Assembly (NCBI RefSeq): GCF_988243305.1
Contig: NZ_OZ547136.1
Direction: 5' to 3' (one strand)
Length of the DNA: 64,000 bases
In this document: positions 1 to 64,000 of the stretch, piece by piece
Layout of the letters: each line of letters begins with the position of its first letter
How positions within the stretch are numbered: the first letter of the stretch is position 1
Program-made: the position numbers and the translations under genes
Notes under the pieces: model-generated
The model's input: the letters and a program-made list of their open reading frames with translations, nothing else
What the model was told of the DNA's origin: nothing
The model's database searches: none

Positions 1-2603
<2,603 letters not shown>

Positions 2604-2629
<26 letters not shown>

Positions 2630-3149
2630 TCAGCAACCCCGGTATCAGTTCATCCAGCGCGGCTGCTTTGTTCATGGCTTTGATGATATCCCGTTTCAGG
2701 AAATCAACATGTCGGTTTTCCAGTTCCGGAAAACGCCGCTGCACCGACAGGGGGATCCCGTCGAGAATACTGGCAATTTCACCTGCGATCCGCGACAGCA
2801 CGAAAGTACAGAATGCGGTTTCCACCACTTCAGCGGAGTCTCTGGCATTCTTCAGTTCCTGTGCGTCGGCCTGCGCACGCGTAAGTCGATGGCGTTCGTA
2901 CTCAATAGTCCCTGGCTGGAGATCTGCCTCGCTGGCCTGCCGCAGTTCTTCAACCTCCCGGCGCAGCTTTTCGTTCTCAATTTCAGCATCCCTTTCGGCA
3001 TACCATTTTATAACGGCAGCAGAGTCATAAAGCACCTCATTACCCTTGCCACCGCCTCGCAGAACGGGCATTCCCTGTTCCTGCCAGTTCTGAATGGTAC
3101 GGATACTCGCACCGAAAATGTCAGCCAGCTGCTTTTTGTTGACTTCCAT
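2604..3149 (-). CDS. nu1: Terminase small subunit gpNu1
   Basis: The 181-aa ORF MEVNKKQLADIFGASIRTIQNWQEQGMPVLRGGGKGNEVLYDSAAVIKWY... is recognised as lambda Nu1. Confidence 0.95.
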
Positions 3150-3326
3150 TGTTCATTCCACGGACAAAAACAGAGAAAGGAAACGACAGAGGCCAAAAAG
3201 CTCGCTTTCAGCACCTGTCGTTTCCTTTCTTTTCAGGTGGTGTTTTAAATAAAAACATTAAGTTACGGCGAAGAAGAACGGAAACGCCTTAAACCGGAAA
3301 ATTTTCATAAATAGCGAAAACCCGCG

Positions 3327-3338
3327 AGGTCGCCGCCC
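3327..3338. other. cos: cosN 12-nt cohesive-end sequence (cos region about 3245-3400)
   Basis: The plus strand reads AGGTCGCCGCCC, the reverse complement of lambda GGGCGGCGACCT. The flanking sequence (..CGCGGGTTTTCGCTATTTATGAAAATTTTCCGGTTTAAGGCG.. on the minus strand) matches the lambda left end. Confidence 0.85.
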
Positions 3339-3537
3339 CGTAACCTGTCGGATCGCCGGAAAGGACCCGCAAAATGATAATAATTATCATCTACATGTCA
3401 CAACGTGCATCTACGCCATCAAACCACGTCAAATAATCAATTATGACGCAGGTATCGTATTAATTGATCTGCATCAACTTAACGTAAAAACAACTTCAGA
3501 CAATACAAATCAGTGACACTGAATACAGGGCAACCTC

Positions 3538-3732
3538 ATGTCAACGAAGAACAGAACCCGCAGAACAACAACCCGCAACATCCGCTTTCCTAACCCAATG
3601 ATTGAACAAATTAACATCGCTCTTGATCAAAAAGGGTCTGGGAATTTCTCAGCCTGGGTCATTGAAGCCTGCCGTCGGAGACTAACGTCAGAAAAGAGAG
3701 CATATACATCAATCCAAAGTGATGATGAATAA
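3538..3732 (+). CDS. Small basic protein, equivalent to the lambda right-end orf64; possible ribbon-helix-helix
   Basis: The 64-aa ORF MSTKNRTRRTTTRNIRFPNPMIEQINIALDQKGSGNFSAWVIEACRRRL... has the same position and near-identical sequence to the lambda region next to cos. Confidence 0.55.
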   Translation: MSTKNRTRRTTTRNIRFPNPMIEQINIALDQKGSGNFSAWVIEACRRRLTSEKRAYTSIQSDDE

Positions 3733-4094
3733 ACATCCCGGTTTCTTCCACCATCGCACCGGAAAAGCAACTATGAGGGTAACCCTGCGTCTGTCAGCAC
3801 AGTAAAACCCGGTGTGCATCGTTTTTGATTATTCCCGCACACTCACGCAGAAGGAATTCCCCGTCGGGCTACGGTCATGGTTAATGCGGGAATACGGCGA
3901 CGATACAGCGCAGCTAAAAGGGTAATGGACAGAAAGAGCGGTTTATTTCATTCCACAGGATTCTGAGTGTCCCCAACTTCCTCCAATAGTCTGAGCGTAC
4001 ACCTATATAGTTTTAATTTTCATCAATCCATTTAACTATCGTTTAATTGTTGTCACATAGGATTCCGCCGTTTTTAACAATGCAGGATAATAAG

Positions 4095-4388
4095 ATGAAA
4101 AAAATGTTGTTTTCTGCCGCTCTGGCAATGCTTATTACAGGATGTGCTCAACAGACGTTTACTGTTGGAAACAAACCGACAGCAGTAACACCAAAGGAAA
4201 CCATCACCCATCACTTCTTCGTTTCGGGAATTGGACAGGAGAAAACTGTTGATGCAGCCAAAATTTGTGGCGGCGCAGAAAATGTTGTTAAAACAGAAAC
4301 CCAGCAAACATTCGTAAATGGATTGCTCGGTTTTATTACTTTAGGCATTTATACTCCGCTGGAAGCGCGTGTGTATTGCTCACAATAA
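4095..4388 (+). CDS. bor: Bor lipoprotein (serum resistance)
   Basis: I trimmed the start to MKKMLFSAALAMLITGCAQQTFTV... (97 aa). It has a lipobox LITGC and its C-terminus ...GIYTPLEARVYCSQ matches lambda Bor. Confidence 0.9.
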   Translation: MKKMLFSAALAMLITGCAQQTFTVGNKPTAVTPKETITHHFFVSGIGQEKTVDAAKICGGAENVVKTETQQTFVNGLLGFITLGIYTPLEARVYCSQ

Positions 4389-4419
4389 TTGCATGAGTTG
4401 CCCATCGATATGGGCAGCT

Positions 4420-4881
4420 CTATCTGCACTGCTCATTAATATACTTCTGGGTTCCTTCCAGTTGTTTTTGCATAGTGATCAGCCTCTCTCTGAGGGTGAA
4501 ATAATCCCGTTCAGCGGTGTCTGCCAGTCGGGGGGAGGCTGCATTATCCACGCCGGAGGCGGTGGTGGCTTCACGCACTGACTGACAGACTGCTTTGATG
4601 TGCAACCGACGACGACCAGCGGCAACATCATCACGCAGAGCATCATTTTCAGCTTTCGCATTAGCTAACTCCTTCGTGTATTTTTCATCCAGTGCAGCAA
4701 CATCACGCTGGCGCATCTGCATGTCAGTAATTGCCGCGTTCGCCAGCTTCAGTTCTCTGGCATTTTTGTCGCGCTGGGCTTTGTAGGTAATGGCGTTATC
4801 ACGGTAATGATTAACAGCCCATGACAGGCAGACGATGATGCAGATAACCAGAGCGGAGATAATCGCGGTTACTCTGTTCAT
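4420..4881 (-). CDS. Rz: Rz inner-membrane spanin
   Basis: I trimmed the start to [39 protein letters not shown]... (153 aa), lambda Rz-like. An ATGA overlap links it to the endolysin stop. Confidence 0.9.
4479..4661 (-). CDS. Rz1: Rz1 outer-membrane lipoprotein spanin, embedded in Rz
   Basis: The 60-aa [55 protein letters not shown] lies in the +1 frame inside Rz. It has a lipobox and is proline-rich. Confidence 0.9.
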
Positions 4882-5375
4882 TGCTGACCCCACAAACAGA
4901 TTTCACGCTCAATCTCACGACGAGTCATGAGACCTTTCCATTGCTTACCGCCAGCATATGTCCAGCGACGTAGCTGATCACATGCGCCTTTGATATCGCC
5001 CTGGTTTATTTTGCGAAGAAGCGTCGATGTTCTGAAATTGCCAGCGCCCACGTTGTAAACGAACGAGTAAAGAGCGCCGCGCGTTGTTTCCGGTATATCA
5101 ACTTTGATGTACGGGTTAATTTGTCTGGCGACCGTGGCAAGGTCTTTATTCAGGAGGGCTTTGCATTCTGCTTTGGTATACGTTTTACCGAGCATGATGT
5201 CTTTTCCTGTATGCCCGTGACATACAGTCCATACACCAACAATATCTTTGTATGGTATGTAGCTGACACCTTCCAGACCATCGTTACCACTTGGGCCAGT
5301 AATTAACACTGATGCTATAGCAATTGCTCCGCCACCAATAGCAGCAGCAACGGCTTTTCGTAATGATGGAGGCAT
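4878..5375 (-). CDS. R: SAR endolysin (P21 R / RrrD-type lysozyme)
   Basis: The 165-aa ORF has a Gly/Ala-rich N-terminal signal-anchor-release segment ([18 protein letters not shown]) followed by a T4-lysozyme-like core. Confidence 0.9.
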
Positions 5376-5590
5376 TATTCACCTCTCGCAGCCTTGCGCT
5401 TATCTTCTTTAATCTTGAAATAAAGGTTTGTCAGGTACGTCAGCAGGCCAAATACCAGGCTACCCAGCACACCTATTGCTGCCCACTGTGAGGGCGTGAC
5501 TTTATCGAGCAGCTGTAAAAACCAGTAGCCAGCACTGCCTGCGGAGGTGCCGTAGGCAATGCCTGTTGAAATTTTGTCCATGGATTTCAT
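5375..5590 (-). CDS. S: Pinholin, S21/EssD type (dual-start motif MKSM)
   Basis: I trimmed the start to [71 protein letters not shown] (71 aa). It has two TM segments and lies directly upstream of the endolysin. Confidence 0.85.
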
Positions 5591-5841
5591 AGCCTCACCT
5601 CCGCACGGAACGGATGGCATAGTTATTATGTGTAGGCTTTCAGACACATCAATCAGAGCCTTAATTGATATATATGCTGGAGACGATGCAATATAAAAAG
5701 CTCGCCATAGCGAGCTAATAAAATGTATTTCTCTGATATTATGTTTATTTGTATTAGCTCAGACTTGACATCACAGGTTTCGTATATAGAACATCATCAA
5801 ATCTGTCAGTTTGCTATGAATGAGATATAGTAATTGAAGAG

Positions 5842-6237
5842 CTAACCTCGCATGTCAAAGCCAGATTTCTGAAAATCTCTGTAGACTTCCGGATTGTTGA
5901 AGGCCGGAAATTTGGCTTTATGAGCTGCGGACTTTATCGCTTCGCAATAGGCTTTATCACCGTTACTGGTAGATATTTTTAACGCCGTGCCATCCTGAGA
6001 GAATTCCATATGCAACCTGCATTTTTTCCCTTTCCAGTTATGCGGCTCATCAAGTTTGGCATTAATTGCAGCTCTGATTCCCCGCGCTTGCGCCCCCCAT
6101 TCATCCTGATCATCCCAGCGTCCTGAACTGCAACTACCTGTAGCAGTAGTTTTGTGGCAATCTGAAGGGTGTAAAGGTGTGCATCCCGCAACAAAACCGA
6201 CCCAAAAAGTCAACATAACGATTTTCTTTAATCCCAC
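5842..6237 (-). CDS. Lipoprotein with a weak TolA C-terminal-domain-like region
   Basis: The signal peptide ends in the lipobox FVAGC. The C-terminal part KKCRLHMEFSQDGTALKISTSNGDKAYCEAIKSAAHKAKFPAFNNPEVYRDFQ keeps the two-Cys TolAIII-like pattern. Confidence 0.55.
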   Translation of the reverse strand: MGLKKIVMLTFWVGFVAGCTPLHPSDCHKTTATGSCSSGRWDDQDEWGAQARGIRAAINAKLDEPHNWKGKKCRLHMEFSQDGTALKISTSNGDKAYCEAIKSAAHKAKFPAFNNPEVYRDFQKSGFDMRG

Positions 6238-6387
6238 TTCTTGCTCCTCAATCCATTAAAATCTCAGCAATAGTAGTTGTTACGTCCGCCACTGGCTCAG
6301 AGCTGACTATCCGCTAAATTTAGCTCAGTGCCGTAGCTGTGTCAGAACAAACCTAAGCCGAAACCGTTTATTACAAAACAATAAATA

Positions 6388-6816
6388 TCAGGGTTTAAAA
6401 TCCAGCACCCCATTTTGAAATACTTTATATACTTCCGGCGAAGGGGGGGCAGGTATATCAGCATTCTTTATCGCATTCATCGCTTCACGACATAAATCGA
6501 GGTCTCCACTTTCTCTTTTAACCTCCAGTAGAAGGCCATTCGGGGCCATATGCATTCTCAGTGTACACTCTTTTCCTGAATACTTACTCGCATCCCCGAA
6601 CTGTTTTTCGATGGCGCTCTTGATTTGATGGGCATACAGACGGATATTCTCACTAACATCAGAAGTACGTTCAGATGAACTCACATACTGTGTCTCTATT
6701 GCTTTATCGGAGTAATATGATGTACGGTCATGATAATTTGTCGATACAGCATCAGTGCACCCGATAATAATCCCACTAATAATCAACGTAAGAATTGATG
6801 CGCTACGAAAACCCAT
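6388..6816 (-). CDS. Lipoprotein carrying a TolA domain III (C-terminal domain) homologue
   Basis: It has a lipobox IIIGC. The C-terminal 80 aa YAHQIKSAIEKQFGDASKYSGKECTLRMHMAPNGLLLEVKRESGDLDLCREAMNAIKNADIPAPPSPEVYKVFQNGVLDFKP align by eye to the remembered E. coli TolA C-terminus. Confidence 0.75.
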   Translation of the reverse strand: MGFRSASILTLIISGIIIGCTDAVSTNYHDRTSYYSDKAIETQYVSSSERTSDVSENIRLYAHQIKSAIEKQFGDASKYSGKECTLRMHMAPNGLLLEVKRESGDLDLCREAMNAIKNADIPAPPSPEVYKVFQNGVLDFKP

Positions 6817-7349
6817 TTTTCCTCACATATGTCATATAGTAAAGGATTATATATACCGTTGTTTTGGACGCTCAAACAGCGAATCAGATCAAATAAAACG
6901 CACATTTGTTAACATTTACACAAAGTCTGCGTGGGATATTCTGAAAGAATATCCATAATGTGGAGAGAATCTATTGAAGTGCATGGTGCCGGGTGCCTCC
7001 CGGTGAATTCAGTACCAGCACCTGAATCCGCGATTATCCCATATACCTACTCGCTGATTGCCCCTCCGCACAGGGGGATTCACCATGCCAGTTTCTTTTA
7101 ACAAACTCCCCGCAAACCAGAGAACAGTCAACCGCCTGAATTGTGAAGTATTTAAAAATTTCTCCCGCTAACTGATACCCGGCTAACAGTCTGGCGTTTT
7201 CTTTTTCAGCAACGGGAAAGCAACAACCACCACACCCGCCACCAGCACACCGTCAGCCAGCACTGACATTATCCGGCTGCTGCAATGCCATTCACAAAAA
7301 CAGTAAGCAATCACTTTTTACCGTAACAGGTGATAATCCAGATATGTAT

Positions 7350-7703
7350 CTACCCCAGATGAGTAATCCGAAGTTCATCCATACCACAGGTCCTGGCTAT
7401 TCTGTTGTACTCCTGAACAAGAGCAAATAATTCTGAATTAGCAACCATGAACTCATCGCAAACCCTCTGTATAGCATCACTATTCAGAAGAATAACGTCT
7501 CTTCCCGAAAGACGATCAGGAGTACAGAACAAAACTGTCAAACGGCTGAAGGCCTTTGCTCGTGCTGCATTGACTATATCAATACGCTGCCTAAGGATGA
7601 AACACCCCGACGCCTCATCAATATTCACTCTACCCACACCATATGAATGATAAATATTTAATGCTGAAAAAACCATTAGACCGTATAACAAACACTCAAT
7701 CAA
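7350..7703 (-). CDS. Hypothetical protein (117 aa) in an AT-rich moron region
   Basis: This is the only long ORF between the tRNAs and the lipoprotein genes. I recognise no family. Confidence 0.4.
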   Translation of the reverse strand: MIECLLYGLMVFSALNIYHSYGVGRVNIDEASGCFILRQRIDIVNAARAKAFSRLTVLFCTPDRLSGRDVILLNSDAIQRVCDEFMVANSELFALVQEYNRIARTCGMDELRITHLG

Positions 7704-7813
7704 TACTTAACAGAACTTTTATTTTTGACAAACATATAATATTTTCAACAATATCCTGAGCCAGGTATATTCCAGTATAAGGCTCTGCCGGAAGGAATCT
7801 GGAAGAATGAATA

Positions 7814-7890
7814 TGGCGCGCTGTACTGGATTCGAACCAGTAACCGATTGCTTAGAAGGCAATTGCTCTGTCCGGCTGAGCTAACAACGC
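7814..7890 (-). tRNA. tRNA-Arg (anticodon UCU, reads AGA)
   Basis: The reverse complement GCGTTGTTAGCTCAGCCGGACAGAGCAATTGCCTTCTAAGCAATCGGTTACTGGTTCGAATCCAGTACAGCGCGCCA folds as a cloverleaf. The acceptor stem GCGTTGT/ACAGCGC pairs, the anticodon loop is CT-TCT-AA, TPsiC is GGTTCGAATCC, and the CCA is encoded. Confidence 0.9.
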
Positions 7891-7994
7891 TGAATACCGA
7901 TAATGGACCGCTATCGGGGACCCGCCCCCCCCCGCACCAACAACCCTGTTATCGTGTCGTCTGCTCTTCCTGATAAGCTCATGGCGGTTTGTGA

Positions 7995-8070
7995 TGGTGG
8001 CCCTTGCTGGATTTGAACCAGCGACCTGGCGATTATGAGTCGCTCGCTCTCACCACTGAGCTAAAGGGCC
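7995..8070 (-). tRNA. tRNA with CAU anticodon, ileX/ileZ-like (Ile2, lysidine-type) rather than Met
   Basis: The reverse complement GGCCCTTTAGCTCAGTGGTGAGAGCGAGCGACTCATAATCGCCAGGTCGCTGGTTCAAATCCAGCAAGGGCCACCA closely resembles E. coli ileX as I recall it. The acceptor stem is GGCCCTT/AAGGGCC. Confidence 0.85.
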
Positions 8071-8106
8071 GGGAGCAGAATAATAACGGTCCGTAATTAA
8101 TTCCGC

Positions 8107-8133
8107 AATAAAAAACCCGCTCGGCGGCGGGTT
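8107..8133 (-). terminator. tR'-like intrinsic terminator downstream of the late promoter
   Basis: The minus strand reads AACCCGCCGCCGAGCGGGTTTTTTATT, a GC stem followed by a U-run. It lies between Q and the tRNAs. Confidence 0.6.
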
Positions 8134-8180
8134 GTAGAAACTCTTCTAACGTCAGGCATAAAAAGCCCATCGTTATGATG

Positions 8181-8208
8181 AATTTACCACAGATTTCGGA
8201 AAAATCAA
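8181..8208 (-). promoter_or_regulatory. pR'-like late promoter (Q-modified)
   Basis: The minus strand reads TTGATT-16 nt-TAAATT, immediately downstream of the Q stop and upstream of the terminator above. Confidence 0.5.
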
Positions 8209-8213
8209 CCTTG

Positions 8214-9035
8214 TTACCTAGTTACCTTTTTTAACTGCCGCTCAGCCCATCCTTCTTCAATATCAAACCGGGTCACCAGCGCATCATAGAATTTCTTAAC
8301 TGTTTTTTCCCATGACGCGCGTGTTATCTGGTTTGTCACCTCGCATATAGCATTAAATGCCTCCGTTGATGGTAGTCTTTCATAGCCACGACCACCACAA
8401 CGCTGGCAGTCTCTGATAACAGGCATACCACGTTTTACCGACTCTTCACGGTGAATGGCGACACCACGCCCACGGCAATCCTTACAGGCGGTGGAAACCT
8501 CACCCTTTCCGCCACACTCCGGACAGGCAACTTTTACCACCTCCCTGACTTTTTTCCATTCTTCCCAGTAAGACGGATACACACCTTTCGTACACTTTGC
8601 CCATACCGGCGGCTTACCATCCGGATACTGGACCTTGTTTGTAAAAACTACGCTTTCAATAAATTTTTCCCCATAGCAACAAGGGCACTGCTTTTTACTC
8701 GCTGCGCTGCGGGCATAATCCTCAAAAGCGTACGAAGCCATAATGCGCATCACTACCGGTTTTATTTCTGCCGGAAGTTTTCTCAACGCCGCCACACGAT
8801 CGCACCGACTGAGTGCATAATCTGCCAGTAATTCTGTTGCCCGCGCCCTGTCATTCATACTGATGCCCATTTTCCCCAGGAACGCAGAAAACCCCATCTC
8901 AGCCCGATTCTGTGTCATGCCCTGCGCGGCCATCACATCAGTGATACTCAGCGCATCTTTTGACGTTGAGGCCGATGCATCGGTCAGGCAAGGGGATTTT
9001 GGGGAGTAGTATTTCGGTAAATCTTCCAGTTTCAT
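8214..9035 (-). CDS. Late-gene antiterminator Q
   Basis: The 273-aa ORF has repeated CxxC zinc-ribbon motifs (CPCCYG, CPECGGKG, CKDCRGRG, CQRCGGRG). Its position between rusA and pR' is typical of the Qin/P21-type Q family. Confidence 0.8.
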   Translation of the reverse strand: MKLEDLPKYYSPKSPCLTDASASTSKDALSITDVMAAQGMTQNRAEMGFSAFLGKMGISMNDRARATELLADYALSRCDRVAALRKLPAEIKPVVMRIMASYAFEDYARSAASKKQCPCCYGEKFIESVVFTNKVQYPDGKPPVWAKCTKGVYPSYWEEWKKVREVVKVACPECGGKGEVSTACKDCRGRGVAIHREESVKRGMPVIRDCQRCGGRGYERLPSTEAFNAICEVTNQITRASWEKTVKKFYDALVTRFDIEEGWAERQLKKVTR

Positions 9036-9409
9036 TTTTTGACCTGCTCTTCATGCATTATGGGGTAAATCTTCACCCCCAGACGTCCACCAGATACTGG
9101 CTGACCACGAACGATATTGATTTCATCAAACTGCTCATCGTCCATTAACACTCCCGCATGCGTCAGCGCATCCAGCGGTGCTTTCAGGATATTGTCCAGG
9201 TCGCGACGACGCTTATCCGGTGGCTCTGCAATCACCTTTATCGCCAGCCTTCCGGACAGGCTTAATTTCAGCCGCTGCTGGCGAACAATAAGCGCCACAG
9301 CCCGGCGATAACGCTTTCCCTCCTCCGAGATAAAATATGTGCTGCCACGGCGTCGCCAGTAAGTGTTCACCGTCGGCGGGTAAGGTAAAACCAAATCTAT
9401 GAGCATCAC
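9032..9409 (-). CDS. rusA: RusA Holliday-junction resolvase
   Basis: The ORF MMLIDLVLPYPPTVNTYWRRRGSTYFISEEGKRYR...DLDNILKAPLDALTHAGVLMDDEQ carries RusA family motifs. Confidence 0.9.
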   Translation of the reverse strand: MMLIDLVLPYPPTVNTYWRRRGSTYFISEEGKRYRRAVALIVRQQRLKLSLSGRLAIKVIAEPPDKRRRDLDNILKAPLDALTHAGVLMDDEQFDEINIVRGQPVSGGRLGVKIYPIMHEEQVKK

Positions 9410-9418
9410 TCACCTCTT

Positions 9419-10468
9419 TTACCCAAGCACGCCAGTTGCAAAGGCGTGATCAAGAAAACGAAAAATTAAATCAACCTGAGAACCATGCTTTTCTTCGAAC
9501 GCCAGAGGATCCGCATGAAGCTCGTTGTGATGCTCCCGACACAGCGGTAGCGTGAAAATATCGTGAGATTTTGTCCCCATTCCGCCCTGACCATGACCAA
9601 TCAGGTGATGGGGATCGTCGGCTGGCTTACCACAATACGCACACGGCTGTGTCTTCACCCAGCGTGTGTATTTCTCGTTAACCCAGCGGCGACGTTTAGG
9701 TCGTTTCATGAAAGATTCCGGAGACTCAGGATCAACGGCAATGCTGACCACCGTCTTTTCCTGTGGTGGGTTCTGTTGCTGGTGGGCGTGAGGCAGCGGC
9801 GCAAGATTTTTTGTGCGCTGTTTCAGTATGCTGGTGGCGGTCTGCTCTCCCGGTACGATGTCGCTTTCACGGTACATTGAGCGGATTTTTTCCGCACGCA
9901 ACCCCAGCGAACGACGTAATACCGCTTCCGGTAGCGCGTCCGCCACCTGATTGCGGACCGCCCACCAGGATAATTCAGCCAGCGATAATTCCCGCTCCTG
10001 TGTGCCATTCATTGCGTGACGAATGACGTCAATCATCCATGCTGACAAGTTTTGGTGAGCAAGTTGCTCAAGTGATTCGGAGGTCTGGTCACGCAACTGG
10101 TTGTCGCAGTGCCAGCACAACACCATTGCGCCGGTACCATAACGGTGAATGACGGTTTCGCTGTGATGATAATCGCCGTGTGGCCACTGGCAGGATTTAA
10201 TATGGCGCAACAGCCAGTCAGACAATGCACCAGCACCACCAGCAGCACGAATCACCCGTGCGTTACTGAAAAACGGCAGCAATGTTTTGTCTTCCACCAG
10301 CGGCTGGCGAACGGCAGGAACGCCCCCGGACGGCAGATTACGCATGCTTTTCGGTTCCGGCTCCACCAGTACCCGGGTATTGTGGAATACCGGCATGGAT
10401 TCACGGCCCGGCTTAACGATCACCAGCCCGAGTTCCGGTACCAGAACAGGTCGAAGTAATACTCGCAC
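9419..10468 (-). CDS. ydfU: DUF968 protein YdfU
   Basis: The 349-aa ORF MRVLLRPVLVPELGLV...CAYCGKPADDPHHLIGHGQGGMGTKSHD... is recognised as Qin YdfU. It has an HNH-like C-terminus. Confidence 0.85.
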   Translation of the reverse strand: MRVLLRPVLVPELGLVIVKPGRESMPVFHNTRVLVEPEPKSMRNLPSGGVPAVRQPLVEDKTLLPFFSNARVIRAAGGAGALSDWLLRHIKSCQWPHGDYHHSETVIHRYGTGAMVLCWHCDNQLRDQTSESLEQLAHQNLSAWMIDVIRHAMNGTQERELSLAELSWWAVRNQVADALPEAVLRRSLGLRAEKIRSMYRESDIVPGEQTATSILKQRTKNLAPLPHAHQQQNPPQEKTVVSIAVDPESPESFMKRPKRRRWVNEKYTRWVKTQPCAYCGKPADDPHHLIGHGQGGMGTKSHDIFTLPLCREHHNELHADPLAFEEKHGSQVDLIFRFLDHAFATGVLG

Positions 10469-10469
10469 G

Positions 10470-10748
10470 TTACCTCCAGATGCGTTGCTGGAATGTGCGG
10501 GACGGACGCGGTGATCGTTCGGAGTAAGGAAGCCTGACGGAGATTATCCAGTGACGATAATCGAGGCTGAGGGCTTTCTTAATCTCGTATCCGTGTCTGC
10601 GGTAGCACTGAATTAGCCACTCGGCCTGTTCTTCAGTGCATGGGGGATGCTGGAACCAGTCAGATTTGAAAGTGCGGGAACGCCGCCCGTGCCTGCTGGC
10701 AAAGACGGCAGAATCATCAGAATTGTGTAATTTGGTATCGTGCGCCAT
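10470..10748 (-). CDS. Hypothetical protein in the position of Qin rem
   Basis: I trimmed the ORF to MAHDTKLHNSDDSAVFASRHGRR... (92 aa). It lies between hokD and ydfU. I could not confirm identity to Rem from memory. Confidence 0.45.
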   Translation of the reverse strand: MAHDTKLHNSDDSAVFASRHGRRSRTFKSDWFQHPPCTEEQAEWLIQCYRRHGYEIKKALSLDYRHWIISVRLPYSERSPRPSRTFQQRIWR

Positions 10749-10915
10749 CGGTTGTCTCTGCTGGCGCAGCAGGTGCCAGTTGTTCAGGCTGGCGTGCGAA
10801 TTGTAAACCAGAATGCCAGGAAAAAACAAAACCCGCCGAAGCGGGTTACGTGCGGGTGCGTTGAGGATGCCTGACACATCAGAGGTGGCGAGGGATTTCT
10901 CCCTCGCCGGGTCTC

Positions 10916-11071
10916 TTACTCCTCAGGTTCGTAAACTGTGAAGACAGCGACCTCCGTCTGGCCGGTTCGGATTCGTACCTCGCAGAGGTCTTTCCTCGTT
11001 ACCAGTGCCGTCACTATGACGGTTAAACAGATGACGATCAGGGCGATTAACATCGCCTTTTGCTGCTTCAT
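10916..11071 (-). CDS. hokD: HokD (RelF) type I toxin; the 70-aa overlapping ORF to 11128 is the mok-like frame
   Basis: The ORF MKQQKAMLIALIVICLTVIVTALVTRKDLCEVRIRTGQTEVAVFTVYEPEE (51 aa) belongs to the Hok family. Confidence 0.9.
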   Translation of the reverse strand: MKQQKAMLIALIVICLTVIVTALVTRKDLCEVRIRTGQTEVAVFTVYEPEE

Positions 11072-11282
11072 AGCCTGCTTCTCCTTGCCTTTCGGCACGT
11101 AAGAGGCTAACCTAGATTTGCCGTTCATAGATTGAGCCTCAGATTAATGTTAAGCGTCTTGCAGGACGCGTAATGTTAACTGGGGCTTTTCTCTATCTGC
11201 CTTTGGTGTTCATGCCTGAGGCAGATAGCCTCAAGCACCCGCAGCAATTCTACTTAACTCCCGTCACCTCGCCAATATAAAA

Positions 11283-11372
11283 TCAATCAGAAAGGCGATC
11301 CATAAGAACAACAGCAAGACAATAAATTGCCATTACAGCCGCAATAGCTAGCGCACATTTGAGAACCAGCAC
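11283..11372 (-). CDS. Candidate 29-aa hydrophobic peptide (GTG start)
   Basis: The minus strand reads AGGAGG-5 nt-GTG and then LVLKCALAIAAVMAIYCLAVVLMDRLSD-stop. It was not in the ORF track because it is under 60 aa. I recognise no family. Confidence 0.3.
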   Translation of the reverse strand: MLVLKCALAIAAVMAIYCLAVVLMDRLSD

Positions 11373-11791
11373 GACAACCTCCTGTATTGGACGTACACCA
11401 GTTCTGATAAATATGAGGCTGTCTCATCATTGATTCAATATAACTATTGGGTATAGTTTCTGTGATTTTGTTCTGTAGAAATGGAACACAACAACCAGTC
11501 ACCACCAGCACTTCTTTAAATACGCCAAGTCCGACGCAAGCTAACCTTCTAGTCCGCTTTGAGCGAGGAGCGGACCAAACCCGGCCAACTGACTCTTAAA
11601 GGGGCCGCAGGAATTTTTCGTCTGAACTTTCGAAGCTCCTCTCCCTGAAGACAGAAAACTTCTGTGTGCTGTGGGAATATTGAATCTTTGCATTAGATAT
11701 AAATAATTTTATCCCGCCTGAAGTTTACATTATTTTATTTATCTGTTTTTCTAAATCAGACTGCACTCCTTACTTAAATCAGGAGCCAGTC

Positions 11792-12991
11792 ATGCCATTT
11801 GTTATTTATGTGTTTACTATCAGTGCCTTTGCGCTCGGACTCGCGGAATTTGTCCCCATTGGGCTGACAGACGTTATGGCTCAGGGGTTGTGTGTGGGTG
11901 TGGAGCAGACCGGGGCAGCGGTTACAACCTATGCACTGGGGGCAACGTTCGCGGCACCCGTACTGTCTGCGCTGACAGCAAGCTGGAGCCGGAAAAATGT
12001 AATGCTTACAACTGCCGTTGTGTTTACTGCCGGTAGTCTGGCGGCCGCGTTTGCAGCCACATTACCTCAGCTCCTGTTAGCGCGGTTCATTGCTGGTCTG
12101 GGACACGGCCTGTTTCTGGCTGCGGCATCCAGTACCGCAGCTCGTCTTGCTGGACCGGGTAAAGCAGGCAGAGCGGTGGCTGTGGTATTTGGTGGCTTTA
12201 CTCTGGCGATGGCAATCGGCGTACCGCTGAGTACATGGTTGGGGGGGGTGGTCTCATGGCGTCCAGTTCTCGGCGCTATTGCCGCTTTTGGCGCGTTCGG
12301 ATTCCTTGGACTGTTGTTCGGTATGAAAGATCCCGTACGCAGCGTGCCCGGTGAACATAGTGACTCAGCAATGCAGAATATCGGCATGCTGTTTAACCGT
12401 AAGTTGCTGGCCGGCGCGCTGGTTACGGTGCTGGCGTATGCAGGCTCGTTTACGGCTTACACCTTTATCGCACCTATTCTGACGCAGGTGACAGGGGTTA
12501 CCGGAGCAAAGGTGAGTCTGTTTATGCTGGTTTACGGTATTACAGCTGCGGTAGGTAATATTCTTGGTGGGAAACTTACCGACAGCATGGGGGTTAATCG
12601 TGCCAATATACTCATCATTAGCGGCATTGTTGTTGTCGTGCTTGGTATGTGGCTGCTGTCATCCTCACCGGTGAGCATGGGCATTCTGGTTGCGCTGCTG
12701 GGTATGGTGACATTTGCCGCAGTGCCGGCACTGCAGGCCCGTCTGATTGGTGTCGCTGAGCAACATGCTCCTCATGCGCATGGTGTTGCTGCCGGCCTGA
12801 ATATTGCGGGCTTCAACTCAGGTATAGCGCTGGGATCAGTACTGGGCAGCATTACTATAAGCCACGCCGGTATCGTGTATACCGGTATCAGCGGTGCGAT
12901 TGTTTCTCTGCTCGGCCTGCTGTTGCTGCTTGCACAAATCCGTCGCAGCCACAGTCGTAAATTTCAACAGGTTAAAATCGTAGGCCAGTAA
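11792..12991 (+). CDS. MFS transporter (12-TM, sugar/drug efflux-like)
   Basis: The 399-aa ORF is uniformly hydrophobic and has MFS_1-like loop motifs (GLGHGLF, GRAVAVVFGG). Confidence 0.85.
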   Translation: MPFVIYVFTISAFALGLAEFVPIGLTDVMAQGLCVGVEQTGAAVTTYALGATFAAPVLSALTASWSRKNVMLTTAVVFTAGSLAAAFAATLPQLLLARFIAGLGHGLFLAAASSTAARLAGPGKAGRAVAVVFGGFTLAMAIGVPLSTWLGGVVSWRPVLGAIAAFGAFGFLGLLFGMKDPVRSVPGEHSDSAMQNIGMLFNRKLLAGALVTVLAYAGSFTAYTFIAPILTQVTGVTGAKVSLFMLVYGITAAVGNILGGKLTDSMGVNRANILIISGIVVVVLGMWLLSSSPVSMGILVALLGMVTFAAVPALQARLIGVAEQHAPHAHGVAAGLNIAGFNSGIALGSVLGSITISHAGIVYTGISGAIVSLLGLLLLLAQIRRSHSRKFQQVKIVGQ

Positions 12992-13002
12992 AGGGAGGTT
13001 AT

Positions 13003-13695
13003 ATGCTTACCCGTGAAAATATGCTTAATGGCACATTTGTCAGGGTGCATGAAGCGCTGCTCCCGGCGAATATGCTCTGGGACGCTGAAAAAATACGCGC
13101 ATCAATGAACTCTACTCTGGAGGAGCGCCCGACGGGTGCTCCTTTCTGGATATTTGCCTACGGGTCATTGATGTGGAATCCCGTGCTGGCAATTGAAGAA
13201 ATGCAACGGGCCCGTCTGAAAGGATGGCAGCGCAGTTTCTGCATTCGTTTGATATCCGGACGAGCGACTCCTGATGTCCCCGGCAGGATGTTATCGCTCG
13301 ACGAAGGTGGAATTACCGAAGGTATTGCGTTCAGACTGCCGGAATCGACTCTTATTAATGAGCTGGAAATTGTCTGGACGCGCGAGATGATAACCGGTCT
13401 TTACCGTCCGGTCTGGGCAGACGTTTCGCTAGGAAACGGTGAGGAAATTCAGGCGCTGGCTTTCGTATCAGACAGACTGCATCCGCATTATGAACAGGAC
13501 AATCTTACAGCGACCGTAGCGTTGAGCATCGCATCTGCCCGTGGAGACATTGGCACGAATGCAGATTATGTATGGAAACTGCAGGCCACTCTGGGTGCGT
13601 TGGGAATACGGGATGATTACGTGAGTGAACTGGCCCTTGCTCTGCATGAGGCTCCCTGTAACGATAAACTTCATCAGCGAGGCGCTTCACTATGA
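13003..13695 (+). CDS. ChaC-family gamma-glutamylcyclotransferase
   Basis: It carries FWIFAYGSLMWNP...PGRMLSL..GG...G.AFRL...REM motifs, as in E. coli ChaC. Confidence 0.8.
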   Translation: MLTRENMLNGTFVRVHEALLPANMLWDAEKIRASMNSTLEERPTGAPFWIFAYGSLMWNPVLAIEEMQRARLKGWQRSFCIRLISGRATPDVPGRMLSLDEGGITEGIAFRLPESTLINELEIVWTREMITGLYRPVWADVSLGNGEEIQALAFVSDRLHPHYEQDNLTATVALSIASARGDIGTNADYVWKLQATLGALGIRDDYVSELALALHEAPCNDKLHQRGASL

Positions 13696-14573
13696 GCCAT
13701 CTGAGCCATCTGCGAACGTTTCTTGAGGCCTATCGCTCTGGCTCCTTTTCAAAGGCGGCAGAACTACTGGGCATCACTCAGCCCGCGGCGTCACAGCATA
13801 TCCAGTCTCTTGAGACTCTGGTTGGTAAGCGTCTGTTTATCAGGCAGGCCAGAGGCGTGACGGCAACCGAAGCTGCGGATGAGCTTGCCCGCTCAGTTTC
13901 ACCCTTCATTGATGGTCTGGAAGAAAAGCTGTCCTCTTTCCGGTCAGGCTCTGTACACGGGGGAACAATTAATCTGGCAGGACCGCCAGATTTTATTCAT
14001 TCCCGGCTTGGGACAGTAATGGCTCCACTAATGAAGGAGGGGTATCGCCTACGCTTTCATACCGGCAATAAGCAACGTATTTATTCCCTTTTGCATGACG
14101 GGAGCGCCGATCTCGCTGTTACCGCATCTATGCCTGATGACCGTCTGTACGGCTATGCACATCTACTGACTGAACGCATGCTCCTTGTTCATGCTCCCGC
14201 CATGTCAGAGATCATCGGATCAGAACCTGGTGCTGAAACGCTTGCCTCATTACCGCTGATTGCTTATGACGAAGAGTTGCCACTGATTAGAGCGCTCTGG
14301 GCCTCCATGTTTCAGAGAGCCCCTGAGATGCAGGCTACATTCACCATTCCGGATTTACGTATTATCCGCGACTTGGTCTGTGACGGCCACGGGTGGACAG
14401 TGCTGCCGGATTATCACTGTGACAATGACCTGAAAAGTGGTCGCCTGATTTCAGTGACACCTGCAGACCTCGCTCCGACTAATCATCTTTATCTGGTCTG
14501 GAACAAAAGGACGGCTAATAACAGCCGAACCGCCTATGTTCGGGATTACATTCTTAAAACGTTTCCGCGTTGA
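13692..14573 (+). CDS. LysR-family transcriptional regulator
   Basis: It has an N-terminal HTH LRTFLEAYRSGSFSKAAELLGITQPAASQHIQSLE, and its 293-aa length is typical of the family. Confidence 0.85.
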   Translation: MSHLSHLRTFLEAYRSGSFSKAAELLGITQPAASQHIQSLETLVGKRLFIRQARGVTATEAADELARSVSPFIDGLEEKLSSFRSGSVHGGTINLAGPPDFIHSRLGTVMAPLMKEGYRLRFHTGNKQRIYSLLHDGSADLAVTASMPDDRLYGYAHLLTERMLLVHAPAMSEIIGSEPGAETLASLPLIAYDEELPLIRALWASMFQRAPEMQATFTIPDLRIIRDLVCDGHGWTVLPDYHCDNDLKSGRLISVTPADLAPTNHLYLVWNKRTANNSRTAYVRDYILKTFPR

Positions 14574-14703
14574 TGTTTGAAACGGATGATTGGCGATGTG
14601 TATCATAAGTTACGTATGTCCGCTTCTGGCACAAAGCAGACGCCCACTCTCACGCGAATGCTTTGCCCTTGACTTGCCAACAACCGTATCGCTTGCTCCG
14701 CAA

Positions 14704-15996
14704 CTATGGTTTTTTATTAGAACCTTCGCCACTAAATAAATTATAATAAATTGATTTTATTAGATATCTGTCAGAATCTATATGGTCAGCACGAGTAGCA
14801 TGCTCTAATGTTTCAAATGCTAGGGTTTGTGCGGCTTCAGCAAAAATTCCAGGCCAACCCTTACTCAGCATCGACAGTCCTTTAAGTACCCTTATCTGAA
14901 TTTCCCTCATACTGGCACCATCGCGCGCAACAGGTGAGAAAAAGTCTTCAAGTAGATCGTTATTCTGAAGTGGTGCAACATGTACAGAAGGATATTTCAC
15001 TTCTATTTCATCAGATTTATTCTGCGCGTAAGCGGAAAGTATACGTACACCTCTGCCAATGACATCAATGGCGGTTCCAGGATCGTTCACTGCGGGGGAA
15101 AGGGCTCGGCAGGCTATTTCGGCCATGACGCTAAGACAAAATCGGGGGTCCTGAGCAAATGAACGTACATCCGAGACAATAATCGTCTCAAGTAAATCGG
15201 TGCTGATTGATGACTCCTGGCCCTGACTCAGGTACAAAACTGGCGTGGACGGATGTATGAAACTGCCCGGCTGCGCCACGAGGTATACATGACGGGGATC
15301 ATTGGTCAGCAGCTTGCTGAGTTTCACCATATCAACATATTCAACATAGCCAATCTTTTTCGGATAAACTGCAACCGTTCCTTTCGGCTGTTCATTGTTC
15401 TCAAGCCATGGATATCCGCCGAGACAGGGATTTCTTGCTCTCGCAATAAATGTTTCGATGGCCGCCTGTTCTACTTTTGCCGTTGTCTCACCAACCCTCC
15501 CCAGAGAGGTCAAATGCTGTATCCAGCGAAGCAATGTGATGAGGATTAAGGCAATGACAACCAGTGTTACAATGAATAAAATGACTCTCCCCCTTTCTCC
15601 ATAAGCTCCCATATTGAGGGCAATAATCCCTACCAGACTGAAGAGAAAAGAACCGATGAAGGTGGCCAGTACATTTTGTGTGGTGACGTCTTCAACAACT
15701 AAACGAGTAGCTCTGGGAGTCACATTAGTAGTGGCTGAACCGTAGGCTGTGACCATGATGCTCAGCGAAAATGTGGTCACTGCCAGCATACTCGATGCCA
15801 GTATGTTCAGAATGTTATCGACTGCTTCCGCACCAACCTTCACGGAAACCGACTCAGGTATCATTGATTTAAAAAGAATTGATAAAAGGGCCGTTATTAT
15901 TGCGACAATTGCGAATAACGTTGCCCTGAACCATAGTTTTTTAAATGTCTGCTTCAGCATCCATTTCCAGCGTGAAATCATTCTGCATTCCCTCAT
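14704..15996 (-). CDS. DUF2254-family membrane protein
   Basis: It has four N-terminal TM helices followed by a soluble domain. The start could be the internal MISRWKW (15981). Confidence 0.7.
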   Translation of the reverse strand: MRECRMISRWKWMLKQTFKKLWFRATLFAIVAIITALLSILFKSMIPESVSVKVGAEAVDNILNILASSMLAVTTFSLSIMVTAYGSATTNVTPRATRLVVEDVTTQNVLATFIGSFLFSLVGIIALNMGAYGERGRVILFIVTLVVIALILITLLRWIQHLTSLGRVGETTAKVEQAAIETFIARARNPCLGGYPWLENNEQPKGTVAVYPKKIGYVEYVDMVKLSKLLTNDPRHVYLVAQPGSFIHPSTPVLYLSQGQESSISTDLLETIIVSDVRSFAQDPRFCLSVMAEIACRALSPAVNDPGTAIDVIGRGVRILSAYAQNKSDEIEVKYPSVHVAPLQNNDLLEDFFSPVARDGASMREIQIRVLKGLSMLSKGWPGIFAEAAQTLAFETLEHATRADHIDSDRYLIKSIYYNLFSGEGSNKKP

Positions 15997-16044
15997 ATTG
16001 CAGCCGGGATAAATAAATGCCGCCTCTGTGGCGGCATGTTGCTG

Positions 16045-18048
16045 TTAACGAACCAGATGCAGGAAGTGCAGGTGTTTTTCGTACTGGTCCAGTATGTCAT
16101 TAATCAGCTGTTCCTGATTCCAGCCCATTACATCATAATTTTGGCCGCCCTCTTTGAGATAGACTTCAGCGCGATAATATCGATGTTGTTCACTCTGCTG
16201 CTCATCATTATCCAGCGCAGCGAGCGCGAAGGTCGGTGAGTTATACCCGCGAAGCCTCACTTCATATATATAATTCAGCTCGTTGCCCAAATCGACTTCA
16301 AGGCGAATACGATCCTCGGCGGCGTCACTGATGTGGCTTATCGTTCCCTGCTTGTTAAGTTCCTCCTGAACCAGCGTCATGGCGGGTTGGATAATGTCGT
16401 CCATAAAACGTTTCACAAGAGAGCGCTTCGGCAAATACGCGATATTGCGTAACCTTCTCTGCCAGGGAATTGGGTTACGTGCAGCCGTAGGAGCAATAGT
16501 CGCCATGCTAAGGCTTTCACGCTTGGTCAAATCCCGACGCAGGGCTTTTAACAGTCCGTATATGGATATTAATAAGATAACTGAGAAGGGCAATGCACTC
16601 GCTATCGTTACGGTTTGCAACGCACTCAGCCCCCCTGCGATCAGCAGGGCAATAGCAACAACGCCCATGAGCGATGCCCAGAAAATTCGCTGCCAGACGG
16701 GCGTGTTTGCCACCCCACCTGATGCCAGAGTATCCACAACCATTGCCCCCGAATCAGCAGACGTTACAAAGAAGACGATGACCATCGCCATTGCAATGAA
16801 TGACAGCACGGAAGAGAACGGGAAATGCTCCAGGAAATTAAACAGGGCAAGCGCAACATCCTGCTGAACGGTATTGGCGAGGTCAGTGGCGCCCTGGTTC
16901 ATGATGAGATAGATGGCGCTGTTTCCAAACACCGTCATCCACATGAGCGTAAAGCCGGCGGGAACAAACAACACGCCAGTCACGAACTCACGAATTGTCC
17001 TGCCGCGGGAAACGCGTGCAATGAACATACCTACAAACGGCGACCATGAAAGCCACCATCCCCAGTATAATAATGTCCAGCCCCCCAGCCAGTTGCTCGA
17101 CTTGGGTTCATACGCGTAAAGGTTGAACGTTTTACTCACCAGTTCCGACAGATAACCACCCGTATTTTCCACAAATGACTTCAGCAGAAGCACAGTGGGA
17201 CCCAGGCACAAGACCAGCGCCAGGAGCAACACCGCCAGGCCCAGATTAAGCTCAGACAGGATGCGTATTCCCTTGTCCAGGCCGGACACCACCGAAATCG
17301 TCGCTAACCCCGTGATGACCACGATCAAAATGACCTGTACCGTTTCATTGATGGGCACGCCGAAAAGATGGTTCAAACCGGCATTCACCTGCAATACACC
17401 GTAACCCAGTGATGTTGCAACGCCAAAGACAGTGCCTATCACGGCGAAGATATCAACCGCGTGGCCTATAGGCCCGTAAATGCGATCGCCGATAATGGGA
17501 TAGAGCGCAGAACGCAGCGTTAAAGGCAGACCGTGACGGTAACTGAAAAAGGCCAGAATCAGCGCCACGATGGCATAAATTGCCCATGCGTGCAGACCCC
17601 AGTGGAAGAACGTCAGGCGCATGGCTTCCTTCGCTGCCGCAACGGTCTCTGGAGTGCCGACAGGTGGCGAAAGATAATGCATCACAGGTTCGGCAACGCC
17701 AAAGAACATCAGGCCGATCCCCATCCCTGCCGAAAAAAGCATCGCGAACCAGGAGTGGTAGCTGAAATCAGGCTGCGCATGGTCTGGGCCCAGCTTTATA
17801 TCACCGTAACGTGAGAGTCCAAGGAACGTGACGCTCAGTAAAATCAGGGCCACAGCAAGTATGTAGAACCAGCTGGCATTCGTGAAGATTTGTTGCTGAA
17901 GTAGTTTAAAATTTTTGTCGGCGACATCCGGGAATACGGCGGCAAAGGCGACAAGAAGGAAAATTAGCAAAGCAGATGTAAAGAATACCGCTTTGTTAAT
18001 CTGGCTTGTAGACTTCTTTGGGGTTGTATCATTTTCACTCATAATCAT
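16045..18048 (-). CDS. BCCT-family transporter (BetT/choline-betaine-carnitine type)
   Basis: The 667-aa ORF carries the BCCT signature WTLLYWGWWLSWSPFVGMFIARVSRGRTIREF and a long cytoplasmic C-terminal extension, as in BetT. Confidence 0.85.
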   Translation of the reverse strand: MIMSENDTTPKKSTSQINKAVFFTSALLIFLLVAFAAVFPDVADKNFKLLQQQIFTNASWFYILAVALILLSVTFLGLSRYGDIKLGPDHAQPDFSYHSWFAMLFSAGMGIGLMFFGVAEPVMHYLSPPVGTPETVAAAKEAMRLTFFHWGLHAWAIYAIVALILAFFSYRHGLPLTLRSALYPIIGDRIYGPIGHAVDIFAVIGTVFGVATSLGYGVLQVNAGLNHLFGVPINETVQVILIVVITGLATISVVSGLDKGIRILSELNLGLAVLLLALVLCLGPTVLLLKSFVENTGGYLSELVSKTFNLYAYEPKSSNWLGGWTLLYWGWWLSWSPFVGMFIARVSRGRTIREFVTGVLFVPAGFTLMWMTVFGNSAIYLIMNQGATDLANTVQQDVALALFNFLEHFPFSSVLSFIAMAMVIVFFVTSADSGAMVVDTLASGGVANTPVWQRIFWASLMGVVAIALLIAGGLSALQTVTIASALPFSVILLISIYGLLKALRRDLTKRESLSMATIAPTAARNPIPWQRRLRNIAYLPKRSLVKRFMDDIIQPAMTLVQEELNKQGTISHISDAAEDRIRLEVDLGNELNYIYEVRLRGYNSPTFALAALDNDEQQSEQHRYYRAEVYLKEGGQNYDVMGWNQEQLINDILDQYEKHLHFLHLVR

Positions 18049-18382
18049 TTATTCCATTAATTAAATCCGCACTGGATAGAAGGTACTACCTCTCACAGAG
18101 TAGCAAAGTTCAACTGGCTATGCGGGGTTAATCGGAATGCATGGTGGAATGAGTGCCGATACAAATCATCCTATATTCTAAGGAGTTTTAAGTTACTCAG
18201 CCTGCCAATTACTGGGGCATTTAATTTGTATGATCTGTATCAAAGCTGGGATATAAGTTAAGTGAAGTATATTAGGCACGAATTACCAGCGTCTGCTCTT
18301 GGCACAAAGCGGACAACCACGCTAGCTCTACCCTGTGCCACAAAATGTCAATTTGCATCTGAACTAATGCACTTTAATCTCG

Positions 18383-18805
18383 TCACTTCAATAAATACCG
18401 AACATCCCCCTGATAAAACGACAATATGCGCTGCATAACTTCGCTCTTCCGGCACTCGCGACAGATTATGTTTAGGCGACTGTCGTAGCGACGTATTTCT
18501 CCGTCAGGTAATGACCAGATAAGGTCCGGATCAACCACAACCGGTTTCTTCAGCTTTGCCCTCGATAATTTTTTGCGGGCATTTTGCCAGTCTTTACGAG
18601 CCTGTTCAGACGGGAATAACCCGTAGCCAGAATTGTATACATCGCCACTGGCAACCAGCTCTCTGGCCAGAACGCTCATCAGATATCTTGTTGCCCCAGT
18701 TTTAGCTTCCAGTTGTCGTAACGTCTCGCGCCCACTCTGGCGTACGAGTTCAAGAACCTGCCCTTTAATTTTTTCCCGCTCTTCTTGTGTAAAAACTTTT
18801 GCCAC
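18383..18805 (-). CDS. Hypothetical protein, possibly winged-helix (140 aa), downstream of the replication organiser
   Basis: The ORF has no recognisable family. It sits where a helicase loader (P/DnaC-like) would normally be but does not resemble one. Confidence 0.4.
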   Translation of the reverse strand: MAKVFTQEEREKIKGQVLELVRQSGRETLRQLEAKTGATRYLMSVLARELVASGDVYNSGYGLFPSEQARKDWQNARKKLSRAKLKKPVVVDPDLIWSLPDGEIRRYDSRLNIICRECRKSEVMQRILSFYQGDVRYLLK

Positions 18806-18845
18806 AAGCCCTCCTGAAAATTACCTCATGACCAGAAATTAACAC

Positions 18846-19934
18846 TTACCCCCTGAAGCCCGGCGGAATTTCGTTATCCGGTTCAGAAATATGATTCACA
18901 CAACGCTGGTTGTTCGTGCCGCTTACCTGGAGCAACCAGGGGTTCTCAAAATTCCGGTCCGGTCCAAAAAACGTCGTCGCTCGCTGAACAAATTCCGTTC
19001 CCGTTTTCCCGGTAGCCGCCAAGTATCTTGCGTAACGCCTCACGCCATCCAGCATGGCCTCTGGTGGCACCCCCTCGCGTAATCTGGCCTTCCAGGCACT
19101 GAAAGCGGATTTCTTCGGGTTTGCCCCAGCACGCAACGGGTACTCCCGCCAGACCTGTTCGAACACATCCGGATAATCCACTCGTCCCACAGACTGCCCG
19201 GTGTTTTCCGGGACTACCCGATCGGCTTCCCGCTGAATGGCGGAATCGGCTTCAGGCTGCTGCAGTTGGTGTGATTGCTCCGCCCTTGCGGTCATCACCT
19301 GCTGCACAGCGCCCGAATCGGCTTTCAGCGCATACGCTGAATCGGCTTCCGGTGTCGTGCCTGCTGGCTGACCAAGATTGACGGTCTGAACATCCCCTGC
19401 CTGGTTCGTGGCGTTTTTTACGCCATGGACCATAGTGTTTTGATCTTCTTGATCTGTATCTTTATCTGTATCTTTATCTGTATCTTTATCTGTCGTGACT
19501 CGTCGTGACATGTGCGTGACATTTCGTGACGCGCCGTGACAATCGCCATTTTGTTCCCGCTTTCTTTCCCTCTCTCGCTGCGCCCTCTTGCGCTCTGCAG
19601 GAGATTTTGCGGTTTGCGAAATATTGCCGTTGTCCTCTTTAAGCACCTGGCGTTTTTCCCATCCAGTGATTAAATCACCATCAAGTACCCGCCCCTGCAT
19701 CGTCTGCAAAATTGAATCAATTACCTCTTCTGTCACGTCGAGCGCACTTGCCAAATCTTCTGTCGTGACATCAATGTGACCTCGCGTGACATTTCGTGAC
19801 GCGCTCACCAGGAGGTGGATATACACTGCCATCACTGTTGCAATTGGCTGCCCTGACACCCTGGCAATTGTTCGCCACTTAGGGTCATTTGGCATGTCAT
19901 GCCATAATCTGAGCCAGGCGTTAGCCATACTCAC
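18846..19934 (-). CDS. Replication initiator / replisome-organiser protein (O-like)
   Basis: The N-terminus MSMANAWLRLWHDMPNDPKWRTIA... is typical of phage replisome organisers. The C-terminus ...FEQVWREYPLRAGANPKKSAFSAWKARL... is a DnaT/phage-C-terminus type. The gene contains internal iterons. Confidence 0.7.
   Translation of the reverse strand: MSMANAWLRLWHDMPNDPKWRTIARVSGQPIATVMAVYIHLLVSASRNVTRGHIDVTTEDLASALDVTEEVIDSILQTMQGRVLDGDLITGWEKRQVLKEDNGNISQTAKSPAERKRAQRERERKREQNGDCHGASRNVTHMSRRVTTDKDTDKDTDKDTDQEDQNTMVHGVKNATNQAGDVQTVNLGQPAGTTPEADSAYALKADSGAVQQVMTARAEQSHQLQQPEADSAIQREADRVVPENTGQSVGRVDYPDVFEQVWREYPLRAGANPKKSAFSAWKARLREGVPPEAMLDGVRRYARYLAATGKTGTEFVQRATTFFGPDRNFENPWLLQVSGTNNQRCVNHISEPDNEIPPGFRG
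19452..19493. repeat. 12-bp tandem repeat ATCTGTATCTTT x3.5 inside the replication gene
   Basis: I read it directly from the sequence. It encodes the (DKDT)n linker TTDKDTDKDTDKDTDQ. Confidence 0.95.
19494..19540. repeat. Origin-like iterons: five CGTGAC at a 10-11 bp period
   Basis: CGTGAC occurs at 19494, 19504, 19515, 19525 and 19535. The 21-mer GCGTGACATTTCGTGACGCGC (19514-19534) recurs exactly at 19784-19804. Confidence 0.8.
19764..19804. repeat. Second iteron cluster (four (C/T)GTGAC at a 10-11 bp period)
   Basis: Sites occur at 19764, 19775, 19785 and 19795. An inverted GTCACG lies at 19732. Confidence 0.8.
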
Positions 19935-19999
19935 CTCTTTTGATACCGAATCTTTTTACTCACAAATTGCCGGAAGTGATCCGGTATGAATATTGCGAG

Positions 20000-20425
20000 T
20001 CAATGCACAGCCACAATATTTCCTGCAGGGCCACCACGATTCATCTGGTTGAAACCAGCGATCGCCACTGCGACAAAATCATCAGCGTCTCTCACCAGTC
20101 GTTCCCGCGTCTCCACTAGTTCCCGAAAATAGGCTGAGCTATGGCTGCGCATTCGGGCCACCAGCAGAGGTGGCATTGCTTTTTCGATAGCTGGTAACAA
20201 CGCCTGAATTTTTTCAACTGCATCAGGGGTGTCTTTCTCTACCCAGCGGAAAATTTTCTGGGTATTGCGAGCCAGGGCTTCCGGATGGCTGTCGTCATAC
20301 AGTTCTGGGAACGTCATACCCAGTTCAAAATAAGCCCTGGTTATTTCAGCTGCCGGAACTTTTTCACCGTCCGGATGCGCCCAGGCATTCATCGCCATGC
20401 GGATGTGTTCATGCTTGATTTTCAT
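20000..20425 (-). CDS. YdaT-family protein (CII-position regulator)
   Basis: It begins MKIKHEHI and ends ..VAVH, like Rac YdaT (140 aa) as I recall it. It lies directly downstream of the cro-like gene. Confidence 0.65.
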   Translation of the reverse strand: MKIKHEHIRMAMNAWAHPDGEKVPAAEITRAYFELGMTFPELYDDSHPEALARNTQKIFRWVEKDTPDAVEKIQALLPAIEKAMPPLLVARMRSHSSAYFRELVETRERLVRDADDFVAVAIAGFNQMNRGGPAGNIVAVH

Positions 20426-20690
20426 GAATCAAGCTCCTAGAAAGTGGTTGTGTTAACATTTTGGTATCTTCCAGCTCGGGCCAAATATTCATCCAATCAA
20501 AAGGCCTTAGTTGCTGACGTGTAACTTCACCATTACTGGCTCGCTCAATAAGGACACATAACGATGCCCCTAACACTTGACCTTTACTCAATGCCTTTCT
20601 TAGATAACCGATGCTGGTACCACACTCGCATGCAAACATACGCTGTTCATCTGACGAAAGAGAATTGAGAAATATTCTTAATTCTTCCAT
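20409..20690 (-). CDS. Cro-like HTH regulator
   Basis: The 93-aa ORF has an HTH segment (CGTSIGYLRKALSKGQVLGASL). It is divergent from the repressor gene across the operator region. Confidence 0.6.
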   Translation of the reverse strand: MEELRIFLNSLSSDEQRMFACECGTSIGYLRKALSKGQVLGASLCVLIERASNGEVTRQQLRPFDWMNIWPELEDTKMLTQPLSRSLIHENQA

Positions 20691-20719
20691 AGCTACTCCT
20701 TAGTAAACACAGCAAAGAA

Positions 20720-20755
20720 TACCCACAGGTAAACAAAAGTCAATACCCACAGGTT
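20720..20755. promoter_or_regulatory. Immunity operators O1/O2 (TACCCACAGGTA x2, 24 bp apart) between the cro-like and repressor genes
   Basis: AATACCCACAGGT is repeated at 20718 and 20742. The consensus TACC-N4-GGTA is shared with the sites at 21253 and 21278. Confidence 0.65.
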
Positions 20756-20790
20756 GTTTACCTTGCAGTAATCGCATCTATTATTTACCT

Positions 20791-21210
20791 ATGGACAAAT
20801 ATGAATTTAGACGACAGCAACTCATCAAAATTCGTGATGAGAAATGCGATGGTAAAGCGGTTAACGTGGCCAGAAAGATCGGGCGCGAGCCTTCTTATGT
20901 ATCAAGAATGTTGTACCCAGAGGGGAAAAAGGGAAAAAAACGGATCGCTGATGATATGGTGGAGATTATCGAAGAGTCCTTTGGGTTACCCCGGGGATGG
21001 ATGGATGGTATCGTTTCATCATCAACGAACACAGCCTCCAGTTATGAAACAAGGGTTCTAACGCCACGACAACGTATTTTTTTAGATCTCTTAGACGAAC
21101 TGCCAGAAAGTGAAGCGGATAACTTATTAAAAACTCTTGAAGAGAAAAAACAGTATTACAATATGATCTACGAAGAAATCCGTAAAAAGAAAGCACAAAA
21201 CGCATCATAG
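20791..21210 (+). CDS. Prophage repressor (DicA-position, CI-like)
   Basis: The 139-aa ORF has an N-terminal HTH-like region. Its C-terminus ..LLDELPESEADNLLKTLEEKK.. resembles the DicA tail (..NALPESEQD..). Confidence 0.6.
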   Translation: MDKYEFRRQQLIKIRDEKCDGKAVNVARKIGREPSYVSRMLYPEGKKGKKRIADDMVEIIEESFGLPRGWMDGIVSSSTNTASSYETRVLTPRQRIFLDLLDELPESEADNLLKTLEEKKQYYNMIYEEIRKKKAQNAS

Positions 21211-21252
21211 CTCACCAAACAACTAGTCACCAGTTAAGACACCGCAAAAAGT

Positions 21253-21289
21253 TACCCATGGGTATTTACTTTTTAAATACCTATGGGTA
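21253..21289. promoter_or_regulatory. Operators O3/O4 (TACCCATGGGTA and TACCTATGGGTA, 25 bp apart) at the ydfA-dicB operon promoter
   Basis: One perfect and one near-perfect 12-bp palindrome lie upstream of ydfA, flanking an AT-rich spacer TTTACTTTTTAAA. Confidence 0.65.
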
Positions 21290-21475
21290 TCCTTCTTTTC
21301 ATACCAACCCACCCCGCCCCACAGAATGCAGGGCAATACTTCGAGTTACCAGGCAGTGGTCAGGGGTTAAGTAGCCAGCCCGAGGCGTAAGAACATGACG
21401 GCAGGGTTCAACTTTAATAACTATGCAGCAGGTTTTTGTTCCGCTACCCCGGCGTTAAGGGGAAATGAGGTCAGC

Positions 21476-21631
21476 ATGGATACTATCGATCTTGGCAACA
21501 GCGAATCTCTGGTATGTGGCGTGTTCCCCAACCAAGACGGTACGTTCACCGCGATGACGTATACCAAAAGCAAAACGTTTAAAACCGAAAATGGTGCCCG
21601 TCGCTGGCTGGAAAGAAACTCAGGTGAGTGA
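21476..21631 (+). CDS. ydfA: YdfA
   Basis: I trimmed the start to MDTIDLGNSESLVCGVFPNQDGTFTAMTYTKSKTFKTENGARRWLERNSGE (51 aa). This is Qin YdfA. Confidence 0.85.
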   Translation: MDTIDLGNSESLVCGVFPNQDGTFTAMTYTKSKTFKTENGARRWLERNSGE

Positions 21632-21632
21632 T

Positions 21633-21761
21633 ATGGATTTCGACACAATCATGGAAAAGGCTTACGAAGAATACTTCGAAGGTCTTGCCGAAGGCGAAGA
21701 AGCTCTCAGCTTCAACGAATTTAAACAGGCGCTTTCCAGTTCGGCAAAATCTAACGGCTGA
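21633..21761 (+). CDS. ydfB: YdfB
   Basis: I translated it by hand: MDFDTIMEKAYEEYFEGLAEGEEALSFNEFKQALSSSAKSNG (42 aa). It is not in the ORF track. Confidence 0.8.
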   Translation: MDFDTIMEKAYEEYFEGLAEGEEALSFNEFKQALSSSAKSNG

Positions 21762-21790
21762 TAAGCGAAACAGCACCGCGAGGAATCAGT

Positions 21791-22006
21791 ATGCAGAAAC
21801 GAGAACCCGTCATCATCGCGCCAGACTATACCGATGATGAACTTTATGAGTGGATGCACCAGAAAATTAATGCAGCGCAGGATCTGAAATGGGCCAATGA
21901 AGCTAGGGCTAAGCAGGCTGAAAATCTGTCCGCTCTGGAGCAGGATATCACCAATCTGGAAAAAGCAGCAGCATTAAGCATTGCCAGAATGATTACAGGT
22001 TGGTAA
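21791..22006 (+). CDS. ydfC: YdfC
   Basis: The ORF reads MQKREPVIIAPDYTDDELYEWMHQKINAAQDLKWANEARAKQAENLSALEQDITNLEK... Confidence 0.85.
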   Translation: MQKREPVIIAPDYTDDELYEWMHQKINAAQDLKWANEARAKQAENLSALEQDITNLEKAAALSIARMITGW

Positions 22007-22318
22007 TAAAGGAGTTCTCCACGGGTGAGGTGGAGTGCGTGTGCCGGACACGGGTGAGCATCCGGCACTGACAGTTTACTGAAAGGATATTTCCCTGAAA
22101 AGTCAGACCATAACGCGAAAGCGCACGGCGAGGTAGCTGGTTCATAGATAGCCTGTCGTTAAATTTTCGTCGACCGTGCGCTTCCGGTTGTGGCAATCCG
22201 CGAAATGGCGCGGCGGTAAGTATGGCGGGGTTATTCCTTCCCCCGTTGAGGACACCGGGTTGTCAGGTTGACCATACGCTTAAGTGACAACCCCGCTGCA
22301 ACGCCCTCTGTTATCAAT

Positions 22319-22371
22319 TTTCTGGTGACGTTTGGCGGTATCAGTTTTACTCCGTGACTGCTCTGCCGCCC
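22319..22371 (+). ncRNA. dicF: DicF small RNA (ftsZ/manX/xylR-targeting)
   Basis: TTTCTGGTGACGTTTGGCGGTATCAGTTTTACTCCGTGACTGCTCTGCCGCCC followed by TTTTT matches the remembered 53-nt K-12 DicF. It lies between ydfC and dicB. Confidence 0.85.
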
Positions 22372-22545
22372 TTTTTAAAGTGAATTTTGTGATGTGGTGA
22401 ATGCGGCTGAGCGCACGCGGAACAGTTAAAACCAAAAACAGTGTTATGGGTGGATTCTCTGTATCCGGCGTTAATTGTTAACTGGTTAACGTCACCTGGA
22501 GGCACCAGGCACCGCATCACAAAATTCATTGTTGAGGACGCGATA

Positions 22546-22734
22546 ATGAAAACGTTATTACCAAACGTTAATACGTCTGAAGGTTGTTTTGAAATTGGTG
22601 TCACTATCAGTAACCCAGTATTTACTGAAGATGCCATTAACAAGAGAAAACAAGAACGGGAGCTATTAAATAAAATATGCATTGTTTCAATGCTGGCTCG
22701 TTTACGTCTGATGCCAAAAAGATGTGCACAATGA
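22546..22734 (+). CDS. dicB: DicB cell-division inhibitor
   Basis: The ORF reads MKTLLPNVNTSEGCFEIGVTISNPVFTEDAINKRKQERELLNKICIVSMLARLRLMPKRCAQ (62 aa). Confidence 0.9.
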   Translation: MKTLLPNVNTSEGCFEIGVTISNPVFTEDAINKRKQERELLNKICIVSMLARLRLMPKRCAQ

Positions 22735-22922
22735 ATTCAGCATTTGCGCTTGTTCTGACAGTTTTTCTTGTTTCCGGAGAGCCAGTTGATATTGCAGTCA
22801 GTGTTCACAGGACAATGCAGGAGTGTATGACTGCAGCAACCGAACAGAAAATTCCCGGTAACTGTTACCCGGTCGATAAAGTTATTCACCAGGATAATAT
22901 CGAAATCCCGGCAGGTCTTTAA
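22731..22922 (+). CDS. ydfD: YdfD lysis-associated small membrane protein
   Basis: The ORF reads MNSAFALVLTVFLVSGEPVDIAVSVHRTMQECMTAATEQKIPGNCYPVDKVIHQDNIEIPAGL (63 aa). An ATGA overlap links it to dicB. Confidence 0.85.
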   Translation: MNSAFALVLTVFLVSGEPVDIAVSVHRTMQECMTAATEQKIPGNCYPVDKVIHQDNIEIPAGL

Positions 22923-23015
22923 AACAGTTCCGTAATAAATATCCGGTTTCATTCTTATATGCCAGCAATGGCAGGGATTTATTCATCCTTAAATCTGTCA
23001 TGAGGTTAAAATAAA

Positions 23016-25487
23016 ATGAGTAAAGTCTTTATTTGCGCCGCTATTCCTGACGAACTGGCAACAAGGGAAGAAGGCGCTGTGGCTGTAGCCACAGCCATTG
23101 AAGCTGGCGACGAACGCCGTGCTCGAGCAAAATTTCACTGGCAATTCCTGGAACATTATCCGGCTGCTCAGGACTGCGCTTATAAATTTATTGTCTGCGA
23201 GGATAAACCTGGCATACCCCGCCCAGCCCTCGATTCATGGGATGCTGAATATATGCAGGAAAACCGCTGGGATGAGGATTCTGCTTCTTTTGTTCCGGTT
23301 GAGACTGAATCCGATCCGATGAACGTCACTTTTGACAAGCTGGCCCCTGAAGTACAGAACGCTGTCATGGTTAAGTTCGACACATGTGAAAACATCACCG
23401 TTGATATGATTATTAGCGCGCAGGAATTGTTGCAGGAAGACATGGCAACATTCGACGGACATATCGTTGAAGCGTTGATGAAAATGCCAGAAGTTAACGC
23501 CATGTATCCGGAGCTTAAGTTGCACGCCATTGGGTGGGTTAAGCATAAATGTATTCCTAGTGCTAAATGGCCCGAAATTCAGGCAGAGATGCGCATCTGG
23601 AAAAAACGTCGCGAAGGTGAACGCAAGGAAACCGGAAAATACACGTCTGTTGTTGATCTCGCCCGCGCCAGAACCAATCAACAGTACACTGAAAATTCAA
23701 CAGGAAAAATCTGCCCGGTCATTGCTGCCATTCATCGCGAATACAAGCAGACATGGAAAACACTGGATGACGAACTGGCCTACGCTCTCTGGCCTGGTGA
23801 TGTGGGTGCCGGAAACATTGACGGCAGCATCCATCGCTGGGCAAAAAAAGAAGTTATCGACAACGACCGCGAAGACTGGAAGCGTATCTCGGCATCAATG
23901 CGCAAACAGCCTGATGCCCTTCGCTACGACCGCCAAACTATTTTTGGCCTTGTCCGTGAGCGTCCGATCGACATTCACAAAGATCCCGTAGCACTGAACA
24001 AATATATCTGCGAATACCTGACGACAAAGGGCGCGTTTGAGAATGAAGAAACAGACCTGGGCACTGTTGATGTTCTCCAGTCATCAGAAACACAAACTGA
24101 TGCAGTGGAAACTGAGGTATCTGATATCCCAAAAAATGAAACCGCGCCGGAAGCTGAACCATCTGTAGAGCGTGAGGGGCCGTTCTATTTCCTCTTCGCA
24201 GATAAGGACGGAGAAAAATACGGTCGCGCAAACAAACTTTCTGGTCTGGATAAGGCACTGGCTGCTGGCGCCACTGAAATCACAAAAGAAGAATATTTTG
24301 CCCGAAAAAATGGCACATACACGGGCTTACCGCAAAATGTAGATACCGCTGAAGATTCAGAACAACCAGAGCCGATAAAAGTTACCGCTGACGAAGTAAA
24401 CAAAATTATGCAGGCAGCCAATATCAGCCAGCCTGACGCCGATAAGTTGCTTGCTGCATCACGTGGTGAATTTGTTGAAGGGATTAGTGACCCGAATGAT
24501 CCGAAATGGGTTAAGGGGATCCAGACCCGCGATTCTGTGAACCAGAACCAGCATGAATCGGAACGGAACTACCAAAAAGCGGAACAAAACAGTCCAAATG
24601 CGTTACAAAACGAGCCAGAAACGAAACAGCCTGAACCAGTGGCGCAACAGGAAGTGGAAAAAGCCTGCACCGCCTGCGGTCAGACCGGCGGCGGCAACTG
24701 CCCTGATTGTGGCGCGGTGATGGGCGACGCAACATACCAAGAAACATTCGATGAAGAGTATCAGGTTGAAGTTCAGGAAGATGATCCGGAGGAAATGGAA
24801 GGCGCTGAACATCCACACAAGGAGAACACTGGCGGCAATCAGCATCACAATAGCGATAATGAAACTGGCGAGACGGCAGATCACCCAATTAAGGTGAACG
24901 GTCATCACGAAATCACATCCACCAGCAGGACGTGTGACCATCTAATGATCGACCTTGAAACCATGGGAAAAAATCCTGATGCCCCGATCATCTCAATAGG
25001 TGCAATATTTTTCGATCCGCAAACCGGAGATATGGGACCGGAATTTAGTAAGACTATCGATCTGGAAACTGCTGGCGGAGTCATTGATCGGGACACCATT
25101 AAATGGTGGCTTAAGCAATCACGCGAAGCGCAATCTGCCATTATGACCGATGAAATCCCGTTAGATGATGCACTGTTACAATTGCGGGAATTTATCGACG
25201 AAAACTCCGGTGAATTTTTTGTTCATGTCTGGGGAAATGGAGCCAACTTCGACAACACGATTTTGCGCCGTTCATACGAACGGCAGGGGATCCCCTGCCC
25301 GTGGCGTTACTACAACGATCGCGATGTACGCACAATCGTTGAGCTGGGGAAAGCCATAGACTTCGATGCCAGAACGGCTATTCCATTCGAAGGTGAGCGC
25401 CATAATGCACTTGATGACGCCCGTTACCAGGCAAAATACGTTTCAGTTATCTGGCAAAAACTGATCCCGAGTCAGGCTGATTCTTAA
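23016..25487 (+). CDS. Large exonuclease: YdfE-like N-terminus, acidic linker with a CxxC..CxxC motif, C-terminal DEDDh 3'-5' exonuclease domain
   Basis: The 823-aa ORF has a C-terminus MIDLETMG...WGNGANFDNTIL...HNALDDARYQA with DEDD-h motifs. In K-12 the equivalent gene (ydfE) is truncated by an IS. Confidence 0.75.
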   Translation: MSKVFICAAIPDELATREEGAVAVATAIEAGDERRARAKFHWQFLEHYPAAQDCAYKFIVCEDKPGIPRPALDSWDAEYMQENRWDEDSASFVPVETESDPMNVTFDKLAPEVQNAVMVKFDTCENITVDMIISAQELLQEDMATFDGHIVEALMKMPEVNAMYPELKLHAIGWVKHKCIPSAKWPEIQAEMRIWKKRREGERKETGKYTSVVDLARARTNQQYTENSTGKICPVIAAIHREYKQTWKTLDDELAYALWPGDVGAGNIDGSIHRWAKKEVIDNDREDWKRISASMRKQPDALRYDRQTIFGLVRERPIDIHKDPVALNKYICEYLTTKGAFENEETDLGTVDVLQSSETQTDAVETEVSDIPKNETAPEAEPSVEREGPFYFLFADKDGEKYGRANKLSGLDKALAAGATEITKEEYFARKNGTYTGLPQNVDTAEDSEQPEPIKVTADEVNKIMQAANISQPDADKLLAASRGEFVEGISDPNDPKWVKGIQTRDSVNQNQHESERNYQKAEQNSPNALQNEPETKQPEPVAQQEVEKACTACGQTGGGNCPDCGAVMGDATYQETFDEEYQVEVQEDDPEEMEGAEHPHKENTGGNQHHNSDNETGETADHPIKVNGHHEITSTSRTCDHLMIDLETMGKNPDAPIISIGAIFFDPQTGDMGPEFSKTIDLETAGGVIDRDTIKWWLKQSREAQSAIMTDEIPLDDALLQLREFIDENSGEFFVHVWGNGANFDNTILRRSYERQGIPCPWRYYNDRDVRTIVELGKAIDFDARTAIPFEGERHNALDDARYQAKYVSVIWQKLIPSQADS

Positions 25488-25559
25488 TGTTCAACTGTCG
25501 CCGGTTGTGACTGGTATTCTGCAACCGGCGCTCGTCTAATGTAAGAGATAAAGAAATCG

Positions 25560-25811
25560 ATGAGCGAAGTAATCATGATTGTCTCTCCCGGCAAATGGGT
25601 ATCCGAAGAGCAGTTAATTGCGCTGAAAGGAATAAAAAAAGGTACGTTAAAAAAGGCCCGGGAAAAATCGTTTATGGAAGGAAGGGAATATAAGCATGTC
25701 GCTCATGACGGTATGCCATGGGATAACAGCCCATGCTTTTACAACCTGGAAGAAATTGATCGCTGGATTGAGCGCCAGGCATCAGCGAGACCAAGACGTC
25801 ATCTTACTTGA
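25560..25811 (+). CDS. Putative excisionase
   Basis: It is a small basic ORF immediately upstream of int. The start is uncertain (MSEVIM or MIVSPGKW). Confidence 0.5.
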   Translation: MSEVIMIVSPGKWVSEEQLIALKGIKKGTLKKAREKSFMEGREYKHVAHDGMPWDNSPCFYNLEEIDRWIERQASARPRRHLT

Positions 25812-25845
25812 CTAAAAGCCACACTAACTAATGAGAGAAGTTGAA

Positions 25846-27126
25846 ATGAAATATCCGACAGGCGTGGAAAACCATGGAGGGAAATTACGTATCTGGTTTG
25901 TTTATAAAGGCGTAAGAGTCAGGGAAAATCTGGGGGTTCCTGACACAGCAAAAAACAGGCGCGTTGCAGGTGAACTACGCGCCTCTGTTTGTTACGCAAT
26001 AAAAACTGGTGTTTTCGACTATGCAAAACAGTTTCCCTCCTCACGCAATCTGGAAAAATTTGGTGAGGCCCGACAAGATTTAACCATAAAAGAACTGGCT
26101 GAAAAATTTCTGGCACTGAAAGAAACTGAAGTCGCAAAAACATCACTCAACACATACCGTGCCGTCATCAAAAATATCCTGAGCATAATCGGTGAAAAAA
26201 ATCTTGCCTCATCGATTAATAAAGAAAAATTACTGGAGGTTCGTAAAGAGCTACTGACTGGATACCAGATCCCCAAAAGTAACTATATTGTTACACAACC
26301 AGGGAGATCGGCTGTAACTGTAAATAATTACATGACAAATCTTAACGCCGTGTTCCAGTTTGGTGTTGATAACGGTTACCTGGCAGATAACCCGTTTAAG
26401 GGGATCTCGCCATTAAAGGAATCAAGAACCATTCCGGATCCTCTTTCGCGGGAGGAATTCATCCGTCTTATCGATGAGTGCAGAAATCAGCAAGCCAAAA
26501 ATTTATGGTGTGTTTCTGTTTATACTGGCGTTCGCCCTGGTGAGCTGTGTGCACTTGGATGGGAGGACATAGATCTGAAAAATGGAACAATGATGATCAG
26601 GAGAAATTTAGCAAAAGACCGTTTCACGGTACCAAAAACACAGGCGGGAACCAATCGGGTCATTCATCTTATTAAGCCAGCAATCGACGCTCTCCGGAGT
26701 CAGATGACATTAACGAGACTGAGCAAAGAGCATATCATTGATGTTCACCTCAGAGAGTATGGCAGAACAGAAAAACATAAATGCACCTTTGTTTTTCAAC
26801 CTGAAGTGTCAGCGAGAGTAAAAAATTATGGTGACCATTTTACCGTTGACTCAATAAGGCAGATGTGGGACGCAGCGATAAAACGTGCCGGACTCCGCCA
26901 TCGAAAATCATATCAGTCGAGACATACTTATGCCTGCTGGTCGCTGACTGCTGGTGCTAACCCGGCATTTATAGCAAACCAGATGGGCCATGCAGATGCG
27001 CAAATGGTATTTCAGGTATACGGAAAATGGATGTCTGAAAACAATAATGCACAGGTAGCTTTGTTAAATACACAGTTAAGCGAGTTTGCCCCAACCATGC
27101 CCCATAACGAAGCAATGAAAAATTAA
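25846..27126 (+). CDS. Tyrosine integrase (full length; K-12 intQ is a pseudogene)
   Basis: The ORF starts MKYPTGVENHGGKLRIWFVYKGVRVRENLG.. (arm-binding N-terminus). The catalytic region reads ..TGVRPGELCAL..HLIK..SRHTYACW..ANQMGH..VY. Confidence 0.9.
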   Translation: MKYPTGVENHGGKLRIWFVYKGVRVRENLGVPDTAKNRRVAGELRASVCYAIKTGVFDYAKQFPSSRNLEKFGEARQDLTIKELAEKFLALKETEVAKTSLNTYRAVIKNILSIIGEKNLASSINKEKLLEVRKELLTGYQIPKSNYIVTQPGRSAVTVNNYMTNLNAVFQFGVDNGYLADNPFKGISPLKESRTIPDPLSREEFIRLIDECRNQQAKNLWCVSVYTGVRPGELCALGWEDIDLKNGTMMIRRNLAKDRFTVPKTQAGTNRVIHLIKPAIDALRSQMTLTRLSKEHIIDVHLREYGRTEKHKCTFVFQPEVSARVKNYGDHFTVDSIRQMWDAAIKRAGLRHRKSYQSRHTYACWSLTAGANPAFIANQMGHADAQMVFQVYGKWMSENNNAQVALLNTQLSEFAPTMPHNEAMKN

Positions 27127-27163
27127 TTTAATATTTATCAAATAGTTGACACGTATGACTCTT

Positions 27164-27256
27164 GAAATCCATAAATTCAAGCGCAGTGCCCAGCCATCCC
27201 GATACTGCTGCTTTCACCAAATCCTTAGTGCTTCTTTCGTGTTTTTCTATTGTCAT
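27164..27256 (-). pseudogene. ydfJ: ydfJ 5' fragment (first 31 codons), split by the prophage
   Basis: The minus strand encodes MTIEKHERSTKDLVKAAVSGWLGTALEFMDF, then diverges (KSHTCQLFDKY-stop) where K-12 YdfJ continues QLYS... Confidence 0.8.
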
Positions 27257-27313
27257 AATGGTTATCTCTAAAAAAGAGGTAAGATGCGTACTACTTACTC
27301 GCCGTTATTGGTA

Positions 27314-28333
27314 TTATTCAGAAAAAGTGAGTAAGACTTTGCAGCAATGTTTTTGATCCTGTTCAAATAAACTAATGGCATCAGCAACATGCTGGAAATC
27401 AAACGTATGGGTAATTAATTTTTCTGGTTTAATTAACCCTTTACTTAACCAGTCGATAACGACCGGAAATTTATTTGCATTTAAGCGTGAAGAGAAAATA
27501 GAGAGTTCTTTTCCGGTAATTCCTTGCTGAATCACTTCAGACGGTTCACTGGAGAAGCCCATCAATACAATACGTGCCGCTGGAGAAGCCAGCGTTACGG
27601 CTTCTTTCAGGATTGAAGGATGACAAGCCGCATCGATAATTAATGTCGGCTTTATGCCTTTTTCAGCGAAAATCTCGCCAAGCGGTGTCTGGCTGTTATT
27701 AATCGCCCAGTCTGCCCCGCTCTCTTTCGCTTTTTCCAGTCGTTCATCAATGCGATCGGCAACAATCACATTCTTAACGTTATAGACGCCTTTTAATACC
27801 TGAACGATCGTCAGGCCGATTGGACCGGCACCGTAAACCAGAACGGTATCATTTTCAGTCGGTTGACCATGACCGGTAACGTTAGCCGCAATGGTAAAAG
27901 GTTCGATCATCACCGCATATTGATCGGCCACTGCTTCAGGAATTTTCCACGCATTTTTTGCCGGCACCACGGCATATTCACTGAAACCACCGTCAGCGTG
28001 CACACCTAATACAGCCAGTGTCGTACAAACGTTCGGTTTACCTATAGAGCACGGATAGCAATGCCCACAGCTGACCACCGGATCGACTGCAACACGTTCA
28101 CCGACTCTGGCGCTTTCCACGCCTTCACCCACTGCATCAATGACGCCAAAGAATTCATGACCAATGACGCGCGGATATTTCGCAAAAGGATTATGCCCAC
28201 GATAAATATGGCTATCTGAACCACAAATTCCGGCAAGTTTTACTTTTACTCGTACTTCACCCGCTGACGGGGTGGGTATTTCACGTTCGACAATCGCCAG
28301 TTGATTCGGTTTTTCAATTAATATGCTTTTCAT
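27314..28333 (-). CDS. rspB: Starvation-sensing protein RspB (Zn-dependent dehydrogenase)
   Basis: The ORF-track protein is recognised as RspB. I trimmed the start to MKSILIEKPNQLAIVE (339 aa). Confidence 0.9.
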   Translation of the reverse strand: MKSILIEKPNQLAIVEREIPTPSAGEVRVKVKLAGICGSDSHIYRGHNPFAKYPRVIGHEFFGVIDAVGEGVESARVGERVAVDPVVSCGHCYPCSIGKPNVCTTLAVLGVHADGGFSEYAVVPAKNAWKIPEAVADQYAVMIEPFTIAANVTGHGQPTENDTVLVYGAGPIGLTIVQVLKGVYNVKNVIVADRIDERLEKAKESGADWAINNSQTPLGEIFAEKGIKPTLIIDAACHPSILKEAVTLASPAARIVLMGFSSEPSEVIQQGITGKELSIFSSRLNANKFPVVIDWLSKGLIKPEKLITHTFDFQHVADAISLFEQDQKHCCKVLLTFSE

Positions 28334-28344
28334 TATCTTACTCC

Positions 28345-29559
28345 TTACCAGTTCCACAGCGTGCCATCTTCCAGACGTGCGACTGGTAGATAAGCAGGTT
28401 CATAGGGATATTTCGCCGCCAGCTTTTCATCGAATTCGATGCCAAGACCCGGTTTGTTTCCCGGATGCATATAGCCGTTATCGAAAGTCCAGTTGTGCGG
28501 GAAGACTTCAAGCATTTGTTCGGAATAACCCATGTACTCCTGGACACCGAAATTGGGGACCCACAGATCAAAGTGCAGCGCCGCAGCCATGCAGACTGGT
28601 GACAAATCGGAAGGACCGTGTGAGCCAGTACGTACCTGATACAACGAAGCAAAATCGGCAATCCGGCGCATACCGGTAATGCCACCCGCGTGGGTCAGCG
28701 TAGTGCGGATATAATCGATAAGTTGCTCTTCAATCAGTTGCTTGCAGTCCCAGATGCTGTTGAAGACTTCACCCACCGCGATGGGTGTGACGGTATGTTG
28801 GCGAATGAGACGGAAGCATTCCTGGTTTTCCGCAGGCGTCGGGTCTTCCATCCAGAACATGCGATAATCTTCAATGCTTTTACCAAAGCGCGCCGCTTCA
28901 ATAGGCGTTAAGCGATGGTGCATGTCATGCAGCAAATGTTCATTAAAACCAAACTTGTTACGTACCGCGTCAAACAATTTCGGCATAAAATCGAGGTATT
29001 TCTCCGTCGACCACAGCTGCTCTTCCGGCCACTGTCCTTTAGTTGCGGGTTCATAAGCCAGACCTTTACCTTTCGACATGCCGTAGGTGGTTTTCATACC
29101 AGGGATTCCGCACTGCACGCGGATGGCTTTGAATCCCAGCTCCTGATGACGAGCATAATCATCCAGAGCTTCATCAATACTGTGACCGGTGGTATGGCAA
29201 TAAACCATCACCCCTTCACGAGACGCGCCGCCGAGTAACTGGTAAAGCGGCATGTTGGCAGCTTTGGCTTTAATATCCCACAGCGCCATATCAACCGCTG
29301 AAATGGCCGACATCGTAACCGGACCGCGACGCCAGTAAGCACCTTTATAGAAAAACTGCCAGATATCTTCGATACGGTGCGCATCGCGACCAATAAGCTG
29401 CGGACAAAGGTGATCCTGCAAATAAGAGGCCACGGAAAGCTCACGTCCATTGAGGGTGGCATCCCCAAGGCCCGTAATACCGTCCTCAGTGGTGATTTTT
29501 AATGTGACGAAATTACGCCCCGGACAGGTAACAAAAACTTCAGCCTTTACGATCTTCAT
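28345..29559 (-). CDS. rspA: Starvation-sensing protein RspA (mannonate dehydratase-like enolase superfamily)
   Basis: I trimmed the start to [40 protein letters not shown] (404 aa). Confidence 0.9.
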
Positions 29560-29764
29560 GTTCGATTCCTTGCATCGCTTGTCATGATGCATGAAATCTA
29601 CGCAACTGAGCTACTACCATACAAGTATGAAGATCAAAAAAAGCCGGAGTGATCACAAAAAAAGGCGTATATTTGCGCCGTGAATGGTTGACAAAAGATG
29701 AAATAGAATACCTTTTGTCAGCTGACACTTCCTTGTATCTTATTGATAAAATGGATTTATGTCC

Positions 29765-30091
29765 TTACGCGCGCCCCCAGCCCGCAACAATGATCAACAT
29801 GCCGCAAAGCGCAATCAACGCCCCCGTCCAGTCATAAAGACTCAGTTTCACGCCATCCACAACGCGCAGCCACATCAACGCCGTGCAGACATAAACGCCA
29901 CCATAAGCCGCGTAAACACGCCCACTCGCCGCAGGATGCAACGTTAACAACCAGACAAACAGTGCCAGAGAAATCCCCGCCGGAAGTAACAGCCAGATAC
30001 TGGCGTTTCGTTTTAACCACAACCAGGGCAGAAAGCATCCAATAATTTCACACAGCGCAGTAGCAAAAAATAGTAACGTTGTTTTAATCAT
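29765..30091 (-). CDS. ynfA: UPF0060 membrane protein YnfA
   Basis: The ORF starts [33 protein letters not shown]... (108 aa). Confidence 0.9.
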
Positions 30092-30225
30092 CTTTGTCAC
30101 TTATTGACATCATGTATAGTTATAGGACGACATAATATCATCAATATAAACATCCTCCTGGTACGTTTTGCGTTCGCAGTGGATGGTGTAGAATCACCTT
30201 TAATCATTCATACAGGGAATGAATT

Positions 30226-30567
30226 ATGAAAATTACTCTCAGCAAACGAATTGGCCTGCTCGCTTTTCTGCTGCCTTGCGCAATGGCATTGAGCACAACT
30301 GTTCATGCCGAAACTAACAAACTGGTGATTGAGTCTGGCGACAGTGCACAAAGCCGCCAGCACGCCGCTATGGAAAAAGAGCAATGGAATGACACGCGCA
30401 ATCTGCGCCAGAAAGTGAATAAACGCACTGAAAAAGAGTGGGATAAAGCCGACGCCGCTTTTGATAACCGCGATAAATGTGAGCAAAGCGCCAACATCAA
30501 TGCCTACTGGGAGCCAAATACTTTGCGCTGCCTGGACCGTCGAACTGGCCGCGTTATTACCCCCTAA
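30226..30567 (+). CDS. ynfB: YnfB (UPF0482, secreted)
   Basis: The 113-aa ORF has a signal peptide. Synteny with K-12 supports the call. Confidence 0.85.
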
Positions 30568-30601
30568 CCTGTTATTGATTTAAGGAATGTAAGGACACGT
30601 T

Positions 30602-31162
30602 ATGCCAAGCGCCCACAGTGTTAAGCTACGCCCGCTGGAGCGTGAAGATTTACGCTATGTACATCAACTCGACAATAACGCCAGTGTGATGCGTTACTGG
30701 TTTGAGGAACCCTACGAAGCCTTTGTTGAACTCTCTGATCTGTACGATAAGCATATTCACGATCAGAGCGAACGGCGCTTTGTGGTGGAATGTGACGGCG
30801 AAAAAGCCGGTCTGGTGGAGCTGGTGGAAATTAACCATGTTCATCGCCGCGCAGAATTTCAGATAATTATCTCCCCGGAGTATCAGGGGAAAGGTCTGGC
30901 AACGCGTGCCGCAAAATTAGCAATGGACTATGGCTTCACCGTTCTCAATCTCTATAAGCTGTATCTGATCGTCGATAAAGAGAATGAAAAAGCGATTCAC
31001 ATTTACCGCAAGCTTGGCTTTACGGTTGAAGGTGAATTGATGCATGAGTTCTTTATTAATGGTCAATATCGTAATGCCATTCGCATGTGCATATTCCAGC
31101 ATCAGTATCTGGCAGAGCACAAAACACCGGGTCAGACTCTCCTGAAGCCGACCGCACAATAG
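30602..31162 (+). CDS. speG: Spermidine N1-acetyltransferase
   Basis: The ORF starts [41 protein letters not shown]... (186 aa, GNAT family). Confidence 0.95.
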
Positions 31163-31164
31163 CA

Positions 31165-31875
31165 TTAATAATAATCGATAGTATTTTTGATGGTGTAAAC
31201 CCGTTCGACGGCGGGTTTTACTCCTTCATCAACAATGATTAGCTGACAGTCCACCGGATTGGCGTGACTGTCATATTCACAGCTCTGTTTTACATTACCA
31301 ACCCTTTGATTATTCAGTAAAGTAACCGCTGTGTAATCTAATTTTTTGATCGGATCCGTTGATGGCGTAGCGCTAACAGATAATGTTTTGTCGTTACTTT
31401 TCGTGGTTTTACCCAGCGGATAACCCTGATCATCATAGCGATATTCCATCTGCATCTGTTTGCTGCTGGCTTTAATCACAAAGCCATTATCATCGGTTTC
31501 CCAACTCACCCCAGCAGAAGGTAATTCTGCTAGCTGGCATTTTCCCTGCAAACGAACTCTTTTCTCCAGTGTCTGGGCATCACGGTAATAATTGGCGTCC
31601 AGTACCAGGGCAACCACGGTATTATTTTCCAGATCCAGTAATTCGAGTGAATCAAAACAGCCTTCTTCCGACAAAGTCCCCGAAACACGTTTCGTCACTT
31701 CACCTTGCTCATCCATTAATGTCTGAGTGAAATCTTTTACCGGACCACGCAGCGGATCAAAATCGAATTCATTAGAGAAACTGGCCATCTCAGGGGTAAA
31801 TGAAAGTGTTACCTCTGTGCGGTCACATCCTGTGAGGAATATCGCGAGTAAGCATGGCAGTAATTTGTATTTCAC
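31165..31875 (-). CDS. ynfC: Lipoprotein YnfC
   Basis: It uses a GTG start giving (M)KYKLLPCLLAIFLTGCDRTEV... (236 aa) with a lipobox. Confidence 0.85.
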   Translation of the reverse strand: MKYKLLPCLLAIFLTGCDRTEVTLSFTPEMASFSNEFDFDPLRGPVKDFTQTLMDEQGEVTKRVSGTLSEEGCFDSLELLDLENNTVVALVLDANYYRDAQTLEKRVRLQGKCQLAELPSAGVSWETDDNGFVIKASSKQMQMEYRYDDQGYPLGKTTKSNDKTLSVSATPSTDPIKKLDYTAVTLLNNQRVGNVKQSCEYDSHANPVDCQLIIVDEGVKPAVERVYTIKNTIDYY

Positions 31876-31982
31876 AACAGTCACCAGAGAGTAGAGATGA
31901 TTCTCAATCATAGTAGCAAATACAGTACTTTACACGTTAAATGCTATGCTTAAAGAAGTTATCTTCGCGTAAGGAGCTTATG

Positions 31983-32288
31983 ATGAAACTCTCAACCTGC
32001 TGTGCCGCGCTTCTGCTCGCCCTCGCCTCACCCGCGGTACTCGCCGCGCCGGGATCCTGTGAGCGCATACAGAGCGATATATCACAGCGCATTATCAATA
32101 ATGGCGTACCCGAAAGCAGCTTCACGTTAAGTATTGTACCCAATGACCAGGTTGATCAGCCTGATTCCCAGGTCGTCGGGCATTGCGCTAATGATACGCA
32201 TAAAATTCTCTACACCCGCACCACCAGCGGTAACGTCTCTGCTCCCGCGCAGTCTACCCAGGATGGCGCGCCTGCCGAACCGCAGTAA
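31983..32288 (+). CDS. ynfD: YnfD (DUF1161, secreted)
   Basis: I trimmed the start to MKLSTCCAALLLALASPAVLAAPGSCERIQ.. (101 aa). Confidence 0.85.
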   Translation: MKLSTCCAALLLALASPAVLAAPGSCERIQSDISQRIINNGVPESSFTLSIVPNDQVDQPDSQVVGHCANDTHKILYTRTTSGNVSAPAQSTQDGAPAEPQ

Positions 32289-32486
32289 TACATTATCGAC
32301 TGCACGCCGGATACGACACATCCGGCGATTTGAACATACAACATAATCCCACCTTATTACTCATACCCTTCTATTGATATGGATTAATAATTCTTAACCC
32401 AAAATAGGTAGACTCCCTCTATTGTTAGCGCGCTAAATATTCAATATATAAACTTTTATATAACAATAAAGAACAGGGAGTGAGTT

Positions 32487-34913
32487 ATGTCCAAAAATGA
32501 ACAAATGGTGGGCATCAGCCGCAGAACACTCGTTAAATCTACCGCGATAGGTTCTCTGGCGCTGGCTGCAGGCGGTTTTTCTTTACCGTTCACCCTACGC
32601 AGTGCAGCGGCAGCGGTACAACAGGCCAGCGAAAAAGTGGTCTGGGGTGCCTGTTCCGTCAACTGTGGTAGCCGCTGTGCACTTCGTCTGCATGTTAAAG
32701 ATAATGAAGTGACCTGGGTGGAAACTGACAACACCGGCAGCGACGAGTATGGCAATCATCAAGTACGCGCCTGTTTGCGCGGTCGGTCCATCCGTCGACG
32801 TATTAATCATCCCGATCGCTTGAATTACCCAATGAAACGCGTGGGCAAACGCGGCGAAGGCAAATTCGAACGGATTAGCTGGGATGAAGCCCTGGATACT
32901 ATCGCCAGTAGCCTGAAAAAAACCGTCGAACAATATGGCAATGAGGCTGTATATATTCAGTACTCTTCAGGGATCGTTGGCGGCAATATGACCCGCTCTT
33001 CGCCATCCGCCTCGGCGGTCAAACGCCTGATGAACTGCTACGGCGGTTCACTCAACCAGTATGGCTCCTACAGCACCGCGCAAATTTCCTGTGCCATGCC
33101 CTACACCTACGGCAGTAATGATGGCAACAGCACCACGGATATTGAAAACAGCAAGCTGGTCGTGATGTTTGGTAACAACCCGGCAGAAACCCGCATGAGC
33201 GGCGGTGGCATCACTTATCTTCTTGAAAAAGCGCGCGAGAAATCGAACGCAAAAATGATTGTTATCGATCCGCGATATACCGATACAGCTGCTGGTCGTG
33301 AAGACGAATGGCTACCTATTCGCCCGGGCACCGATGCCGCGCTGGTTGCGGGTATTGCCTGGGTATTGATTAACGAAAATCTCGTTGATCAACCTTTTCT
33401 CGATAAATACTGCGTCGGCTATGACGAAAAAACCTTACCCGCAGATGCACCAAAAAATGGTCACTATAAAGCCTATATTCTTGGTGAAGGTGACGATAAA
33501 ACAGCGAAAACGCCGCAGTGGGCTTCGCAAATTACCGGTATCCCGGTGGACCGTATCATCAAACTGGCGCGTGAAATTGGCACAGCAAAACCCGCTTATA
33601 TCTGCCAGGGCTGGGGACCGCAACGCCAGGCAAACGGCGAGCTGACTGCACGTGCTATTGCGATGTTGCCTATTCTGACGGGCAATGTCGGCATCAGCGG
33701 CGGGAATAGTGGCGCGCGTGAATCGACCTATACCATTACCATAGAACGCCTACCGGTGCTGGATAATCCGGTCAAAACGTCAATCTCCTGCTTCAGCTGG
33801 ACAGATGCTATCGATCATGGCCCGCAAATGACGGCAATCCGCGACGGTGTCCGGGGCAAAGATAAACTGGATGTGCCCATTAAGTTCATCTGGAACTATG
33901 CGGGAAATACCCTCGTTAATCAGCATTCTGACATCAACAAAACGCATGAAATTCTGCAGGACGAATCGAAATGCGAAATGATTGTGGTCATCGAAAACTT
34001 TATGACCTCATCGGCAAAATATGCCGACATTCTGCTGCCAGACCTGATGACCGTTGAGCAGGAAGATATTATTCCTAACGACTACGCCGGTAACATGGGA
34101 TATCTCATTTTCCTTCAGCCAGTCACCAGCGAAAAATTCGAACGCAAACCGATTTACTGGATCCTGAGTGAAGTCGCGAAACGTCTTGGACCTGAAGTCT
34201 ATCAAAAGTTCACTGAAGGTCGCACTCAGGAACAATGGTTACAACATCTGTACGCCAAAATGCTTGCCAAAGATCCGGCGTTACCGTCTTACGACGAACT
34301 GAAAAAAATGGGTATCTATAAGCGTAAAGATCCCAATGGTCATTTTGTCGCCTACAAAGCATTTCGTGACGACCCCGAGGCAAATCCACTTAAAACGCCT
34401 TCCGGTAAGATTGAAATTTACTCCAGCAAGCTGGCGGAAATTGCCCGTACCTGGGAACTGGAAAAAGATGAAGTGATAAGCCCACTGCCGGTTTATGCCT
34501 CAACCTTTGAAGGCTGGGACTCCCCTGAACGTAGCACCTTCCCACTGCAACTGTTTGGTTTCCATTACAAATCCCGTACTCACTCGACCTACGGCAACAT
34601 TGATGTCCTGAAGGCAGCCTGCCGTCAGGAGGTGTGGATCAACCCTATAGATGCACAGAAACGTGGGATTGCCAACGGCGATATGGTGCGGGTGTTTAAC
34701 CATCGTGGCGAAGTTCGGCTACCAGCCAAAGTGACACCACGCATTCTCCCTGGGGTTAGCGCTATGGGCCAGGGAGCCTGGCACGAGGCCAATATGTCTG
34801 GCGATAAAATCGACCATGGCGGCTGTGTGAATACGCTAACCACTCTGCGCCCTTCACCACTGGCGAAGGGAAACCCGCAGCACACGAATCTGGTCGAGAT
34901 CGAAAAAATATAA
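32487..34913 (+). CDS. ynfE: Selenate/DMSO reductase-family molybdoenzyme catalytic subunit YnfE
   Basis: The 808-aa ORF has a Tat signal SRRTLVKSTAIGSLALAAGG and the CSVNCGSRC 4Fe-4S motif. Confidence 0.95.
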   Translation: MSKNEQMVGISRRTLVKSTAIGSLALAAGGFSLPFTLRSAAAAVQQASEKVVWGACSVNCGSRCALRLHVKDNEVTWVETDNTGSDEYGNHQVRACLRGRSIRRRINHPDRLNYPMKRVGKRGEGKFERISWDEALDTIASSLKKTVEQYGNEAVYIQYSSGIVGGNMTRSSPSASAVKRLMNCYGGSLNQYGSYSTAQISCAMPYTYGSNDGNSTTDIENSKLVVMFGNNPAETRMSGGGITYLLEKAREKSNAKMIVIDPRYTDTAAGREDEWLPIRPGTDAALVAGIAWVLINENLVDQPFLDKYCVGYDEKTLPADAPKNGHYKAYILGEGDDKTAKTPQWASQITGIPVDRIIKLAREIGTAKPAYICQGWGPQRQANGELTARAIAMLPILTGNVGISGGNSGARESTYTITIERLPVLDNPVKTSISCFSWTDAIDHGPQMTAIRDGVRGKDKLDVPIKFIWNYAGNTLVNQHSDINKTHEILQDESKCEMIVVIENFMTSSAKYADILLPDLMTVEQEDIIPNDYAGNMGYLIFLQPVTSEKFERKPIYWILSEVAKRLGPEVYQKFTEGRTQEQWLQHLYAKMLAKDPALPSYDELKKMGIYKRKDPNGHFVAYKAFRDDPEANPLKTPSGKIEIYSSKLAEIARTWELEKDEVISPLPVYASTFEGWDSPERSTFPLQLFGFHYKSRTHSTYGNIDVLKAACRQEVWINPIDAQKRGIANGDMVRVFNHRGEVRLPAKVTPRILPGVSAMGQGAWHEANMSGDKIDHGGCVNTLTTLRPSPLAKGNPQHTNLVEIEKI

Positions 34914-34973
34914 CCCACTACAACCATAAATTCTGGCATGACATTTTGTTTGAAAAGCAATAAGTGAGTAATG

Positions 34974-37397
34974 ATGAAAATCCATACCACAGAGGCGCTC
35001 ATGAAGGCTGAAATCAGCCGTAGAAGTCTGATGAAAACCTCCGCACTTGGCAGTCTTGCGCTGGCAAGCAGTGCTTTCACTCTGCCATTTTCCCAAATGG
35101 TCCGAGCGGCAGAGGCACCGGTAGAAGAGAAAGCGGTCTGGAGTTCCTGCACCGTTAACTGCGGGAGCCGCTGTCTGTTACGTTTGCATGTGAAAGATGA
35201 CACCGTGTACTGGGTGGAGTCTGATACGACAGGTGACGACGTCTACGGTAATCATCAGGTTCGGGCATGTTTACGCGGGCGCTCTATCCGCCGACGGATG
35301 AATCATCCTGACAGGTTGAAATATCCCATGAAGCGCGTCGGCAAGCGCGGTGAAGGTAAATTTGAACGGATAAGTTGGGATGAAGCCCTGGATACCATCA
35401 GTGATAATCTTCGGCGGATCCTTGAAGATTACGGCAATGAGGCTGTACATGTCCTGTACGGAACAGGCGTAGATGGCGGAAACATCACCAACTCGAACGT
35501 CCCGTACCGTCTGATGAACTCTTGCGGTGGTTTTCTCAGTCGCTATGGCAGCTACAGTACCGCTCAAATCAGTGCCGCAATGAGTTATATGTTCGGTGCC
35601 AATGATGGCAACAGCCCGGATGATATAGCCAATACGAAACTGGTCGTTATGTTCGGAAATAACCCGGCAGAAACCCGGATGAGCGGCGGTGGTGTCACTT
35701 ACTACGTCGAGCAAGCCCGAGAACGTTCAAACGCACGCATGATCGTCATCGATCCACGTTATAACGACACTGCTGCCGGGCGTGAAGATGAATGGCTGCC
35801 AATTCGCCCAGGCACCGATGGCGCACTGGCCTGTGCGATTGCCTGGGTACTGATTACTGAAAACATGGTCGATCAGCCATTTCTCGACAAATATTGTGTT
35901 GGTTACGATGAAAAAACGCTGCCCGCCAACGCACCACGTAACGCGCATTATAAAGCCTATATTCTGGGCGAAGGGCCTGACGGCATAGCTAAAACGCCGG
36001 AATGGGCAGCAAAAATCACCAGCATCCCGGCAGAAAAAATTATCCATTTGGCACGAGAGATCGGTTCAGCAAAACCTGCTTATATTTGTCAGGGTTGGGG
36101 GCCACAACGACACTCCAACGGCGAACAAACGTCCCGCGCTATTGCCATGCTTTCCGTTCTCACCGGTAACGTCGGCATAAACGGCGGCAACTCAGGTGTA
36201 CGCGAAGGTAGCTGGGATCTGGGGGTAGAATGGTTCCCGATGCTCGAGAATCCTGTTAAAACGCAGATTTCCGTCTTTACATGGACAGATGCCATCGACC
36301 ATGGTACGGAAATGACCGCGACCCGTGATGGTGTTCGTGGAAAAGAAAAACTGGATGTCCCCATCAAGTTTTTATGGTGCTACGCCAGTAACACATTGAT
36401 CAATCAACATGGCGACATCAATCACACCCATGAGGTGCTTCAGGATGACAGCAAGTGCGAGATGATTGTTGGCATTGACCACTTCATGACTGCCTCGGCT
36501 AAGTATTGCGATATCCTGTTGCCCGACCTGATGCCAACAGAGCAAGAAGACCTTATCTCTCACGAATCTGCCGGGAATATGGGCTATGTGATCCTCGCCC
36601 AACCCGCAACCTCAGCAAAATTTGAACGCAAACCCATCTACTGGATGCTGAGTGAAGTCGCCAAACGCTTAGGACCAGACGTTTATCAAACCTTTACTGA
36701 AGGCCGCAGTCAGCACGAATGGATCAAATATCTCCATGCGAAAACGAAGGAACGTAACCCTGAGATGCCCGACTACGAGGAGATGAAAACGACCGGGATC
36801 TTTAAGAAAAAATGCCCGGAAGAACACTACGTCGCTTTCCGCGCATTCCGTGAAGATCCACAGGCAAACCCGTTGAAAACACCTTCGGGGAAAATCGAAA
36901 TTTATTCTGAACGACTGGCGACGATTGCGGATACCTGGGAATTGAAAAAAGATGAAATTATTCATCCCCTTCCTGCGTATACCCCAGGTTTTGATGGCTG
37001 GGACGATCCCCTGCGGAAAACCTATCCACTGCAGCTAACGGGCTTCCACTACAAAGCGCGTACCCACTCCAGCTACGGCAATATTGATGTGTTACAGCAG
37101 GCCTGCCCACAAGAGGTGTGGATCAACCCTATTGATGCTCAGGCACGCGGTATCCGTCATGGCGATACCGTGCGGGTATTTAACAATAATGGAGAAATGC
37201 TGATTGCCGCAAAAGTGACTCCGCGTATTCTGCCTGGCGTTACCGCCATCGGGCAAGGTGCGTGGCTTAAAGCGGATATGTTTGGTGACCGGGTCGATCA
37301 CGGCGGCAGTATTAATATTCTGACCTCTCACCGCCCTTCACCGCTGGCAAAGGGAAACCCGTCGCACAGCAATCTTGTCCAGATCGAAAAGGTTTAA
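34974..37397 (+). CDS. ynfF: DMSO reductase-family catalytic subunit YnfF (paralogue of YnfE)
   Basis: It has a Tat signal SRRSLMKTSALGSLALA and the CTVNCGSRC motif. It is 807 aa from the second Met. Confidence 0.95.
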   Translation: MKIHTTEALMKAEISRRSLMKTSALGSLALASSAFTLPFSQMVRAAEAPVEEKAVWSSCTVNCGSRCLLRLHVKDDTVYWVESDTTGDDVYGNHQVRACLRGRSIRRRMNHPDRLKYPMKRVGKRGEGKFERISWDEALDTISDNLRRILEDYGNEAVHVLYGTGVDGGNITNSNVPYRLMNSCGGFLSRYGSYSTAQISAAMSYMFGANDGNSPDDIANTKLVVMFGNNPAETRMSGGGVTYYVEQARERSNARMIVIDPRYNDTAAGREDEWLPIRPGTDGALACAIAWVLITENMVDQPFLDKYCVGYDEKTLPANAPRNAHYKAYILGEGPDGIAKTPEWAAKITSIPAEKIIHLAREIGSAKPAYICQGWGPQRHSNGEQTSRAIAMLSVLTGNVGINGGNSGVREGSWDLGVEWFPMLENPVKTQISVFTWTDAIDHGTEMTATRDGVRGKEKLDVPIKFLWCYASNTLINQHGDINHTHEVLQDDSKCEMIVGIDHFMTASAKYCDILLPDLMPTEQEDLISHESAGNMGYVILAQPATSAKFERKPIYWMLSEVAKRLGPDVYQTFTEGRSQHEWIKYLHAKTKERNPEMPDYEEMKTTGIFKKKCPEEHYVAFRAFREDPQANPLKTPSGKIEIYSERLATIADTWELKKDEIIHPLPAYTPGFDGWDDPLRKTYPLQLTGFHYKARTHSSYGNIDVLQQACPQEVWINPIDAQARGIRHGDTVRVFNNNGEMLIAAKVTPRILPGVTAIGQGAWLKADMFGDRVDHGGSINILTSHRPSPLAKGNPSHSNLVQIEKV

Positions 37398-37407
37398 GGA
37401 GTAGCCC

Positions 37408-38025
37408 ATGACCACACAATATGGATTTTTTATCGATTCCAGCCGCTGTACTGGCTGTAAAACCTGCGAACTGGCGTGCAAAGATTTTAAAGATCTTGGC
37501 CCGGAAGTCAGTTTCCGCCGTATTTATGAATATGCTGGCGGCGACTGGCAGGAAGATAATGGCGTCTGGCACCAGAACGTGTTCGCTTATTATCTCTCCA
37601 TCTCCTGTAACCATTGCGATGACCCCGCATGTACAAAAGTCTGCCCCAGCGGCGCAATGCATAAGCGTGAAGATGGCTTTGTGGTGGTTGATGAAGATGT
37701 TTGTATCGGCTGCCGCTACTGCCACATGGCTTGTCCGTACGGCGCGCCACAGTACAATGCTGAAAAAGGGCACATGACGAAGTGCGATGGTTGTTATTCG
37801 CGCGTCGCCGAGGGGAAACAACCCATATGTGTCGAATCCTGCCCGCTGCGTGCACTTGAGTTCGGTCCAATTGAAGAGCTGCGCCAGAAGCACGGCACTC
37901 TGGCTGCCGTCGCGCCACTACCGCGCGCGCATTTCACAAAACCCAATATCGTTATCAAACCTAACGCCAACAGCCGCCCGACCGGCGATACCACTGGTTA
38001 TCTGGCTAATCCGGAGGAAGTGTAA
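37408..38025 (+). CDS. ynfG: 4Fe-4S subunit YnfG (DmsB homologue)
   Basis: The 205-aa ORF has four Cys clusters (CTGCKTCELAC, CNHCDDPAC, CIGCRYCHMAC, CDGC..). Confidence 0.95.
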   Translation: MTTQYGFFIDSSRCTGCKTCELACKDFKDLGPEVSFRRIYEYAGGDWQEDNGVWHQNVFAYYLSISCNHCDDPACTKVCPSGAMHKREDGFVVVDEDVCIGCRYCHMACPYGAPQYNAEKGHMTKCDGCYSRVAEGKQPICVESCPLRALEFGPIEELRQKHGTLAAVAPLPRAHFTKPNIVIKPNANSRPTGDTTGYLANPEEV

Positions 38026-38026
38026 A

Positions 38027-38881
38027 ATGGGAAATGGATGGCATGAATGGCCACTGGTTATCTTTACCGTATTGGGTCAATGCGTAGTAGGCGCGCTGAT
38101 TGTTAGCGGAATTGGCTGGTTCGCCGCCAATAATGACGCAGACCGTCAGCGTATTGTCCGTGGCATGTTTTTCCTCTGGCTGTTGATGGGCATCGGGTTT
38201 ATTGCCTCTGTCATGCACCTGGGATCGCCACTGCGAGCGTTTAACTCGCTGAATCGAATCGGAGCTTCTGGTCTGAGTAACGAGATTGCTGCCGGTTCAA
38301 TATTTTTTGCCGTTGGCGGATTATGGTGGCTGGTGGCGGTCATCGGTAAAATGCCGCAAGCGTTGGGGAAACTCTGGTTACTTGTCAGCATGGCGCTCGG
38401 CGTCATTTTCGTCTGGATGATGACCGGCGTGTATCAAATCGACACCGTGCCAACCTGGCATAACGGTTACACTACGCTGGCTTTCTTCCTGACAGTATTG
38501 TTGAGCGGTCCAATACTTGCTGCCGCAATTCTGCGGGCAGCCCGCATTACATTTAATACCACACCCTTTGCCATCATTAGCGTTCTGGCGCTGATCGCTT
38601 GTGCCGGGGTGATTGTGCTGCAAGGTTTGTCTCTGGCGTCTATTCACTCATCCGTACAACAAGCCAGCGCACTGGTACCAGATTACGCCTCCTTACAGGT
38701 CTGGCGTGTGGTATTGTTATGCACAGGTCTAGGATGCTGGCTTTGTCCGCTCATTCGTCGCCGTGAACCTCACGTTGCCGGACTTGTTCTGGGGCTAATC
38801 CTCATACTTGGCGGTGAGATGATCGGGCGTGTGCTCTTTTATGGCCTGCACATGACGGTAGGAATGGCTATTGCAGGTTAA
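38027..38881 (+). CDS. ynfH: Membrane anchor subunit YnfH (DmsC homologue)
   Basis: I trimmed the start to MGNGWHEWPLVIFTVLGQCVVGAL.. (284 aa). The longer track ORF is an upstream extension that overlaps ynfG. Confidence 0.9.
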   Translation: MGNGWHEWPLVIFTVLGQCVVGALIVSGIGWFAANNDADRQRIVRGMFFLWLLMGIGFIASVMHLGSPLRAFNSLNRIGASGLSNEIAAGSIFFAVGGLWWLVAVIGKMPQALGKLWLLVSMALGVIFVWMMTGVYQIDTVPTWHNGYTTLAFFLTVLLSGPILAAAILRAARITFNTTPFAIISVLALIACAGVIVLQGLSLASIHSSVQQASALVPDYASLQVWRVVLLCTGLGCWLCPLIRRREPHVAGLVLGLILILGGEMIGRVLFYGLHMTVGMAIAG

Positions 38882-38923
38882 CAAATTGGTGCGGGGCAAC
38901 CCGCACATTTCAGGATGTTAGGA

Positions 38924-39538
38924 ATGACCCATTTTTCACAGCAAGATAATTTTTCTGTCGCGGCGCGCGTGTTGGGCGCGCTGTTTTATTACGCTCCAGA
39001 GAGTGCGGAAGCCGCACCTCTGGTTGCGGTACTCACCCGTGACGGCTGGGAAACTCAGTGGCCTCTACCCGAAGCGTCATTAGCGCCGCTGGTGACGGCT
39101 TTTCAGGCACAGAGTGAAGAGACTCGCGCCCAGGCCTGGCAGCGTTTGTTTGTCGGCCCGTGGGCACTGCCGTCACCGCCGTGGGGGTCGGTCTGGCTGG
39201 ATCGCGAATCTGTGCTGTTTGGCGATTCAACATTGGCACTTCGTCAGTGGATGCGCGAGAAAGGCATTCAGTTTGAAATGAAGCAAAACGAACCGGAAGA
39301 TCATTTTGGTTCACTGCTGTTGATGGCTGCGTGGTTGGCGGAGAATGGTCGCCAGACAGAATGCGAAGAATTGCTGGCATGGCACCTTTTTCCGTGGTCA
39401 ATACGTTTTCTTGACGTTTTTATCGAAAAAGCAGAACACCCTTTCTACCGTGCACTGGGTGAACTGGCTCGCTTAACGCTGGCGCAATGGCAATCACAAC
39501 TGTTAATTCCTGTCGCGGTTAAACCACTCTTTCGATAG
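38924..39538 (+). CDS. dmsD: Tat proofreading chaperone DmsD
   Basis: I trimmed the start to MTHFSQQDNFSVAARVLGALFYYAPES.. (204 aa). Confidence 0.95.
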   Translation: MTHFSQQDNFSVAARVLGALFYYAPESAEAAPLVAVLTRDGWETQWPLPEASLAPLVTAFQAQSEETRAQAWQRLFVGPWALPSPPWGSVWLDRESVLFGDSTLALRQWMREKGIQFEMKQNEPEDHFGSLLLMAAWLAENGRQTECEELLAWHLFPWSIRFLDVFIEKAEHPFYRALGELARLTLAQWQSQLLIPVAVKPLFR

Positions 39539-39731
39539 GATCACCGTAATATTGCCGGATGGTGGCGATTACGCGCAATTCGGCAATAATAGGTTACAGT
39601 GTCACGTTTTTTATCTCTTAAAGCACGCACTGCTTTTGCGTCTGGCCTCTTTTGCCGCAAAATAGTCGCCCGTGTTTCATTGCCCATTTCTGCTCATGCA
39701 TCATCTACACATCTATCCGGATCTGCGCACT

Positions 39732-40988
39732 ATGTTCCGCCGTCTGCTTATCGCAACAGTCGTCGGTATTCTCGCGGCCTTTGCCGTTGCCGGGTTTCGT
39801 CATACGATGCTGCTACTGGAGTGGTTGTTCCTCAATAATGACTCGGGCAGTCTGGTCAATGCAGCGACAAATCTTTCCCCGTGGCGACGGCTGCTAACTC
39901 CGGCGCTCGGCGGACTGGCGGCGGGTTTGTTGCTGATGGGCTGGCAGAAATTTACCCAGCAACGCCCTCATGCGCCGACCGATTACATGGAAGCGTTGCA
40001 AACCGATGGGCAGTTTGATTACGCAGCAAGCCTGGTTAAATCGCTTGCCTCTCTGCTGGTAGTAACCAGCGGCAGTGCAATTGGTCGCGAAGGTGCGATG
40101 ATTCTTTTAGCTGCCCTTGCCGCCTCCTGTTTTGCCCAACGTTTTACGCCACGCCAGGAGTGGAAATTATGGATCGCCTGTGGAGCTGCGGCGGGAATGG
40201 CTGCGGCCTATCGCGCCCCGCTTGCTGGCAGTTTATTTATAGCCGAAGTGCTGTTTGGCACTATGATGTTGGCCTCTCTCGGCCCGGTGATTATTTCCGC
40301 CGTCGTGGCGTTGCTGGTTAGCAATCTGATTAATCATAGCGACGCGTTACTCTACAGCGTACAACTCTCAGTGACGATTCAGGCTCGTGACTATGCGCTG
40401 ATTATCAGTACAGGTGTGCTGGCAGGTCTGGGCGGACCACTGTTGTTAACGTTAATGAACGCCTGTCATCGTGGATTTGTAAGTCTCAAACTTGCGCCGC
40501 CCTGGCAACTGGCACTGGGCGGGTTGATCGTGGGTCTGCTTTCCCTGTTCACACCTGCAGTGTGGGGCAACGGCTATAGCACCGTACAATCCTTTTTAAC
40601 CGCCCCGCCACTGTTAATGATCATTGCCGGGATCTTCCTCTGTAAACTGTTTGCCGTGCTGGCGAGTAGTGGTTCTGGCGCGCCCGGTGGTGTCTTTACA
40701 CCGACGCTATTTATCGGTCTTGCCATTGGCATGTTGTATGGTCGTAGCCTGGGATTATGGTTCCCTGATGGCGAAGAAATTACGCTTTTACTCGGATTGA
40801 CCGGGATGGCGACACTGTTGGCGGCAACCACGCACGCGCCGATTATGTCGACGTTGATGATATGTGAAATGACCGGGGAGTATCAGCTACTCCCCGGTTT
40901 ATTGATTGCCTGCGTAATTGCGTCGGTAATTTCGCGGACGTTACACCGTGACTCTATCTACCGCCAGCACACTGCGAAGCATAGCTAA
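39732..40988 (+). CDS. clcB: Voltage-gated ClC-type chloride channel ClcB
   Basis: I trimmed the start to [24 protein letters not shown].. (418 aa). It has the GSAIGREGA and GAPGGVFTP motifs. Confidence 0.95.
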
Positions 40989-41636
40989 GCGGATGTATTG
41001 CCCCAGTTCACGCTGTTCGGCGCGCGGCAGATAAGGCAGTTCACCAATGAGCGGTGCCGGAAGTTTTTTACCGAGCACATCAATGATTTCCGCATAATGC
41101 GCCAGTCCTGGATTGATTCGGTTAGCCACCCAGCCAATGAGCGGTAGCCCGTCGTTGGCGATCGCCTGAGCTGTTAGCAGTGCATGGTTAATGCAACCTT
41201 CCTGAATACCGACAACCATCAACACCGGCAGTTGTTCCTGCACCACCCATTCAGAGAGCGGACGCAAATCATTCATCAGACTGCGCCAGCCGCCAGTCCC
41301 TTCTACCACCACATGATCGACTTTATCGGTCAGGTTTGCCAGGCCGTTTGAAATGAGGGTGTAATTGATTGGGCAACTGTGCGCCACGCTACTTTCTTCT
41401 TCGCTTAACGCGATAGGATTAACTGCTTCATAAGGCAGTTCGATGGTTGAAACACTCTGCAACACCAGGGCATCTTTATTACGCAGCCCTTCGGGTGTCT
41501 CTTTGCTCCCCTTCGCTACGGGTTTATATCCCGCAACCGTTTTTCCCTGGGAGGCTAACGCTTGTAGCAATGCGCGGGAAACCACCGTTTTCCCTACAGA
41601 AGTGTCTGTACCGGTAATAAAGAAACGCTTCAGCAT
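40941..41636 (-). CDS. ynfK: Dethiobiotin synthetase paralogue YnfK (BioD2)
   Basis: I trimmed the start to [27 protein letters not shown].. (231 aa). Confidence 0.95.
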
Positions 41637-41760
41637 CACTAACTCCACCGTTATGCTTCACAAATATAAACCAGGAAAATAATTAACCTTGAAAGTCTAA
41701 GTTATGCTTTCCTGGCCCAAATTGAGATAGCGCAAATTTTGGTAGAACAGTTAAAAAATG

Positions 41761-42981
41761 TTAACCCTGCAACAGACGAATCAACAAAGAACCGTTATAC
41801 ATCGCGTCTTTTACTAGCGCAGCCCCTGCCATCGTACCCTGGTTAGAAAATTGAGTACTCTCAACGCTAATGTGCTGACTATACGCAGGAAGGGCCTGCT
41901 GACGGATGCTGTCCGAGATGACCGGGAAGAGGATATCTGCCGCTTTACTTAACGGTGAGCCAATCAGTATTTTTTGTGGGTTAAATAAATTCACCATGAT
42001 GGCAAGAATGCGCCCGACATGCGCGCCCACCCCGGTAATGATGTCTTTTGCCAGCAGATCGCCGCGCAATGCCGCCTGACACAATGAATCCACGGTTAAC
42101 GGCTGTCCATGTAACATCGAGCTCATGGATTGATTAAGACGCAGCTGCGCCAGCTCAAGAATACTGTCCACACTGGCGATGGTTTCGAGGCAGCCGTGAT
42201 TCCCGCAATAACAGCGTTTCCCATACGGGTCGACCTGCGTGTGACCTATTTCCACGAGGCTACTGCTGCCTGCGTGTAGCAGATGACCATCGGTAATGAC
42301 GCCCGCCCCCACGTTGTGATCGATAACCACCTGAATCACATCGCGCGCCCCGCGTGAGGCACCAAACAAGGCCTCAGCCATCGTCCATGCGCTGATATCA
42401 TGCTGAATATAAACCGGTACGCCGGTATGCTGCTCCAGCGCCTCGCCGAGCGGCATCTCTTTTACATCCTCGTAGAACGGCATGCGATGTACAATACCAT
42501 TTTCCGTATCAATAATTCCCGGCAAGGTAATGGCAATCGAAGTCAGACGCTCAAGTTTTTTCTGGTGGCGGATAAAAAACTGATCGATATGGGAAATGAT
42601 ACGATCCAGCAATGGCGAGTCATCTTTTAACGCCAGTTCCTGCGACTCCTCCACTACCAGTTTGCTGCTCAGATCGCGCAAAGCAAGGAAAATCTCCCCG
42701 CGACTAATGCGCAGAGAAAGATAGTGCCAGGCTTCAGTTTCAACCACCAGCCCCACTGCCGGACGGCCACGGTTCCCCGCTTCTTTGATTTCCAGCTCTT
42801 GCACCAGGTGTGCTTCGAGCATCTCACGGACAATTTTAGTGATACTGGCAGGAGCCAGCTGCGCCAGACGGGAAAGATCGATACGCGAGACTGGACCAAG
42901 CTGATCAATCAGGCGATAAACCGCGCCCGCGTTGGTCTGCTTTATTTGATCAATGTGCCCAGGCTGATTTTCAGCAACCAC
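41761..42981 (-). CDS. mlc: Mlc (DgsA) ROK-family global glucose regulator
   Basis: The 406-aa ORF starts MVAENQPGHIDQIKQTNAGAVYRLIDQLGPVSRIDLSRLAQLAPASITKIVREM.. Confidence 0.95.
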   Translation of the reverse strand: MVAENQPGHIDQIKQTNAGAVYRLIDQLGPVSRIDLSRLAQLAPASITKIVREMLEAHLVQELEIKEAGNRGRPAVGLVVETEAWHYLSLRISRGEIFLALRDLSSKLVVEESQELALKDDSPLLDRIISHIDQFFIRHQKKLERLTSIAITLPGIIDTENGIVHRMPFYEDVKEMPLGEALEQHTGVPVYIQHDISAWTMAEALFGASRGARDVIQVVIDHNVGAGVITDGHLLHAGSSSLVEIGHTQVDPYGKRCYCGNHGCLETIASVDSILELAQLRLNQSMSSMLHGQPLTVDSLCQAALRGDLLAKDIITGVGAHVGRILAIMVNLFNPQKILIGSPLSKAADILFPVISDSIRQQALPAYSQHISVESTQFSNQGTMAGAALVKDAMYNGSLLIRLLQG

Positions 42982-43115
42982 CGCATACTCCCTATATTTT
43001 CGCGCTCCGAAATAATCTGTAGGCTATGGTGAAGCACTTCAATACGTGTCGTCAAATTTTTACTTAGGCATGTGATTAACAGCACATTTTTCGGGCTTTT
43101 TCGCTGAAATTTCCC

Positions 43116-44009
43116 TCACCTGAGAGCATTCAGCAGATGAATACGAAAGTTACGCGCAGCCGGACTTTGTTCATGGTGTTTCGGCCAGACCAACCACATT
43201 TCAGAAACCGCATCCTCTTCAGCAATCGGCACCCAGCGCATTTCGTTGAGCTGAACACGTTTAAATGACGCAGGCAAAATTGAAACACCCAGACCAGCGG
43301 AAACCAGACCGATGATGGTCATTGCCTCACCCACCTCCTGAGTGATGACGGGCGTCAAATTGTAACGTCGCATCAGCCCGAGAATATCGTCATACAGCCC
43401 TGTCCCTACGTGCGGATCAAAAAAGACAAAGGGTTCTTTCGCCAGTTCAGCCAGCGTTACACTCGGATTATTTGCCAGGGGATGATCGTGCGGGATCATC
43501 GCCATAAGCGGTTCATGGACGATGACTGCGTGTTCAAGCGTCTCCGGTAACGCTGTGTTACGCAGCAATCCCATATCCAGCGTTCCTTCAATGAGCGGAG
43601 CGATTTGCTCGCGAGTGTTCATTTCGCGGGTTTGTAAATGGACATCGGGATAATCACGGCGAAACAGCGATAACGTATCGGACACCGCCCGAATAAAAGG
43701 AGCGGACGAAGTAAAACCAATGCGCAACTCCCCCGCTTCACCCTGATGCAGTCTTTCAGCGCGAGCGGCAGCGTCATCCACCATAGACAGGATTTGCCGA
43801 CTATCTGCAAGAAACTGTTTTCCTGCTGCCGTCAGCAATACACTGCGATTAGTTCGTGCCAGCAGTCGGGCACCAATTTGTTGCTCCAGCGCCTGAATCT
43901 GCTGACTTAGCGGCGGTTGCGAAATATTCAGGCGGGCAGCGGCGCGCCCGAAATGCAGCTCTTCTGCAACAGCAACAAAGTAACGCAGATGACGAAGTTC
44001 AATATTCAT
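43116..44009 (-). CDS. ynfL: LysR-family regulator YnfL
   Basis: The 297-aa ORF starts MNIELRHLRYFVAVAEELHFGRAAARLNISQPPLSQQIQALE. It is divergent from ynfM. Confidence 0.9.
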   Translation of the reverse strand: MNIELRHLRYFVAVAEELHFGRAAARLNISQPPLSQQIQALEQQIGARLLARTNRSVLLTAAGKQFLADSRQILSMVDDAAARAERLHQGEAGELRIGFTSSAPFIRAVSDTLSLFRRDYPDVHLQTREMNTREQIAPLIEGTLDMGLLRNTALPETLEHAVIVHEPLMAMIPHDHPLANNPSVTLAELAKEPFVFFDPHVGTGLYDDILGLMRRYNLTPVITQEVGEAMTIIGLVSAGLGVSILPASFKRVQLNEMRWVPIAEEDAVSEMWLVWPKHHEQSPAARNFRIHLLNALR

Positions 44010-44115
44010 ATTTAAAACATCTTATTTGAGATTATTAATATATTAGACAGAACAATTCGATTTTCCTAATCTATTCATAAGCCTGATCCACAGGCATATT
44101 TAGCAAGGATTTCAA

Positions 44116-45369
44116 GTGAGCCGTACTACAACTGTTGATGGCGCTCCGGCAAGCGACACTGACAAGCAAAGCATTTCTCAGCCAAATCAATTTATTAAAC
44201 GCGGTACGCCGCAATTTATGCGCGTCACCCTGGCGCTGTTCTCTGCCGGACTGGCAACCTTCGCACTTCTCTATTGTGTGCAACCTATCCTTCCGGTGCT
44301 TTCGCAGGAGTTTGGCTTAACGCCCGCGAACAGTAGTATTTCACTGTCCATTTCCACGGCGATGTTGGCTATCGGTTTGCTGTTTACTGGCCCGTTATCC
44401 GATGCCATTGGTCGCAAACCAGTGATGGTCACGGCGCTACTGTTGGCCTCCATTTGTACGTTACTTTCGACAATGATGACCAGCTGGCACGGCATTTTGA
44501 TTATGCGCGCCTTGATTGGGCTTTCGTTAAGTGGCGTAGCAGCTGTTGGCATGACTTATCTTAGCGAGGAAATCCACCCCAGTTTCGTGGCCTTTTCGAT
44601 GGGATTGTATATCAGCGGCAACTCAATTGGCGGCATGAGCGGACGCTTAATTAGCGGTGTCTTCACGGACTTTTTCAACTGGCGAATTGCGCTGGCGGCA
44701 ATCGGTTGTTTCGCGCTGGCCTCGGCGTTAATGTTCTGGAAAATCCTCCCTGAATCACGCCATTTTCGCCCGACTTCGCTGCGACCTAAGACGTTGTTTA
44801 TCAACTTTCGTCTGCACTGGCGTGACCGGGGATTACCGTTATTGTTCGCAGAAGGCTTTTTGCTGATGGGGTCGTTCGTCACGCTGTTTAATTACATCGG
44901 CTATCGGTTGATGCTCTCCCCCTGGCATGTCAGCCAGGCCGTGGTTGGCTTATTATCGCTGGCTTATTTGACCGGTACATGGAGCTCACCCAAAGCCGGA
45001 ACCATGACCACCCGCTATGGGCGCGGTCCGGTGATGTTGTTTTCGACGGGGGTTATGCTGTTTGGTTTACTGATGACCTTATTTAGCTCGCTGTGGCTGA
45101 TCTTTGCCGGAATGTTACTCTTCTCAGCCGGATTCTTCGCAGCCCACTCAGTAGCCAGCAGCTGGATCGGCCCCCGCGCAAAACGCGCTAAAGGCCAGGC
45201 CTCCTCGCTGTATCTGTTCAGTTACTATCTGGGGTCGAGTATTGCCGGGACGCTGGGTGGTGTTTTCTGGCATAACTATGGCTGGAACGGCGTCGGCACA
45301 TTTATTGCTCTGATGCTGGTCATTGCTCTGCTGGTCGGGACGCGTTTGCATCGTCGTCTGCACGCCTGA
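44116..45369 (+). CDS. ynfM: MFS transporter YnfM
   Basis: The 417-aa ORF is supported by synteny and by its hydrophobic 12-TM pattern. Confidence 0.9.
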   Translation: MSRTTTVDGAPASDTDKQSISQPNQFIKRGTPQFMRVTLALFSAGLATFALLYCVQPILPVLSQEFGLTPANSSISLSISTAMLAIGLLFTGPLSDAIGRKPVMVTALLLASICTLLSTMMTSWHGILIMRALIGLSLSGVAAVGMTYLSEEIHPSFVAFSMGLYISGNSIGGMSGRLISGVFTDFFNWRIALAAIGCFALASALMFWKILPESRHFRPTSLRPKTLFINFRLHWRDRGLPLLFAEGFLLMGSFVTLFNYIGYRLMLSPWHVSQAVVGLLSLAYLTGTWSSPKAGTMTTRYGRGPVMLFSTGVMLFGLLMTLFSSLWLIFAGMLLFSAGFFAAHSVASSWIGPRAKRAKGQASSLYLFSYYLGSSIAGTLGGVFWHNYGWNGVGTFIALMLVIALLVGTRLHRRLHA

Positions 45370-45792
45370 AAAATAAGTCCGGACTGCGGTAAATACCCAT
45401 CCGGACTTATTGCCTGCTCAAACCAACGTTAATAGCCATCCTAAAATAGACGAAGCGCCAGCCAATTCCCGCAGCGCATCTAGTGTCATCAGGATTATAA
45501 GTACCCAAATAAACGGATTCATTTTGCTGTGTGTCATTTATTACTGATGCGCAGTTATTCTACCGCTTTGTAAGTAGTAAAATAGTTAACCCGATCAAGA
45601 CTACTATTATTGGTAGCTAAATTTCCCTTAAGTCACAATACGTTATTATCAACGCTGTAATTTATTCAGCGTTTGTACATATCGTTACACGCTGAAACCA
45701 ACCACTCACGGAAGTCTGCCATTCCCAGGGATATAGTTATTTCAACGGCCCCGCAGTGGGGTTAAATGAAAAAACAAATTGAGGGTATGACA

Positions 45793-46101
45793 ATGAAAAA
45801 AGTATTAGCTCTGGTTGTTGCCGCTGCTATGGGTCTGTCTTCTGCTGCCTTTGCTGCAGAGACTGCGACCACACCTGCTCCGACTGCGACGACCACCAAA
45901 GCAGCGCCGGCGAAAACCACACATCATAAAAAACAGCATAAAGCAGCACCTGCCCAGAAAGCGCAGGCGGCTAAAAAGCATCATAAAAATGCCAAAGCTG
46001 AACAGAAAGCTCCTGAACAAAAAGCGCAGGCAGCGAAGAAACACGCCAAGAAACACAGCCATCAGCAACCGGCAAAACCTGCTGCACAACCCGCAGCGTA
46101 A
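45793..46101 (+). CDS. asr: Acid shock protein Asr
   Basis: I trimmed the start to [50 protein letters not shown].. (102 aa). The protein is K/A/H-rich and repetitive. Confidence 0.95.
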
Positions 46102-46193
46102 GTTATCAATAGTAATGCTGGCGCGCCCCCTCGCGCCTGAAAATTACGGTGCTAAGCGGATAACGTTTAGCACCGCCTTTAGCGGAGGGTAGT

Positions 46194-46277
46194 ATGGTGG
46201 GCCGTTATCGCTTTGAGTTCATTCTTATCATCCTTATTTTATGCGCACTGATTGCCGCCCGTTTTTATCTTTCCTGA
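46194..46277 (+). CDS. ydgU: Small membrane protein YdgU
   Basis: I translated it by hand: MVGRYRFEFILIILILCALIAARFYLS (27 aa). Confidence 0.8.
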   Translation: MVGRYRFEFILIILILCALIAARFYLS

Positions 46278-46376
46278 TCGTAGTTATCTGATTTTACTCC
46301 CACTTTCATCCCGTCCCGTCTATAGTATTTATGAGGGTTTGCTTTTAATAATCATAATTACCCACCAGAGTGTGAT

Positions 46377-47198
46377 ATGCGTACAACCATTGCTGTAGTG
46401 TTGGGTGCAATTAGTTTGACGTCTGCTTTTGTGTTTGCAGATAAACCAGACGTTGCCAAATCGGCAAACGATGAGGTCAGCACCCTGTTTTTTGGTCATG
46501 ATGATCGTGTGCCAGTGAATGACACGACCCAATCACCGTGGGATGCGGTTGGCCAACTGGAAACGGCCAGCGGCAATTTATGTACGGCGACGCTGATTGC
46601 ACCCAATCTGGCATTAACGGCAGGACACTGTTTATTGACGCCGCCAAAGGGTAAAGCCGATAAAGCGGTAGCGCTGCGTTTCGTGTCAAATAAAGGTCTT
46701 TGGCGCTATGAGATCCACGACATAGAAGGCCGCGTTGATCCGACACTGGGAAAGCGGTTAAAAGCAGATGGGGATGGTTGGATTGTTCCTCCCGCAGCTG
46801 CGCCGTGGGACTTCGGTTTGATTGTGCTACGTAATCCCCCTTCTGGCATTACACCGTTGCCGTTATTTGAGGGAGATAAAGCCGCGCTTACCGCCGCATT
46901 AAAATCGGCTGGCCGTAAAGTGACTCAGGCAGGATACCCTGAAGATCATCTCGATACGTTGTACAGTCATCAAAACTGTGAAGTGACTGGCTGGGCGCAA
47001 ACGTCGGTGATGTCACATCAGTGCGATACCTTGCCGGGTGACAGCGGTTCGCCTCTGATGTTGCATACCAATGACGGCTGGCAATTAATTGGGGTGCAAA
47101 GTTCGGCTCCTGCCGCGAAAGATCGCTGGCGCGCCGATAACCGGGCCATTTCTGTTACCGGTTTTCGCGACAAGCTGGATCAACTGTCGCAAAAATAA
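46377..47198 (+). CDS. ydgD: Trypsin-like serine peptidase YdgD
   Basis: The 273-aa ORF has a signal peptide and the TAGHC ... GDSGSPL catalytic motifs. Confidence 0.9.
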
Positions 47199-47236
47199 TG
47201 TTCAAACGCTGCCCGACAGTGCGGGCAGCGTGTTCA

Positions 47237-47566
47237 TCAGGCAAGTTTCACCATGATCATTCCAGCCAACAGCAAGACCAGGCCAATCCAGCCTTTACGA
47301 TTTAACCGTTGACCAAACAAGATCCAACCTGCGGCTAACGTGGCGGCAATACCAAACCCGCCCCACAATGCATAAGCGACAGACAAGTCGATCCCTTTAA
47401 CGGCCTGAGAAAGCGCACTAAAGGCAGCCAGCACCGCCGCCAGGGAGAGCAAGCCAAATATTTTGCGACGAAAGCCGTCAGAAAATTTCAAAAAAACGTT
47501 AGCAACGATTTCCAGCACGATTGCCAATGCCAGCCAGGCGGCGTGAACCCATTCAAACTGCGCCAT
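47237..47566 (-). CDS. mdtI: SMR spermidine exporter subunit MdtI
   Basis: The 109-aa, 4-TM ORF starts [32 protein letters not shown].. Confidence 0.95.
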
Positions 47567-47918
47567 GGTTCACCTCCAGTTCAGGTTTACGCGCTTTACG
47601 GGTACCTGATTTGATCAATACAATCCCGGCCACCAGGGTGGTTAACCCGGCAATTTTCATCAGCGATAAACTTTCGTCGAATAACAAAACGCTAAACAAG
47701 GTAATAAATAAAATACCGATACCTTCCCACAGCGCATAAGCCACGCCTAAGGCGATTTTTTTAACGGCGAAAGAGAGAAATATATACGACAGAGAAATCA
47801 TCACCAGCATTAAAATAAAGCCGCCATTTCCCTCACTGACGCTCGCCCATTTCATTGACAGCGTACCGGTAATTTCCGTAGCAATAGCCAGGCCTAATAA
47901 AATCCAATAAATATACAT
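47553..47918 (-). CDS. mdtJ: SMR spermidine exporter subunit MdtJ
   Basis: The 121-aa ORF starts [30 protein letters not shown].. and overlaps mdtI. Confidence 0.95.
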
Positions 47919-48329
47919 TGTCCTTCTCCTGCAAGAGAATTATTTTAATTTTCGCTTATTTCAGCGAAACCAAAGTAAAGTGGTCAAGCCCCGCGCATAG
48001 CGCAAGCTTAGGCAGAAGAAAGGACTAAAGCGCGTTGCGCCAGTGCTGCTCACCTACGAGCAAGATAGTGGATGAGGTACGAAGATGGGTAAATGTAGAA
48101 AATAACGTCCTGAACAAATTGTCCATAATATTACAATTATCCGCAGTGTTGCTTCTCGTCATCGCGGATGATAATTGTCCTCGGTAGTTGAACACGCCTG
48201 ATTTGTATCATAGCTTAAGAATTAACTCAAAATATTTTCACTTCTTTACCTGAGCAGTTTGATTTTCGTTATGATGACGGAGCGAAAAAGACATTATTAT
48301 TAGCAAAGGAAGAAAAAACGGGGACAAGC

Positions 48330-48466
48330 ATGGCAAAGCCGATCATCACGCTCAATGGCCTAAAAATCGTCATTATGTTGGGAATGCTGGTCATTATTCT
48401 CTGCGGTATCCGTTTTGCCGCCGAGATCATCGTGCCGTTTATTCTCGCATTATTTATTGCTGTTAT
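48330..48466 (+). pseudogene. tqsA: tqsA (ydgG) 5' fragment, codons 1-45, interrupted by the satellite
   Basis: It encodes [46 protein letters not shown], then runs into element sequence (YNLFHITR-stop). Confidence 0.9.
48458..48466. repeat. attL core / target duplication TGCTGTTAT
   Basis: An identical 9-mer occurs at 63787-63795. The tqsA sequence is continuous if one copy plus the insert is removed. Confidence 0.85.
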
Positions 48467-48540
48467 ATATAACTTATTTCACATAACACGTTGATTTAAT
48501 TAAATAATTTTCACCGCAAAAAGTGCCAAAAATCGCAAAA

Positions 48541-48599
48541 TGACTACACCAGTGACTACACCGTTCGGTGCACTGTATGAAACAACGTGGAACAAATAG
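48541..48599. repeat. Left-arm repeat block: TGACTACACC-AGTGACTACACC followed by ..GAAACAACGTGGAACAA
   Basis: It is homologous, in direct orientation, to the block at 63636-63705 just inside the other end. These are likely integrase arm-type sites. Confidence 0.7.
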
Positions 48600-48825
48600 A
48601 CACAAGAAATATACAGGCGGATCATCTTTCCAGGGGGAAGCGCACCAATTCATGAGGGGCGTTAATGTCGATATGGGGATCCCCACCTACCGGAATTTTT
48701 TTCCGGTTAAACGTTAATCAGGCTGGTGGGCTTTACCTGTTCGGTAGGTGTTATGATTATCGTAATACCTTTCCCCCAATGGGGTAAAAGCATCAACCGT
48801 AACGAAAGTCGTTATGGTTGCCACT

Positions 48826-48899
48826 GATACCCCAAATTTGGGTATCACGAGTAAGACCCAAAATCTGGGTGTTACTCTTACTACCCAAACTACGGGTAG
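48826..48899. repeat. Three inverted repeats at a 27-bp period (GATACCCCAAATTTGGGTATC / ACCCAAAATCTGGGT / CTACCCAAACTACGGGTAG)
   Basis: I read them directly. The centres are at about 48836, 48863 and 48890. Confidence 0.85.
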
Positions 48900-48918
48900 T
48901 TTCCGTAGTTTCATGGTC

Positions 48919-48938
48919 GAGTTGCAGATCTGCAACTC
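48919..48938. repeat. Perfect 20-bp palindrome GAGTTGCAGATCTGCAACTC
   Basis: I read it directly. The reverse complement of the first 10 nt equals the last 10 nt. Confidence 0.95.
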
Positions 48939-49231
48939 CCCCATTAACCACAGGCGAATTTCCGCCTTCGGTCATTCCTTAATCATCTGCGTAATCATAA
49001 TGATTATTCAGCAAGCGCAATTTTGCACTTTGCTTAAAGTTCAGCGAGTTACCGCGCCGACTTCCTCAAATTGAGGTTTCCGAAAATATCAGCGGGTTAG
49101 CGATTAAGCTGATCATTAATTAAACTGCGAAAATTTCGTAGTTTGTGACTGTCTTTCAGGCAGCTTGTTAACAGTCCTCAGAAGCGAGGGATGTAGCCAC
49201 CCATTTTTGGTCCGTCGGGAATATCAACCAG

Positions 49232-49513
49232 TTACCGCCGCAACCGCTCCGGCTTCTTCCAGTGGTACGTTATTTTCTCCTTCTCCCGATACATCTCCAC
49301 GCGGCGACGGTAGGCCAGCAACTCAAGAACTCTGGTTCGTATGTTGCGCATATCCACGCCATTAAGTTCTATACCATCACGGCGCATCACCTCAGCAACA
49401 ACACGCGCATAGTTTTCGGCTGTCACGCTGTCCGGCTGCGTGGCCTGTTCGTCAGCCTGCTGGCTGATTCCGGCAACGCGGCGGATTAATCCCGTTATTT
49501 CGGCTTCTGTCAT
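49232..49513 (-). CDS. Hypothetical protein (93 aa) downstream of terL
   Basis: The ORF MTEAEITGLIRRVAGISQQADEQ.. is tightly spaced after terL. I recognise no family. Confidence 0.5.
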   Translation of the reverse strand: MTEAEITGLIRRVAGISQQADEQATQPDSVTAENYARVVAEVMRRDGIELNGVDMRNIRTRVLELLAYRRRVEMYREKEKITYHWKKPERLRR

Positions 49514-49526
49514 GCTGCTGACCTCA

Positions 49527-51188
49527 TTACACCCCGCTAAATTCTTCCAGTTTCTGGCGGTGGCTGTCGCTTATATCAAAAGCAAAATCCTCATGCTCTG
49601 CCTGGAATGTACCAAACGCCATCAGCGCCGCCACGCTCGGGTCTATCTTGTTCGGTGATTTTTTCTTGTTCGGCTTGATATTGGCGTTCGCGTCACTCTG
49701 CATCACGACGTTACTCATCGACCAGGACAACACCGGATCGCCACGATGCACAATCACCCTGCGGTTAACAAAAACTTCGAACGATTTCGCCGCCGGACTG
49801 AATCTGAGGTAGGTTTGCGGGAACGGCTCCACCTCAAAACCTGCCCCCTGTAATTGCGTTCTGAGATGCGTGGCGTTCCACGTATCAAAGCCCACCAGCC
49901 TGATATTAAATTTCTCCGCGTCCTGCATGATGTCATCTCTGATCCGGTCGTAATCAATGCAGTCGCCAGGCGTTGTGCGTATCCAGCCTGCTTTAGCCCA
50001 CTGACGATAGATGGCGCGGTTTTTATTGGCGGGGTTCTGTAGCTGAAATTCCGGCAGATAGTGACGGGAAACCAGCATAATGGTTTTACCGACCGGAAAG
50101 GCATAGCACACGCTGGAAATATCGCTGGTTGATGATAAGTCCAGCCCCGCGTAACACTCCTGGCCGTGTAAATCTTCCTCCGTGAACGTTCCGGCACACT
50201 CAGCCCATGCGCCGTTACCCATCCACGGGGTAGCCCCCAGGCACCAGATATTAAATCGCTTTGTCATCATCTCCACCCACTGCGACGGAATACCCCGCGC
50301 TTTCTGGATGGTTGAGGCCAGTTTTTCACGATCCACGGAAACATCAATATTAGGGTTCGCCTTTATCCACATCGCCGGATCATCAACCTCGTTTTCGTCG
50401 TCCAGTTCGTAAATCAGTACAAAAATTGAATCGTTGACCTCTTCGCCGTCCAGGATCTGGCAGCAATAATCATAGTGCTGCTTACAGGCTGAAACGACGT
50501 TACTGCCTGATGTGGTAATAGCAAATAACAGCCCTTCGGGACGTGCGCCCATCCCCAGCTCAAGCGCGGAATAAACGCCGTTATCGGGGTGCAAGTGGTA
50601 TTCGTCCACGATGGAAAGGCTGGGGTTTGTTCCCTCGATGGTTGCCGCTTTTGCTGCCAGCGGCTTTAACAGGCTGTTGCTTTTCGGGTGTATCACCTTA
50701 TGCGCCTGAATATTCACCCGCCTGCGTAACGGTCGGGATAAAAGGCACATCTGACGCGCATCATCAAAGACGATCCGCGCCTGGTCACGGCTCACCGCTG
50801 CGGTGTAAATATCCTGCTGACCGTTCTCCATAATCAGAAACCAGTTAGCCAGAATCGCGGCGGTCGTGGATTTCGCATTTTTGCGCGGCACTTCGATAAA
50901 GGCGCTCGTGTATTTGCGCCGTCCGGTGGCCTTAACCTTAAAGCCGAGGATGCACGCAAAGGCGAACTGCTGCCACGGCTCCAGCTCAATGGGTCTGCCA
51001 CGCATCGGCCCTTTTACGTGCGGGCACACCCTGGAAAAGGCAATAAACCGCTCCACAACCTCACGATCGAACGTGTAAAGGGGGCTTTCAAGGTCCGAAA
51101 AGTACCGTTTAACGGCCTGTTTCAGCCGTTTACAGGCCGGAATTTTGCCCGTTTTTACGTCTTCTGCGTACTTATTCCAGGCGGTCAA
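49527..51188 (-). CDS. terL: Terminase large subunit
   Basis: The 553-aa ORF has an ATPase region (..EVPRKNAKSTTAAILANWF..) and a nuclease C-terminus. It overlaps terS. Confidence 0.9.
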   Translation of the reverse strand: MTAWNKYAEDVKTGKIPACKRLKQAVKRYFSDLESPLYTFDREVVERFIAFSRVCPHVKGPMRGRPIELEPWQQFAFACILGFKVKATGRRKYTSAFIEVPRKNAKSTTAAILANWFLIMENGQQDIYTAAVSRDQARIVFDDARQMCLLSRPLRRRVNIQAHKVIHPKSNSLLKPLAAKAATIEGTNPSLSIVDEYHLHPDNGVYSALELGMGARPEGLLFAITTSGSNVVSACKQHYDYCCQILDGEEVNDSIFVLIYELDDENEVDDPAMWIKANPNIDVSVDREKLASTIQKARGIPSQWVEMMTKRFNIWCLGATPWMGNGAWAECAGTFTEEDLHGQECYAGLDLSSTSDISSVCYAFPVGKTIMLVSRHYLPEFQLQNPANKNRAIYRQWAKAGWIRTTPGDCIDYDRIRDDIMQDAEKFNIRLVGFDTWNATHLRTQLQGAGFEVEPFPQTYLRFSPAAKSFEVFVNRRVIVHRGDPVLSWSMSNVVMQSDANANIKPNKKKSPNKIDPSVAALMAFGTFQAEHEDFAFDISDSHRQKLEEFSGV

Positions 51189-51528
51189 GCTCGTCCTCTT
51201 CTTCTGTTTCCGGTGGATTTTTACGGCGGCTTATCGGGTCAAAACCGAGCAAGGAGGCCATTTTTATCATCACCCTTTCAGCGTCGGATTTTGCGCTTAA
51301 TGCGGGGTTTCTGCTCTCGCCGCCCTGACTGTTAACAATGCTGAACCCGCGCGCCGCAAGGTCTGCAACGGCTTTCCGGTAAATGGAGTAGTTGACACAA
51401 TACAGTTCCAGATTGCTCCAGTCGGCGGGGGTCAGGTCTCCCCGTTCCGCAAGCTGCCGCGATTTTTCCCGCCACTGCTTCACGGCGATGTCATCCAGGT
51501 AGGCGGGGGCTTTCGGTGGTCTTGCCAT
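51172..51528 (-). CDS. terS: Terminase small subunit (P27 family)
   Basis: The 118-aa ORF MARPPKAPAYLDDIAVKQWREKSRQLAERGDLTPADWSNLELYCVNYSIYRKA.. has the typical P27-type TerS pattern. Confidence 0.85.
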   Translation of the reverse strand: MARPPKAPAYLDDIAVKQWREKSRQLAERGDLTPADWSNLELYCVNYSIYRKAVADLAARGFSIVNSQGGESRNPALSAKSDAERVMIKMASLLGFDPISRRKNPPETEEEDELDRLE

Positions 51529-51651
51529 ACTTATTTTTTCGCCAGATTATTTTTCAAAAAATTCCCGTGCATAAAAATTTGAGGAGGCGTTCGGTGCCCG
51601 GCGGGGTCGGGTTTGTCCTGAAAACGCCCCCCACCCCGTCATACAGCCTCA
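51529..51651. other. Candidate cos region between the HNH module and terS
   Basis: A non-coding gap has AT-rich flanks around the GC-rich block GGTGCCCGGCGGGGTCGGGTTTGTCCTGAAAACGCCCCCCACCCCG. Its position is analogous to cos in HNH-dependent HK97-like packaging systems. Confidence 0.35.
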
Positions 51652-51825
51652 TCAGCGATTGCGGAAACATTCCATAACCTCGCGGTCACGGTCGGTTAAT
51701 CGCTTCGCTGTGATGCGTTCTGCGCGTCCTGACGCTTTATCTTTATGCCCTGTTTCCTGTGTCTTCCATGCGTCACGCTGCCTTATAAGTCCACGGATAA
51801 GGCGGTTTTGTTCCCGCTCATTCAT
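51652..51825 (-). CDS. Possible 57-aa basic protein, translationally coupled to HNH
   Basis: The ATG overlaps the HNH stop. It encodes MNEREQNRLIRGLIRQRDAWKTQETGHKDKASGRAERITAKRLTDRDREVMECFRNR. I recognise no family. Confidence 0.3.
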   Translation of the reverse strand: MNEREQNRLIRGLIRQRDAWKTQETGHKDKASGRAERITAKRLTDRDREVMECFRNR

Positions 51826-52258
51826 CAGCGTCATACATCCAGTTATTGCGGTTAGCGGACCGTTCTTCCTCTTCACGAAATCCACCTGCGGCACGCTTGC
51901 TTTTTGTTGCCGGATCAAGCCATTTCGTTTTCTGGTTATGACACGCCTGACACAATGGCTGATGGTTCCATTCGGGCCAGAAGAGAACATCATCGCCGCC
52001 ATCGATGGGGATAATGTGATCCACCACCACGGCGGGCGTATATATCCCCTTCTCAAGGCATCGCACGCATAACGGGTTTTTACTCAGATACATGGCGCGG
52101 TATTTGTCCCACTGTCTGGAGTACCCACGCGCGCGGCGGTGTCCTCGTCTGGCATCCTCTGCACGCCATGCCGCCCGCCTGTGCTCCTCACACTTACCGG
52201 ACTTAACGCGCCTGTTACAGCCTGGTTCTGTACATCGTCTTAATGGTTGCCACGGCAT
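51818..52258 (-). CDS. HNH endonuclease (packaging-associated)
   Basis: The 146-aa ORF carries ..CVRCLEKGIYTPAVVVDHIIPI..WNHQPLCQACHNQKT. It lies adjacent to the terminase genes. Confidence 0.9.
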   Translation of the reverse strand: MPWQPLRRCTEPGCNRRVKSGKCEEHRRAAWRAEDARRGHRRARGYSRQWDKYRAMYLSKNPLCVRCLEKGIYTPAVVVDHIIPIDGGDDVLFWPEWNHQPLCQACHNQKTKWLDPATKSKRAAGGFREEEERSANRNNWMYDADE

Positions 52259-52554
52259 CAGTACACCCCCACATCACGGTAAGCCGTCCAGAGTGCGCCT
52301 ATCGTCATGGGTACGCGCGTTTTTGCGTTATCCGCGACAATCTGGCGATTTTCATACAGGTGAGCGATAAACATCATGCAGCCAATCTTTATGGCTGGCG
52401 TGAACTCCAGCCCGTCATCAAAGCGCCTGCCTATGTGTATCTGGCACGCCTCAAGCGATGCGGCAATGTATCCGCTGATTAACTGGTCTTCATCGTCGCC
52501 ATCGATGCGGCAATGGAGTTTCACTTCTTCCAGGGTGATAAGTTCTTCTGTCAT
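52258..52554 (-). CDS. gp6-like head-tail connector protein
   Basis: The 98-aa ORF MTEELITLEEVKLHCRIDGDDEDQLISGYIAASLEACQ.. has the typical Phage_connect_1 N-terminus. Confidence 0.8.
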   Translation of the reverse strand: MTEELITLEEVKLHCRIDGDDEDQLISGYIAASLEACQIHIGRRFDDGLEFTPAIKIGCMMFIAHLYENRQIVADNAKTRVPMTIGALWTAYRDVGVY

Positions 52555-52889
52555 TTTTCCGCGCCCTCACGACAAAGAATTTCAAGGCGTGTCCTGGCGG
52601 CATCCGGCAACGGTTGCCCGATGATATTCAGTACACGCCCCGCCAGCGGCCCTGTATTGACCTTTATCCGACTGGTGGCGTTGATGTCCTTCCGGTAGCG
52701 TATCCATATCCTTACCGTTCCAGTCGCCAGCTCTGCACCTGATGAAATGGCCTCCTTGCTGCTGATCATGTTCACGCTTGCCCAGAGTGTGTGACCGTCC
52801 ACCCACGTTTCGAGTATTTCGCCGGTTATATCCCTGGTCTGTTTCAGGGTCTGAATCGTTACCCTGTCACGCAGTCGCCCTATGTTCAT
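52551..52889 (-). CDS. Head closure / head-tail adaptor protein
   Basis: I trimmed the start to MNIGRLRDRVTIQTLKQTRDITGEILETWVDGHTLWASV.. (112 aa), an SPP1 gp16/HK97-type pattern. Confidence 0.75.
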   Translation of the reverse strand: MNIGRLRDRVTIQTLKQTRDITGEILETWVDGHTLWASVNMISSKEAISSGAELATGTVRIWIRYRKDINATSRIKVNTGPLAGRVLNIIGQPLPDAARTRLEILCREGAEK

Positions 52890-54097
52890 TCCGGTTTTTC
52901 TCCCTCGCTGATTTTTACTTCCTGTTTCCATGCCTGGCTGAACTCATCACCACCATCACGCGGGGACAGCCCTTCACGTTCGCGGGCTTCGTTCGGGCAC
53001 ATAACGCCGGATTTGATGCCGCGTTCATAGGTGGCAAAGCGTTCGCCAGGTGTGGCCCGTAACAGGTCCGCGCTGTCAAACTCCACCTGATACCGGATAC
53101 CAGGTACAGGCGAGGCCACCAGCAGGGCGTTTTTTATCTGCTGCTCAAAGTTCGCCAGCCACGGGCGCATCGTCATGGTGAGAAATGCGCGGCTTGCCTC
53201 GCTGAAGTTGCTGTAGGTGCTGTTGCTGTATTCCTGCAAAAAAATCGGCGAGACGTTGAACATTCGGGCGATGTCTTCAATGGTGAAGCGACGGGAGGCC
53301 AGCCATTCGGCATCCTGATTACTCATGCCCAGCTGCTGATAGCTCATCCCCCCTTCAAGGATGGGCGTTTTTCCGGCGTTTCTGGCCCCTTTGTAGCGTT
53401 CCAGTGCGGCTAATGCCTGTTTGCCCTTCACGCCGTCCAGCCATTCGCCTGACGTGATAACCCCTGCCGCCATCATGCCATCACGCATCACGCTCGCGCC
53501 GTGGCGTTGTTGGGCCAGCCCAAGCCCCAGCGATTCGCGGCAGATGGTTACAGGTGAGCGCCCCATAAAACCGTCATCCGTGGAGTAACGAAGGTGGAGA
53601 ACCTCCCACGGTAAATAGTTGCGGGTGTTTCCGGTGTAGGCGTCAGTGATGCAGTAGCGCCAGTTATGATCACCTGTCTGCTCCACGTTCACCGACTGCG
53701 GCGGGTAAGGATGTAAAGCCACCGGAAAACCATCACGCCCCCACTGAATCACCGCATAAGCATTACCGTTTAACAGGCAGTGGCGGATCATCATTCGCTT
53801 AAACTGGTAGGGAGTCTGCCACGCGTTCGGGCGCTCGTTGAGGATGTGATCGACCGGATGAGAATCAAGCCACTCGCGGGCCTCCTTCCCCTTCTCATTG
53901 CGTACCAGGTACAGGTAACACGGCATGGTAGCCACCGCCTCAGAGATGACCGTCACGGCGTTCATGACGGCGGGCAGTGATTCCGCTGTCCCCGATGATA
54001 CGTACTCACCCGCCCCCGTGTTCGATGTGCCAGCCAGCGCCATAAACTCATCAAGCGTCATGCTGCGCTGCTCTTTTTTTCTTCTGAAAGGCCACAT
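52886..54097 (-). CDS. Portal protein (HK97 family)
   Basis: The 403-aa ORF carries ..LLNGNAYAVIQW.. ..RRFTIEDIARMFNVSPIFL.. motifs. Confidence 0.9.
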   Translation of the reverse strand: MWPFRRKKEQRSMTLDEFMALAGTSNTGAGEYVSSGTAESLPAVMNAVTVISEAVATMPCYLYLVRNEKGKEAREWLDSHPVDHILNERPNAWQTPYQFKRMMIRHCLLNGNAYAVIQWGRDGFPVALHPYPPQSVNVEQTGDHNWRYCITDAYTGNTRNYLPWEVLHLRYSTDDGFMGRSPVTICRESLGLGLAQQRHGASVMRDGMMAAGVITSGEWLDGVKGKQALAALERYKGARNAGKTPILEGGMSYQQLGMSNQDAEWLASRRFTIEDIARMFNVSPIFLQEYSNSTYSNFSEASRAFLTMTMRPWLANFEQQIKNALLVASPVPGIRYQVEFDSADLLRATPGERFATYERGIKSGVMCPNEAREREGLSPRDGGDEFSQAWKQEVKISEGEKPE

Positions 54098-54098
54098 A

Positions 54099-54671
54099 TC
54101 ACACCCCCGCTAAATCCACCCACCAGCGGCGATTATCCGCACGCGGCATTTTTTCGGGGTGCTGCTCATACAGGGAACGGCGGGCCAGCTCCACGCCGGA
54201 ATCGGGGTAAGCCGGTACCGATGTAACGGTAATTTCGTACAGTTCCGCCACCAGCACGGTGCGCACGCATGGATCTGTTGTGGTATCCCATACATCCTTA
54301 CGGGAGCGAAAGCCAAAGCTCATCCCCGAGATGTCCCCACGCTTAACCAGTTCGATAACGTCGCGCCCTGTACTGGTATCCGGTGGGGTCAGTTCAAAGC
54401 GTAACCCTGTTTCGTCCTCTTCCAGTTTCAGCGTGCCGGAACGGGTGCGCCCCAGTAACATGCTGTGGTCATGCTCATACAGGCCGCGAACGTCATTACC
54501 CGCCGCAAGCCACTCAGTAAACGCCCCCCGCTGGAATTTTTCGTAAAACTCCCCCCATAGCAGTTCTGAAAGCTTATCCCAGCGAACAACGTAGCCCGTC
54601 AGCGTACCGGCTCCGCTGGTAGTGATTTCCGATGACCGGATTTCCATACTCTTCATAATTTTTTCACCCAT
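54099..54671 (-). CDS. Prohead maturation protease (HK97 family)
   Basis: The 190-aa ORF carries ..GYVVRWDK.. ..LYEHD..LLGRT.. ..GDISGMSFGF.. Confidence 0.9.
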   Translation of the reverse strand: MGEKIMKSMEIRSSEITTSGAGTLTGYVVRWDKLSELLWGEFYEKFQRGAFTEWLAAGNDVRGLYEHDHSMLLGRTRSGTLKLEEDETGLRFELTPPDTSTGRDVIELVKRGDISGMSFGFRSRKDVWDTTTDPCVRTVLVAELYEITVTSVPAYPDSGVELARRSLYEQHPEKMPRADNRRWWVDLAGV

Positions 54672-54710
54672 AAAACACTAAAGGGGCTTTTAAGCCCCTT
54701 CTGTATGCTG

Positions 54711-55868
54711 TTAATCGTCGTCCTGTGGCAGTTCCAGAATCTTGATCGCGTTCGAATCCACCACGCCACCGCCTAAATATTTCTGCGTGAAAATTTTGAT
54801 GAAGCCCGGCTCTGTGAGGTTGTCCGGTCTGGTGCGAACACCTGTTTCGTGATCAACAATGTAGTAACCGCGTTTGAAGTCACCCAGGGCAATAACGTTA
54901 TCCGGCATAAACTCCAGATATTCGACCGGAAGGCCCAGTAACGTATCAGGATCACCCGCCTGTAAACGGTCGCGCCAGATGTAATCACCGTTCGCGTTCT
55001 TCACCTTCTGAAGTTTTGCCGCCGTCGTGGAGTTAACCACCCAGACCGCGTTTTTGCGGTATTTTTTACGTAATGCAAATTTCAGGTCGATCAGCGGGTC
55101 CGCAGATGTCCACGCCAGAGATTCGGAAGGTTTAATTACCTGCAACGTACCAAAATCACGCTCTTTGTCGTTCTTCTCTGCACGGGGTACGGATAAAAAA
55201 CCTTTTGCTTTTTTGTCACCGTCGCCCACAACCAGATCGCTTTCTTCGGTTTCCGTGAAGGTGTCGCCAATCTCGCCCGTCAGCCATGAAAGGATGTCCA
55301 CATCGGAAAAATCCACGATTTCCTGTGTGGTGCGCGGGTACGCATAGACCGGATACAGCTTAATGCTCACCTCGTTAATCTGCGGGGTGCTGGTCTGTTC
55401 GCGTGTCTTACCCTCTTCACCGTGGTTAACGGTCGCACCGCCAGCGGAAACAAGCTGCTTAAACTCGTTGCTGCTGATTTTCTTCACGGTACAGATGCGG
55501 CGCATGGTGGACTCATCCGCCAGCATTCGCATGATTTCGGTGTTCAGTTCGGGGATAACGGTATAACCACCATCAGCGGGAACGCCTGTACTTAATGCGC
55601 GGGTTTCACCTGTCAGAATGTAGTTGCGTAGTTCTGCGGGGTCAGTGGTCTGGCTGCTTTTACCTGGCTTGCTGCGCTCTTCGTCTGCAATGGCTTCAAG
55701 GCGGGAAATGTCTTTATCGAGGGATTCAGCTTTAGCGCGTAATTCGTCAAATTTTGCGCCCTCAGCATCGTTAAGACTGCGGTTTTCTTTTTCCGCGTTC
55801 TCCAGCATGTCGCGCATCTGATTTTTAATGGCGGTTTTCTGCTGGCGTAATTCGATTATTCTCGGCAT
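54711..55868 (-). CDS. Major capsid protein (HK97 fold) with an N-terminal coiled-coil delta domain
   Basis: I trimmed the start to MPRIIELRQQKTAIKNQMRDMLENAEKENRSLNDAEGAKFDELRAKAESLDKDISRLE.. (385 aa). Confidence 0.9.
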   Translation of the reverse strand: MPRIIELRQQKTAIKNQMRDMLENAEKENRSLNDAEGAKFDELRAKAESLDKDISRLEAIADEERSKPGKSSQTTDPAELRNYILTGETRALSTGVPADGGYTVIPELNTEIMRMLADESTMRRICTVKKISSNEFKQLVSAGGATVNHGEEGKTREQTSTPQINEVSIKLYPVYAYPRTTQEIVDFSDVDILSWLTGEIGDTFTETEESDLVVGDGDKKAKGFLSVPRAEKNDKERDFGTLQVIKPSESLAWTSADPLIDLKFALRKKYRKNAVWVVNSTTAAKLQKVKNANGDYIWRDRLQAGDPDTLLGLPVEYLEFMPDNVIALGDFKRGYYIVDHETGVRTRPDNLTEPGFIKIFTQKYLGGGVVDSNAIKILELPQDDD

Positions 55869-56120
55869 AAAAAAAAGTCCTGGGGTTAAGTAAGGAACTC
55901 CAGGACGCGGCAAACACTCAACCGTTTTTCATAAGGAAATCAGCAATCGCACCGATCGTTTTCCCGCCTGGTAATGAATATTGGCGAGCACATTAACAGG
56001 CGGGAAAGTGGCCCCAGCGTCCTGGCACCACGGGCGAGAATAATCATGATTCAGTTCGGGTAAAATATGCCGATCCGCTCAGTGAACAACGTGGAACAAC
56101 CACGAACAAATAATTTACAA

Positions 56121-56150
56121 AAAATAACAAAAAGCCGGATTGCTCCGGCT
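56121..56150 (-). terminator. Intrinsic terminator (AGCCGGAGCAATCCGGCT + U-run)
   Basis: It has a 7-bp stem followed by TTTTTGTTATTTT on the minus strand, directly after the 74-aa ORF. It is a near-copy of the hairpin at 56490-56513. Confidence 0.7.
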
Positions 56151-56169
56151 GTATGTGCTGTATGGGTGC

Positions 56170-56394
56170 TCAGTCTCTGATCCCTTTCAGAAATTCTATC
56201 AATGCATCTGTCTGTTCAGGATTTACTGCCAGCATTTCACCGGATAGCGCGCAACGAACAAAACCATGATGATCCTTTTCAATCAGTGCGCCCGTCTCCA
56301 GGAATGCGCGGTAATCATTGATGCTCATCGTCTCCATGTTGTCAGCATGGTATTTATCACGCTGTTTTAATATCTCATCAAATTTCATCGGCAT
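56170..56394 (-). CDS. Hypothetical protein (74 aa)
   Basis: I trimmed the start to MPMKFDEILKQRDKYHADNMETMSINDYRAFLE.. It has a GAGG SD and is followed by its own terminator. Confidence 0.5.
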   Translation of the reverse strand: MPMKFDEILKQRDKYHADNMETMSINDYRAFLETGALIEKDHHGFVRCALSGEMLAVNPEQTDALIEFLKGIRD

Positions 56395-56489
56395 TGTTTT
56401 TTCCTCTGTTGTGTCTGTTTGTTTCAGATAGTAACTATGCCTGACCGTGACGAAAACCCGGTAATGCGCCATACCGTTTCAACTGGTGC

Positions 56490-56513
56490 AAAAAAAGCCG
56501 GATTTCTCCGGCT
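56490..56513 (-). terminator. Intrinsic terminator (AGCCGGAGAAATCCGGCT + U-run)
   Basis: This hairpin is a paralogue of the one at 56121-56150. It lies directly after the PerC-like ORF. Confidence 0.7.
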
Positions 56514-56563
56514 GTGTGATTAGCTGTCCTGGTAATTGCGCCATATTTCATCACCAGCACCAT

Positions 56564-56791
56564 CTATCCCCATTTCGGCATAAGTGCGATCGACTGCCTT
56601 TTCAGGTCTCCGTAATTATCCGGTGGCTCCGGTGGCCTCTGTGCCTTCCTGGAACATTCCAGCCGTCGCATCGTGATGTGATGCCGTTCCTTGTCTGTCT
56701 CCACCAGCAGCATGACTTCACCCCATCGCGCCGACGCCCTCCGGTAAAATCCTTTAGCCTCGAGTTCCTCCGCTATGCGGTCATGTACCAT
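56564..56791 (-). CDS. PerC/Pch-family transcriptional activator-like protein
   Basis: I trimmed the start to MVHDRIAEELEAKGFYRRASARWGEVMLLVETDKERHHITMRRLECSRKAQRP.. (75 aa). The LE.KG.YRRA..RW motif is the PerC family core as I recall it. Confidence 0.55.
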   Translation of the reverse strand: MVHDRIAEELEAKGFYRRASARWGEVMLLVETDKERHHITMRRLECSRKAQRPPEPPDNYGDLKRQSIALMPKWG

Positions 56792-56801
56792 CCTCACCCC
56801 C

Positions 56802-57212
56802 TCAGAACGGAATACCGTCACCGTAAGGGTCATCGCCTCCCGCTGGTGGCTGATTACCCTGTGTGCCTGTGGTTTTGCGTCTGTTCCCGCCAGGACGTGC
56901 CGCACGGGCACTGATTACGCTGTCTGCAATAACCTGCCAGCCCTGCCGCGTTTCTCCGTTCTGTCCGGTCCACTGGCTTACCTGCATCGTGCCGGATACG
57001 CTGGCAACATCGCCTTTTTGATGTTTAGCCAGGAAGTCGGCCTGTTTGCCAAATGCGATGACCGATAACCATAACGTCGCCTGTCCGTCCTGTGCCTGGC
57101 TGCATGGCAAAGATACCGCCATACGCGCCAGCGTCATCGGTGTGCCCTTGCTGGTCTGTTTTACCTGCGGGTCGTCCACCAGCCGCCCGTAAGCGGCTAT
57201 CTGTGCCGTCAT
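56802..57212 (-). CDS. ssb: Single-stranded DNA-binding protein
   Basis: The 136-aa ORF has an OB-fold N-terminus (AAYGRLVDDPQVKQTSKGTPMTLARMAV), a Gly/Pro-rich linker and an acidic tail DDPYGDGIPF. Confidence 0.8.
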   Translation of the reverse strand: MTAQIAAYGRLVDDPQVKQTSKGTPMTLARMAVSLPCSQAQDGQATLWLSVIAFGKQADFLAKHQKGDVASVSGTMQVSQWTGQNGETRQGWQVIADSVISARAARPGGNRRKTTGTQGNQPPAGGDDPYGDGIPF

Positions 57213-57460
57213 AATTCCACCTCTCCGGTTTTAACGTTGATGGTTGTTACCTGTTCCGCTTCGGCAATCTCCCGTTCTGTCAGCGTGGCAAAGTTTGCCG
57301 CCGCCGTGGTCATGAATGCGCTTATCAGGTCGGGATGTTCCTTCGCGTATCCTTCCCGCGTGTGGCGGTCTATCGTTCTGATTGCCACCTTTAAAGCGTG
57401 CTCAGTCATGTCTAACGCTTTATATTTTGGCTCTGTTCTGTCTCTGCGTTTTTGGGTCAT
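57209..57460 (-). CDS. Hypothetical protein (83 aa)
   Basis: I trimmed the start to MTQKRRDRTEPKYKALDMTEHALKV.. with a GAGAGG SD. It overlaps the ssb start. Confidence 0.45.
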   Translation of the reverse strand: MTQKRRDRTEPKYKALDMTEHALKVAIRTIDRHTREGYAKEHPDLISAFMTTAAANFATLTEREIAEAEQVTTINVKTGEVEL

Positions 57461-57662
57461 TTCTCGCAACCTCTCACTTTTTCGCCTCACTTTTTCAAGC
57501 GTCTCACTTCGTCGCAGTTGGGATTTTCGGTTTTTCTATGTGTGTGTTTCATAAGTATTTTTTTACCCCTCACTTTTGAGGATGTATACAGGTCGAAAAG
57601 TGAGGGAGAGCGGGCTAATTTTGGCCCTCTTTCTATCCCCCTCGCTTTTGCTCCTCACTTTT
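57461..57662. repeat. ori: Replication-origin-like iteron field (CTCACTTTT x6-7, one inverted pair, AT-rich core)
   Basis: Iterons occur at 57473, 57486, 57503, 57569, 57596 (inverted), 57641 (variant) and 57654. The AT-rich stretch TTCATAAGTATTTTTTTAC lies immediately 3' of the rep gene. Confidence 0.7.
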
Positions 57663-59061
57663 ATAGCGGCGCTACATCATCCCCATCGATACGAATAACC
57701 CCATCTTTTTCCAGCTTGTACAGCCAGCGCCGGAAGTTTTTCATTTCATACCCCAGTTTTTTCATGTCATCACGTAACAGCGGGATCGTGCACTTGTCGC
57801 CGTTCTGTGTGCGTGAACGGATGCACCCCCATAGCGCGGTATGGTTTTCCGTCTTGTTCCCTGCCTCCTCGATGCGCTCCAGTTCAACAGGAGGGCGCGG
57901 ATCATCCACCACTACCAGCGACGTGATTAATTCACCGTCAGCGTCGGTAAAAAGCTCCACCACGCGTAAGTCATATGCGGCTTCTTTGAGTTCCTCCGCG
58001 TCCTTCATTTTGGTGCATGAGATAACCAGCGCTTCGCTTCCTGCGTCCTCCCTGCGTATCCGGTATTCAGCATCCAGCGAAGCACGAAATGCACTGGAAC
58101 CGCGCGCGCCTTTCGTCTCATCCTTGCCGGAATGGTGAACCACCAGCACCGTGGCCCCTGTGCGTCGTTTCAGTTCGTCACAACCACGGATAAACGCCCC
58201 CATATCACGGGAATCATTTTCATCATTCCCACCAAAGCAACGCGCCAGCGTATCCAGAATAATCATGCGTACAGGTTTACCCGTTTCCCGCTCCACCTGA
58301 CGGGCAGCGATAACCATTTCATCAACATCAAGCGGGGCAGCCGGAAAGATGGGGCGGTTTACCAGATACAGATTTTTCACCTGCTCATCGTGCACAACCT
58401 CCCAGGCTTTTACACGACGCGGAACACCTATACCGCCTTCACCAACCACATAGAGAACCGCACCATGTGCAACCCTGCGGCCTCCCCACTGGCGACCAGT
58501 GGCAACATGGCACGCCCACGATCCGGCAAGGAATGATTTATAGGACCCGCTAGCCCCGTATATGCTGCATAGCGATACCGCCGGAATAATCCCCTTAACC
58601 ACGTAATCCAGTTGCGTGTCGTATCCGGTAGATCCAACGCTCATCGGTAGCGTGGTTTTTCGCTGGTGGTTTTTTTCTTCCACCGGCTCTTTCCCGCGCA
58701 CCCGTTCCAGGTATTCGCGCCAGTTCTCCCGCATATGGCTGTGCATCCCTTCGGGGTAATAATTCGCATCAGTTACACCCGCCGCCGCCAGCTTGTGCGC
58801 AATGGCATTAATATTTGATGGCCTGATGTGGCCTGCCTTGTACAGCCGGACACAATAGCGCCCCTCGTCGATGATTCTCAGGTCTGCCAGTTCATCCAGT
58901 TGATCATCAGCCAGCACAACGGGAGGCACATTATCGCCAGCCAGTCGCCCGTCCTGTTCCTGCCACTGTTTCGCATGTGCCCAGGCATCACTACCCGCAA
59001 AAATAATGACTTCGGTCATCTTGTCGTAAGGCTGTTTTTTTAAGTTCGGTGCGCTTTTCAT
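57661..59061 (-). CDS. RepA/DnaB-like AAA_25 ATPase (satellite replication initiator-helicase)
   Basis: The 466-aa ORF has Walker A GASGSYKS, Walker B RMIILDTLAR and ..VLVVHHSGKDETKGARGSSAF.. Confidence 0.8.
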   Translation of the reverse strand: MKSAPNLKKQPYDKMTEVIIFAGSDAWAHAKQWQEQDGRLAGDNVPPVVLADDQLDELADLRIIDEGRYCVRLYKAGHIRPSNINAIAHKLAAAGVTDANYYPEGMHSHMRENWREYLERVRGKEPVEEKNHQRKTTLPMSVGSTGYDTQLDYVVKGIIPAVSLCSIYGASGSYKSFLAGSWACHVATGRQWGGRRVAHGAVLYVVGEGGIGVPRRVKAWEVVHDEQVKNLYLVNRPIFPAAPLDVDEMVIAARQVERETGKPVRMIILDTLARCFGGNDENDSRDMGAFIRGCDELKRRTGATVLVVHHSGKDETKGARGSSAFRASLDAEYRIRREDAGSEALVISCTKMKDAEELKEAAYDLRVVELFTDADGELITSLVVVDDPRPPVELERIEEAGNKTENHTALWGCIRSRTQNGDKCTIPLLRDDMKKLGYEMKNFRRWLYKLEKDGVIRIDGDDVAPL

Positions 59062-59357
59062 TTCTTGCCCCTGAATCCGTTAATCATGGTTTTCAGCTTC
59101 TGGATGTTTGCCCGTGCCCTGGCGTTGCTGGTGGGCACGTTATGCGGCGCGGTCTGTACCAGAGAAAAATCACGCCGGAACTGATAAACAGGCATCACGC
59201 AATCATATTCGTAACCTTCACGGCGGTAGGTTACGCGCCGTTCTTCCACGCCCTTAATCATTACCGTGCCGCCGTACTGGTCGCGGTAAATATCACCGCG
59301 CGTAAATTTAGGGTGAGTGTTGCCACTGGCAGTTAAGCCAGAATATTTAAGTTTCAT
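59058..59357 (-). CDS. Hypothetical protein (99 aa)
   Basis: The ORF belongs to the tightly packed early operon. Confidence 0.5.
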   Translation of the reverse strand: MKLKYSGLTASGNTHPKFTRGDIYRDQYGGTVMIKGVEERRVTYRREGYEYDCVMPVYQFRRDFSLVQTAPHNVPTSNARARANIQKLKTMINGFRGKK

Positions 59358-59362
59358 TATTT

Positions 59363-59596
59363 TTATTCTCCGGTGTGCTGTTCTTTATATCTGTCGTGCA
59401 ATAGATCTATTTCTTGCAGTTCCATTATTACAGGCTCAAGAAGCGTTATTAATGCCGTGGCAATTCTTGATTTTTGTTTGTCGCGTTCATTGTCGCCAAG
59501 TGTTTCAAGCCATATGCGCAATATTTCCAGCATGTTTTCACTGTGAGAAAGTGCAAGAAATACGCGGTCTATTGTTTCGTGGTAAATATCACGCAT
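59363..59596 (-). CDS. Hypothetical protein (77 aa)
   Basis: The ORF belongs to the tightly packed early operon. Confidence 0.45.
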   Translation of the reverse strand: MRDIYHETIDRVFLALSHSENMLEILRIWLETLGDNERDKQKSRIATALITLLEPVIMELQEIDLLHDRYKEQHTGE

Positions 59597-59597
59597 A

Positions 59598-59819
59598 TTA
59601 ATCCCCGTCCGTCGTTTTTCTTAAAATAACCTCTGTCACGAAATCAGCATAATCGGCGGCGATATTCAGTACATCAAGCCCCGTTGATTTATATTCTCTC
59701 GTGGAAAGTAAGAAAAAAGCCGCTCTAATAAGTTCTGGCATTGACGAAAGCGCATCAGCCGCATCATCAGGAACGCCGGAAAATTCCTGTTTCAGGGAAT
59801 TAAAACGATCATCACGCAT
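59598..59819 (-). CDS. Hypothetical protein (73 aa)
   Basis: The ATG lies 2 nt after a G9 tract. Confidence 0.45.
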   Translation of the reverse strand: MRDDRFNSLKQEFSGVPDDAADALSSMPELIRAAFFLLSTREYKSTGLDVLNIAADYADFVTEVILRKTTDGD

Positions 59820-60034
59820 AACCCCCCCCCATTTTCACAATCAGCAACAAGAATATTTTTAGCGTCATTCAGCGACCGCGTTGCGATGTATCGGATACAT
59901 TCCAGGGCGAACTGTGTCCGGTCTTTCTGTTCTTCTCCCTGCGCAAGCTCTGCAGTGCATTCAATATCGATAAGCGCGTGCATCAGCGTAGTGAGCGCGG
60001 CGGCTGCTGCGTCCGGTGTGGTTTTATTGCACAT
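59792..60034 (-). CDS. Hypothetical protein (80 aa)
   Basis: I trimmed the start to MCNKTTPDAAAAALTTLMHALIDIE.. An AGGAGG SD lies 6 nt upstream. The 3' end runs through the G9 tract. Confidence 0.5.
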   Translation of the reverse strand: MCNKTTPDAAAAALTTLMHALIDIECTAELAQGEEQKDRTQFALECIRYIATRSLNDAKNILVADCENGGGLCVMIVLIP

Positions 60035-60224
60035 GGCACACCTCCTGACGAATACGGGCGGCGAATACAGCAACACAACCGGACGGGCAACGGCTACGCG
60101 CTTCGCGTTCCGTCCAGGCGGTTACGTGGATGATTTGAGATTCTCCGGCACTTAGTGCCAGAAAACGCCACACAAAGGCCGTTTGTGTGTGTATAAGGCG
60201 TGGTATATGATTTACGGCAACCAT
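60024..60224 (-). CDS. Icd-like (host cell-division inhibitor-like) small protein, first gene of the early operon
   Basis: It encodes MVAVNHIPRLIHTQTAFVWRFLALSAGESQIIHVTAWTEREARSRCPSGCVAVFAARIRQEVCHVQ (66 aa) with a GGAG SD. The W.F.A....EAR....FAAR pattern resembles P4-type Icd-like proteins as I recall them. Confidence 0.5.
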   Translation of the reverse strand: MVAVNHIPRLIHTQTAFVWRFLALSAGESQIIHVTAWTEREARSRCPSGCVAVFAARIRQEVCHVQ

Positions 60225-60286
60225 AACGGCTCCTAGTTTACGTTGTTGGTTAGACGCCCCGTATGTGTTCCCAGCACTGCGGGGCG

Positions 60287-60361
60287 TTGATTTTTGTGTA
60301 ATGGCAAGTACAATGGTAATTACCATGTAGGTATAGTAATGAAGGGTAATTACCATGTCAA
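60287..60361. promoter_or_regulatory. Overlapping opposed promoters plus two copies of the operator GGTAATTACCATGT
   Basis: The plus strand reads TTGATT(60287)-16-TACAAT(60309). The minus strand reads TTGACA(60361-60356)-17-TACTAT(60338-60333). The operators are at 60313-60326 (14-bp perfect palindrome) and 60345-60354. Confidence 0.6.
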
Positions 60362-60528
60362 CACCATTAGAAAAACGTTCGCCTCCATACCAAATGCGAT
60401 TACCGGAAGACTTCAGAGCGCAGCTAGAAGAAGCAGCTAAGGCCGATGGCGACACATCTTTAGCCACTTGGATTAAACGCGTTCTCCGCAAAGAATTACA
60501 GCAACGCGGCATAGAGCCAAAAGGTTGA
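60355..60528 (+). CDS. Arc/Mnt-type ribbon-helix-helix repressor (57 aa)
   Basis: I translated it by hand: MSTPLEKRSPPYQMRLPEDFRAQLEEAAKADGDTSLATWIKRVLRKELQQRGIEPKG. It has the classic RHH pattern. It is not in the ORF track. Confidence 0.7.
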   Translation: MSTPLEKRSPPYQMRLPEDFRAQLEEAAKADGDTSLATWIKRVLRKELQQRGIEPKG

Positions 60529-60549
60529 ATTTCAGAAGGAGATAAAATA

Positions 60550-60702
60550 ATGAACTGGCTGTTACATACCCTCCCAGGTCGCATTCTCATTGCACTAATT
60601 ATTTTATGGATTTTGTACCAATTCGGTTTTTTCGATTCGCTTTGGAAGCCTGACTGTTCCGTTAACCCTGGCGATGTACTGAAAGGCTGTAAAAATGGCT
60701 GA
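60550..60702 (+). CDS. Small single-TM protein (50 aa) co-transcribed with the RHH repressor
   Basis: An AAGGAG SD lies 8 nt upstream. It encodes MNWLLHTLPGRILIALIILWILYQFGFFDSLWKPDCSVNPGDVLKGCKNG and is followed by the hairpin CCCTCTTAAAGAGGG. Confidence 0.5.
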   Translation: MNWLLHTLPGRILIALIILWILYQFGFFDSLWKPDCSVNPGDVLKGCKNG

Positions 60703-61057
60703 TCAGGGTTACTCCCTGTAATGCCTTTAACTGGCCCTCTTAAAGAGGGTTGGTTATCTTCGCAGCTCTCTACGTTTTTCGTCGGAACCTCTGAACCTAA
60801 GCAGTGTTGATGTTCAGGAGAACCCGAATACTGTTCGTGTTCGTTGCTCGCCAATTCTCGCGTTTCGCGATAATCAAAATGATTCAATGGGTTGAGATGT
60901 CCGTACGTTAAACGTACGCGGTTAATTTGTACATGCGAATTTCGTCGGCTCAAATTCTGCGCAACCCTGCTTGAGTTATGCAAATAGCACGCGGCTAACT
61001 CACAAGGATTTGAGCGCCCCCAAACGGGGGAGCGCAAAATTTTAGGCATAAGACGCA

Positions 61058-61771
61058 TCAGCGAATCTCCAACACTGACGATGAAGTGATCAGGCTGGCG
61101 AACGCATCCATACGGCGGGCAACCTCACGCACCGCATCGCCTGGACTCATGTCATTACGCACCGCCTCATTAAAGGCCGCCTGTTCGATTTTCTGCATCA
61201 CTACCAACAGCCCCAATTGCTGTTCGTCTGCGGTACCGCGTTCACCATCAGACAAACCAGCCACGCGGTTTTCAGCGCGGGCCAGATTGATGTAATGGTG
61301 CCGTTGTGCGCCCAGAGCTTTTAATCTGTCGCGGCTTTCGTGATAGCCAGGCAGGTACTCACGGCGGATAGGTTCTGCGGCGCGGCGCTTAGTGAATGCC
61401 TTCGTAACATCCAGTTTGAACTGGTTAATACGCTCAGGATCACGCCCTCGGGTGATACGCAGCAGATAGTCGAGCTGCGGCTCATTCAGCAGATAACTAA
61501 TCTCAGGACGCCCACGCTTTCGGCCGGATTTTCCCGATTTCAAATCGGTTAATTCCTTGAGTGACTGACGAGGCAGTGATCCCAGCTCGCGCAATCTGCT
61601 CTGGTGCGATTTAATCGTCGCGCTTAAGCTTTCATGTTGTATTCCGGCTCGCTCTGAAATAACGCGGGAATCGATACGCGGCTCCGATTTGTGATTAATT
61701 AAAATATCGCTCTGGCTGGCTTCAGGGCGAACGAATCCCCGCCCACGTTCTGGCGTATATTCAATCTTCAT
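61058..61771 (-). CDS. Putative phage regulatory protein (Rha/antirepressor-like N-terminal region), 237 aa
   Basis: ..SEPRIDSRVISERAGIQHESLSATIKSHQSRLRELG.. and ..YLLNEPQLDYLL.. resemble Rha-type regulators. The assignment is tentative. Confidence 0.4.
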   Translation of the reverse strand: MKIEYTPERGRGFVRPEASQSDILINHKSEPRIDSRVISERAGIQHESLSATIKSHQSRLRELGSLPRQSLKELTDLKSGKSGRKRGRPEISYLLNEPQLDYLLRITRGRDPERINQFKLDVTKAFTKRRAAEPIRREYLPGYHESRDRLKALGAQRHHYINLARAENRVAGLSDGERGTADEQQLGLLVVMQKIEQAAFNEAVRNDMSPGDAVREVARRMDAFASLITSSSVLEIR

Positions 61772-61828
61772 GGTTATAGCTCTGTGTTCAGATGATTGAT
61801 GTGTGGCGGCTGCGTGCCGCCAGCGTGA

Positions 61829-62017
61829 TTAATGAACTGCCTTGCAGCTATCCTTCCAGGCCAGAACCTCGGATAAAGACCAGCCAACGGAACGACCGCC
61901 AAGTTTACGACGTGATGGGAATTGTCCGGCCTTTTCCAGGCGGTAGCGACACGTACGGCTAAGGCCGGTTAGTTTTTCGCATTCTTTTTCACGTATAAAC
62001 CGATCAGTGCTTAACAC
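61829..62017 (-). CDS. alpA: AlpA-family transcriptional regulator / excision factor
   Basis: The 62-aa ORF reads ..IREKECEKLTGLSRTCRYRLEKAGQFPSRRKLGGRSVGWSLSEVLAW.. Confidence 0.85.
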   Translation of the reverse strand: MLSTDRFIREKECEKLTGLSRTCRYRLEKAGQFPSRRKLGGRSVGWSLSEVLAWKDSCKAVH

Positions 62018-62167
62018 TATTGCCCCCTTTCGTTTCTTAAAGAGTCATCAGGTGTCTTATTGTGTCGTATTGTTCCCGCTAGAGTGATAAATGGCAAATA
62101 CTGAGGATGTATGATTTACAGAAAATGAAACAGTAAGAATAAAATCTTTTAAATTCATGTTAATACA

Positions 62168-62199
62168 AAGGCATAAAATATTGTTTCATGCCTTTTTTC
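62168..62199. terminator. Hairpin AAGGCAT-13 nt-ATGCCTT with a plus-strand T-run, between int and alpA
   Basis: I read it directly. Orientation is ambiguous: it may be the int terminator on the minus strand or the end of a short plus-strand RNA. Confidence 0.35.
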
Positions 62200-62381
62200 T
62201 CGCTCTTTAAAGAGTGATTCGCTAGTGTATAAAAAACCAGTAACGCATTAAAAATCAGCTACTTATAAATCCGTACGCTTTTTCGCCTCTTGTTCGTAGT
62301 TGTTCCACATTGTTGCTCATTGTTGCACGTTGTATCTGTTCGCATATACAGTATGCGCATACTGAAAAAACACGAAAAAAA

Positions 62382-63599
62382 TTATTTTCTTCTGGCTACT
62401 GGTAGCGTGGTTACGTTTTCATGTGTTCCCGCCAGTATCCCTAACCGCTCCGTCCACATATCCAGCGCATTGCGTTTAGCATCCAGATAACGGGAATGAT
62501 TATAAACTCGCTGCATTCCTGGCATCTGGTGGCCTGTAAGCTGCTCCACGACATGCGGATCAACGCCTAAATCGTTCAGCATGGTTGTAAAGGTGCGCCG
62601 GATGTCATGCAGTGACCAGTGAGGATGATTAAGCCTCCTGTGCGCTAATCTTCCATACTGCGATACGCTGGCCTCCTGTTTCACTTCCCCCAGCAATAAG
62701 CCCGTGTGCCTGTTCTGCTCCACCAGCTGCGTGACGAACGGCAGGATCGCTTCCGGTATGGGCCGGAATATTGCGACCTTCGTTTTGCTGTGCTCCTTCG
62801 GAACGGTCCATAGCATTTCCGTAAAATCCCACTCCCCGATCTCCGATAACCTCAGTTCTACCGTTCTGGCTCCGAAGACAATCAGGAGGCGGATTAACGC
62901 GACGTAGTAAGGGGAGAATATTTTTTTGTCCAGTGCCTGCAATAATTCGCCAAGTTCTTTGTTACTTAAGACACGTTCGCTTATATCCGGTTTTTTCCCA
63001 ACGTCCGCCACGTTCAGATCGTCCAGAACGTTGCTGATTGCATAGCGCCGCCTACGGCAGAACTTAAGCGCCTGTTTGCACGCCTGTAGCACGAATCCGG
63101 CAGTAACAGGCGTTCGCTTTGCCACCTGGTCAAAACAGGCCAGCCAGTGCCGTAGCTCGCATTTATCCAGCGGCATAGCACCAATCTGCTGTATTACGTG
63201 ATTATTAAGTCGCCTTTTCAGGGCGATATAATCCACGCGGTTTTCCTTTACGTAATACTCAAGCCAGTAGGTGAGCGCATCGCCAACCGTTACGGGCTTT
63301 AACGCTTCCTGTACGGTGTAATTCATCTCATGACGTGGATTTTTCCCCTCAGCCAGCCATGTGCGACACTGTGCGGCTTTTTCCCTGGCTGCTTTCAGGC
63401 TCAGATCAGGATAACTTCCCAGCTTAATGCGTTCGGGTCGTGTCTCCCTTCCCGTTCCGGCCCTGTATGTGAAATACCAGGTCAATTTCCCTGATGTTAA
63501 ATATTTCACGCTCAGGTTTCCGCCATCACTATAAAACGTGTTTTTCTCCGCTGGCTTACCATGAAGTTTCCTTAGCAAGGTATCGCTCAGTTTGTTCAT
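62382..63599 (-). CDS. int: P4-type tyrosine integrase
   Basis: The ATG start gives MNKLSDTLLRKLHGKPAEKNTFYSDGGNLSVKY.. (DUF4102-type arm-binding N-terminus). The catalytic region reads ..HDIRRTFTTML..LTGHQMPGMQRVYNH. The track ORF starts 4 codons earlier at a GTG. Confidence 0.9.
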   Translation of the reverse strand: MNKLSDTLLRKLHGKPAEKNTFYSDGGNLSVKYLTSGKLTWYFTYRAGTGRETRPERIKLGSYPDLSLKAAREKAAQCRTWLAEGKNPRHEMNYTVQEALKPVTVGDALTYWLEYYVKENRVDYIALKRRLNNHVIQQIGAMPLDKCELRHWLACFDQVAKRTPVTAGFVLQACKQALKFCRRRRYAISNVLDDLNVADVGKKPDISERVLSNKELGELLQALDKKIFSPYYVALIRLLIVFGARTVELRLSEIGEWDFTEMLWTVPKEHSKTKVAIFRPIPEAILPFVTQLVEQNRHTGLLLGEVKQEASVSQYGRLAHRRLNHPHWSLHDIRRTFTTMLNDLGVDPHVVEQLTGHQMPGMQRVYNHSRYLDAKRNALDMWTERLGILAGTHENVTTLPVARRK

Positions 63600-63635
63600 T
63601 GCTCTGCTCACGTTTTACCCCCTCTTTACGAAAAA

Positions 63636-63705
63636 GTGACTACACCAGTGACTACACCGATCGTTGCACAAAGGGCTACAACGTGAAACAAGCTGGAACA
63701 AGGAA
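63636..63705. repeat. Right-arm repeat block: GTGACTACACC-AGTGACTACACC followed by ..ACAACGTGAAACAAGCTGGAACAA
   Basis: This is the partner of the block at 48541-48599. It lies 25-95 bp upstream of the int start. Confidence 0.7.
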
Positions 63706-63786
63706 AATCACAAATCTGTTGATAATCAAAAACATAATGCACAGCCTGAAACATTATGAAACAGCAAAAAACACTAAATGATAAAA

Positions 63787-63795
63787 TGCTGTTAT
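63787..63795. repeat. attR core / target duplication TGCTGTTAT
   Basis: See the partner repeat at 48458-48466. Confidence 0.85.
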
Positions 63796-64000
63796 TCTTA
63801 ACCCGCTGGTGCAACACATGGTCCGCTGGCGAGTGCCGCGTGTACTGGCGGTGTCGATTTTGATGACCATCATCGTGATGGCGATGGTGTTGCTGTTAGC
63901 TTATCTGGGTTCCGCACTCAACGAGTTGACGCGGACGTTACCGCAATATCGCAACTCTATTATGACGCCGCTGCAAGCGCTTGAACCGTTGTTGCAACGC
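63787..64000 (+). pseudogene. tqsA: tqsA 3' portion resuming at the right junction (continues past window end)
   Basis: GCTGTTATTCTTAACCCGCTGGTGCAACACATGGTCCGCTGG encodes [42 protein letters not shown].., in register with the 5' fragment. Confidence 0.9.

Follow-up and report, generated by a model that had tools for sequence, protein, structure and literature searches.

Group A colicins and filamentous phages both enter the cell by way of TolA domain III (TolAIII). Tolerance to these invaders is usually put down to mutations in the receptor or in tol genes, at the price of a crippled envelope. In Ff-infected cells, g3p tolerance blocks colicins and superinfecting filamentous phage at the interface between TolAIII and its ligands. 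Periplasmic TolAIII, as studied by Levengood-Freyermuth et al. in 1993, reportedly gave colicin tolerance and less f1 infection. Phages also encode small accessory outer-membrane lipoproteins that alter cell entry, namely Llp (T5), Cor (phi80, N15 and HK022) and Bor/Iss; Llp and Cor act by inactivating FhuA, a receptor in the outer membrane. Engineered TolAIII in the periplasm, made with the Wan & Baneyx system in PMC6195910, disturbs the envelope and yields leaky cells.

Two adjacent prophage genes, here called A and B, encode proteins that can be set beside each of these systems. Like the engineered constructs (Levengood-Freyermuth, Click & Webster 1993; Wan & Baneyx 1998), A and B carry a free TolAIII domain uncoupled from its motor, but the engineered domain is soluble and overproduced, whereas A and B are natural, diverged, predicted to be lipid-anchored and presumably made at a low level. 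They can be likened to Llp, Cor and Bor/Iss, to which they have no sequence relation (A and B fall in PHROG 5772 only); where Llp and Cor target the receptor FhuA, however, A and B imitate a hub of the host periplasm, and their target would be the incoming ligand. g3p tolerance is the mirror image of such an arrangement, in that a ligand saturates the host receptor domain, whereas A and B are copies of the receptor domain that would saturate the ligand.

The window, that is, the whole stretch of DNA that was analysed, comprises 64,000 nt of contig NZ_OZ547136.1 (assembly GCF_988243305.1), and the element that hosts A and B is a Qin-site lambdoid prophage of E. coli. The region around the two genes contains the following features.

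4420–4881: Rz, with Rz1 embedded, after the endolysin
4878–5375: endolysin, after the holin in the lysis cassette
5375–5590, minus strand: essD-type holin, first gene of the lysis cassette
5699–5716, minus strand: terminator-like GC hairpin and T-run (AGCTCGCTATGGCGAGCT TTTTATATTG) between the B stop and the holin start; consensus match only
5842–6237, minus strand: ORF B, 131 aa, GTG start with GAGGAG 6 nt ahead
6388–6816, minus strand: ORF A, 142 aa, ATG start behind the Shine-Dalgarno sequence GAGG
6846–6875, minus strand: candidate sigma-70-like promoter, TTGAGC-18 nt-TATAAT (10/12), ~30 nt upstream of the A start; consensus scan only
6927–7117, minus strand: STnc100-family prophage sRNA gene (114 bits; gathering score, 47)
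7183–7314, minus strand: DUF3927 small membrane protein
7350–7703: unannotated 117-aa ORF between DUF3927 and the tRNA genes
7814–7890, minus strand: phage tRNA-Arg(TCT) gene
7995–8070, minus strand: phage tRNA(CAT) gene, labelled Ile by RefSeq
8114–8133, minus strand: tR'-like intrinsic terminator just downstream of Q
8214–9035, minus strand: late-gene antiterminator Q, 273 aa; an Antiterm (PF03589) protein of identical length is seen elsewhere

The gene order is Q, tR'-like terminator, tRNA(CAT), tRNA-Arg(TCT), DUF3927, A, B, holin, endolysin and Rz, which bears out the sequence-only reading of two minus-strand ORFs between the Q/tRNA block and the holin, in the late-operon position of a moron. 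The flanks of the pair are moron-like, with the candidate promoter upstream of A and the terminator-like hairpin downstream of B, inside the late operon; the promoter scan of the region returned 11 sites against 6.6 ± 2.3 expected, each a consensus match that says nothing on activity. The GC content of A and B is somewhat below that of the flanks, and the same slot in other phages holds different cargo. That earlier reading had also placed the pair in the slot where Stx phages carry stx, but the slot is the neighbouring one. In the Stx1 phage 75/02 the order is Q, stxA, stxB, a segment identical to window positions 6981–7089, a nanS-p esterase and the holin, so that A and B sit at the esterase position, just downstream of the stx position, which is filled here by DUF3927 and the unannotated 117-aa ORF. 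The STnc100 sRNA gene lies directly upstream of the A/B cassette, within the segment common to Stx phages. An identification as the TciB colicin-resistance gene was considered and set aside: its annotation in phage JLK-2012 adjoins the shared non-coding/sRNA segment (window 6981–7186), not A or B.

Both proteins consist of a lipoprotein signal peptide, a linker and a TolA domain III. In A, the lipobox IIIG-C20 is followed by a linker of ~30 residues, rich in Ser, Thr and Tyr and predicted to be disordered, and by the domain at residues 51–142, which ends in LDFKP. In B, the lipobox FVAG-C19 leads into a conserved linker that contains cysteines (C27 and C36), and the domain spans residues 46–131 with an FDMRG end. 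RefSeq starts B at an internal ATG (124 aa), which drops a KK n-region conserved in homologues, so the 131-aa GTG start is the better one. Residues 56–142 of A align without gaps to E. coli TolA 335–421 at 59% identity (51/87), whereas B reaches 33% (27/81) against TolAIII, and A and B are only 31% identical to each other. On profile and structure-database scores, the homology of both to TolAIII is far above chance: against Pfam PF06519 (TolA_C; cut-off 25 bits), A gives E = 3.6e-23 (82 bits) and B gives E = 1.3e-14 (54.6 bits), and a phmmer search of the PDB finds TolAIII at E = 2e-27 and 5e-9, respectively. The cysteine pair of E. coli TolA (C363–C388) is aligned in both proteins and invariant among 48 relatives. 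AF2 models of A and B have a domain pLDDT of ~90 and are predicted to adopt the alpha/beta fold of TolAIII, a three-stranded sheet packed on helices; the top Foldseek matches are all TolAIII, with 2x9a_B best for the A model (TM 0.96, rmsd 0.6 Å) and 3qdp best for the B model (TM 0.92, rmsd 1.1 Å). These results agree with what had been noticed by eye, namely lipobox signal peptides in both ORFs, identity to TolA at roughly half of positions in the 142-aa protein (cysteines and terminal LDFKP included) and a more distant C...C scaffold in the 131-aa protein. The TolA C terminus used for that comparison was correct, being equal to the PDB sequences 1s62 and 3qdp, and the AlphaFold superposition proposed at that stage yields the TolAIII fold for both, the opposite of the first outcome named there as a refutation.

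The TolA homology of these proteins is already on record, in RefSeq annotation and in PHROG 5772, whose label is 'unknown function'. RefSeq names A 'tolA', an identification that we reject because A has neither domain I nor domain II. The fold, as predicted, and the cysteine pair of E. coli TolA domain III (PDB 1S62, 3QDP, 1TOL and 2X9A; PF06519) recur in A and B, and A also has an identical LDFKP beta3 strand and a near-identical ColA-binding strand; TolA, however, has a domain I, whose transmembrane helix couples to TolQR, and a long-helix domain II, where A and B have a lipoprotein signal and a short linker. With lengths of 142 and 131 aa, compared with 421 aa in TolA, A and B lack helical domain II, and their N termini are signal peptides predicted to be cleaved at Cys20 and Cys19, respectively, not the domain I transmembrane anchor. 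Their genes lie in a prophage late region, outside the tol–pal operon. The NCBIfam TolA models align to A and B at their last ~95 positions only, and both proteins score below the TolA equivalog NF007065 (106 bits for A and 54 for B against a full-length cut-off of 213). A passes the laxer model TIGR02794 (75.1 against a cut-off of 59.45), which accounts for the misleading RefSeq name.

The signal peptides of A and B match the lipobox pattern [LVI][ASTVI][GAS]C, and both proteins carry Thr at position +2. A lipobox is present in 41 of 48 diverse short relatives, and Asp at +2 in none of these 41. Under the Lol sorting rule, Asp at +2 is the signal for retention in the inner membrane (Lol avoidance), and with Thr at this position A and B are predicted to be lipidated and sorted to the outer membrane.

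The strands through which TolAIII binds its ligands are conserved in A and only in part in B. In the alignment, A retains the beta3 residues L417-D418-F419-K420-P421 unchanged, together with Y340, I344 and I348. Substitutions D418P and K420P in TolA abolish binding of ColN, g3p-N1 and TolB (PMC4339652), Y340A confers partial colicin resistance, and I344D/I348D confers complete resistance. At the ColA interface, as defined for TolA in PMC3365938, A reads LLEVKR for LLDIKP of TolA and keeps K379 and K396, and B has lost most residues (K368E, K379S and K396H). In beta3, B retains D418 amid beta-formers (FDMR), and the relaxed sequence requirement of this strand makes FDMR compatible with strand addition. 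Solved TolAIII complexes among the structural matches include those with g3p of Ff and with g3p of the I-pilus phage IF1. TolB binds the same beta3 site as g3p and colicin N, with an affinity for TolA of ~40 µM against 1 µM for ColN (PMC4339652).

We propose that A and B, and above all A, may be outer-membrane-tethered decoys against invaders that bind TolAIII, a reading that we favour tentatively and place slightly short of evenly balanced. Each protein would hang a free-standing TolA domain III from the outer membrane into the space before the cell wall, and, with domains I and II missing, it cannot couple to the TolQ–TolR motor. Ligands that add a beta-strand to TolAIII, such as g3p-N1 from filamentous phages specific for F or I pili, or the translocation domains with which group A colicins (ColN and ColA among them) and related bacteriocins enter, would run into the decoy just inside the outer membrane, ahead of energised TolA. 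Held there unproductively, they would leave the lysogen with colicin tolerance, filamentous-phage exclusion or both. Because these parasites bind TolAIII at ~1 µM and TolB does so far more weakly, a modest amount of decoy could trap invaders and leave Tol–Pal on. The decoy reading draws on the retention of both ligand-binding strands by A and on the absence of Asp at +2 from the family members examined. It also draws on the homology and predicted fold of both proteins, on their reduction to domain III, on the moron-like flanks, on the maintenance of the genes under purifying selection with A, B and the holin linked, on the affinity gap and on the envelope effects of engineered periplasmic TolAIII. 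Lipidation and outer-membrane sorting, expression in the lysogen, ligand binding and a protective phenotype are inferred. A decoy that also binds the TolB N terminus could come at a cost, namely a tol-like leaky phenotype. Counting against the decoy reading, the genes lie within the Q-dependent late transcript, and expression may therefore be mainly lytic.

This same position would also suit A and B as modulators of Tol–Pal, a reading that we consider rather unlikely. Tethered TolAIII would then bind the TolB N terminus (or CpoB), compete with TolA and locally slacken the attachment of the outer membrane to the cell wall through Pal. This would raise vesiculation, make lysis or virion release easier when the genes are transcribed from pR' ahead of the holin, or, on plasmids, aid pilus and mating-pair assembly, with colicin or phage tolerance as a side effect. 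In favour of modulation, A and B stand in the Q-dependent late operon with the holin directly downstream, the TolB site is the very beta3 site that they retain, and overproduced periplasmic TolAIII makes cells leaky. The weak TolA–TolB interaction, however, means that effective competition would need a high copy number, and the promoter-like and terminator-like flanks suggest expression apart from the late transcript.

The distribution of the genes bears on both readings. The 1.6-kb A/B region is present in 768 of 5,426 complete E. coli genomes (~14%), and a locus search with a narrower alignment recovered near-identical E. coli prophages only. Among sequenced free phages the family hardly shows up: a protein search of a phage collection with A found a single deposited phage, mEp460_ev081. 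A-type proteins occur in Escherichia and Shigella only, and every context seen for them is a prophage. The earlier description as prophage lipoproteins is too narrow for the family: B-type genes also occur on plasmids and on the chromosomes of several genera, and proteins of the A/B type are not peculiar to prophages.

On plasmids, TolAIII lipoproteins have the same lipobox, linker and TolAIII as A and B but differ in replicon and neighbourhood. B-type genes occur on ~600 IncF and IncI-complex plasmids of E. coli and Shigella, pO157-type included, and the protein of pO157/IncK2/Z plasmids is 88% identical to B. On an IncK2/Z plasmid the gene is flanked by the relaxase gene nikB and by trb transfer genes, and on pO157-type IncF plasmids it lies near the leading region, neighbourhoods that would suit a modulator acting in transfer. 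In Klebsiella, 10-kb cloacin-type (ColRNAI) bacteriocin plasmids carry a TolAIII lipoprotein gene that overlaps the gene for a secreted TonB_C-only protein, a pair that Tol–Pal modulation explains poorly and a double decoy readily. Klebsiella IncF plasmids also carry a TolAIII-only lipoprotein, many epidemic Klebsiella plasmids bear relatives, and the Klebsiella plasmid forms are ~38–39% identical to A. Pili of the IncF and IncI-complex kind are in general receptors for TolA-dependent filamentous phages. The decoy reading draws further on the TolA-related biology of the mobile elements that carry TolAIII lipoproteins, on the adjacent TonB_C-only protein of the bacteriocin plasmids and on the presence of the family on IncF/IncI-complex plasmids. 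By extension, tethered TolAIII and, on some plasmids, copies of the TonB C-terminal domain might form a widespread, unrecognised class of decoy defence across prophages, bacteriocin plasmids and conjugative plasmids, a generalisation that we regard as possible but leaning towards doubtful. Members of such a class would act in the periplasm, catching Tol- and Ton-dependent bacteriocins and pilus-specific filamentous phages on their way to the energised machinery.

A and B differ in their evolution. At least six genera have B-type proteins, encoded on chromosomes and plasmids and with an invariant linker. The lineage is carried by the chromosome in Enterobacter and Serratia and by plasmids in E. 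coli and Shigella; in Enterobacter kobei and Serratia marcescens the homologue stands alone on the chromosome, away from any phage genes. dN/dS is 0.08–0.14 for B against its plasmid and chromosomal homologues and 0.37 for A, values that point to strong purifying selection at substantial synonymous divergence. These comparisons place B in a separate lineage that is old and strongly conserved, which rules out B as a diverged duplicate of A and overturns the initial view of two diverged copies. The slow evolution of B and its stand-alone chromosomal homologues suggest that it has a conserved partner in the host and is not caught up in an arms race with invaders. The conservation of B fits such a partner as well as it fits a decoy role, or better, and its ligand may be a different, conserved one. 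Conservation of B across genera is also what a Tol–Pal modulator with a conserved host partner would show, although the stand-alone chromosomal homologues, which lack a lysis or transfer context, argue against modulation. Separately, the loss of most ColA-site residues and the conserved Cys-loop linker of B count against a decoy role for this protein.

Such differences could mean that the two proteins have split roles, with A a recent, E. coli-specific TolAIII-mimic decoy and B an old periplasmic lipoprotein family, with a ligand of its own bound partly through the Cys-loop linker, captured alongside A as cargo. We think this unlikely. It would account for the low identity between A and B, for the confinement of the faster-evolving A type to Escherichia and Shigella prophages set against the breadth, slow evolution (dN/dS ~0.1) and invariant linker of the B type, for the occurrence of A without B and of B without A at other loci, and for the existence of dozens more clusters of TolAIII lipoproteins. 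Against it, A, B and the holin are invariant in 79 of 80 IMG/VR prophage loci in which the Q and endolysin modules vary, and this A–B linkage suggests joint selection; B is predicted to retain the full TolAIII fold and a beta3 fit for strand addition, and a candidate ligand for its linker was not found.

The same linkage bears on whether A and B are mere non-functional fragments of tolA, acquired through illegitimate recombination and kept as passengers. The late regions of lambdoid phages are mosaics that gather cargo, yet the ORFs are intact, have gained lipoprotein signals and have good ribosome-binding sites, their domains are predicted with high confidence, and they are kept in hundreds of genomes and plasmids under strong purifying selection despite substantial synonymous divergence. 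With the invariant A–B–holin linkage, this selection effectively refutes an origin as debris, which we consider extremely improbable.

PADLOC returned no match for A or B, and full-text literature searches found no functional study of either protein or its relatives, in line with the earlier remark that, as far as known, their function had not been tested experimentally. Mentions were confined to 'TolA protein' in the annotation tables or plasmid maps of two papers, one of which, PMC10269471, notes the presence of plasmid TolAIII lipoproteins, no more; a further hit dealt with expression of the host tolA gene. If the decoy reading is correct, a horizontally transferable decoy would give tolerance without the envelope cost, adding a new mechanism to phage- and plasmid-encoded exclusion, and such decoys would matter for colicin- and phage-based therapeutics. 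If A and B are instead tuners of Tol–Pal, they would be natural tools to control vesiculation and outer-membrane integrity. Given carriage in ~14% of complete E. coli genomes, on ~600 plasmids and on epidemic Klebsiella plasmids, even a modest phenotype would be epidemiologically relevant. The prophage described here also carries a Bor/Iss gene, 1.5 kb away from A and B.

Two minus-strand ORFs in the late region of a lambdoid prophage, located at the Qin site adjoining rspB, encode short lipoproteins that end in a TolA domain III (TolAIII), the C-terminal docking domain for group A colicins, g3p and TolB. The sequence-only reading had described both ORFs between the Q-tRNA block and the holin, with lipobox signal peptides ending FVAG-C and IIIG-C, and we recovered them at exactly the positions it gave. 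The late region runs Q, tR'-like terminator, tRNA(CAT), tRNA-Arg(TCT), 117-aa ORF, DUF3927, STnc100-family sRNA, A, B, holin, endolysin and Rz/Rz1.

8214-9035, Q
8114-8133, tR'-like terminator
7350-7703 (-), 117-aa ORF without annotation or Pfam match
7183-7314, DUF3927 gene
6927-7117 (-), STnc100-family sRNA, full-length match to RF02076 (114 bits versus a gathering score of 47)
6388-6816 (-), ORF A, 142 aa, GAGG ribosome-binding site, signal peptide ending IIIG-C20
5842-6237 (-), ORF B, 131 aa, GTG start with GAGGAG 6 nt before it, signal peptide ending FVAG-C19
6120-6180 (-), B linker, residues 19-47 of B, low AlphaFold2 confidence
4479-4661 (-), Rz1 o-spanin lipoprotein gene, embedded in Rz
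4095-4388 (+), Bor/Iss serum-survival lipoprotein gene, on the strand opposite to the late genes

In RefSeq, B is annotated from an internal ATG as a 124-aa protein. We prefer the 131-aa reading because no ribosome-binding site precedes this ATG, and starting there cuts the signal peptide short, removing a lysine-rich n-region that is kept across all homologues. A appears in RefSeq as 'tolA, cell envelope integrity protein TolA' despite holding domain III only; the name, which is over-transferred, follows from A exceeding the laxer TIGR02794 cut-off. Against the strict equivalog NF007065, A scores 106 bits and B 54 bits (cut-off 213), and NCBIfam TolA models align to A and B solely across the final ~95 positions of the models. 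We rejected TolA proper for either protein, as transmembrane domain I and helical domain II are both absent and the genes lie outside the tol-pal operon. PHROGs assigns A and B to phrog_5772 ('unknown function'), and PADLOC returned no match for either. With genes and domain homology already in public annotation, the feature itself is not new.

Both proteins exceeded the 25-bit cut-off of Pfam TolA_C (PF06519), A at 82 bits (E=3.6e-23) and B at 54.6 bits (E=1.3e-14), and both matched solved E. coli TolAIII by phmmer (E=2e-27 and 5e-9, respectively). The TolA C-terminus that the earlier reading had used for comparison matches the sequence of that solved domain, and its estimate that A is identical at roughly half of positions was slightly low: A 56-142 aligns without gaps to E. 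coli TolA 335-421 at 51/87 residues (59%), including both cysteines and the terminal LDFKP. B, for which only a more distant C...C scaffold had been claimed, likewise retains the TolA cysteine pair at 33% identity (27/81), and A and B share 31% identity. AlphaFold2 models built from family alignments start with a signal and linker predicted at low confidence and continue into a domain predicted with confidence. In A, pLDDT is <50 for residues 1-50 and ~90 for 51-142; in B, it is <50 for residues 1-26 and 31-35, 40-55 through about residue 40, and >90 for 46-131. Foldseek against the PDB returned TolAIII structures as all top matches, led by 2x9a_B for A (TM 0.96, rmsd 0.6 Å) and 3qdp for B (TM 0.92, rmsd 1.1 Å), with TonB C-terminal domains far lower in each case. 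The TolAIII fold on which the earlier proposal hinged is therefore present in both predicted structures, and ORFs, homology and fold all agree with its observation of two TolAIII-like prophage lipoproteins.

The ligand-docking sites differ between the two. In TolA, the extreme C-terminal strand beta3 is the strand-addition site for g3p-N1, colicin N and the TolB N-terminus (PMC4339652; review PMC7391070); D418P or K420P abolishes binding of all three, and colicin resistance is partial with Y340A and complete with I344D/I348D (PMC4339652). Colicin A adds its strand at L375-P380 on the opposite sheet edge and makes cation-pi contacts with K368, K379 and K396 (PMC3365938). A is identical to TolA in beta3 (L417-P421, LDFKP), keeps Y340, I344, I348, K379 and K396, and carries LLEVKR for LLDIKP at the colicin A strand and K368H. 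B reads FDMRG in beta3, with D418 kept and beta-formers on either side, which fits the relaxed sequence requirement published for that strand; most of its colicin A site is lost (ALKIST, K368E, K379S, K396H). Judged by these residues, A seems to mimic both E. coli TolAIII docking edges faithfully and B one at most. The earlier decoy interpretation is a plausible proposal, strengthened for A and questionable for B.

Mature A and B both start Cys-Thr. In a set of 48 diverse short relatives, 41 carry a canonical lipobox, and Asp never occurs at +2. Under the Lol sorting rule, lipoproteins without Asp at +2 are sent to the outer membrane, from which we infer that A, B and the relatives with a lipobox are outer-membrane lipoproteins. 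A linker of 26-30 residues would then hold TolAIII between the outer membrane and peptidoglycan, a space that porin-threaded colicin domains and retracting pilus tips would meet before inner-membrane-anchored TolA. Our best-supported reading, to which we give slightly less than even credence, is that A and B are tethered, motor-less decoys: ligands needing strand addition to TolAIII would be trapped at the outer membrane and never energized. TolA binds colicin N at 1 uM but TolB only at ~40 uM (PMC4339652), a gap that makes selective trapping plausible without Tol-Pal being switched off. TolAIII has been solved in complex with g3p, both that of Ff (1TOL) and that of the I-pilus phage IF1 (2X9A). 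Known exclusion lipoproteins block a surface receptor, whereas A and B would instead copy a periplasmic host hub.

The claim that A and B sit in the stx slot held for the late region but not for the exact place. Stx1 phage 75/02 is ordered Q-stxAB-[segment identical to window 6981-7089]-nanS-p esterase-holin, so A and B take the place of the esterase, directly downstream of where stx lies. The position of stxAB is taken by the 117-aa ORF and the adjoining DUF3927 gene, which are 97-100% conserved together in IMG/VR prophages. Cargo of the same region is tciA/tciB and yjhS in phage JLK-2012 and cspB/cspF in K-12 Qin. The STnc100-family sRNA, related to PasD sRNAs according to a 2026 preprint, lies directly upstream of A within a ~200-bp segment shared with Stx phages, where it is found just downstream of stxB. 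A sigma-70-like site (TTGAGC-18-TATAAT) stands 30 nt upstream of A, and between B and the holin sits a GC hairpin followed by a T-run; taken as consensus matches only, these putative flanks would give a classical moron layout. The late region holds two further lipoprotein genes, Bor/Iss and Rz1.

Of 5426 complete E. coli genomes, 768 contain the 1.6-kb A/B region at >=80% coverage; among deposited phages it was found in one, mEp460_ev081. A-B-holin order was kept in 79/80 IMG/VR prophage loci while the Q module and endolysin type varied, indicating that the block moves as a cassette. A second lambdoid late region (Q-TfpB-AraC-A'-(esterase)-holin) encodes, without B, an A-type protein 65% identical to A (A'). 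A' shares 78% of domain residues, 51% of linker residues and 35% of signal-peptide residues with A, and dN/dS between the two is 0.37 (Nei-Gojobori).

Proteins of the B type, at 78-89% identity to B, are encoded in Citrobacter, Enterobacter, Serratia, Klebsiella and Raoultella, and the lineage is not phage-specific. The Enterobacter kobei gene is chromosomal and stand-alone, flanked by glutathione peroxidase and RidA-like genes, and that of Serratia marcescens by nrdG and a GmrSD/HEPN pair, with no phage genes in either neighbourhood. Defence-type genes stand beside them, after the TolA-like gene and at 2373-4200 in two of the loci (Mrr_cat and HEPN_AbiV in one species, GmrSD_N and a HEPN protein in the other), and the setting may be a variable defence island. 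A copy 88% identical to B is carried by ~600 E. coli and Shigella plasmids. Among them are pO157-type IncF plasmids, where it lies downstream of ssb-psiB-psiA-hok (locus 6815-7246, +), and an IncK2/Z conjugative plasmid, where nikB (relaxase) and trbC flank it (locus 8944-9375, +). Between window B and these plasmid and chromosomal copies, dN/dS is 0.08-0.14 at dS 0.5-1.1 (Nei-Gojobori), and the linker C-x-PLHPS-x-C-HKTTATGS-C-SSGRWDDQDEWG, with two extra cysteines, is nearly invariant across genera. Such selection and the invariant A-B-holin block rule out gene debris. The strong conservation of B also favours the main rival to the decoys, modulation of Tol-Pal via TolB, a loosening of the outer membrane that would serve lysis, vesiculation or mating; the late-operon position of A and B and the leakiness caused by periplasmic TolAIII point the same way, and we regard it as unlikely but serious. 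A mixed model, with A a decoy and B something else, seems to us rather improbable.

Searched with a profile, 1.84 billion representatives yielded 602 matches, and the best 150 of these include dozens of separate clusters whose proteins are 115-150 aa long and share the A/B architecture; two members that we looked up were both chromosomal. By tblastn against PLSDB, TolAIII-only genes lie on 1299 plasmids. Most instructive are 10-kb ColRNAI Klebsiella plasmids, which encode a cloacin-type bacteriocin, the cognate immunity protein and a lysis protein. Beside these genes they harbour one for a 123-aa TolAIII lipoprotein (LLLTAC...PLDFRP; Pfam E=2.4e-24), overlapped by 4 nt by a gene for a 121-aa secreted protein consisting of a TonB C-terminal domain only (PF03544, E=8.9e-11). 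Many plasmids are near-identical to this example:

6111-6844 (-), TolAIII lipoprotein and TonB-C-only gene pair, Klebsiella pneumoniae plasmid NZ_CP082002.1 (10 kb)

The joint presence of these genes on bacteriocin plasmids fits the decoy reading. Pili of IncF and IncI-complex plasmids are receptors for TolA-dependent filamentous phages, and TolAIII-only genes on plasmids with phage-receptor pili fit it as well. On Klebsiella IncF plasmids, the partner of a different TolAIII lipoprotein is a thioredoxin-like protein. TolAIII-only genes have been drawn on a plasmid map without comment (PMC10269471). Within the open-access literature searched, the functional proposal for A and B, the recognition of stand-alone TolAIII lipoproteins as a large mobile-element-centred family and the TolAIII and TonB-C pairing on bacteriocin plasmids appear to be new. 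The Qin-site prophage also holds apparently non-phage cargo between the replication region and hokD (~window 11800-18000, corresponding to 15194-19383 and 46001-49001 in two loci), comprising a BCCT transporter, DUF2254, a LysR regulator, gamma-glutamylcyclotransferase and an MFS transporter.

Follow-up and report, generated by a model that had tools for sequence, protein, structure and literature searches.

How did five metabolic and transport genes come to lie among the early genes of a lambdoid prophage, and did the phage pay for them? The prophage sits between ydfJ and rspB, the Qin site, in a window of 64,000 nucleotides (the whole stretch of DNA that was analysed), and the five intact non-phage genes lie between hokD and the genes for DUF977 and the replication initiator (ORF list, Pfam). 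We consider it probable that they represent the present content of a cargo slot in a Qin-site prophage, made up of two mobile cassettes exchanged at a shared motif, and that the phage was not disabled by them.

Position and content of the block

A sequence-only reading of the window had placed a single cargo block at 11512-18382. Its inventory of three plus-strand genes (MFS, ChaC, LysR) and two minus-strand genes (DUF2254, BCCT) was borne out by ORFs and Pfam, as was its statement that no recombinase, IS element or phage gene lies inside. The location holds as well, but the exact limits do not: in the alignment to phages Tritos and Evi, phage-shared sequence ends at 11575 and restarts at 18291, and the variable segment is therefore 11576-18290. 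The features are as follows.

10916-11128, minus strand: hokD toxin gene, left backbone of the slot (Pfam HOK_GEF; annotated hokD in identical genomes)
11066-11240: sok RNA (Rfam)
11552-11575, plus strand: left boundary motif GTCCGCTTTGAGCGAGGAGCGGAC, middle GAGCGA, D type
11576-14617, plus strand: cassette 1 (MFS, ChaC, LysR), with a counterpart trio on the chromosome of Enterobacter sp. BIGb0383
11792-12991, plus strand: MFS transporter, 399 aa (Pfam MFS_1, 2.4e-42)
13003-13695, plus strand: ChaC-family gamma-glutamylcyclotransferase paralogue, 230 aa (Pfam ChaC, 4.8e-35)
13692-14573, plus strand: LysR-family regulator, 293 aa (Pfam HTH_1 and LysR_substrate)
14618-14641, plus strand: middle boundary motif GTCCGCTTCTGGCACAAAGCAGAC, middle TGGCAC, A type
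14642-18290, minus strand: cassette 2 (DUF2254, BCCT), with motif-to-motif copies on plasmids
14704-15996, minus strand: DUF2254 membrane protein (Pfam DUF2254, 1.6e-92; in RefSeq 425 aa from 15981)
16017-16037, minus strand: terminator-like hairpin between BCCT and DUF2254 (consensus scan, a pattern match only)
16045-18048, minus strand: BetT-subfamily BCCT transporter, 667 aa (Pfam BCCT, 7e-199)
18291-18314, plus strand: right boundary motif GTCTGCTCTTGGCACAAAGCGGAC, A type
18383-18805, minus strand: DUF977/Ren-like gene, right backbone of the slot (Pfam DUF977; PHROG 142, Ren-like exclusion protein)
18846-19934, minus strand: replication initiator, 362 aa (PHROG 3729 over its full length)

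The hairpin at 16017-16037 has an 8-bp stem with six GC pairs and a T-rich tail, and a consensus scan of the block returned promoter counts no higher than in shuffled sequence. Of 5426 complete E. coli genomes, 296 cover at least 80% of the 8-kb stretch; ETEC and poultry isolates are among the carriers of the block. None of the sequenced phage records carries it.

Cassette breakpoints fall at a 24-nt palindrome

The block had been interpreted as one large moron or replacement. Its non-phage character stands, its unity does not: it consists of two cassettes with separate histories, 11576-14617 and 14642-18290. Cassette 1 is found in 310 of the 5426 E. coli genomes, nearly always at 99% identity or more, and window positions 11678-14575 are 86.9% identical in nucleotide sequence to the chromosomal trio of Enterobacter sp. 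BIGb0383 (8678-11574 of locus L254). In the window the LysR gene start overlaps the ChaC stop by 4 nt, and Enterobacter shows this arrangement too. The ChaC protein (121.6 bits in Pfam, cutoff 21) matches human ChaC2 structures and keeps the YGSLMWNP and L-x-E-G-G stretches; it is 44% identical to K-12 ChaC but linked to MFS and LysR genes rather than to chaAB. The sequence-only reading had paired ChaC with the MFS protein in a possible salvage unit. The nearest NCBIfam models of the MFS protein, all below cutoff, are efflux types of the DHA1 kind (Cmx/CmrA, AraJ, NepI), family matches that may suit export at least as well as uptake. Judging from family membership, the host likely gains a LysR-controlled, ChaC-type gamma-glutamyl cyclotransferase together with a DHA1-like MFS transporter.

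Cassette 2 has travelled more widely. Window positions 14616-18315 recur motif-to-motif at 99.8% on plasmids of E. coli, Klebsiella and Enterobacter, including qnrS1 plasmids and one copy within an IS26/ISKpn19 resistance region; further copies lie in other prophages with different neighbours, and a 94% copy, with IS3, IS600 and IS911 on its flanks, is found in about 1500 E. coli genomes in an IS-rich, fec-linked island. The closest relatives of its DUF2254 protein are from Enterobacter asburiae (91%), Lelliottia amnigena (77%) and Serratia (72%), with chromosomal counterparts of the cassette in Lelliottia and Serratia; more distant DUF2254 homologues have no linked BCCT gene. Each cassette has a counterpart on chromosomes of the Enterobacter/Lelliottia group, and cassette 2 also occurs outside prophages on plasmids and in islands. 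The chromosomal counterparts of both cassettes have no motif at their flanks. The earlier assignment of the BCCT protein to the BetT type was confirmed: it scores 661.7 bits in Pfam BCCT (cutoff 27) and 752 in the NCBIfam BetT subfamily (cutoff 695), as against 593.5 for the glycine-betaine BCCT equivalog, under the cutoff of 650. It matches PDB 8ybq (E 4e-193) and is 42% identical to K-12 BetT over the full length, C-terminal domain included, but has no betIBA genes alongside. By the same kind of family evidence, this cassette likely provides extra BetT-type uptake of choline or other quaternary amines, which would be useful under osmotic stress.

An imperfect palindrome of 24 nt, GTCCGCT-N10-AGCGGAC, marks each of the three cassette boundaries, with copies starting at 11552, 14618 and 18291 (0.00 expected by chance); GTCCGCTTTGAGCGAGGAGCGGAC itself has a single exact match in the window, again with 0.00 expected. 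The breakpoints of the cassettes fall exactly at this motif, in comparisons with phages, with plasmids and with other prophages alike. Identity with Tritos and Evi ends at the left copy (11552-11575) and restarts at the right one (18291-18314), homology to the plasmids begins at the middle copy (14618-14641), and the plasmid copy diverges straight after the right motif, into relB. At identical nucleotides of the middle motif, cassette 2 is joined to seven unrelated left flanks, and it has two different right partners. The 94 A-type sites comprise 49 left and 27 right families; 17 cargo families border directly on the DUF977 backbone, and for three of them the adjoining backbone haplotypes differ, with divergence setting in within 8-30 nt of the motif. 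The left half of the left motif is constant across phages while its right half varies with the cargo, and the bases beside the motif middle track the cargo side. Enterobacteria have two main middle types, GAGCGA on the hokD side of the slot and TGGCAC at the remaining edges, and the motif is often part of a composite of roughly 65 nt with a conserved linker. In the 40-kb genome of Evi it occurs solely at the two slot edges, and within the sampled E. coli DNA it was restricted to the prophage slot; elsewhere in the Enterobacterales, small accessory modules have it at their edges too. Rfam holds no family for the motif, a literature search returned no paper describing it, and it is apparently undescribed.

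Cargo at this place is not peculiar to our prophage. Tritos, Evi and mEp460_ev081 share the flanks around 1.4-1.9 kb of different cargo, and the 27 loci in which both edges of the slot are present comprise 11 cargo groups (1.0-6.8 kb), among them PADLOC defence candidates (Tritos, L006, L050) and a HAD-NUDIX pair. As the sequence-only reading had stated, relBE occupies the equivalent place in K-12 Qin, where the motif again forms the boundary. A fusion of the hokD-side half to the DUF977-side half, as expected of an empty site, gave 0 matches in IMG/VR. Going by these comparisons, the slot serves Qin/Rac-type lambdoid phages generally as a hotspot for cargo and defence genes. It resembles a phage slot described in PMC13586616, which is fixed, always occupied, fast in turnover and often filled with defence systems; that slot, however, belongs to another phage family, the cargo in our window is metabolic and transport-related instead of defensive, and a search of that text found no junction motif.

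Replication module and integrity of the prophage

Did the cargo cost the phage its replication functions? We think it very unlikely that a single large replacement in the nin region cost the phage a helicase-loader gene and crippled its replication, in return for genes of benefit to the host. There is indeed no separate DnaC- or P-like gene beside the initiator, as had been noticed before, the related backbones L020, L048 and L061 have a DnaC-like gene upstream of DUF977, and K-12 Qin is itself defective. Residues 132-362 of the initiator, however, match PHROG 1701 (DnaD-like helicase loader), so that in place of the lambda-type O/P layout with separate initiator and loader genes, a single 362-aa protein is predicted to combine an initiator N-terminal half with a DnaD-like loader C-terminal half. 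Tritos and Evi have the same module of YdaT, 362-aa initiator and DUF977 at 93-97% amino-acid identity (96-97% for the initiator), without a separate loader, and Tritos forms plaques and virions (PMC9928086), while Evi is a plaque-forming isolate (PMC6969025). Moreover, the phage sequence flanking the slot is intact on both sides up to the motifs, and the two cassettes differ in distribution. The lack of a separate loader gene, tempting as it is to misread, does not here mean a dead phage.

Alignment to a full-length relative gives a prophage of about 47-48 kb, which would be within lambda-type packaging limits, and in full-length relatives one prophage runs without a break from the integrase to the tail fibres. 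In one near-identical relative the integrase is disrupted by an IS and the exonuclease gene contains an internal stop. As its replication module is that of plaque-forming relatives, this complete-looking prophage does not appear to be disabled by the cargo, and the proposed loss of replication is not supported. Nor do we see much merit in regarding the five genes as core chromosome between two separate prophage remnants, an extremely improbable arrangement. Relatives of cassette 2 do adjoin dcp-ydfG-ydfI-ydfJ on the Lelliottia chromosome, which is the Qin integration neighbourhood in E. coli, but in Tritos and Evi, which hold other cargo, the phage sequences on the two sides run on without a gap apart from the slot, the block is missing from about 95% of E. 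coli genomes, and the continuity of the full-length relatives is that of one prophage.

Possible routes of cassette exchange

How, then, might the cassettes move? In the explanation we favour, the block fills a dedicated variable slot that has the early-right replication genes (initiator, DUF977/Ren-like) on one side and hokD-ydfU-rusA-Q on the other. Cassettes would enter, leave and re-assort through recombination at GTCCGCT-N10-AGCGGAC, the two moving independently and cassette 2 circulating widely among prophages, plasmids and IS-rich islands; exchange would involve a postulated enzyme and may be either site-specific or short-homology recombination. The analysis linked no recombinase to the motif, and the sole integrase of the prophage, a 431-aa phage Int, lies about 7.5 kb from the block.

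The motif has a second life elsewhere. Between ordinary genes on the chromosomes of Hyphomicrobiales/Xanthobacteraceae MAGs, its stems recur around the middles TGGCAC, GGGGGT and GACCC, in clusters with a spacing of 45 nt, and in Hyphomicrobiales MAGs the motif is a REP-like intergenic repeat; palindromic, intergenic, multi-copy and clustered occurrence is seen there and at several Enterobacterales loci. Its wobble pattern is strand-asymmetric (51 vs 14), which points to a single-strand hairpin element. Folding of the motif hairpin is no better than that of shuffled sequence, so that a structural role in E. coli would be putative. Like REP/BIME elements of E. coli, the motif is a short, imperfect, intergenic palindrome present in multiple copies, in co-oriented composite clusters with conserved linkers, and is targeted by an IS, here of the IS110 family, other members of which target REPs. 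It differs in its confinement to the prophage slot in sampled E. coli DNA and in having no RAYT/IS200-like gene nearby: a phmmer search with an approximate IS200 TnpA query gave no match at E<=1 among 9022 ORFs of all loci, although RAYTs may be too distant or located elsewhere. The E. coli REP sequence is unrelated to the motif.

A possible but somewhat doubtful alternative is a REP-like selfish repeat in dispensable intergenic DNA, with turnover by ordinary homologous or illegitimate recombination. Homologous recombination could act in the flanking phage genes, and breakpoints would then coincide with the repeats since these are the only sequence common to different versions of the variable region. 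The spaced stem clusters, the wobble asymmetry and the IS110 targeting speak for this; breakpoints at the same nucleotides in seven contexts, middle-adjacent bases that follow the cargo side and the lack of an IS200/RAYT-like gene in the sampled loci speak against it. As it keeps the motif as the place of exchange, it differs in mechanism, not in outcome. Delivery by IS elements or a composite transposon whose IS copies were lost later seems highly improbable. It would agree with the fec-linked island and the resistance-region plasmid copy of cassette 2, but positions 11000-18900 contain no IS, IS remnant or transposase ORF (ORFs, Pfam, annotation), and the IS-flanked and plasmid copies keep the motif at the cassette edge, a sign that the cassette array existed first and was moved, not created, by IS elements.

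Returning to exchange at the motif, known systems offer partial parallels. Lambdoid morons (relBE of K-12 Qin, bor/iss, lom) are likewise non-phage genes with their own regulators between conserved phage genes, missing from close relatives and dispensable for the phage; our cargo also lies between such genes, is absent from collinear relatives and has counterparts in Enterobacter, Lelliottia and Serratia, but comprises two multi-gene cassettes totalling 6.7 kb whose junctions carry a 24-nt palindrome. Integron cassettes (attI/attC, IntI) share the array, the palindromic site after each cassette, a distinct site type at the array head, re-assortment and fixed orientation relative to the sites. 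Here, in contrast, there is no adjacent IntI with attI, arrays in other loci have no integrase beside them, the conserved 24-nt sites lack the attC boxes RYYYAAC/GTTRRRY (the R/L boxes), and the cassettes, unlike the mostly promoterless single ORFs of integrons, have two to four genes with regulators and reside in prophages. The pdif modules of Acinetobacter plasmids (XerC/D sites) are also accessory modules in many contexts with short palindromic arm-spacer-arm sites; they carry toxin-antitoxin, resistance and transport functions. By inspection, our motif, with arms of 7-9 nt, is unlike the XerC/XerD binding sites of dif. We tentatively entertain that the palindromes are recombination sites of an undescribed, integron-independent system for exchanging multi-gene modules, tied in evolution to the Hyphomicrobiales REP-like family. 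Such traffic would run between enterobacterial prophages, plasmids and chromosomes by means of a postulated enzyme, and the modules concerned would include transporters, toxin-antitoxin pairs, ars operons, defence systems and LysR-regulated enzymes.

The cargo itself, a transporter resembling BetT and a small metabolic module with a regulator, is ordinary in kind, and it is the anatomy, a slot with motif-bounded cassettes, that goes further. Cassette 2 has passed among different types of prophage, an IS-rich island and qnrS1 plasmids, each time cut at the motif. Modular exchange at linker sequences is a long-standing idea for lambdoid phages. Should the motif prove to be a genuine recombination site, this idea would gain a concrete and testable mechanism, one that would also account for the way in which genes from chromosomes enter phages and go on from there to plasmids.

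A prophage cargo slot filled by two gene cassettes

Two gene cassettes fill a recurrent cargo slot of this prophage, and a conserved palindrome marks their edges. The lambdoid prophage covers the window from ~1 to 27.2 kb and is integrated between ydfJ and rspB, the Qin site of K-12; many complete E. coli genomes contain an annotated counterpart of its sequence, identical or 99.8% identical. Alignment to a full-length relative gives a prophage length of ~47–48 kb, from which we infer a size that fits lambda-type packaging limits. A near-identical relative has an IS within the integrase gene and an internal stop in the exonuclease gene, and both ORFs are open in the window. The interval between hokD and DUF977 holds five intact ORFs, each assigned unambiguously by Pfam (MFS_1, ChaC, LysR, DUF2254 and BCCT), with no transposase, recombinase or phage gene within the block, and the sequence-only reading, which had described this very content here, was therefore correct. 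Neither GC nor GC3 sets the block apart from its flanks (cassette 1, 0.519; cassette 2, 0.482; remaining prophage, 0.483; chromosome, 0.502), a profile that the same reading had put forward as a check.

Features of the block and its edges (window coordinates)
10916-11128: hokD, flank of the block
11066-11240: sok RNA at hokD (Rfam)
11552-11575: left edge motif, GTCCGCTTTGAGCGAGGAGCGGAC
11576-14617: cassette 1, MFS-ChaC-LysR
14618-14641: middle edge motif, GTCCGCTTCTGGCACAAAGCAGAC
14642-18290: cassette 2, DUF2254 and BCCT
18291-18314: right edge motif, GTCTGCTCTTGGCACAAAGCGGAC
18383-18805: DUF977, other flank of the block

Elsewhere the prophage encodes an iss (bor-like) lipoprotein (4047-4388), tRNA-Arg(tct) (7814-7890), a CAT-anticodon tRNA (7995-8070; Met according to ARAGORN, Ile according to RefSeq) and DicF RNA (22320-22371). 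Between Q/tRNAs and the lysis genes, in a region rich in morons, there is a weaker motif-like palindrome (GTCCGCCACTGGCTCAGAGCTGAC, 6284-6307), neighboured by tolA-like ORFs and DUF3927.

What else occupies this slot? Among 50,697 phage records there was no carrier of the block, and matches to Tritos, Evi and mEp460_ev081 were limited to the outermost bases of the query. These three phages share the gene order Q, (rusA), ydfU, hokD, a variable part, DUF977, a 1071-nt replication gene, YdaT and cro/cI; the variable part is a single 444-aa gene in Tritos and an acetyltransferase plus a regulator in Evi, and in the alignments shared sequence ends at window position 11575 and restarts at 18291. 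Both slot edges are present in 27 loci, all IMG/VR contigs retrieved by motif search, with 11 cargo groups of 1.0–6.8 kb. Some slot cargos match PADLOC defence candidates, namely PDC-S15 (Tritos), a set of three Hp1-3 genes and a PDC-S02-like protein, and a further one is a HAD and NUDIX pair. An empty site, in which the hokD-side half is fused to the DUF977-side half, had 0 matches in IMG/VR.

The corresponding region of K-12 Qin carries relBE, as the sequence-only reading had stated. There, relBE is flanked by TGGCAC-type motifs on the opposite strand (positions 15982-16005 and 16973-16996 of the fetched locus) and beyond flxA there is a GAGCAA-type variant; with respect to hokD, the array thus runs the other way round in K-12 than in the window. 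Four contigs with P2-like tail genes (L013, L071, L078 and L107) have a TGGCAC-type motif at about +0 and a umuC-like gene at +42; the motif is adjoined by a umuDC-like pair and an SOS-response-associated peptidase, and a GAGCGA-type site lies 1.3–2 kb off. The motif therefore bounds cargo beyond lambdoid phages too.

The block had been read as a single replacement. Its nature as cargo holds, but not its unity: the two cassettes differ in their distributions on plasmids and in E. coli. Plasmid records from E. coli, Klebsiella and Enterobacter match window 14616-18315 only (DUF2254 and BCCT); 68 records reach at least 99% identity to the query, the best among the matches listed all spanning that interval at 99.8%, and ~1300 further records, mostly Klebsiella, lie at 90–95%. 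The MFS-ChaC-LysR part is present in 310 of 5426 E. coli genomes, almost always at ≥99%, and the DUF2254-BCCT part in 1965 of 5426 (~400 records at ≥99%, ~1550 at 90–95%).

Chromosomal counterparts in Enterobacter, Lelliottia and Serratia, together with the plasmid copies of cassette 2, bear on where the block comes from and whether it occurs outside prophages, as had been asked. In Enterobacter sp. BIGb0383, a chromosomal MFS-ChaC-LysR trio has 86.9% identity to window 11678-14575, equal gene lengths and the same ChaC/LysR overlap, and is surrounded by ordinary accessory metabolic genes; an 82% version lies on a metagenomic contig. For DUF2254, Enterobacter asburiae has the closest protein (91%), followed by Lelliottia amnigena (77%) and Serratia marcescens (72%); more distant homologues (Pantoea, Alcanivorax) have no BCCT neighbour. 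The Lelliottia pair is chromosomal and motif-free, beside dcp-ydfG-rspR-ydfZ-ydfI-ydfJ, a neighbourhood in which Qin is integrated in E. coli; the Serratia pair adjoins usp genes. In E. asburiae, the pair (91% at the amino-acid level) is located at one end of an e14-like prophage, flanked by a Pin-type invertase and purB/icd, and the motif separates it from a DUF2971 gene. Roughly 1500 E. coli genomes have a 94% copy in an IS3/IS600/IS911-rich island adjoining the fec operon, and the copy of strain AS19 is truncated. At the DUF2254 end of this 94% version, a degenerate motif (GTTTGCTTTTGGCACAAAGCATAC) is left. On the IncY plasmid pPO125, the order is IS26, a GAGCGA site, three genes, a TGGCAC site, cassette 2, a TGGCAC site and relBE (98.5% to K-12), and the array adjoins ISKpn19-qnrS1; the arrangement suggests that a resistance region has captured part of a Qin-like cassette array.

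Loci carrying the BCCT-DUF2254 pair (coordinates of each fetched locus)
L002, 4249-12300: pPO125 array
L127-L129, 7178-12177: E. asburiae prophage end
L130, 1-11275: Lelliottia amnigena chromosome
L257, 9001-12501: fec-island copy
L258, 9001-11510: fec-island copy

A palindrome at the cassette boundaries

The 24-nt imperfect palindrome stands at three of three cassette edges, where none is expected in the window by chance. Homology to every comparator breaks at the motif, for phages at the outer two copies and for plasmids at the middle and right ones; past the right motif, the plasmid runs directly into the relB promoter, not DUF977. When seven contexts of the DUF2254 end are aligned (window, pPO125, three IMG/VR prophages, E. 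asburiae and the E. coli fec island), seven unrelated left flanks converge on identical nucleotides. The 6-nt middle and the backbone-side arm are constant, and the cargo-side 2–3 bases beside the middle vary with the cargo. The complete Evi genome has the motif at the two slot edges only. It is missing at the flanks of both cassettes' chromosomal counterparts, kept by the prophage-borne E. asburiae copy and degenerate in the IS-flanked E. coli island copy.

One cassette is found with many neighbours, on several replicon types and in fixed orientation relative to the motif. The 94 sites with a TGGCAC middle combine 49 left-flank and 27 right-flank families in 54 combinations, in a sample that is biased towards motif-bearing junctions because its loci were gathered by motif search. 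The DUF977 backbone has 17 cargo families as partners, and three of them meet different backbone haplotypes that diverge within 8–30 nt of the motif.

On either strand, the three motif copies folded no better than shuffles (z −0.98 to +0.96), and we claim no structural hairpin in E. coli. Readings of the motif as a sigma-54 promoter (for its TGGCAC middle), nut/boxB, Xer/dif or a Pin/Hin invertase site were rejected by inspection against the consensus sequences. An IS110-family element (425 aa, DEDD_Tnp_IS110 and Transposase_20, ~1.5 kb) is inserted at the motif centre, between GTCCGCTT and TTGGCAC, in two different contexts (L097, slot 1453-2730, compared with Evi, L004; L041 compared with L095), which suggests that this IS targets the motif.

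The motif in other bacteria and possible routes of exchange

The exact pattern GTCCGCTNNTGGCACAAAGCGGAC occurs at no fewer than 120 loci in a scan of one genome per GTDB species, for which we estimate a chance expectation of ~0.07 matches. Enterobacterales with the motif include Pantoea, Mixta, Erwinia, Klebsiella, Citrobacter, Enterobacter, Kluyvera and Leclercia. In this order, TGGCAC- and GAGCGA-type sites often join as a ~65-nt composite with a conserved linker; composites bound an ASCH gene, a PIN toxin module and an arsRBC-arsH operon in Pseudescherichia, and LysR- or AraC-linked modules in '[Erwinia] mediterraneensis' and Enterobacter, in arrays read from 8-kb loci that are too short to place them in or outside prophages. 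BLAST of the composite against phage records gave no match at E ≤ 0.01, which is probably the sensitivity limit for 24-nt matches.

MAGs of Hyphomicrobiales/Xanthobacteraceae (L134-L253) have the same stems with the middles TGGCAC, GGGGGT and GACCC, clustered at 45-nt spacing between ordinary chromosomal genes. Copies within one locus are nearly always co-oriented. The alphaproteobacterial set is skewed 51 to 14 in favour of GTCTGCT/AGCGGAC, which is G·T-compatible on one strand, over GTCCGCT/AGCAGAC; this points to a strand-specific single-strand hairpin in these bacteria. ORF finders read recurring peptides (MSAFGTKRT and VRYWHKAD, for example) from the MAG repeats, a possible source of spurious gene calls; the few matches in MAGs labelled Actinomycetota or Acidobacteriota may be binning errors. 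No Rfam family was found at the window motifs or in eight motif-rich loci.

Alphaproteobacterial features (coordinates of each fetched locus)
L184, 3975-4089: repeat cluster
L206, 420-534: repeat cluster
L213, 2364-2478: repeat cluster
L169, 275-1108: small FimB/FimE-like gene
L193, 2848-3450: small FimB/FimE-like gene
L225, 6437-7138: small FimB/FimE-like gene

How might cassettes be exchanged? They would be loaded, swapped and exported via recombination at the motif. With 7–9-nt arms around a conserved 6-nt middle of two types, the motif is similar to the core site of a tyrosine recombinase, and the layout of the cassette array recalls integrons and pdif modules. Complementarity of cassette ends, as expected for circular cassettes, is seen for cassette 2 and the Tritos cargo but not for three other loci (L009, L048 and L088). 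No cognate enzyme for the motif was identified; FimB/FimE-like tyrosine recombinase genes (~200 aa) lie 40–270 nt from repeats in three of ~95 alphaproteobacterial loci, too few for an association, and make these small recombinases a possible lead only. Just as well, the motif could be a repeat of the REP kind that serves recombination of the short-homology or HUH type: intergenic and regularly spaced, the Hyphomicrobiales/Xanthobacteraceae clusters are reminiscent of REP/BIME elements. A search of the sampled loci for an IS200/RAYT-like (Y1) transposase had no match.

Replication and cargo function

The sequence-only reading had suggested that the block may have cost the phage its replication functions, an idea that finds no support. 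Tritos forms plaques and virions (PMC9928086) and Evi was isolated as a temperate plaque-forming phage (PMC6969025); their YdaT/initiator/DUF977 set is 93–97% identical to that of the window in amino acids, and a separate helicase loader is absent in both. Along its whole length, the 362-aa protein of the window matches PHROG 3729 (replication initiation), its residues 132-362 match PHROG 1701, a DnaD-like helicase loader, and DUF977 matches PHROG 142, a Ren-like protein. By these comparisons, replication of this prophage does not appear obviously compromised.

All cargo functions are assigned from family membership. The BCCT protein scores above the NCBIfam BetT-subfamily cutoff and is 42% identical to K-12 BetT, C-terminal domain included; among solved structures, its best relatives are BCCT, trimethylamine and choline transporters. 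As betIBA genes are absent beside it, the predicted transporter would either supply the host pathway or directly take up a compatible solute. A terminator-like hairpin lies between BCCT and DUF2254. The ChaC paralogue retains the motifs of its family and has 44% identity to host ChaC, and the nearest models of the MFS protein are efflux-type families, all below cutoff; salvage, as the sequence-only reading had proposed, is therefore a possible role only.

Literature searches on the motif sequence, on Qin with BCCT, on DUF2254 and BCCT with qnrS1, on nin-region hotspots and on morons with a palindrome returned no description, and a text search of PMC13586616, on P2/P4 hotspots, found no mention of a junction motif. 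The cargo is real and ordinary in kind. The point of interest is the cassette structure with its boundary motif, undescribed as far as we have checked; exchange at the motif is a putative mechanism.

Follow-up and report, generated by a model that had tools for sequence, protein, structure and literature searches.

The window, by which we mean the whole 64-kb stretch of DNA that was analysed, carries a 15,329-bp insert at 48467-63795 that truncates tqsA after about 47 residues. As the initial annotation had described, the insert is bracketed by an exact 9-bp direct repeat, TGCTGTTAT, which occurs in the window only at the two ends: the attL core at 48458-48466, with the crossover region lying within tqsA codons 45-47, and the attR core at 63787-63795. 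By itself the 9-mer is weak evidence, with 0.48 chance matches expected and two or more copies in 8 of 100 shuffles. The proof of insertion is the rebuilt junction. When 48330-48466 is joined to 63796 onward, the TqsA N-terminus is read without interruption, and a search of 5422 complete E. coli genomes found the rebuilt 505-bp attB without a break in 5159 of them (~95%), once at 100% identity. The claim that removing the insert restores the tqsA frame thus holds. The left flank carries ydgD, mdtI, mdtJ, and ydgV, and in assemblies that match the window exactly over 51058-64000 the sequence runs on into tqsA, pntB, pntA, and ydgH.

Minus-strand genes tile the insert, the biggest gene-free stretches being 765 bp (48467-49231) and ~830 bp (60225-61057) long, the second of which holds a plus-strand gene for an Arc-like protein. 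The tyrosine integrase (62382-63611, minus strand, 409 aa; Pfam Arm-DNA-bind_3 and Phage_integrase) has an arm-binding domain and is 100% identical in other tqsA-borne elements and 91% identical to the integrase of EcCIEDL933, the prototype capsid-forming PICI (cf-PICI), from which at least 25 of 36 changes fall in the first 129 residues. Each end of the insert has an arm module, and the two form a 76-nt direct repeat on the plus strand. The attL-side module (48537-48615) consists of a tandem 12-mer, (A/G)TGACTACACC, present twice at 48540-48562, followed by a phased AACAA array at 48581-48615; the attR-side module (63633-63711) has GTGACTACACC twice at 63636-63658 and a phased AACAA array at 63677-63711. 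In the element of O157 strain 2571 (L002), whose integrase is 91% identical, the arm 12-mer is TTAACTACACC. These arm repeats are candidate integrase sites whose sequence switches along with the integrase allele.

Next to the integrase gene lies alpA (61829-62017, minus strand, 62 aa; Pfam Phage_AlpA, 5e-17), for a master activator and excision factor with no differences from the EcCIEDL933 AlpA and 45% identity to P4 Vis/ORF88. The gap between int and alpA contains four GNAACAA units with 10-bp phasing (62290-62334, minus strand), a candidate AlpA autoregulatory operator that is kept in L001-L004 and L006 and is missing from L015, whose AlpA differs. A further minus-strand feature at 56085-56155, upstream of the capsid operon, comprises an intrinsic terminator (56150-56133) and then a phased AACAA array (56129-56085), the array being kept in L001-L003 and in EcCIEDL933. 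Seven of the eight AACAA array matches in the window fall into four clusters within the element, against 0.16 expected, and L001-L003 and L006, all related cf-PICIs, have them at the same four positions. Judging by position and conservation, the 10-bp-phased arrays are probably AlpA sites. They could be integrase sites instead, since L015, the sole locus without AACAA arrays, differs in both its integrase and its AlpA.

Downstream of alpA is a variable gene (61058-61771, minus strand) for a 237-aa Rha-like protein of the Bro network (phrog_2657), whose match to Pfam Phage_pRha is weak (1.7e-5, under the cut-off). Identical copies of the protein are encoded on at least 11 contigs, of which the seven shown place it in the tqsA context seen here or on a fragment of this element, and a 97.6% identical copy is present in L015, a different cf-PICI lineage. 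It is followed by a long open frame of 344 codons (60024-61058, minus strand; phrog_1743) that contains no stops, against 11-23 in the remaining frames, and 12 other loci show the same pattern. The last 66 codons of this frame form an Icd-like/Kil-like ORF (60024-60224, minus strand) with its own SD and ATG (NCBIfam phage_ICD_like, 5.7e-18). Substitutions in the long frame do not favour the third codon position. Inside it, on the opposite strand, lies a pair of plus-strand ORFs (60355-60702): an Arc-like ribbon-helix-helix (RHH) protein at 60355-60528 (phrog_228 Arc-like repressor, 1.5e-6; YlcI_YnfO_N, weak) and a 50-aa ORF at 60550-60702 whose N-terminal segment is hydrophobic. At the equivalent position, a small plus-strand gene is also found in L002-L004 (YlcI/YnfO) and in L015 (HicB-like). 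Two promoter-like sites stand face to face at 60287-60314 (plus) and 60361-60333 (minus). The hairpin-rich block at 60735-60984 (minus strand; fold z-scores -3.6 and -3.7) is nearly invariant in nucleotides when aligned across genera, except that a 22-nt cassette (60797-60820) is swapped; it had no match in an Rfam search and is a candidate immunity RNA or terminator region. Four genes on the minus strand then lead to the replication module, namely orf80 (59792-60034), orf73 (59598-59819), and orf77 (59363-59596), all in PHROG families of unknown function, and a DUF4222 gene (59058-59357; Pfam DUF4222). The initial annotation had listed four small unknown proteins; the DUF4222 protein apart, the small proteins match nothing in Pfam or NCBIfam.

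The expected RepA-like ATPase and iteron origin were both located: a RepA-family helicase of 466 aa (57661-59061, minus strand; AAA_25), 100% identical to the L001 and L003 copies, and directly after it six AAGTGAG copies (57473-57660, minus strand). In L002, the Rep protein is 94% identical and the iterons are AAGTGGGGA, i.e., the iteron sequence changes with the Rep allele. The middle genes, all on the minus strand, are orf83 (57209-57460), SSB (56802-57212; Pfam SSB), PerC-like (56564-56833; Pfam PerC), orf42 (56435-56563), and orf74 (56170-56394), and the PHROG matches within this block (56170-57460) are phrog_1231 and phrog_1957.

The late genes also lie on the minus strand. The HK97-fold major capsid protein (54711-55868, 385 aa; Pfam Phage_capsid, 2e-61) shows one difference from that of EcCIEDL933 and keeps the S93TGVPAD maturation motif as well as D257, K290, D295, E319, and R345, the residues found important by mutagenesis (10.1101/2025.02.11.637232). 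It is followed by the S78 prohead protease (54099-54671; 5 differences), the portal protein (52886-54097; 3), the head-tail adaptor or head-closure protein (52551-52889; Pfam Phage_HCP; 7), the gp6-like connector (52258-52554; Pfam Phage_connect_1; 1), the HNH endonuclease (51818-52258; Pfam HNH; 1), orf60 (51652-51834; 0), the P27-type TerS (51172-51528; Pfam Terminase_4; 0), TerL (49527-51188; Pfam TerL_ATPase and TerL_nuclease; 9), and the last small ORF, orf93 (49232-49513; 12), so that, orf93 aside, the packaging proteins differ from those of EcCIEDL933 by 0 to 9 amino acids each. Counting from MCP as gene 1786, orf60 is probably "gene 1792". A cos site is probably located upstream of terS at 51529-51651 (minus strand), a placement based on position and conservation: this candidate region carries a GGGGTGGGGGGCGTTTTCAGGAC box, and the linear record of vB_KppS-Ant, a related element of 16.5 kb with the source given as "induced prophage", stops directly after that box. 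The late genes are under strong purifying selection, with mismatches at codon positions 1/2/3 of 8/2/59 in terL and 1/0/10 in the capsid gene. Beyond orf93, the element ends in a gene-poor variable region (48467-49231) that is partly similar to EcCIEDL933. The region after the packaging operon is where immune systems are expected in other cf-PICIs; here no cargo was seen, the ORFs tested having no Pfam or PADLOC match and Rfam returning nothing.

Pfam, NCBIfam, and PHROG searches thus recovered the whole gene set that the initial annotation had listed, intact and on the minus strand, with the qualifications that the Arc-like gene is on the plus strand and that the Rha-like assignment is weak. 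Each of the 11 hallmark genes of cf-PICIs is intact, with lengths equal to those of the prototype. The absence of tail and lysis genes between the repeats was likewise borne out by gene tiling, Pfam, and the flanking genes, which revealed none inside the element or beside it; the tested ORFs of 48467-49231, and those close to the right end, had no Pfam match. Homologues of sid, psu, and delta were not found in the element with Pfam, NCBIfam, or PHROG.

The initial annotation had assigned the insert to the cf-PICIs, a class whose description in E. coli it dated to 2023, and had proposed the O157 EDL933 island for comparison. The class was indeed described that year (Alqurainy et al., Cell Host Microbe 2023, as cited in PMC10111431; preprint 10.1101/2022.09.08.507074), and the biology of EcCIEDL933 is given in that preprint and in a second one (He et al. 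2025, 10.1101/2025.02.11.637232). The two elements share their gene order and AACAA arrays at all four positions, their late modules match at 96.7% DNA identity across 8.2 kb, AlpA, TerS, and orf60 are identical, and the sizes are of the same class (15.3 kb versus 15.4-15.5 kb). In contrast, EcCIEDL933 sits between roxA and phoQ of EDL933 rather than in tqsA and has different arm repeats. It has a DUF927 primase where the insert has RepA and AAGTGAG iterons, a single 247-aa gene before the Icd-like ORF where the insert has the Rha-like gene, the long frame, and the antisense Arc-like gene, and small ORFs that are not the same. The insert is a close mosaic relative of EcCIEDL933 and so exemplifies an established type of element instead of representing a novel one. 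The tqsA-borne cf-PICIs of E. coli 14EC001 and 6883 (NZ_CP024127 and NZ_CP074998) have the att site, late module, integrase, and RepA in common with it, at 98% identity over 89% of the insert, but lack the Rha-like/Arc-like module of 60296-61722, and in 14EC001 an IS1 interrupts the adaptor gene. At least 80% of the element is present in 58 complete E. coli genomes, and cf-PICIs as a class occur in 13% of Enterobacteriaceae genomes (PMC10085698). Independent assemblies match the element at 100% identity over the stretches that they share with it, and the compact layout recurs in the 58 genomes and at several att sites; the element thus appears to be live and circulating.

The regulatory parts, which had been said to look uncharacterised, are not wholly so. 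The long frame, with the Icd-like ORF at its end, matches the published eta/kil arrangement of phage P4, and the presence of the eta/kil and immunity arrangement in Gram-negative PICIs has been noted before (PMC10111431). The P4 left operon, as far as it is relayed there from Forti et al. 1999, comprises vis, eta/kil, and cI RNA immunity. In both elements, an AlpA-type regulator, a long ORF with a nested short C-terminal ORF, and replication genes follow in the same order, and the Icd-like domain and the C-terminal part of the P4 ORF both match phrog_1743 (1e-23 and 7.5e-21). As in eta/kil, the frame is kept open while its amino-acid sequence is unconstrained, which fits a model of translation as an anti-termination device. 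Unlike P4, the insert yielded no C4/CI or isrK-type RNA with Rfam, holds an antisense ribbon-helix-helix gene within the frame, and carries its own capsid genes instead of sid, psu, delta, and epsilon.

We put the probability that the insert is an integrated, apparently functional cf-PICI of the EcCIEDL933 lineage at about 0.9. Its head genes are phage-derived (HK97-type) and its mobility is a prediction from sequence, so it might be asked whether it is the inert, decayed remnant of an HK97-like prophage from which tail and lysis genes have disappeared. This is very improbable: all genes are intact and the late ones under strong purifying selection, the compact layout recurs as described, unrelated assemblies have copies that are identical over the shared stretches, and the arrangement, with int first, alpA second, and a one-way operon after them, is that of a PICI rather than a prophage (PMC10111431). 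Moreover, the near-identical prototype is mobile, and a phage collection contained no close relative, the best match (24% coverage, 78% identity) being to a record that is itself cf-PICI-like. Just as improbable is a classical PICI or P4-like satellite whose capsid-related genes only remodel or interfere with helper capsids. The P4-like alpA and eta/kil arrangement could suggest one, and strain 300709 has a classical PICI in the same tqsA site with an identical integrase (100%), a 97% identical AlpA, and an 87% identical orf93; classical Gram-negative PICIs (such as EcCICFT073 and that of 300709) share the integration zone and att site with the insert, as well as its DUF4222 gene, small ORFs, and terminal orf93. 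Those elements, however, lack portal, adaptor, connector, HNH, TerS, and TerL and rely on helper capsid proteins, whereas the insert has portal, adaptor, and connector, all forbidden for classical PICIs in SatelliteFinder (PMC10085698), along with TerL, and showed no sid, psu, or delta homologue in the searches named above. Transfer of the prototype is abolished by mutating any of these capsid-related genes or, in the case of gene 1792, severely reduced, and it is unaffected by phage capsid mutants.

An intact cf-PICI could also be stranded in this host, with neither a resident inducing phage nor fitting tails, its main effect being the knock-out of tqsA and hence of AI-2 export. We regard this as possible but doubtful. 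The 17 resident prophages of EDL933 barely mobilised EcCIEDL933, the sole prophage seen in the window is of the lambda and not the HK97/HNH type, and tqsA is truncated; yet the view is of 64 kb of the genome and other prophages may lie elsewhere, and tail-less capsids can take up tails made in other cells (10.1101/2025.02.11.637232). Stranding in any case concerns the present state only and is compatible with cf-PICI identity.

As a cf-PICI, the element would have the following life cycle. Its sequence indicates that the tyrosine integrase inserted it at the 9-bp core inside tqsA, truncating the AI-2 exporter. By analogy with prototype experiments, and with an identical AlpA, a helper phage would turn on alpA, and AlpA would then activate itself and be required for excision, replication, and transfer. 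Binding of AlpA to the AACAA arrays in both att arms may serve excision, with integrase on the GTGACTACACC arm repeats; on the array upstream of alpA, it may serve autoregulation, and on the array just past the terminator, late activation or read-through. If the eta/kil homology extends to function, translation of transcripts from the alpA promoter would run across the Rha-like gene and on along the long frame to the Icd-like ORF, shielding those transcripts from premature termination so that the replication genes are reached, while the antisense Arc-like gene may keep the immunity zone off at rest. RepA, going by its family, would fire the AAGTGAG origin. As in the prototype, whose proteins are 94-100% identical, the capsid protein, protease, and portal would form a T=4 capsid of ~47 nm; HNH, TerS, and TerL would cut cos, probably within 51529-51651, and one 15.3-kb genome would fill the capsid. 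The filled tail-less capsids would be freed by helper lysis and then joined to siphovirus tails. Adaptor and connector govern which tails fit (10.1101/2025.02.11.637232), and because their identity to the EcCIEDL933 proteins is 94% and 99%, we predict HK106-type tails, albeit with an adaptor carrying 7 substitutions. The integrase and att sites, the replication genes and origin, and the zone from alpA to the replication genes all differ from the prototype, so induction specificity could differ as well.

The 9-bp att core TGCTGTTAT has exactly two copies in the window (48458-48466 and 63787-63795), so the direct repeat claimed in the initial annotation is borne out. Taken alone, this pair of 9-mers is not significant (at least two matches were also obtained in 8 of 100 shuffles), and the boundaries of the insert are therefore settled by the tqsA junction, i.e., when 48467-63795 (15,329 bp) is deleted in silico, the 5' part of tqsA runs in frame into its continuation (MAKPIITL...). 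The restoration of tqsA described earlier is thus a true in-frame fusion, and the rebuilt attB (505 bp) is present without interruption in 5159 of 5422 complete E. coli genomes, with 100% identity in one. The left flank consists of ydgD, mdtI, mdtJ, and ydgV, and the right flank of the rest of tqsA followed by pntB and pntA, as established from close relatives and from assemblies that match the window at 100% identity from 51058 through to its last base and extend further.

Insertion leaves a tqsA stub of 54 codons at 48330-48494 (47 TqsA residues plus YNLFHITR). Because the 3' part is left with neither a start nor a promoter, the strain is expected to be null for tqsA, the AI-2 exporter gene. 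The unbroken site is absent from the remaining ~5% of complete E. coli genomes, and in about 209 genomes (~4%) integrase and tqsA meet at a junction with at least 95% identity to that of the window, which raises the possibility that satellite carriage affects quorum-signal export. In the main texts of the papers searched, tqsA was not named as a PICI site; one paper includes it in a list of genes disrupted by prophages.

Every gene named in the initial annotation was found intact by Pfam, NCBIfam, and PHROG searches, on the minus strand apart from the Arc-like gene, which lies on the plus strand. The integrase gene (Pfam Arm-DNA-bind_3 and Phage_integrase) sits at the attR end and reads inward, with alpA (Pfam Phage_AlpA) beside it at the same end of the element. 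The zone 3' of alpA holds the gene for a 237 aa Rha-like protein, which falls below the Pfam cut-off and matches a PHROG transcriptional-regulator family, along with the plus-strand Arc-like gene, the Icd-like ORF, and three more small ORFs. The replication genes comprise DUF4222, an AAA_25 RepA helicase with six AAGTGAG iterons immediately 3' of it, orf83, and SSB, giving the element its own replication protein with an adjoining origin. A PerC-like gene and two small ORFs lie between these and the late operon, which encodes, in order, an HK97-type major capsid protein (Pfam E-value 2e-61), an S78 prohead protease (7e-48), a portal (7.5e-91), a head-completion protein or adaptor (Phage_HCP), a gp6-like connector (Phage_connect_1), HNH, a 60-aa ORF, a P27-type TerS, TerL, and a 93-aa ORF. 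The element therefore has its own capsid set, both head-tail joining genes, and all three packaging enzymes (HNH, TerS, and TerL). The four-zone order of Gram-negative PICIs (Integration, Bro, Replication, Late; PMC10111431) is followed in one transcription direction along the minus strand, with int and alpA, then the Rha-like gene and an eta-like long open frame, then DUF4222, RepA, origin, and SSB, and finally the packaging operon.

By the SatelliteFinder definition, with its 11-component list as inferred from the text of PMC10085698 and the pri-rep component judged by the AAA_25 RepA match, the element is a cf-PICI with all hallmark components and none of the forbidden ones. No tail, holin, lysin, or defence family was matched within it by Pfam, NCBIfam, PHROG, or PADLOC, and minus-strand genes tile the insert, leaving no space for a tail module. 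A caveat to this absence is the plus-strand 50-aa ORF, which has a hydrophobic segment and matches no family. The flanks outside the repeats carry core host genes, which extends the reported absence of tail and lysis genes beyond the element itself. PADLOC returned nothing for the variable genes and small ORFs, and the variable regions flanking the packaging operon contain no recognisable cargo; the regions before and after this operon are where immune systems are expected in other cf-PICIs (10.1101/2025.02.11.637232).

Lysis genes occur in the window solely within a separate lambda-type prophage, at a distance of more than 20 kb from the element. This prophage occupies window positions 1-27200 (ending at ~27.1 kb) at a Qin-like site adjoining rspB, with its head and tail genes to the left of the window; it encodes an integrase of its own, and core genes fill the ~21 kb between it and the element. 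Its visible parts are a lambda-type large terminase (704-2629), nohD, a lysis cassette (about 4.4-5.6 kb), a Q antiterminator, tRNA-Arg(tct) with a second tRNA (7814-8070), hok/sok (11066-11240), a cargo block with MFS and BCCT transporters (11.8-18 kb), DicF (22320-22371), dicB, xis, and an intact integrase of 431 aa (25831-27126).

We located EcCIEDL933, the prototype cf-PICI of E. coli O157:H7 EDL933, in the roxA to phoQ interval of its genome. The comparison with this island proposed in the initial annotation gave 8.2 kb in common at 96.7% DNA identity (57462-49220), spanning orf83 and SSB through the entire late module, and the int-alpA region is 93.5% identical at the DNA level. Between the two elements, AlpA, TerS, and orf60 show no amino acid differences, the capsid protein, connector, and HNH one each, the portal three, the protease five, the adaptor seven, and TerL nine. 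The capsid protein keeps the EcCIEDL933 maturation motif S93-x-G-x-x-A-D as well as D257, K290, D295, E319, and R345, residues whose mutation impairs EcCIEDL933 transfer (10.1101/2025.02.11.637232). In contrast, the two integrases are 91% identical, and at least 25 of 36 changes fall within residues 1-129, a segment that includes the arm-binding domain; the element sits in tqsA rather than between roxA and phoQ; a RepA helicase takes the place of the DUF927 primase; and 60296-61722 is unrelated to the EcCIEDL933 sequence. The gene downstream of alpA has been described as a variable region of unknown function (10.1101/2025.02.11.637232), and most of the Rha-like part has a 97.6%-identical copy in a different cf-PICI lineage near yhdJ (L015). 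We regard the element as a mosaic relative of EcCIEDL933.

Other classes of element account for the insert less well. A complete HK97-like temperate phage would be ~40 kb with tail, tape-measure, and lysis modules, whereas the element is 15.3 kb and lacks tail and lysis genes; a megablast search of 50,697 phage records yielded no true phage relative, with a maximum coverage of 24% of the element. A P4-like satellite shares only the Vis/AlpA and eta/kil-like parts, and sid, psu, delta, and the alpha primase were not found in the element using Pfam, PHROG, and NCBIfam. As for a decayed remnant of a normal prophage, the genes are intact, terL mismatches number 8/2/59 at codon positions 1/2/3, and, judged by such sequence comparison, the late genes are under strong purifying selection. 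The finding is real and was correctly interpreted; the element is a new mosaic member of a known, common family and represents no new class. Elements covering at least 80% of it were found in 58 complete E. coli genomes (best 89% coverage, 98% identity), and the exact Rha-like protein is on at least 11 contigs, the seven listed holding either this tqsA context or part of the element.

Among the relatives, E. coli 14EC001, the closest complete-genome match, has an IS1A inserted in the head-closure/adaptor gene (locus L001, 10406-11103), and its copy is probably unable to form tail-competent capsids. E. coli 300709 carries a classical PICI of ~11 kb (locus L004, 7445-18400) with a 100% identical integrase and the same tqsA core, which has a primase and lambda-type capsid and decoration genes and is without portal or terminase; tqsA is therefore an attachment site common to PICIs and cf-PICIs. 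This case fits the report that some attB sites are common to both (10.1101/2022.09.08.507074). The 16.5 kb record vB_KppS-Ant (LR881103.1) is cf-PICI-like, encoding int, a regulator, a long Icd-like ORF, a primase, a capsid set, HNH, TerS, and TerL. A 2.3-kb gene 3' of its TerL is annotated, probably in error, as a tape-measure protein and may represent accessory cargo.

EcCIEDL933 is induced by helper phage in an alpA-dependent manner (10.1101/2022.09.08.507074), makes small capsids of its own proteins, packages itself only, and borrows only tails (10.1101/2022.09.08.507074; 10.1101/2025.02.11.637232). With AlpA identical and the capsid and packaging proteins 94-100% identical, this published life cycle is, by analogy, the best-supported account of the element. 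A helper phage would induce alpA, the element would excise and then replicate, T=4 capsids would be assembled from its own proteins, the genome would be packaged from cos by HNH, TerS, and TerL, and the filled tail-less capsids would be released and then joined to borrowed tails. Because the adaptor and connector set tail type, HK106-type tails are predicted. For this element we infer activity, helper, tail type, the binding proteins, and the position of cos, while its boundaries, intact genes, similarity to the prototype, and conserved cis motifs are read from the DNA directly. It is an intact natural variant of the best-studied cf-PICI, sharing its AlpA, capsid, and terminase and having a different integrase/att, replication/origin, and immunity zone. 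This combination makes it useful for module swaps addressing what sets helper specificity, integration-site choice, and replication control.

Several candidate sites for AlpA, integrase, and packaging are open to direct testing. A 76-nt module is directly repeated in both att arms, ~75 bp from the core at attL and ~130 bp at attR, and in each arm holds two tandem copies of the 12-mer GTGACTACACC followed by 10-bp-phased GNAACAA units. The 12-mer is TTAACTACACC in the element of O157 strain 2571 (L002), and because it differs there alongside a 91%-identical integrase, the GTGACTACACC repeats are candidate integrase arm sites; the covariation points to this role. AACAA-N5-AACAA has eight matches in the window, seven of them inside the element (0.16 expected), in four clusters: one in each att arm, one between int and alpA (inverted), and one immediately past the 56150-56133 terminator that precedes the capsid operon. 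The arrays occupy the same four positions in L001-L003 and EcCIEDL933, and the att-arm and int-alpA positions in the classical PICI of strain 300709 (L004). AlpA turns on its own promoter and is needed for excision, replication, and transfer. All of the array-bearing elements (L001-L004 and EcCIEDL933) have one AlpA type, and the arrays are absent from the yhdJ-lineage element (L015), which has a very different regulator. The arrays might instead bind integrase, as the integrase of L015 is different too. We have moderate confidence that they are AlpA sites.

The iterons follow the Rep allele, being AAGTGAG in the window element and AAGTGGGGA in the strain 2571 element. The 123-bp gap between orf60 and terS (51529-51651) holds the box GGGGTGGGGGGCGTTTTCAGGAC, and the linear vB_KppS-Ant record (source field 'induced prophage') ends right after the same box. 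With the caveat that this record may begin at an arbitrary point, we take the gap as the likely cos region.

One part of the element alone remains poorly explained, namely the zone that separates alpA from the replication genes. In phase with the Icd-like ORF, ~300 codons upstream are free of stops, and the frame extends for 344 codons from an ATG at 61058 (60024-61058, minus strand), while each of the other five frames over this region has 11-23 stops. It is likewise open in four related E. coli elements and, in other genera, in 8 of 12 informative loci (229-368 open codons overall); in EcCIEDL933 and five other loci it is not kept open (19-44 codons only). Substitutions per codon position in the part free of plus-strand gene overlap are 12/10/9 and 6/9/6, against 19/11/70 and 8/2/59 for real genes in the same loci. 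An ordinary 344-aa protein is unlikely given this lack of third-position bias, and a shadow of the antisense gene is also unlikely, as the frame is open well past that gene and in unrelated sequences. The clean internal indels measure 27, 54, and 90 nt, and in every locus the Icd-like ORF retains a Shine-Dalgarno sequence and an ATG of its own. The pattern indicates a frame that is maintained open while its peptide sequence is not conserved.

In phage P4, the long ORF eta is coupled to vis, an alpA homologue, and nests the short ORF kil, and eta translation blocks immunity-specific termination; the eta/kil likeness has already been pointed out for the Bro zone of Gram-negative PICIs (PMC10111431). 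The long frame with its nested Icd-like ORF matches this arrangement by analogy. AlpA of the element is 45% identical to Vis/ORF88, and a single PHROG is hit both by the Icd-like domain and by the C-terminal end of the P4 ORF (1e-23 and 7.5e-21). Direct BLASTP gave no alignment between the Icd-like and P4 eta/kil ORFs, and hhalign was weak (11% probability); this link rests on the common PHROG. A tblastn search of the Icd-like ORF against phage records matched vB_KppS-Ant only. Unlike P4, the frame embeds an antisense ribbon-helix-helix gene (Arc-like here, YlcI/YnfO-like or HicB-like elsewhere), whose start is flanked by face-to-face promoter-like sites, and a hairpin-rich block at 60735-60984 carrying a swapped 22-nt cassette. 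The block has no Rfam match, gives better folds than its shuffled versions (z about -3.6), and includes stretches with 100% identity among E. coli, Enterobacter, and Intestinirhabdus. A search of the window for a second or complementary copy of the cassette returned none, and so no P4 seqA/seqC-like partner was found. At the gathering threshold, Rfam had no match inside the element, and permissive scans of 59800-62450 and 48400-49300 returned noise only, with no C4/CI or isrK relative, so a P4-type CI RNA is not detectable. We offer as a long shot that 60024-61771 is an undescribed variant of the P4 immunity switch, which may govern helper specificity across many PICIs and cf-PICIs of Gram-negative bacteria. 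In such a switch, translation of the frame from the alpA transcript would override termination, and silencing of the element would fall to the antisense gene or to an RNA made from the hairpin block.

Just downstream of the Arc-like gene, a plus-strand ORF of 50 aa (60550-60702) has a hydrophobic N-terminal segment, matches no family, and goes uncalled in NCBI annotation of identical DNA; it may encode a small membrane toxin or an exclusion protein, or be no gene at all. Two 27-nt direct repeats, 93% identical (56129-56155 and 56492-56518), both include a strong terminator hairpin (AGCCGGAG..ATCCGGCT with a T-run after it). In draft genome GCA_037059065.1, the ~340 bp between them, with orf74 and orf42, is missing, which looks like a repeat-mediated deletion. 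Finally, a perfect 18-nt inverted repeat has its arms 1152 nt apart, at 48717-48734 (ATCAGGCTGGTGGGCTTT) and 49887-49904 (AAAGCCCACCAGCCTGAT), one in the gene-poor tail of the element and one within terL.

Follow-up and report, generated by a model that had tools for sequence, protein, structure and literature searches.

EcCIEDL933 is the type of those phage-inducible chromosomal islands that form capsids (cf-PICIs), and the island considered here has a matching gene set (bioRxiv 10.1101/2022.09.08.507074). PICIs and cf-PICIs have been dissected gene by gene, and their non-coding parts have hardly been mapped. Immunity RNAs of the P4 CI, P1 C4 and IsrK type can be embedded in genes of the Bro/KilA-N network (bioRxiv 10.1101/2022.07.18.500453). 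A literature search for the repeat sequences reported below found none, and the papers on cf-PICIs, Rpp and helper-embedded satellites do not describe the element. Here, we describe a conserved non-coding cassette that follows the late operon of such an island. Our tentative reading, to which we give a probability of roughly one in three, is that it is a structured 3′-untranslated hairpin array of the late operon, presumed to be transcribed and to act at the RNA level.

The window, that is, the whole stretch of 64,000 nucleotides that was analysed, contains an island at about 48.47 to 63.76 kb, inserted in tqsA, with all genes on the minus strand. The host element is a phage-inducible chromosomal island, an EcCIEDL933-like cf-PICI, with the following landmarks:

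62382-63611, minus strand: integrase gene (int)
57661-59061, minus strand: AAA_25 (RepA-type) helicase gene, 466 aa
51172-51528, minus strand: TerS, P27 family
49527-51188, minus strand: TerL
49232-49513, minus strand: last gene of the late operon, 93 aa, phrog_1561 (PHROG 1561)

The helicase gene is followed by those for capsid, protease, portal, connectors and HNH, and then by those for TerS, TerL and the 93-aa protein. Over its 767 bp, the left end matches E. coli PCN033 with 100% identity, and the 136 bases originally flagged are 100% identical in an O157:H7 island of the EcCIEDL933 type, which is amenable to experiment, at the same tqsA site. Between window and PCN033 the replication module is swapped, a 466-aa RepA-type helicase (57661-59061) standing against a 584-aa primase (L001:24950-26704; L numbers designate loci) beside the identical left ends. 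Elsewhere in the window, an exact lambda cohesive-end sequence (GGGCGGCGACCT, 3327-3338, minus strand) marks a lambdoid prophage or remnant. In E. coli, 1,566 genomes contain the 93-aa gene, at 2,011 places in all. Its protein family appears narrow, since a profile search against one genome per species returned a single Shigella locus; a deep profile search returned only 43 cluster representatives, and a PDB profile search found no relative. The AF2 model of the protein is all-helical with a pLDDT of 62, too poor for a fold search. A phage genome collection queried with the cassette DNA and with the 93-aa protein gave no match to either.

The cassette lies in the left end, beyond the 93-aa gene, and consists of the following elements:

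48821-48943: conserved cassette (module), about 123 bases, non-coding, three phased repeats plus palindrome
48826-48846, read directly: inverted repeat IR1, GATACCCCAAATTTGGGTATC, GATACCC-N7-GGGTATC
48856-48870, read directly: inner part of IR2, ACCCAAAATCTGGGT, ACCCA/TGGGT
48849-48877: composite IR2, with outer arms GAGTAA/TTACTC at 48849-48854 and 48872-48877
48881-48899, read directly: IR3, CTACCCAAACTACGGGTAG, CTACCC/GGGTAG
48881-48911: IR3 region, in which an alternative pairing, AAACTACGG/CCGTAGTTT at 48887-48911, overlaps IR3
48919-48938, read directly: perfect 20-nt palindrome, GAGTTGCAGATCTGCAACTC

The centres of the three inverted repeats, at 48836, 48863 and 48890, are exactly 27 bp apart, as the original prediction stated, and the other elements that it listed are likewise present, namely the perfect palindrome at 48919-48938, a hairpin near 48690 (ACCGGAATTTTTTTCCGGT, 48690-48708) and the alternative pairings AGTAAGA/TCTTACT and CTACGG/CCGTAG. 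The IR3 region also includes a 9-nt direct duplication (GTAGTTTCC/GTAGTTTCA). By hand alignment the 27-nt units are about 60-67% alike, and Tandem Repeats Finder calls no array over them. As a five-pair stem, IR2 is a property of the window only, its outermost pair being C.T in 22 of the 23 distinct variants. The arrangement is far from chance expectation. Specifically, ACCC-N-AA-N4-GGGT occurs in the 64-kb window only at 48829, 48856 and 48883; the pattern ACCCNAANNNNGGGT has four matches in the 64 kb but only these three sites, IR1 being counted on each strand, with 0.08 expected from shuffles and none of 100 shuffles reaching four; and the 20-mer palindrome is unique in the window even allowing three mismatches (0.01 expected). 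Predicted folding of 48815-48950 gives z-scores of −8.3 for the plus-strand RNA, −7.6 for the minus-strand RNA and −7.9 for the DNA. The window island holds no second copy of the cassette, complementary targets elsewhere in the window are limited to chance-level 11- to 13-mers, and sigma-70 promoter scans find none inside the cassette. Rfam, searched at a gathering-like threshold and at E = 10, gives no match, with only chance-level scores far below gathering.

BLAST matches to the left end have exact breaks at 48821 and 48943; the cassette matches without its flanks, which cannot be aligned between island types. Searched on its own, it turns up in 705 (~13%) of 5,426 complete E. coli genomes, at 802 places in total, with a median of one and up to six copies per genome. 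It is carried by cf-PICIs with HNH, TerS and TerL and by a second island type with a lambda-type capsid, a decoration protein and an Rpp/TerS-like gene, and it coexists with either a P4-type primase or a RepA-type helicase. The integration sites of these islands include tqsA, hpt, phoQ and mug, positions beside clpS and beside thiM, and the inside of lambdoid late genes. Across some 50 loci examined, the cassette has one orientation and always follows the last stop codon of the late operon, commonly 44 nt from the stop of the 93-aa gene; in an island that has no such gene it lies directly 3′ of the rpp/terS-like gene. It thus occupies the position of a 3′ untranslated region, with the last stop codon on one side and, on the same strand, a terminator-like hairpin on the other (strong in L002/L004, weaker in the window). 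A REP/BIME-like repeat was rejected, as every examined copy is in a PICI behind the late operon and the median is one copy per genome, and a MITE-like repeat was rejected, as neither terminal inverted repeats nor a target duplication is seen at the boundary with cassette-less islands.

Two arrangements stand out among these copies. At several loci the cassette island sits inside a late lambdoid gene, that for major capsid, terminase A or portal (L003:6153-8542, L061, L030, L010); these islands match the 'helper-embedded satellites' of Tommasini et al. Furthermore, hpt-integrated cf-PICIs have two cassette copies 434 bp apart (L047:943-1060 and 1378-1501; also L017 and L089), and the segment between the paired copies is origin-like, with three copies of TGCGGGTTA, an AT-rich stretch and three copies of TAACCCGCA at 21-nt spacing.

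About 40% of the islands with the 93-aa gene carry the cassette and about 60% do not, as derived from 2,011 places for the gene against 802 for the cassette. The original prediction had held that it would fail if the region were absent from otherwise identical islands and its deletion had no phenotype. Such an absence is seen in L008, a cf-PICI that is likewise inserted in tqsA and shares the TerS and portal protein accessions, but in which a different sequence stands in the place of the cassette. L006 and L007 likewise carry a different sequence in this position, and L016 is a hybrid of the window-type and the alternative cassette sequence. Since L008, L006 and L007 have another sequence there, the cassette is dispensable rather than essential. 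Islands with and without it share AlpA (WP_000953272), TerS and portal accessions. Set against cassette-less islands (window 48814-48822 and 48970-49011, compared with L006, L008 and L016), the cassette together with a neighbouring hairpin, H, looks like a 150-nt insertion, bordered by ATGGTTGCC in front and by a palindromic stretch behind. A short hydrophobic peptide (MVASMVCVVIMTVQP... in L006) could be encoded by this stretch, but its start codon is not conserved (ATG, GTG or none), for which reason we do not treat it as a gene.

It had also been proposed that the array replaces genes in the cargo slot. This is contradicted by L003, in which an Abi (abortive-infection) gene lies between cassette and att and the cassette still adjoins the operon end. 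The cargo of L003 places the cassette at the boundary between core island and accessory slot. It is thus an element that borders the cargo slot, which in the window island is simply empty.

The cassette is surrounded by further hairpins and repeated units:

48783-48820, minus strand: hairpin AACCAUAACGA/UCGUUACGGUU followed by AUGCUUUUACC, candidate intrinsic terminator 3′ of the cassette, judged from the minus-strand fold
48953-48967: hairpin H, present in the window as the weakened copy GGCGAATTTCCGCC
48987-49011: palindrome CTGCGTAATCAT-A-ATGATTATTCAG
49014-49054, 49062-49102 and 49197-49237: three copies of a unit of about 40 nt (small hairpin plus AATATCA-N4-GTTA)

The hairpin at 48783-48820 has one stem mismatch and a UUUU tail and is not flagged by a strict terminator scan. 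In islands of the L002/L004 type, which are the commonest island types (most copies of the cassette being 90-95% identical), hairpin H lies on the opposite side of the cassette, 3′ on the operon strand, where it scores as a strong minus-strand terminator, ACCGAGGGCGGAATTCCGCCTTCGGT and then a T-rich tail, with 11 pairs, eight of them G-C. The 226 nt between stop codon and terminator in L004 are predicted to form seven successive hairpins (−97 kcal/mol, z = −9.9). The flanks of the window cassette are also hairpin-rich, with folding z-scores of −4.1 and −2.5, and a control from the upstream coding region folds with z = +0.2. The cassette was rejected as an intrinsic terminator in its own right: its four hairpins are without a U-tract, none is flagged on the minus strand, and the plus-strand scan gives a single chance-level match.

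The homologue of 48987-49011 in cassette-less islands is CTGCGTGGTCAT-T-ATGACCGTTCAG, with two double changes from A-T to G-C, compared by eye. The third ~40-nt unit (49197-49237) contains the stop codon of the 93-aa gene, and the units look as if the 3′ end of that gene had been duplicated repeatedly; their number is one to three among islands and at least four in the distant relative L219. The left-end block that is conserved also contains a Chi site (GCTGGTGG, 48722-48729), which falls in a perfect 18-nt inverted copy (48717-48734) of a terL stretch (49887-49904). In other island types, exact or 7-of-8 Chi sites adjoin the cassette or the repeated units on the sense strand of the late operon (L012:11768-11775, L219:3290-3300 and others).

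The cassette diverges slowly. In the same 16 islands, its Jukes-Cantor (JC) divergence from the window is 0.02-0.24, and the neighbouring gene has a dS of 0.08-0.99 and a dN of 0.02-0.32; the cassette therefore diverges 4 to 17 times more slowly than the synonymous sites of its neighbour and usually more slowly than dN. Across these islands, the more the linked gene has diverged, the more the cassette has too, its divergence amounting to about one-sixth of dS. Within the window's island type it is better conserved than both immediate flanks in L019, L064 and L077 (in L019, identities of 0.87 for the left flank, 0.98 for the cassette and 0.83 for the right flank), and in other island types diversity collapses only over hairpin H and the cassette. 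A cassette beside a divergent, frameshifted copy of the 93-aa gene is still 91% identical. Slow divergence, conservation beyond the flanks and the identity beside the frameshifted gene together indicate either local constraint on the cassette or its local homogenisation. The repeats, which the original prediction proposed to weigh against any ORF, are the conserved feature.

The pattern within the cassette is less readily assigned to base pairing. Among 23 variants of at least 75% identity, a set of low power for this purpose, none of the 39 scored pairs changed on both sides, which does not exceed shuffles; outside the scored pairs, hand comparison shows one two-sided change, from G-C to A-T, at the innermost pair of the palindrome. 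Most stem substitutions break pairing, and those that keep a wobble pair favour neither strand (5 versus 6 events, own tally). The six outer pairs of IR1 (GATACC/GGTATC) are near invariant over the 23 variants, with two departing in one and three sequences, and its interior varies freely. The inner stem of IR2 is paired in 83% of cells across variants and is destroyed in the most divergent lineage, the L003 type with 75% identity, which has also lost the CTACCC/GGGTAG of IR3; these islands keep the left half-sites (C)CCCAAA even though their palindromic partners are lost. Variants with a 9-nt deletion in the IR3 region retain AAACTAC-NN-GTAGTTT. Loops and spacers are as conserved as stems, conserved blocks of 10-22 nt alternate with variable patches, and no variant has an indel across the three 27-bp units. 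A Dam/SeqA role for the palindrome was rejected because its central GATC varies.

What is observed in favour of a 3′-untranslated array is its position and orientation, the downstream terminator-like hairpin, extreme predicted folding and strong local conservation. In such an array, the minus-strand transcript of the late (capsid and packaging) operon would run past the last stop codon into the cassette, and the RNA would fold as a row of hairpins (palindrome, IR3, IR2, IR1) ending at an intrinsic terminator. The row would then most likely serve as barrier and stabiliser at the transcript end, shielding the long late mRNA from 3′ exonucleases, and would separate late transcription from the cargo slot, from attP and, in the excised circle, from int; processing into a stable 3′-UTR-derived RNA is also possible. 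The fixed place and orientation at about 50 loci, even where the 93-aa gene is missing, argue for this reading, as does the independence of the cassette from packaging type, replicase and att site. Against it stand the lack of covariation and of strand preference, the destruction of IR2 in the L003-type lineage, the lack of U-tracts of its own, and the absence of the cassette from about 60% of the islands with the 93-aa gene and from a near-identical island at the same site.

The equal conservation of loops, spacers and stems fits sequence-specific recognition better than pure structure, and an array of binding sites in duplex DNA is the nearest competitor, although a doubtful one. Dimeric proteins of the host, the helper phage or the island would bind the phased half-sites and palindromes and form a nucleoprotein complex at the boundary of late operon and att/cargo region. 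The conservation of primary sequence in 10-22-nt blocks that take in 'loops' and spacers, the three 27-bp units free of indels, the missing covariation and the half-sites that outlast their palindromic partners in L003-type islands would all be explained. The spacing itself is awkward for such a complex: 27 bp correspond to 2.5 helical turns, placing adjacent sites on opposite faces of the helix. Moreover, a separate reader would be required for each of the palindrome sequences, which number at least four and are unrelated, and no partner encoded by the island tracks the cassette, as AlpA, TerS and portal are the same with or without it, and the 93-aa gene occurs without the cassette and the cassette without the gene.

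The readers named in the original prediction fare no better. A role for TerS conflicts with the occurrence of the cassette in islands with unrelated packaging systems, and binding by Xis/AlpA or Int is disfavoured because the motifs on both att arms and in control regions are other sequences, TGACTACACC and AACAACGTGGAACAA. A 76-nt block, 76% identical between its two copies, lies at both island ends (48537-48612 and 63633-63708) and holds doubled TGACTACACC plus AACAACGTGGAACAA; the latter recurs upstream of the late operon and, in inverted orientation, in the stretch that separates int from alpA (56085-56119 and 62290-62314). These motifs are probably the integrase arm sites and the sites of AlpA (excisionase/activator).

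The palindrome provides a further point for a DNA-binding array, as it recurs without flanking homology in phage genes, in the manner of a shared recognition site. The identical 20 nt are found inside KilA-N domain genes, where they encode the peptide ELQICNS, in the nin region of lambdoid phages, among them Stx2a, SfII and their relatives:

L129:552-571: palindrome in a KilA-N gene
L141:5503-5522: palindrome in a KilA-N gene
L217 (Stx2a_1447, 11595-12392): palindrome in a KilA-N gene

In the L004-type variant up to 24 nt are identical to the KilA-N site. On either side of the palindrome, KilA-N genes and cassette have no similarity. An origin as a KilA-N pseudogene was rejected, given that nothing beyond the palindrome is alike, z stays below about 2.6 in shuffles and there is no Pfam match. 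The shared sequence could be a common recognition site, a recombination footprint or a means of RNA-level cross-talk.

Somewhat less probable again is that the cassette is a functionless relic or recombination scar, possibly in part a phage-gene fragment, whose copies stay uniform because co-resident PICIs exchange or convert them. Its absence or replacement in near-identical islands would then be expected, as would its mosaic surroundings, with hairpin H on opposite sides according to island type, the hybrid cassette of L016, the duplicated copies that bracket an iteron cassette, the up to six copies per genome, the Chi sites beside it and the palindrome in common with KilA-N genes. Against a relic, the parallel rise of cassette and gene divergence across the 16 islands, the former at about one-sixth of dS, points to co-inheritance under constraint rather than repeated replacement; within one island type the cassette is conserved above both flanks, and it retains 91% identity beside a frameshifted, divergent gene copy.

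A cis site for packaging (an accessory to cos or pac) or for replication (an origin or single-strand priming signal) is very unlikely. The cassette does lie at the end of the packaging operon, the islands encode SSB, and multi-hairpin clusters resemble G4-type priming signals. In addition, transfer of EcCIEDL933 is reported to drop severely when 'hypothetical gene 1792' in its packaging module is mutated (bioRxiv 10.1101/2022.09.08.507074), and this may be the 93-aa gene beside the cassette. However, the cassette is common to HNH/TerS/TerL and lambda-cos/Rpp islands, occurs with two unrelated replicases and is absent from a cf-PICI with identical TerS. A lambda-type cosN was rejected, since the exact cosN of the lambda-cos/Rpp islands lies upstream of rpp, 1.4 kb from the cassette (L002:10489-10500), and the island part of the window has none. 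The cassette was likewise rejected as replication origin because it is found in both primase and helicase islands and because iterons sit by the helicase gene. Specifically, 57483-57662, just 3′ of the AAA_25/RepA-type helicase gene, holds four to five iterons of the sequence CCTCACTT(TT), one in inverted orientation, and is probably the island origin.

Cross-talk between satellite and helper phage through the palindrome, in which the same phage or host factor would read both copies or the RNA would pair or kiss with a phage transcript, strikes us as slightly more improbable still. If it took place, a non-coding 3′ module could allow the island to sense a function of the helper or to titrate it.

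The left end was predicted to hold no credible gene, and this agrees with the lack of Pfam and PHROG matches and with start and stop codons that are not conserved. The one coding candidate, a small plus-strand ORF with a 9-residue repeat, does exist and has the T-x-N-L-G repeat (TDTPNLGIT / SKTQNLGVT / LTTQTTGSF, then ELQICNS), but it is not convincingly a gene. Its frame, +0, meets no stop codon within the cassette in any variant, the 9-nt indel preserves it, pN/pS is 0.4-0.5 and lowest or near-lowest among the six frames, and all four between-lineage changes in or just after the palindrome fall at third codon positions. Nevertheless, frame −1 has a similarly low pN/pS, and the variable sites per codon position (15, 5 and 14) are not a coding pattern. 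The start codon shifts or is missing, with no consistent ribosome-binding site; the ORF may be as short as 49 codons or exceed 100, extending antisense into the 93-aa gene; one variant is frameshifted; and 5.8 billion proteins contain only 20 sporadic E. coli gene calls and no distant ones. With start, stop and length variable, no third-position excess, no Pfam or PHROG match and no homologues beyond close relatives, a protein-coding role is the least probable reading of all, and we reject it.

The cassette is among the most conserved stretches at the late end of the island. Natural variants without the cassette, or with a different one, make roles in the fate of late mRNA, in insulation of the cargo slot and in cargo exchange directly testable. 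If the cassette merely stabilises or terminates a transcript, this would be ordinary biology, yet the cassette would nonetheless help annotation by marking where the core island meets its accessory or defence slot.

Among known systems, type III toxin-antitoxin RNA repeats were rejected, there being no gene downstream on either strand and the repeats being only about 60-67% alike; Esr41 was rejected because it is encoded in a different O-island (OI-43), and the paper on the Pas sRNA mentions neither PICIs nor satellites. The P4 CI, P1 C4 and IsrK immunity RNAs resemble the cassette as small structured non-coding elements of P4/PICI-like satellites, and its palindrome, too, occurs within KilA-N genes; the cassette differs in lying at the late end rather than in the early immunity region, in having no Rfam match and in lacking a complementary target in the window. 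With the R sites of lambda cosB, iterons, and the arm-type and Xis sites of attP it has in common phased imperfect repeats of fixed spacing at a non-coding end of a mobile element. Unlike these, it is not next to cosN, tracks no type of terminase, replicase or integrase and is not found on the other att arm. Intrinsic (Rho-independent) terminators are similar in their G+C-containing hairpins at an operon end, a description that hairpin H fits in L002/L004, whereas the four hairpins of the cassette are without a U-tract on the operon strand.

The remaining comparison is with REP/BIME clusters, 3′ 'retroregulator' hairpins and lambda sib. REP and sib have no sequence relation to the cassette, and REP is dispersed on the chromosome, whereas the cassette occurs in PICIs only. 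Like sib, the cassette lies beside an attachment site; integration nevertheless leaves it joined to its operon, unlike sib, so that its geometry does not suggest state-dependent retroregulation. With all three of these systems it shares an organisation as a cluster of imperfect palindromes between stop codon and terminator at the end of an operon, in surroundings that are a mosaic of small hairpin modules.
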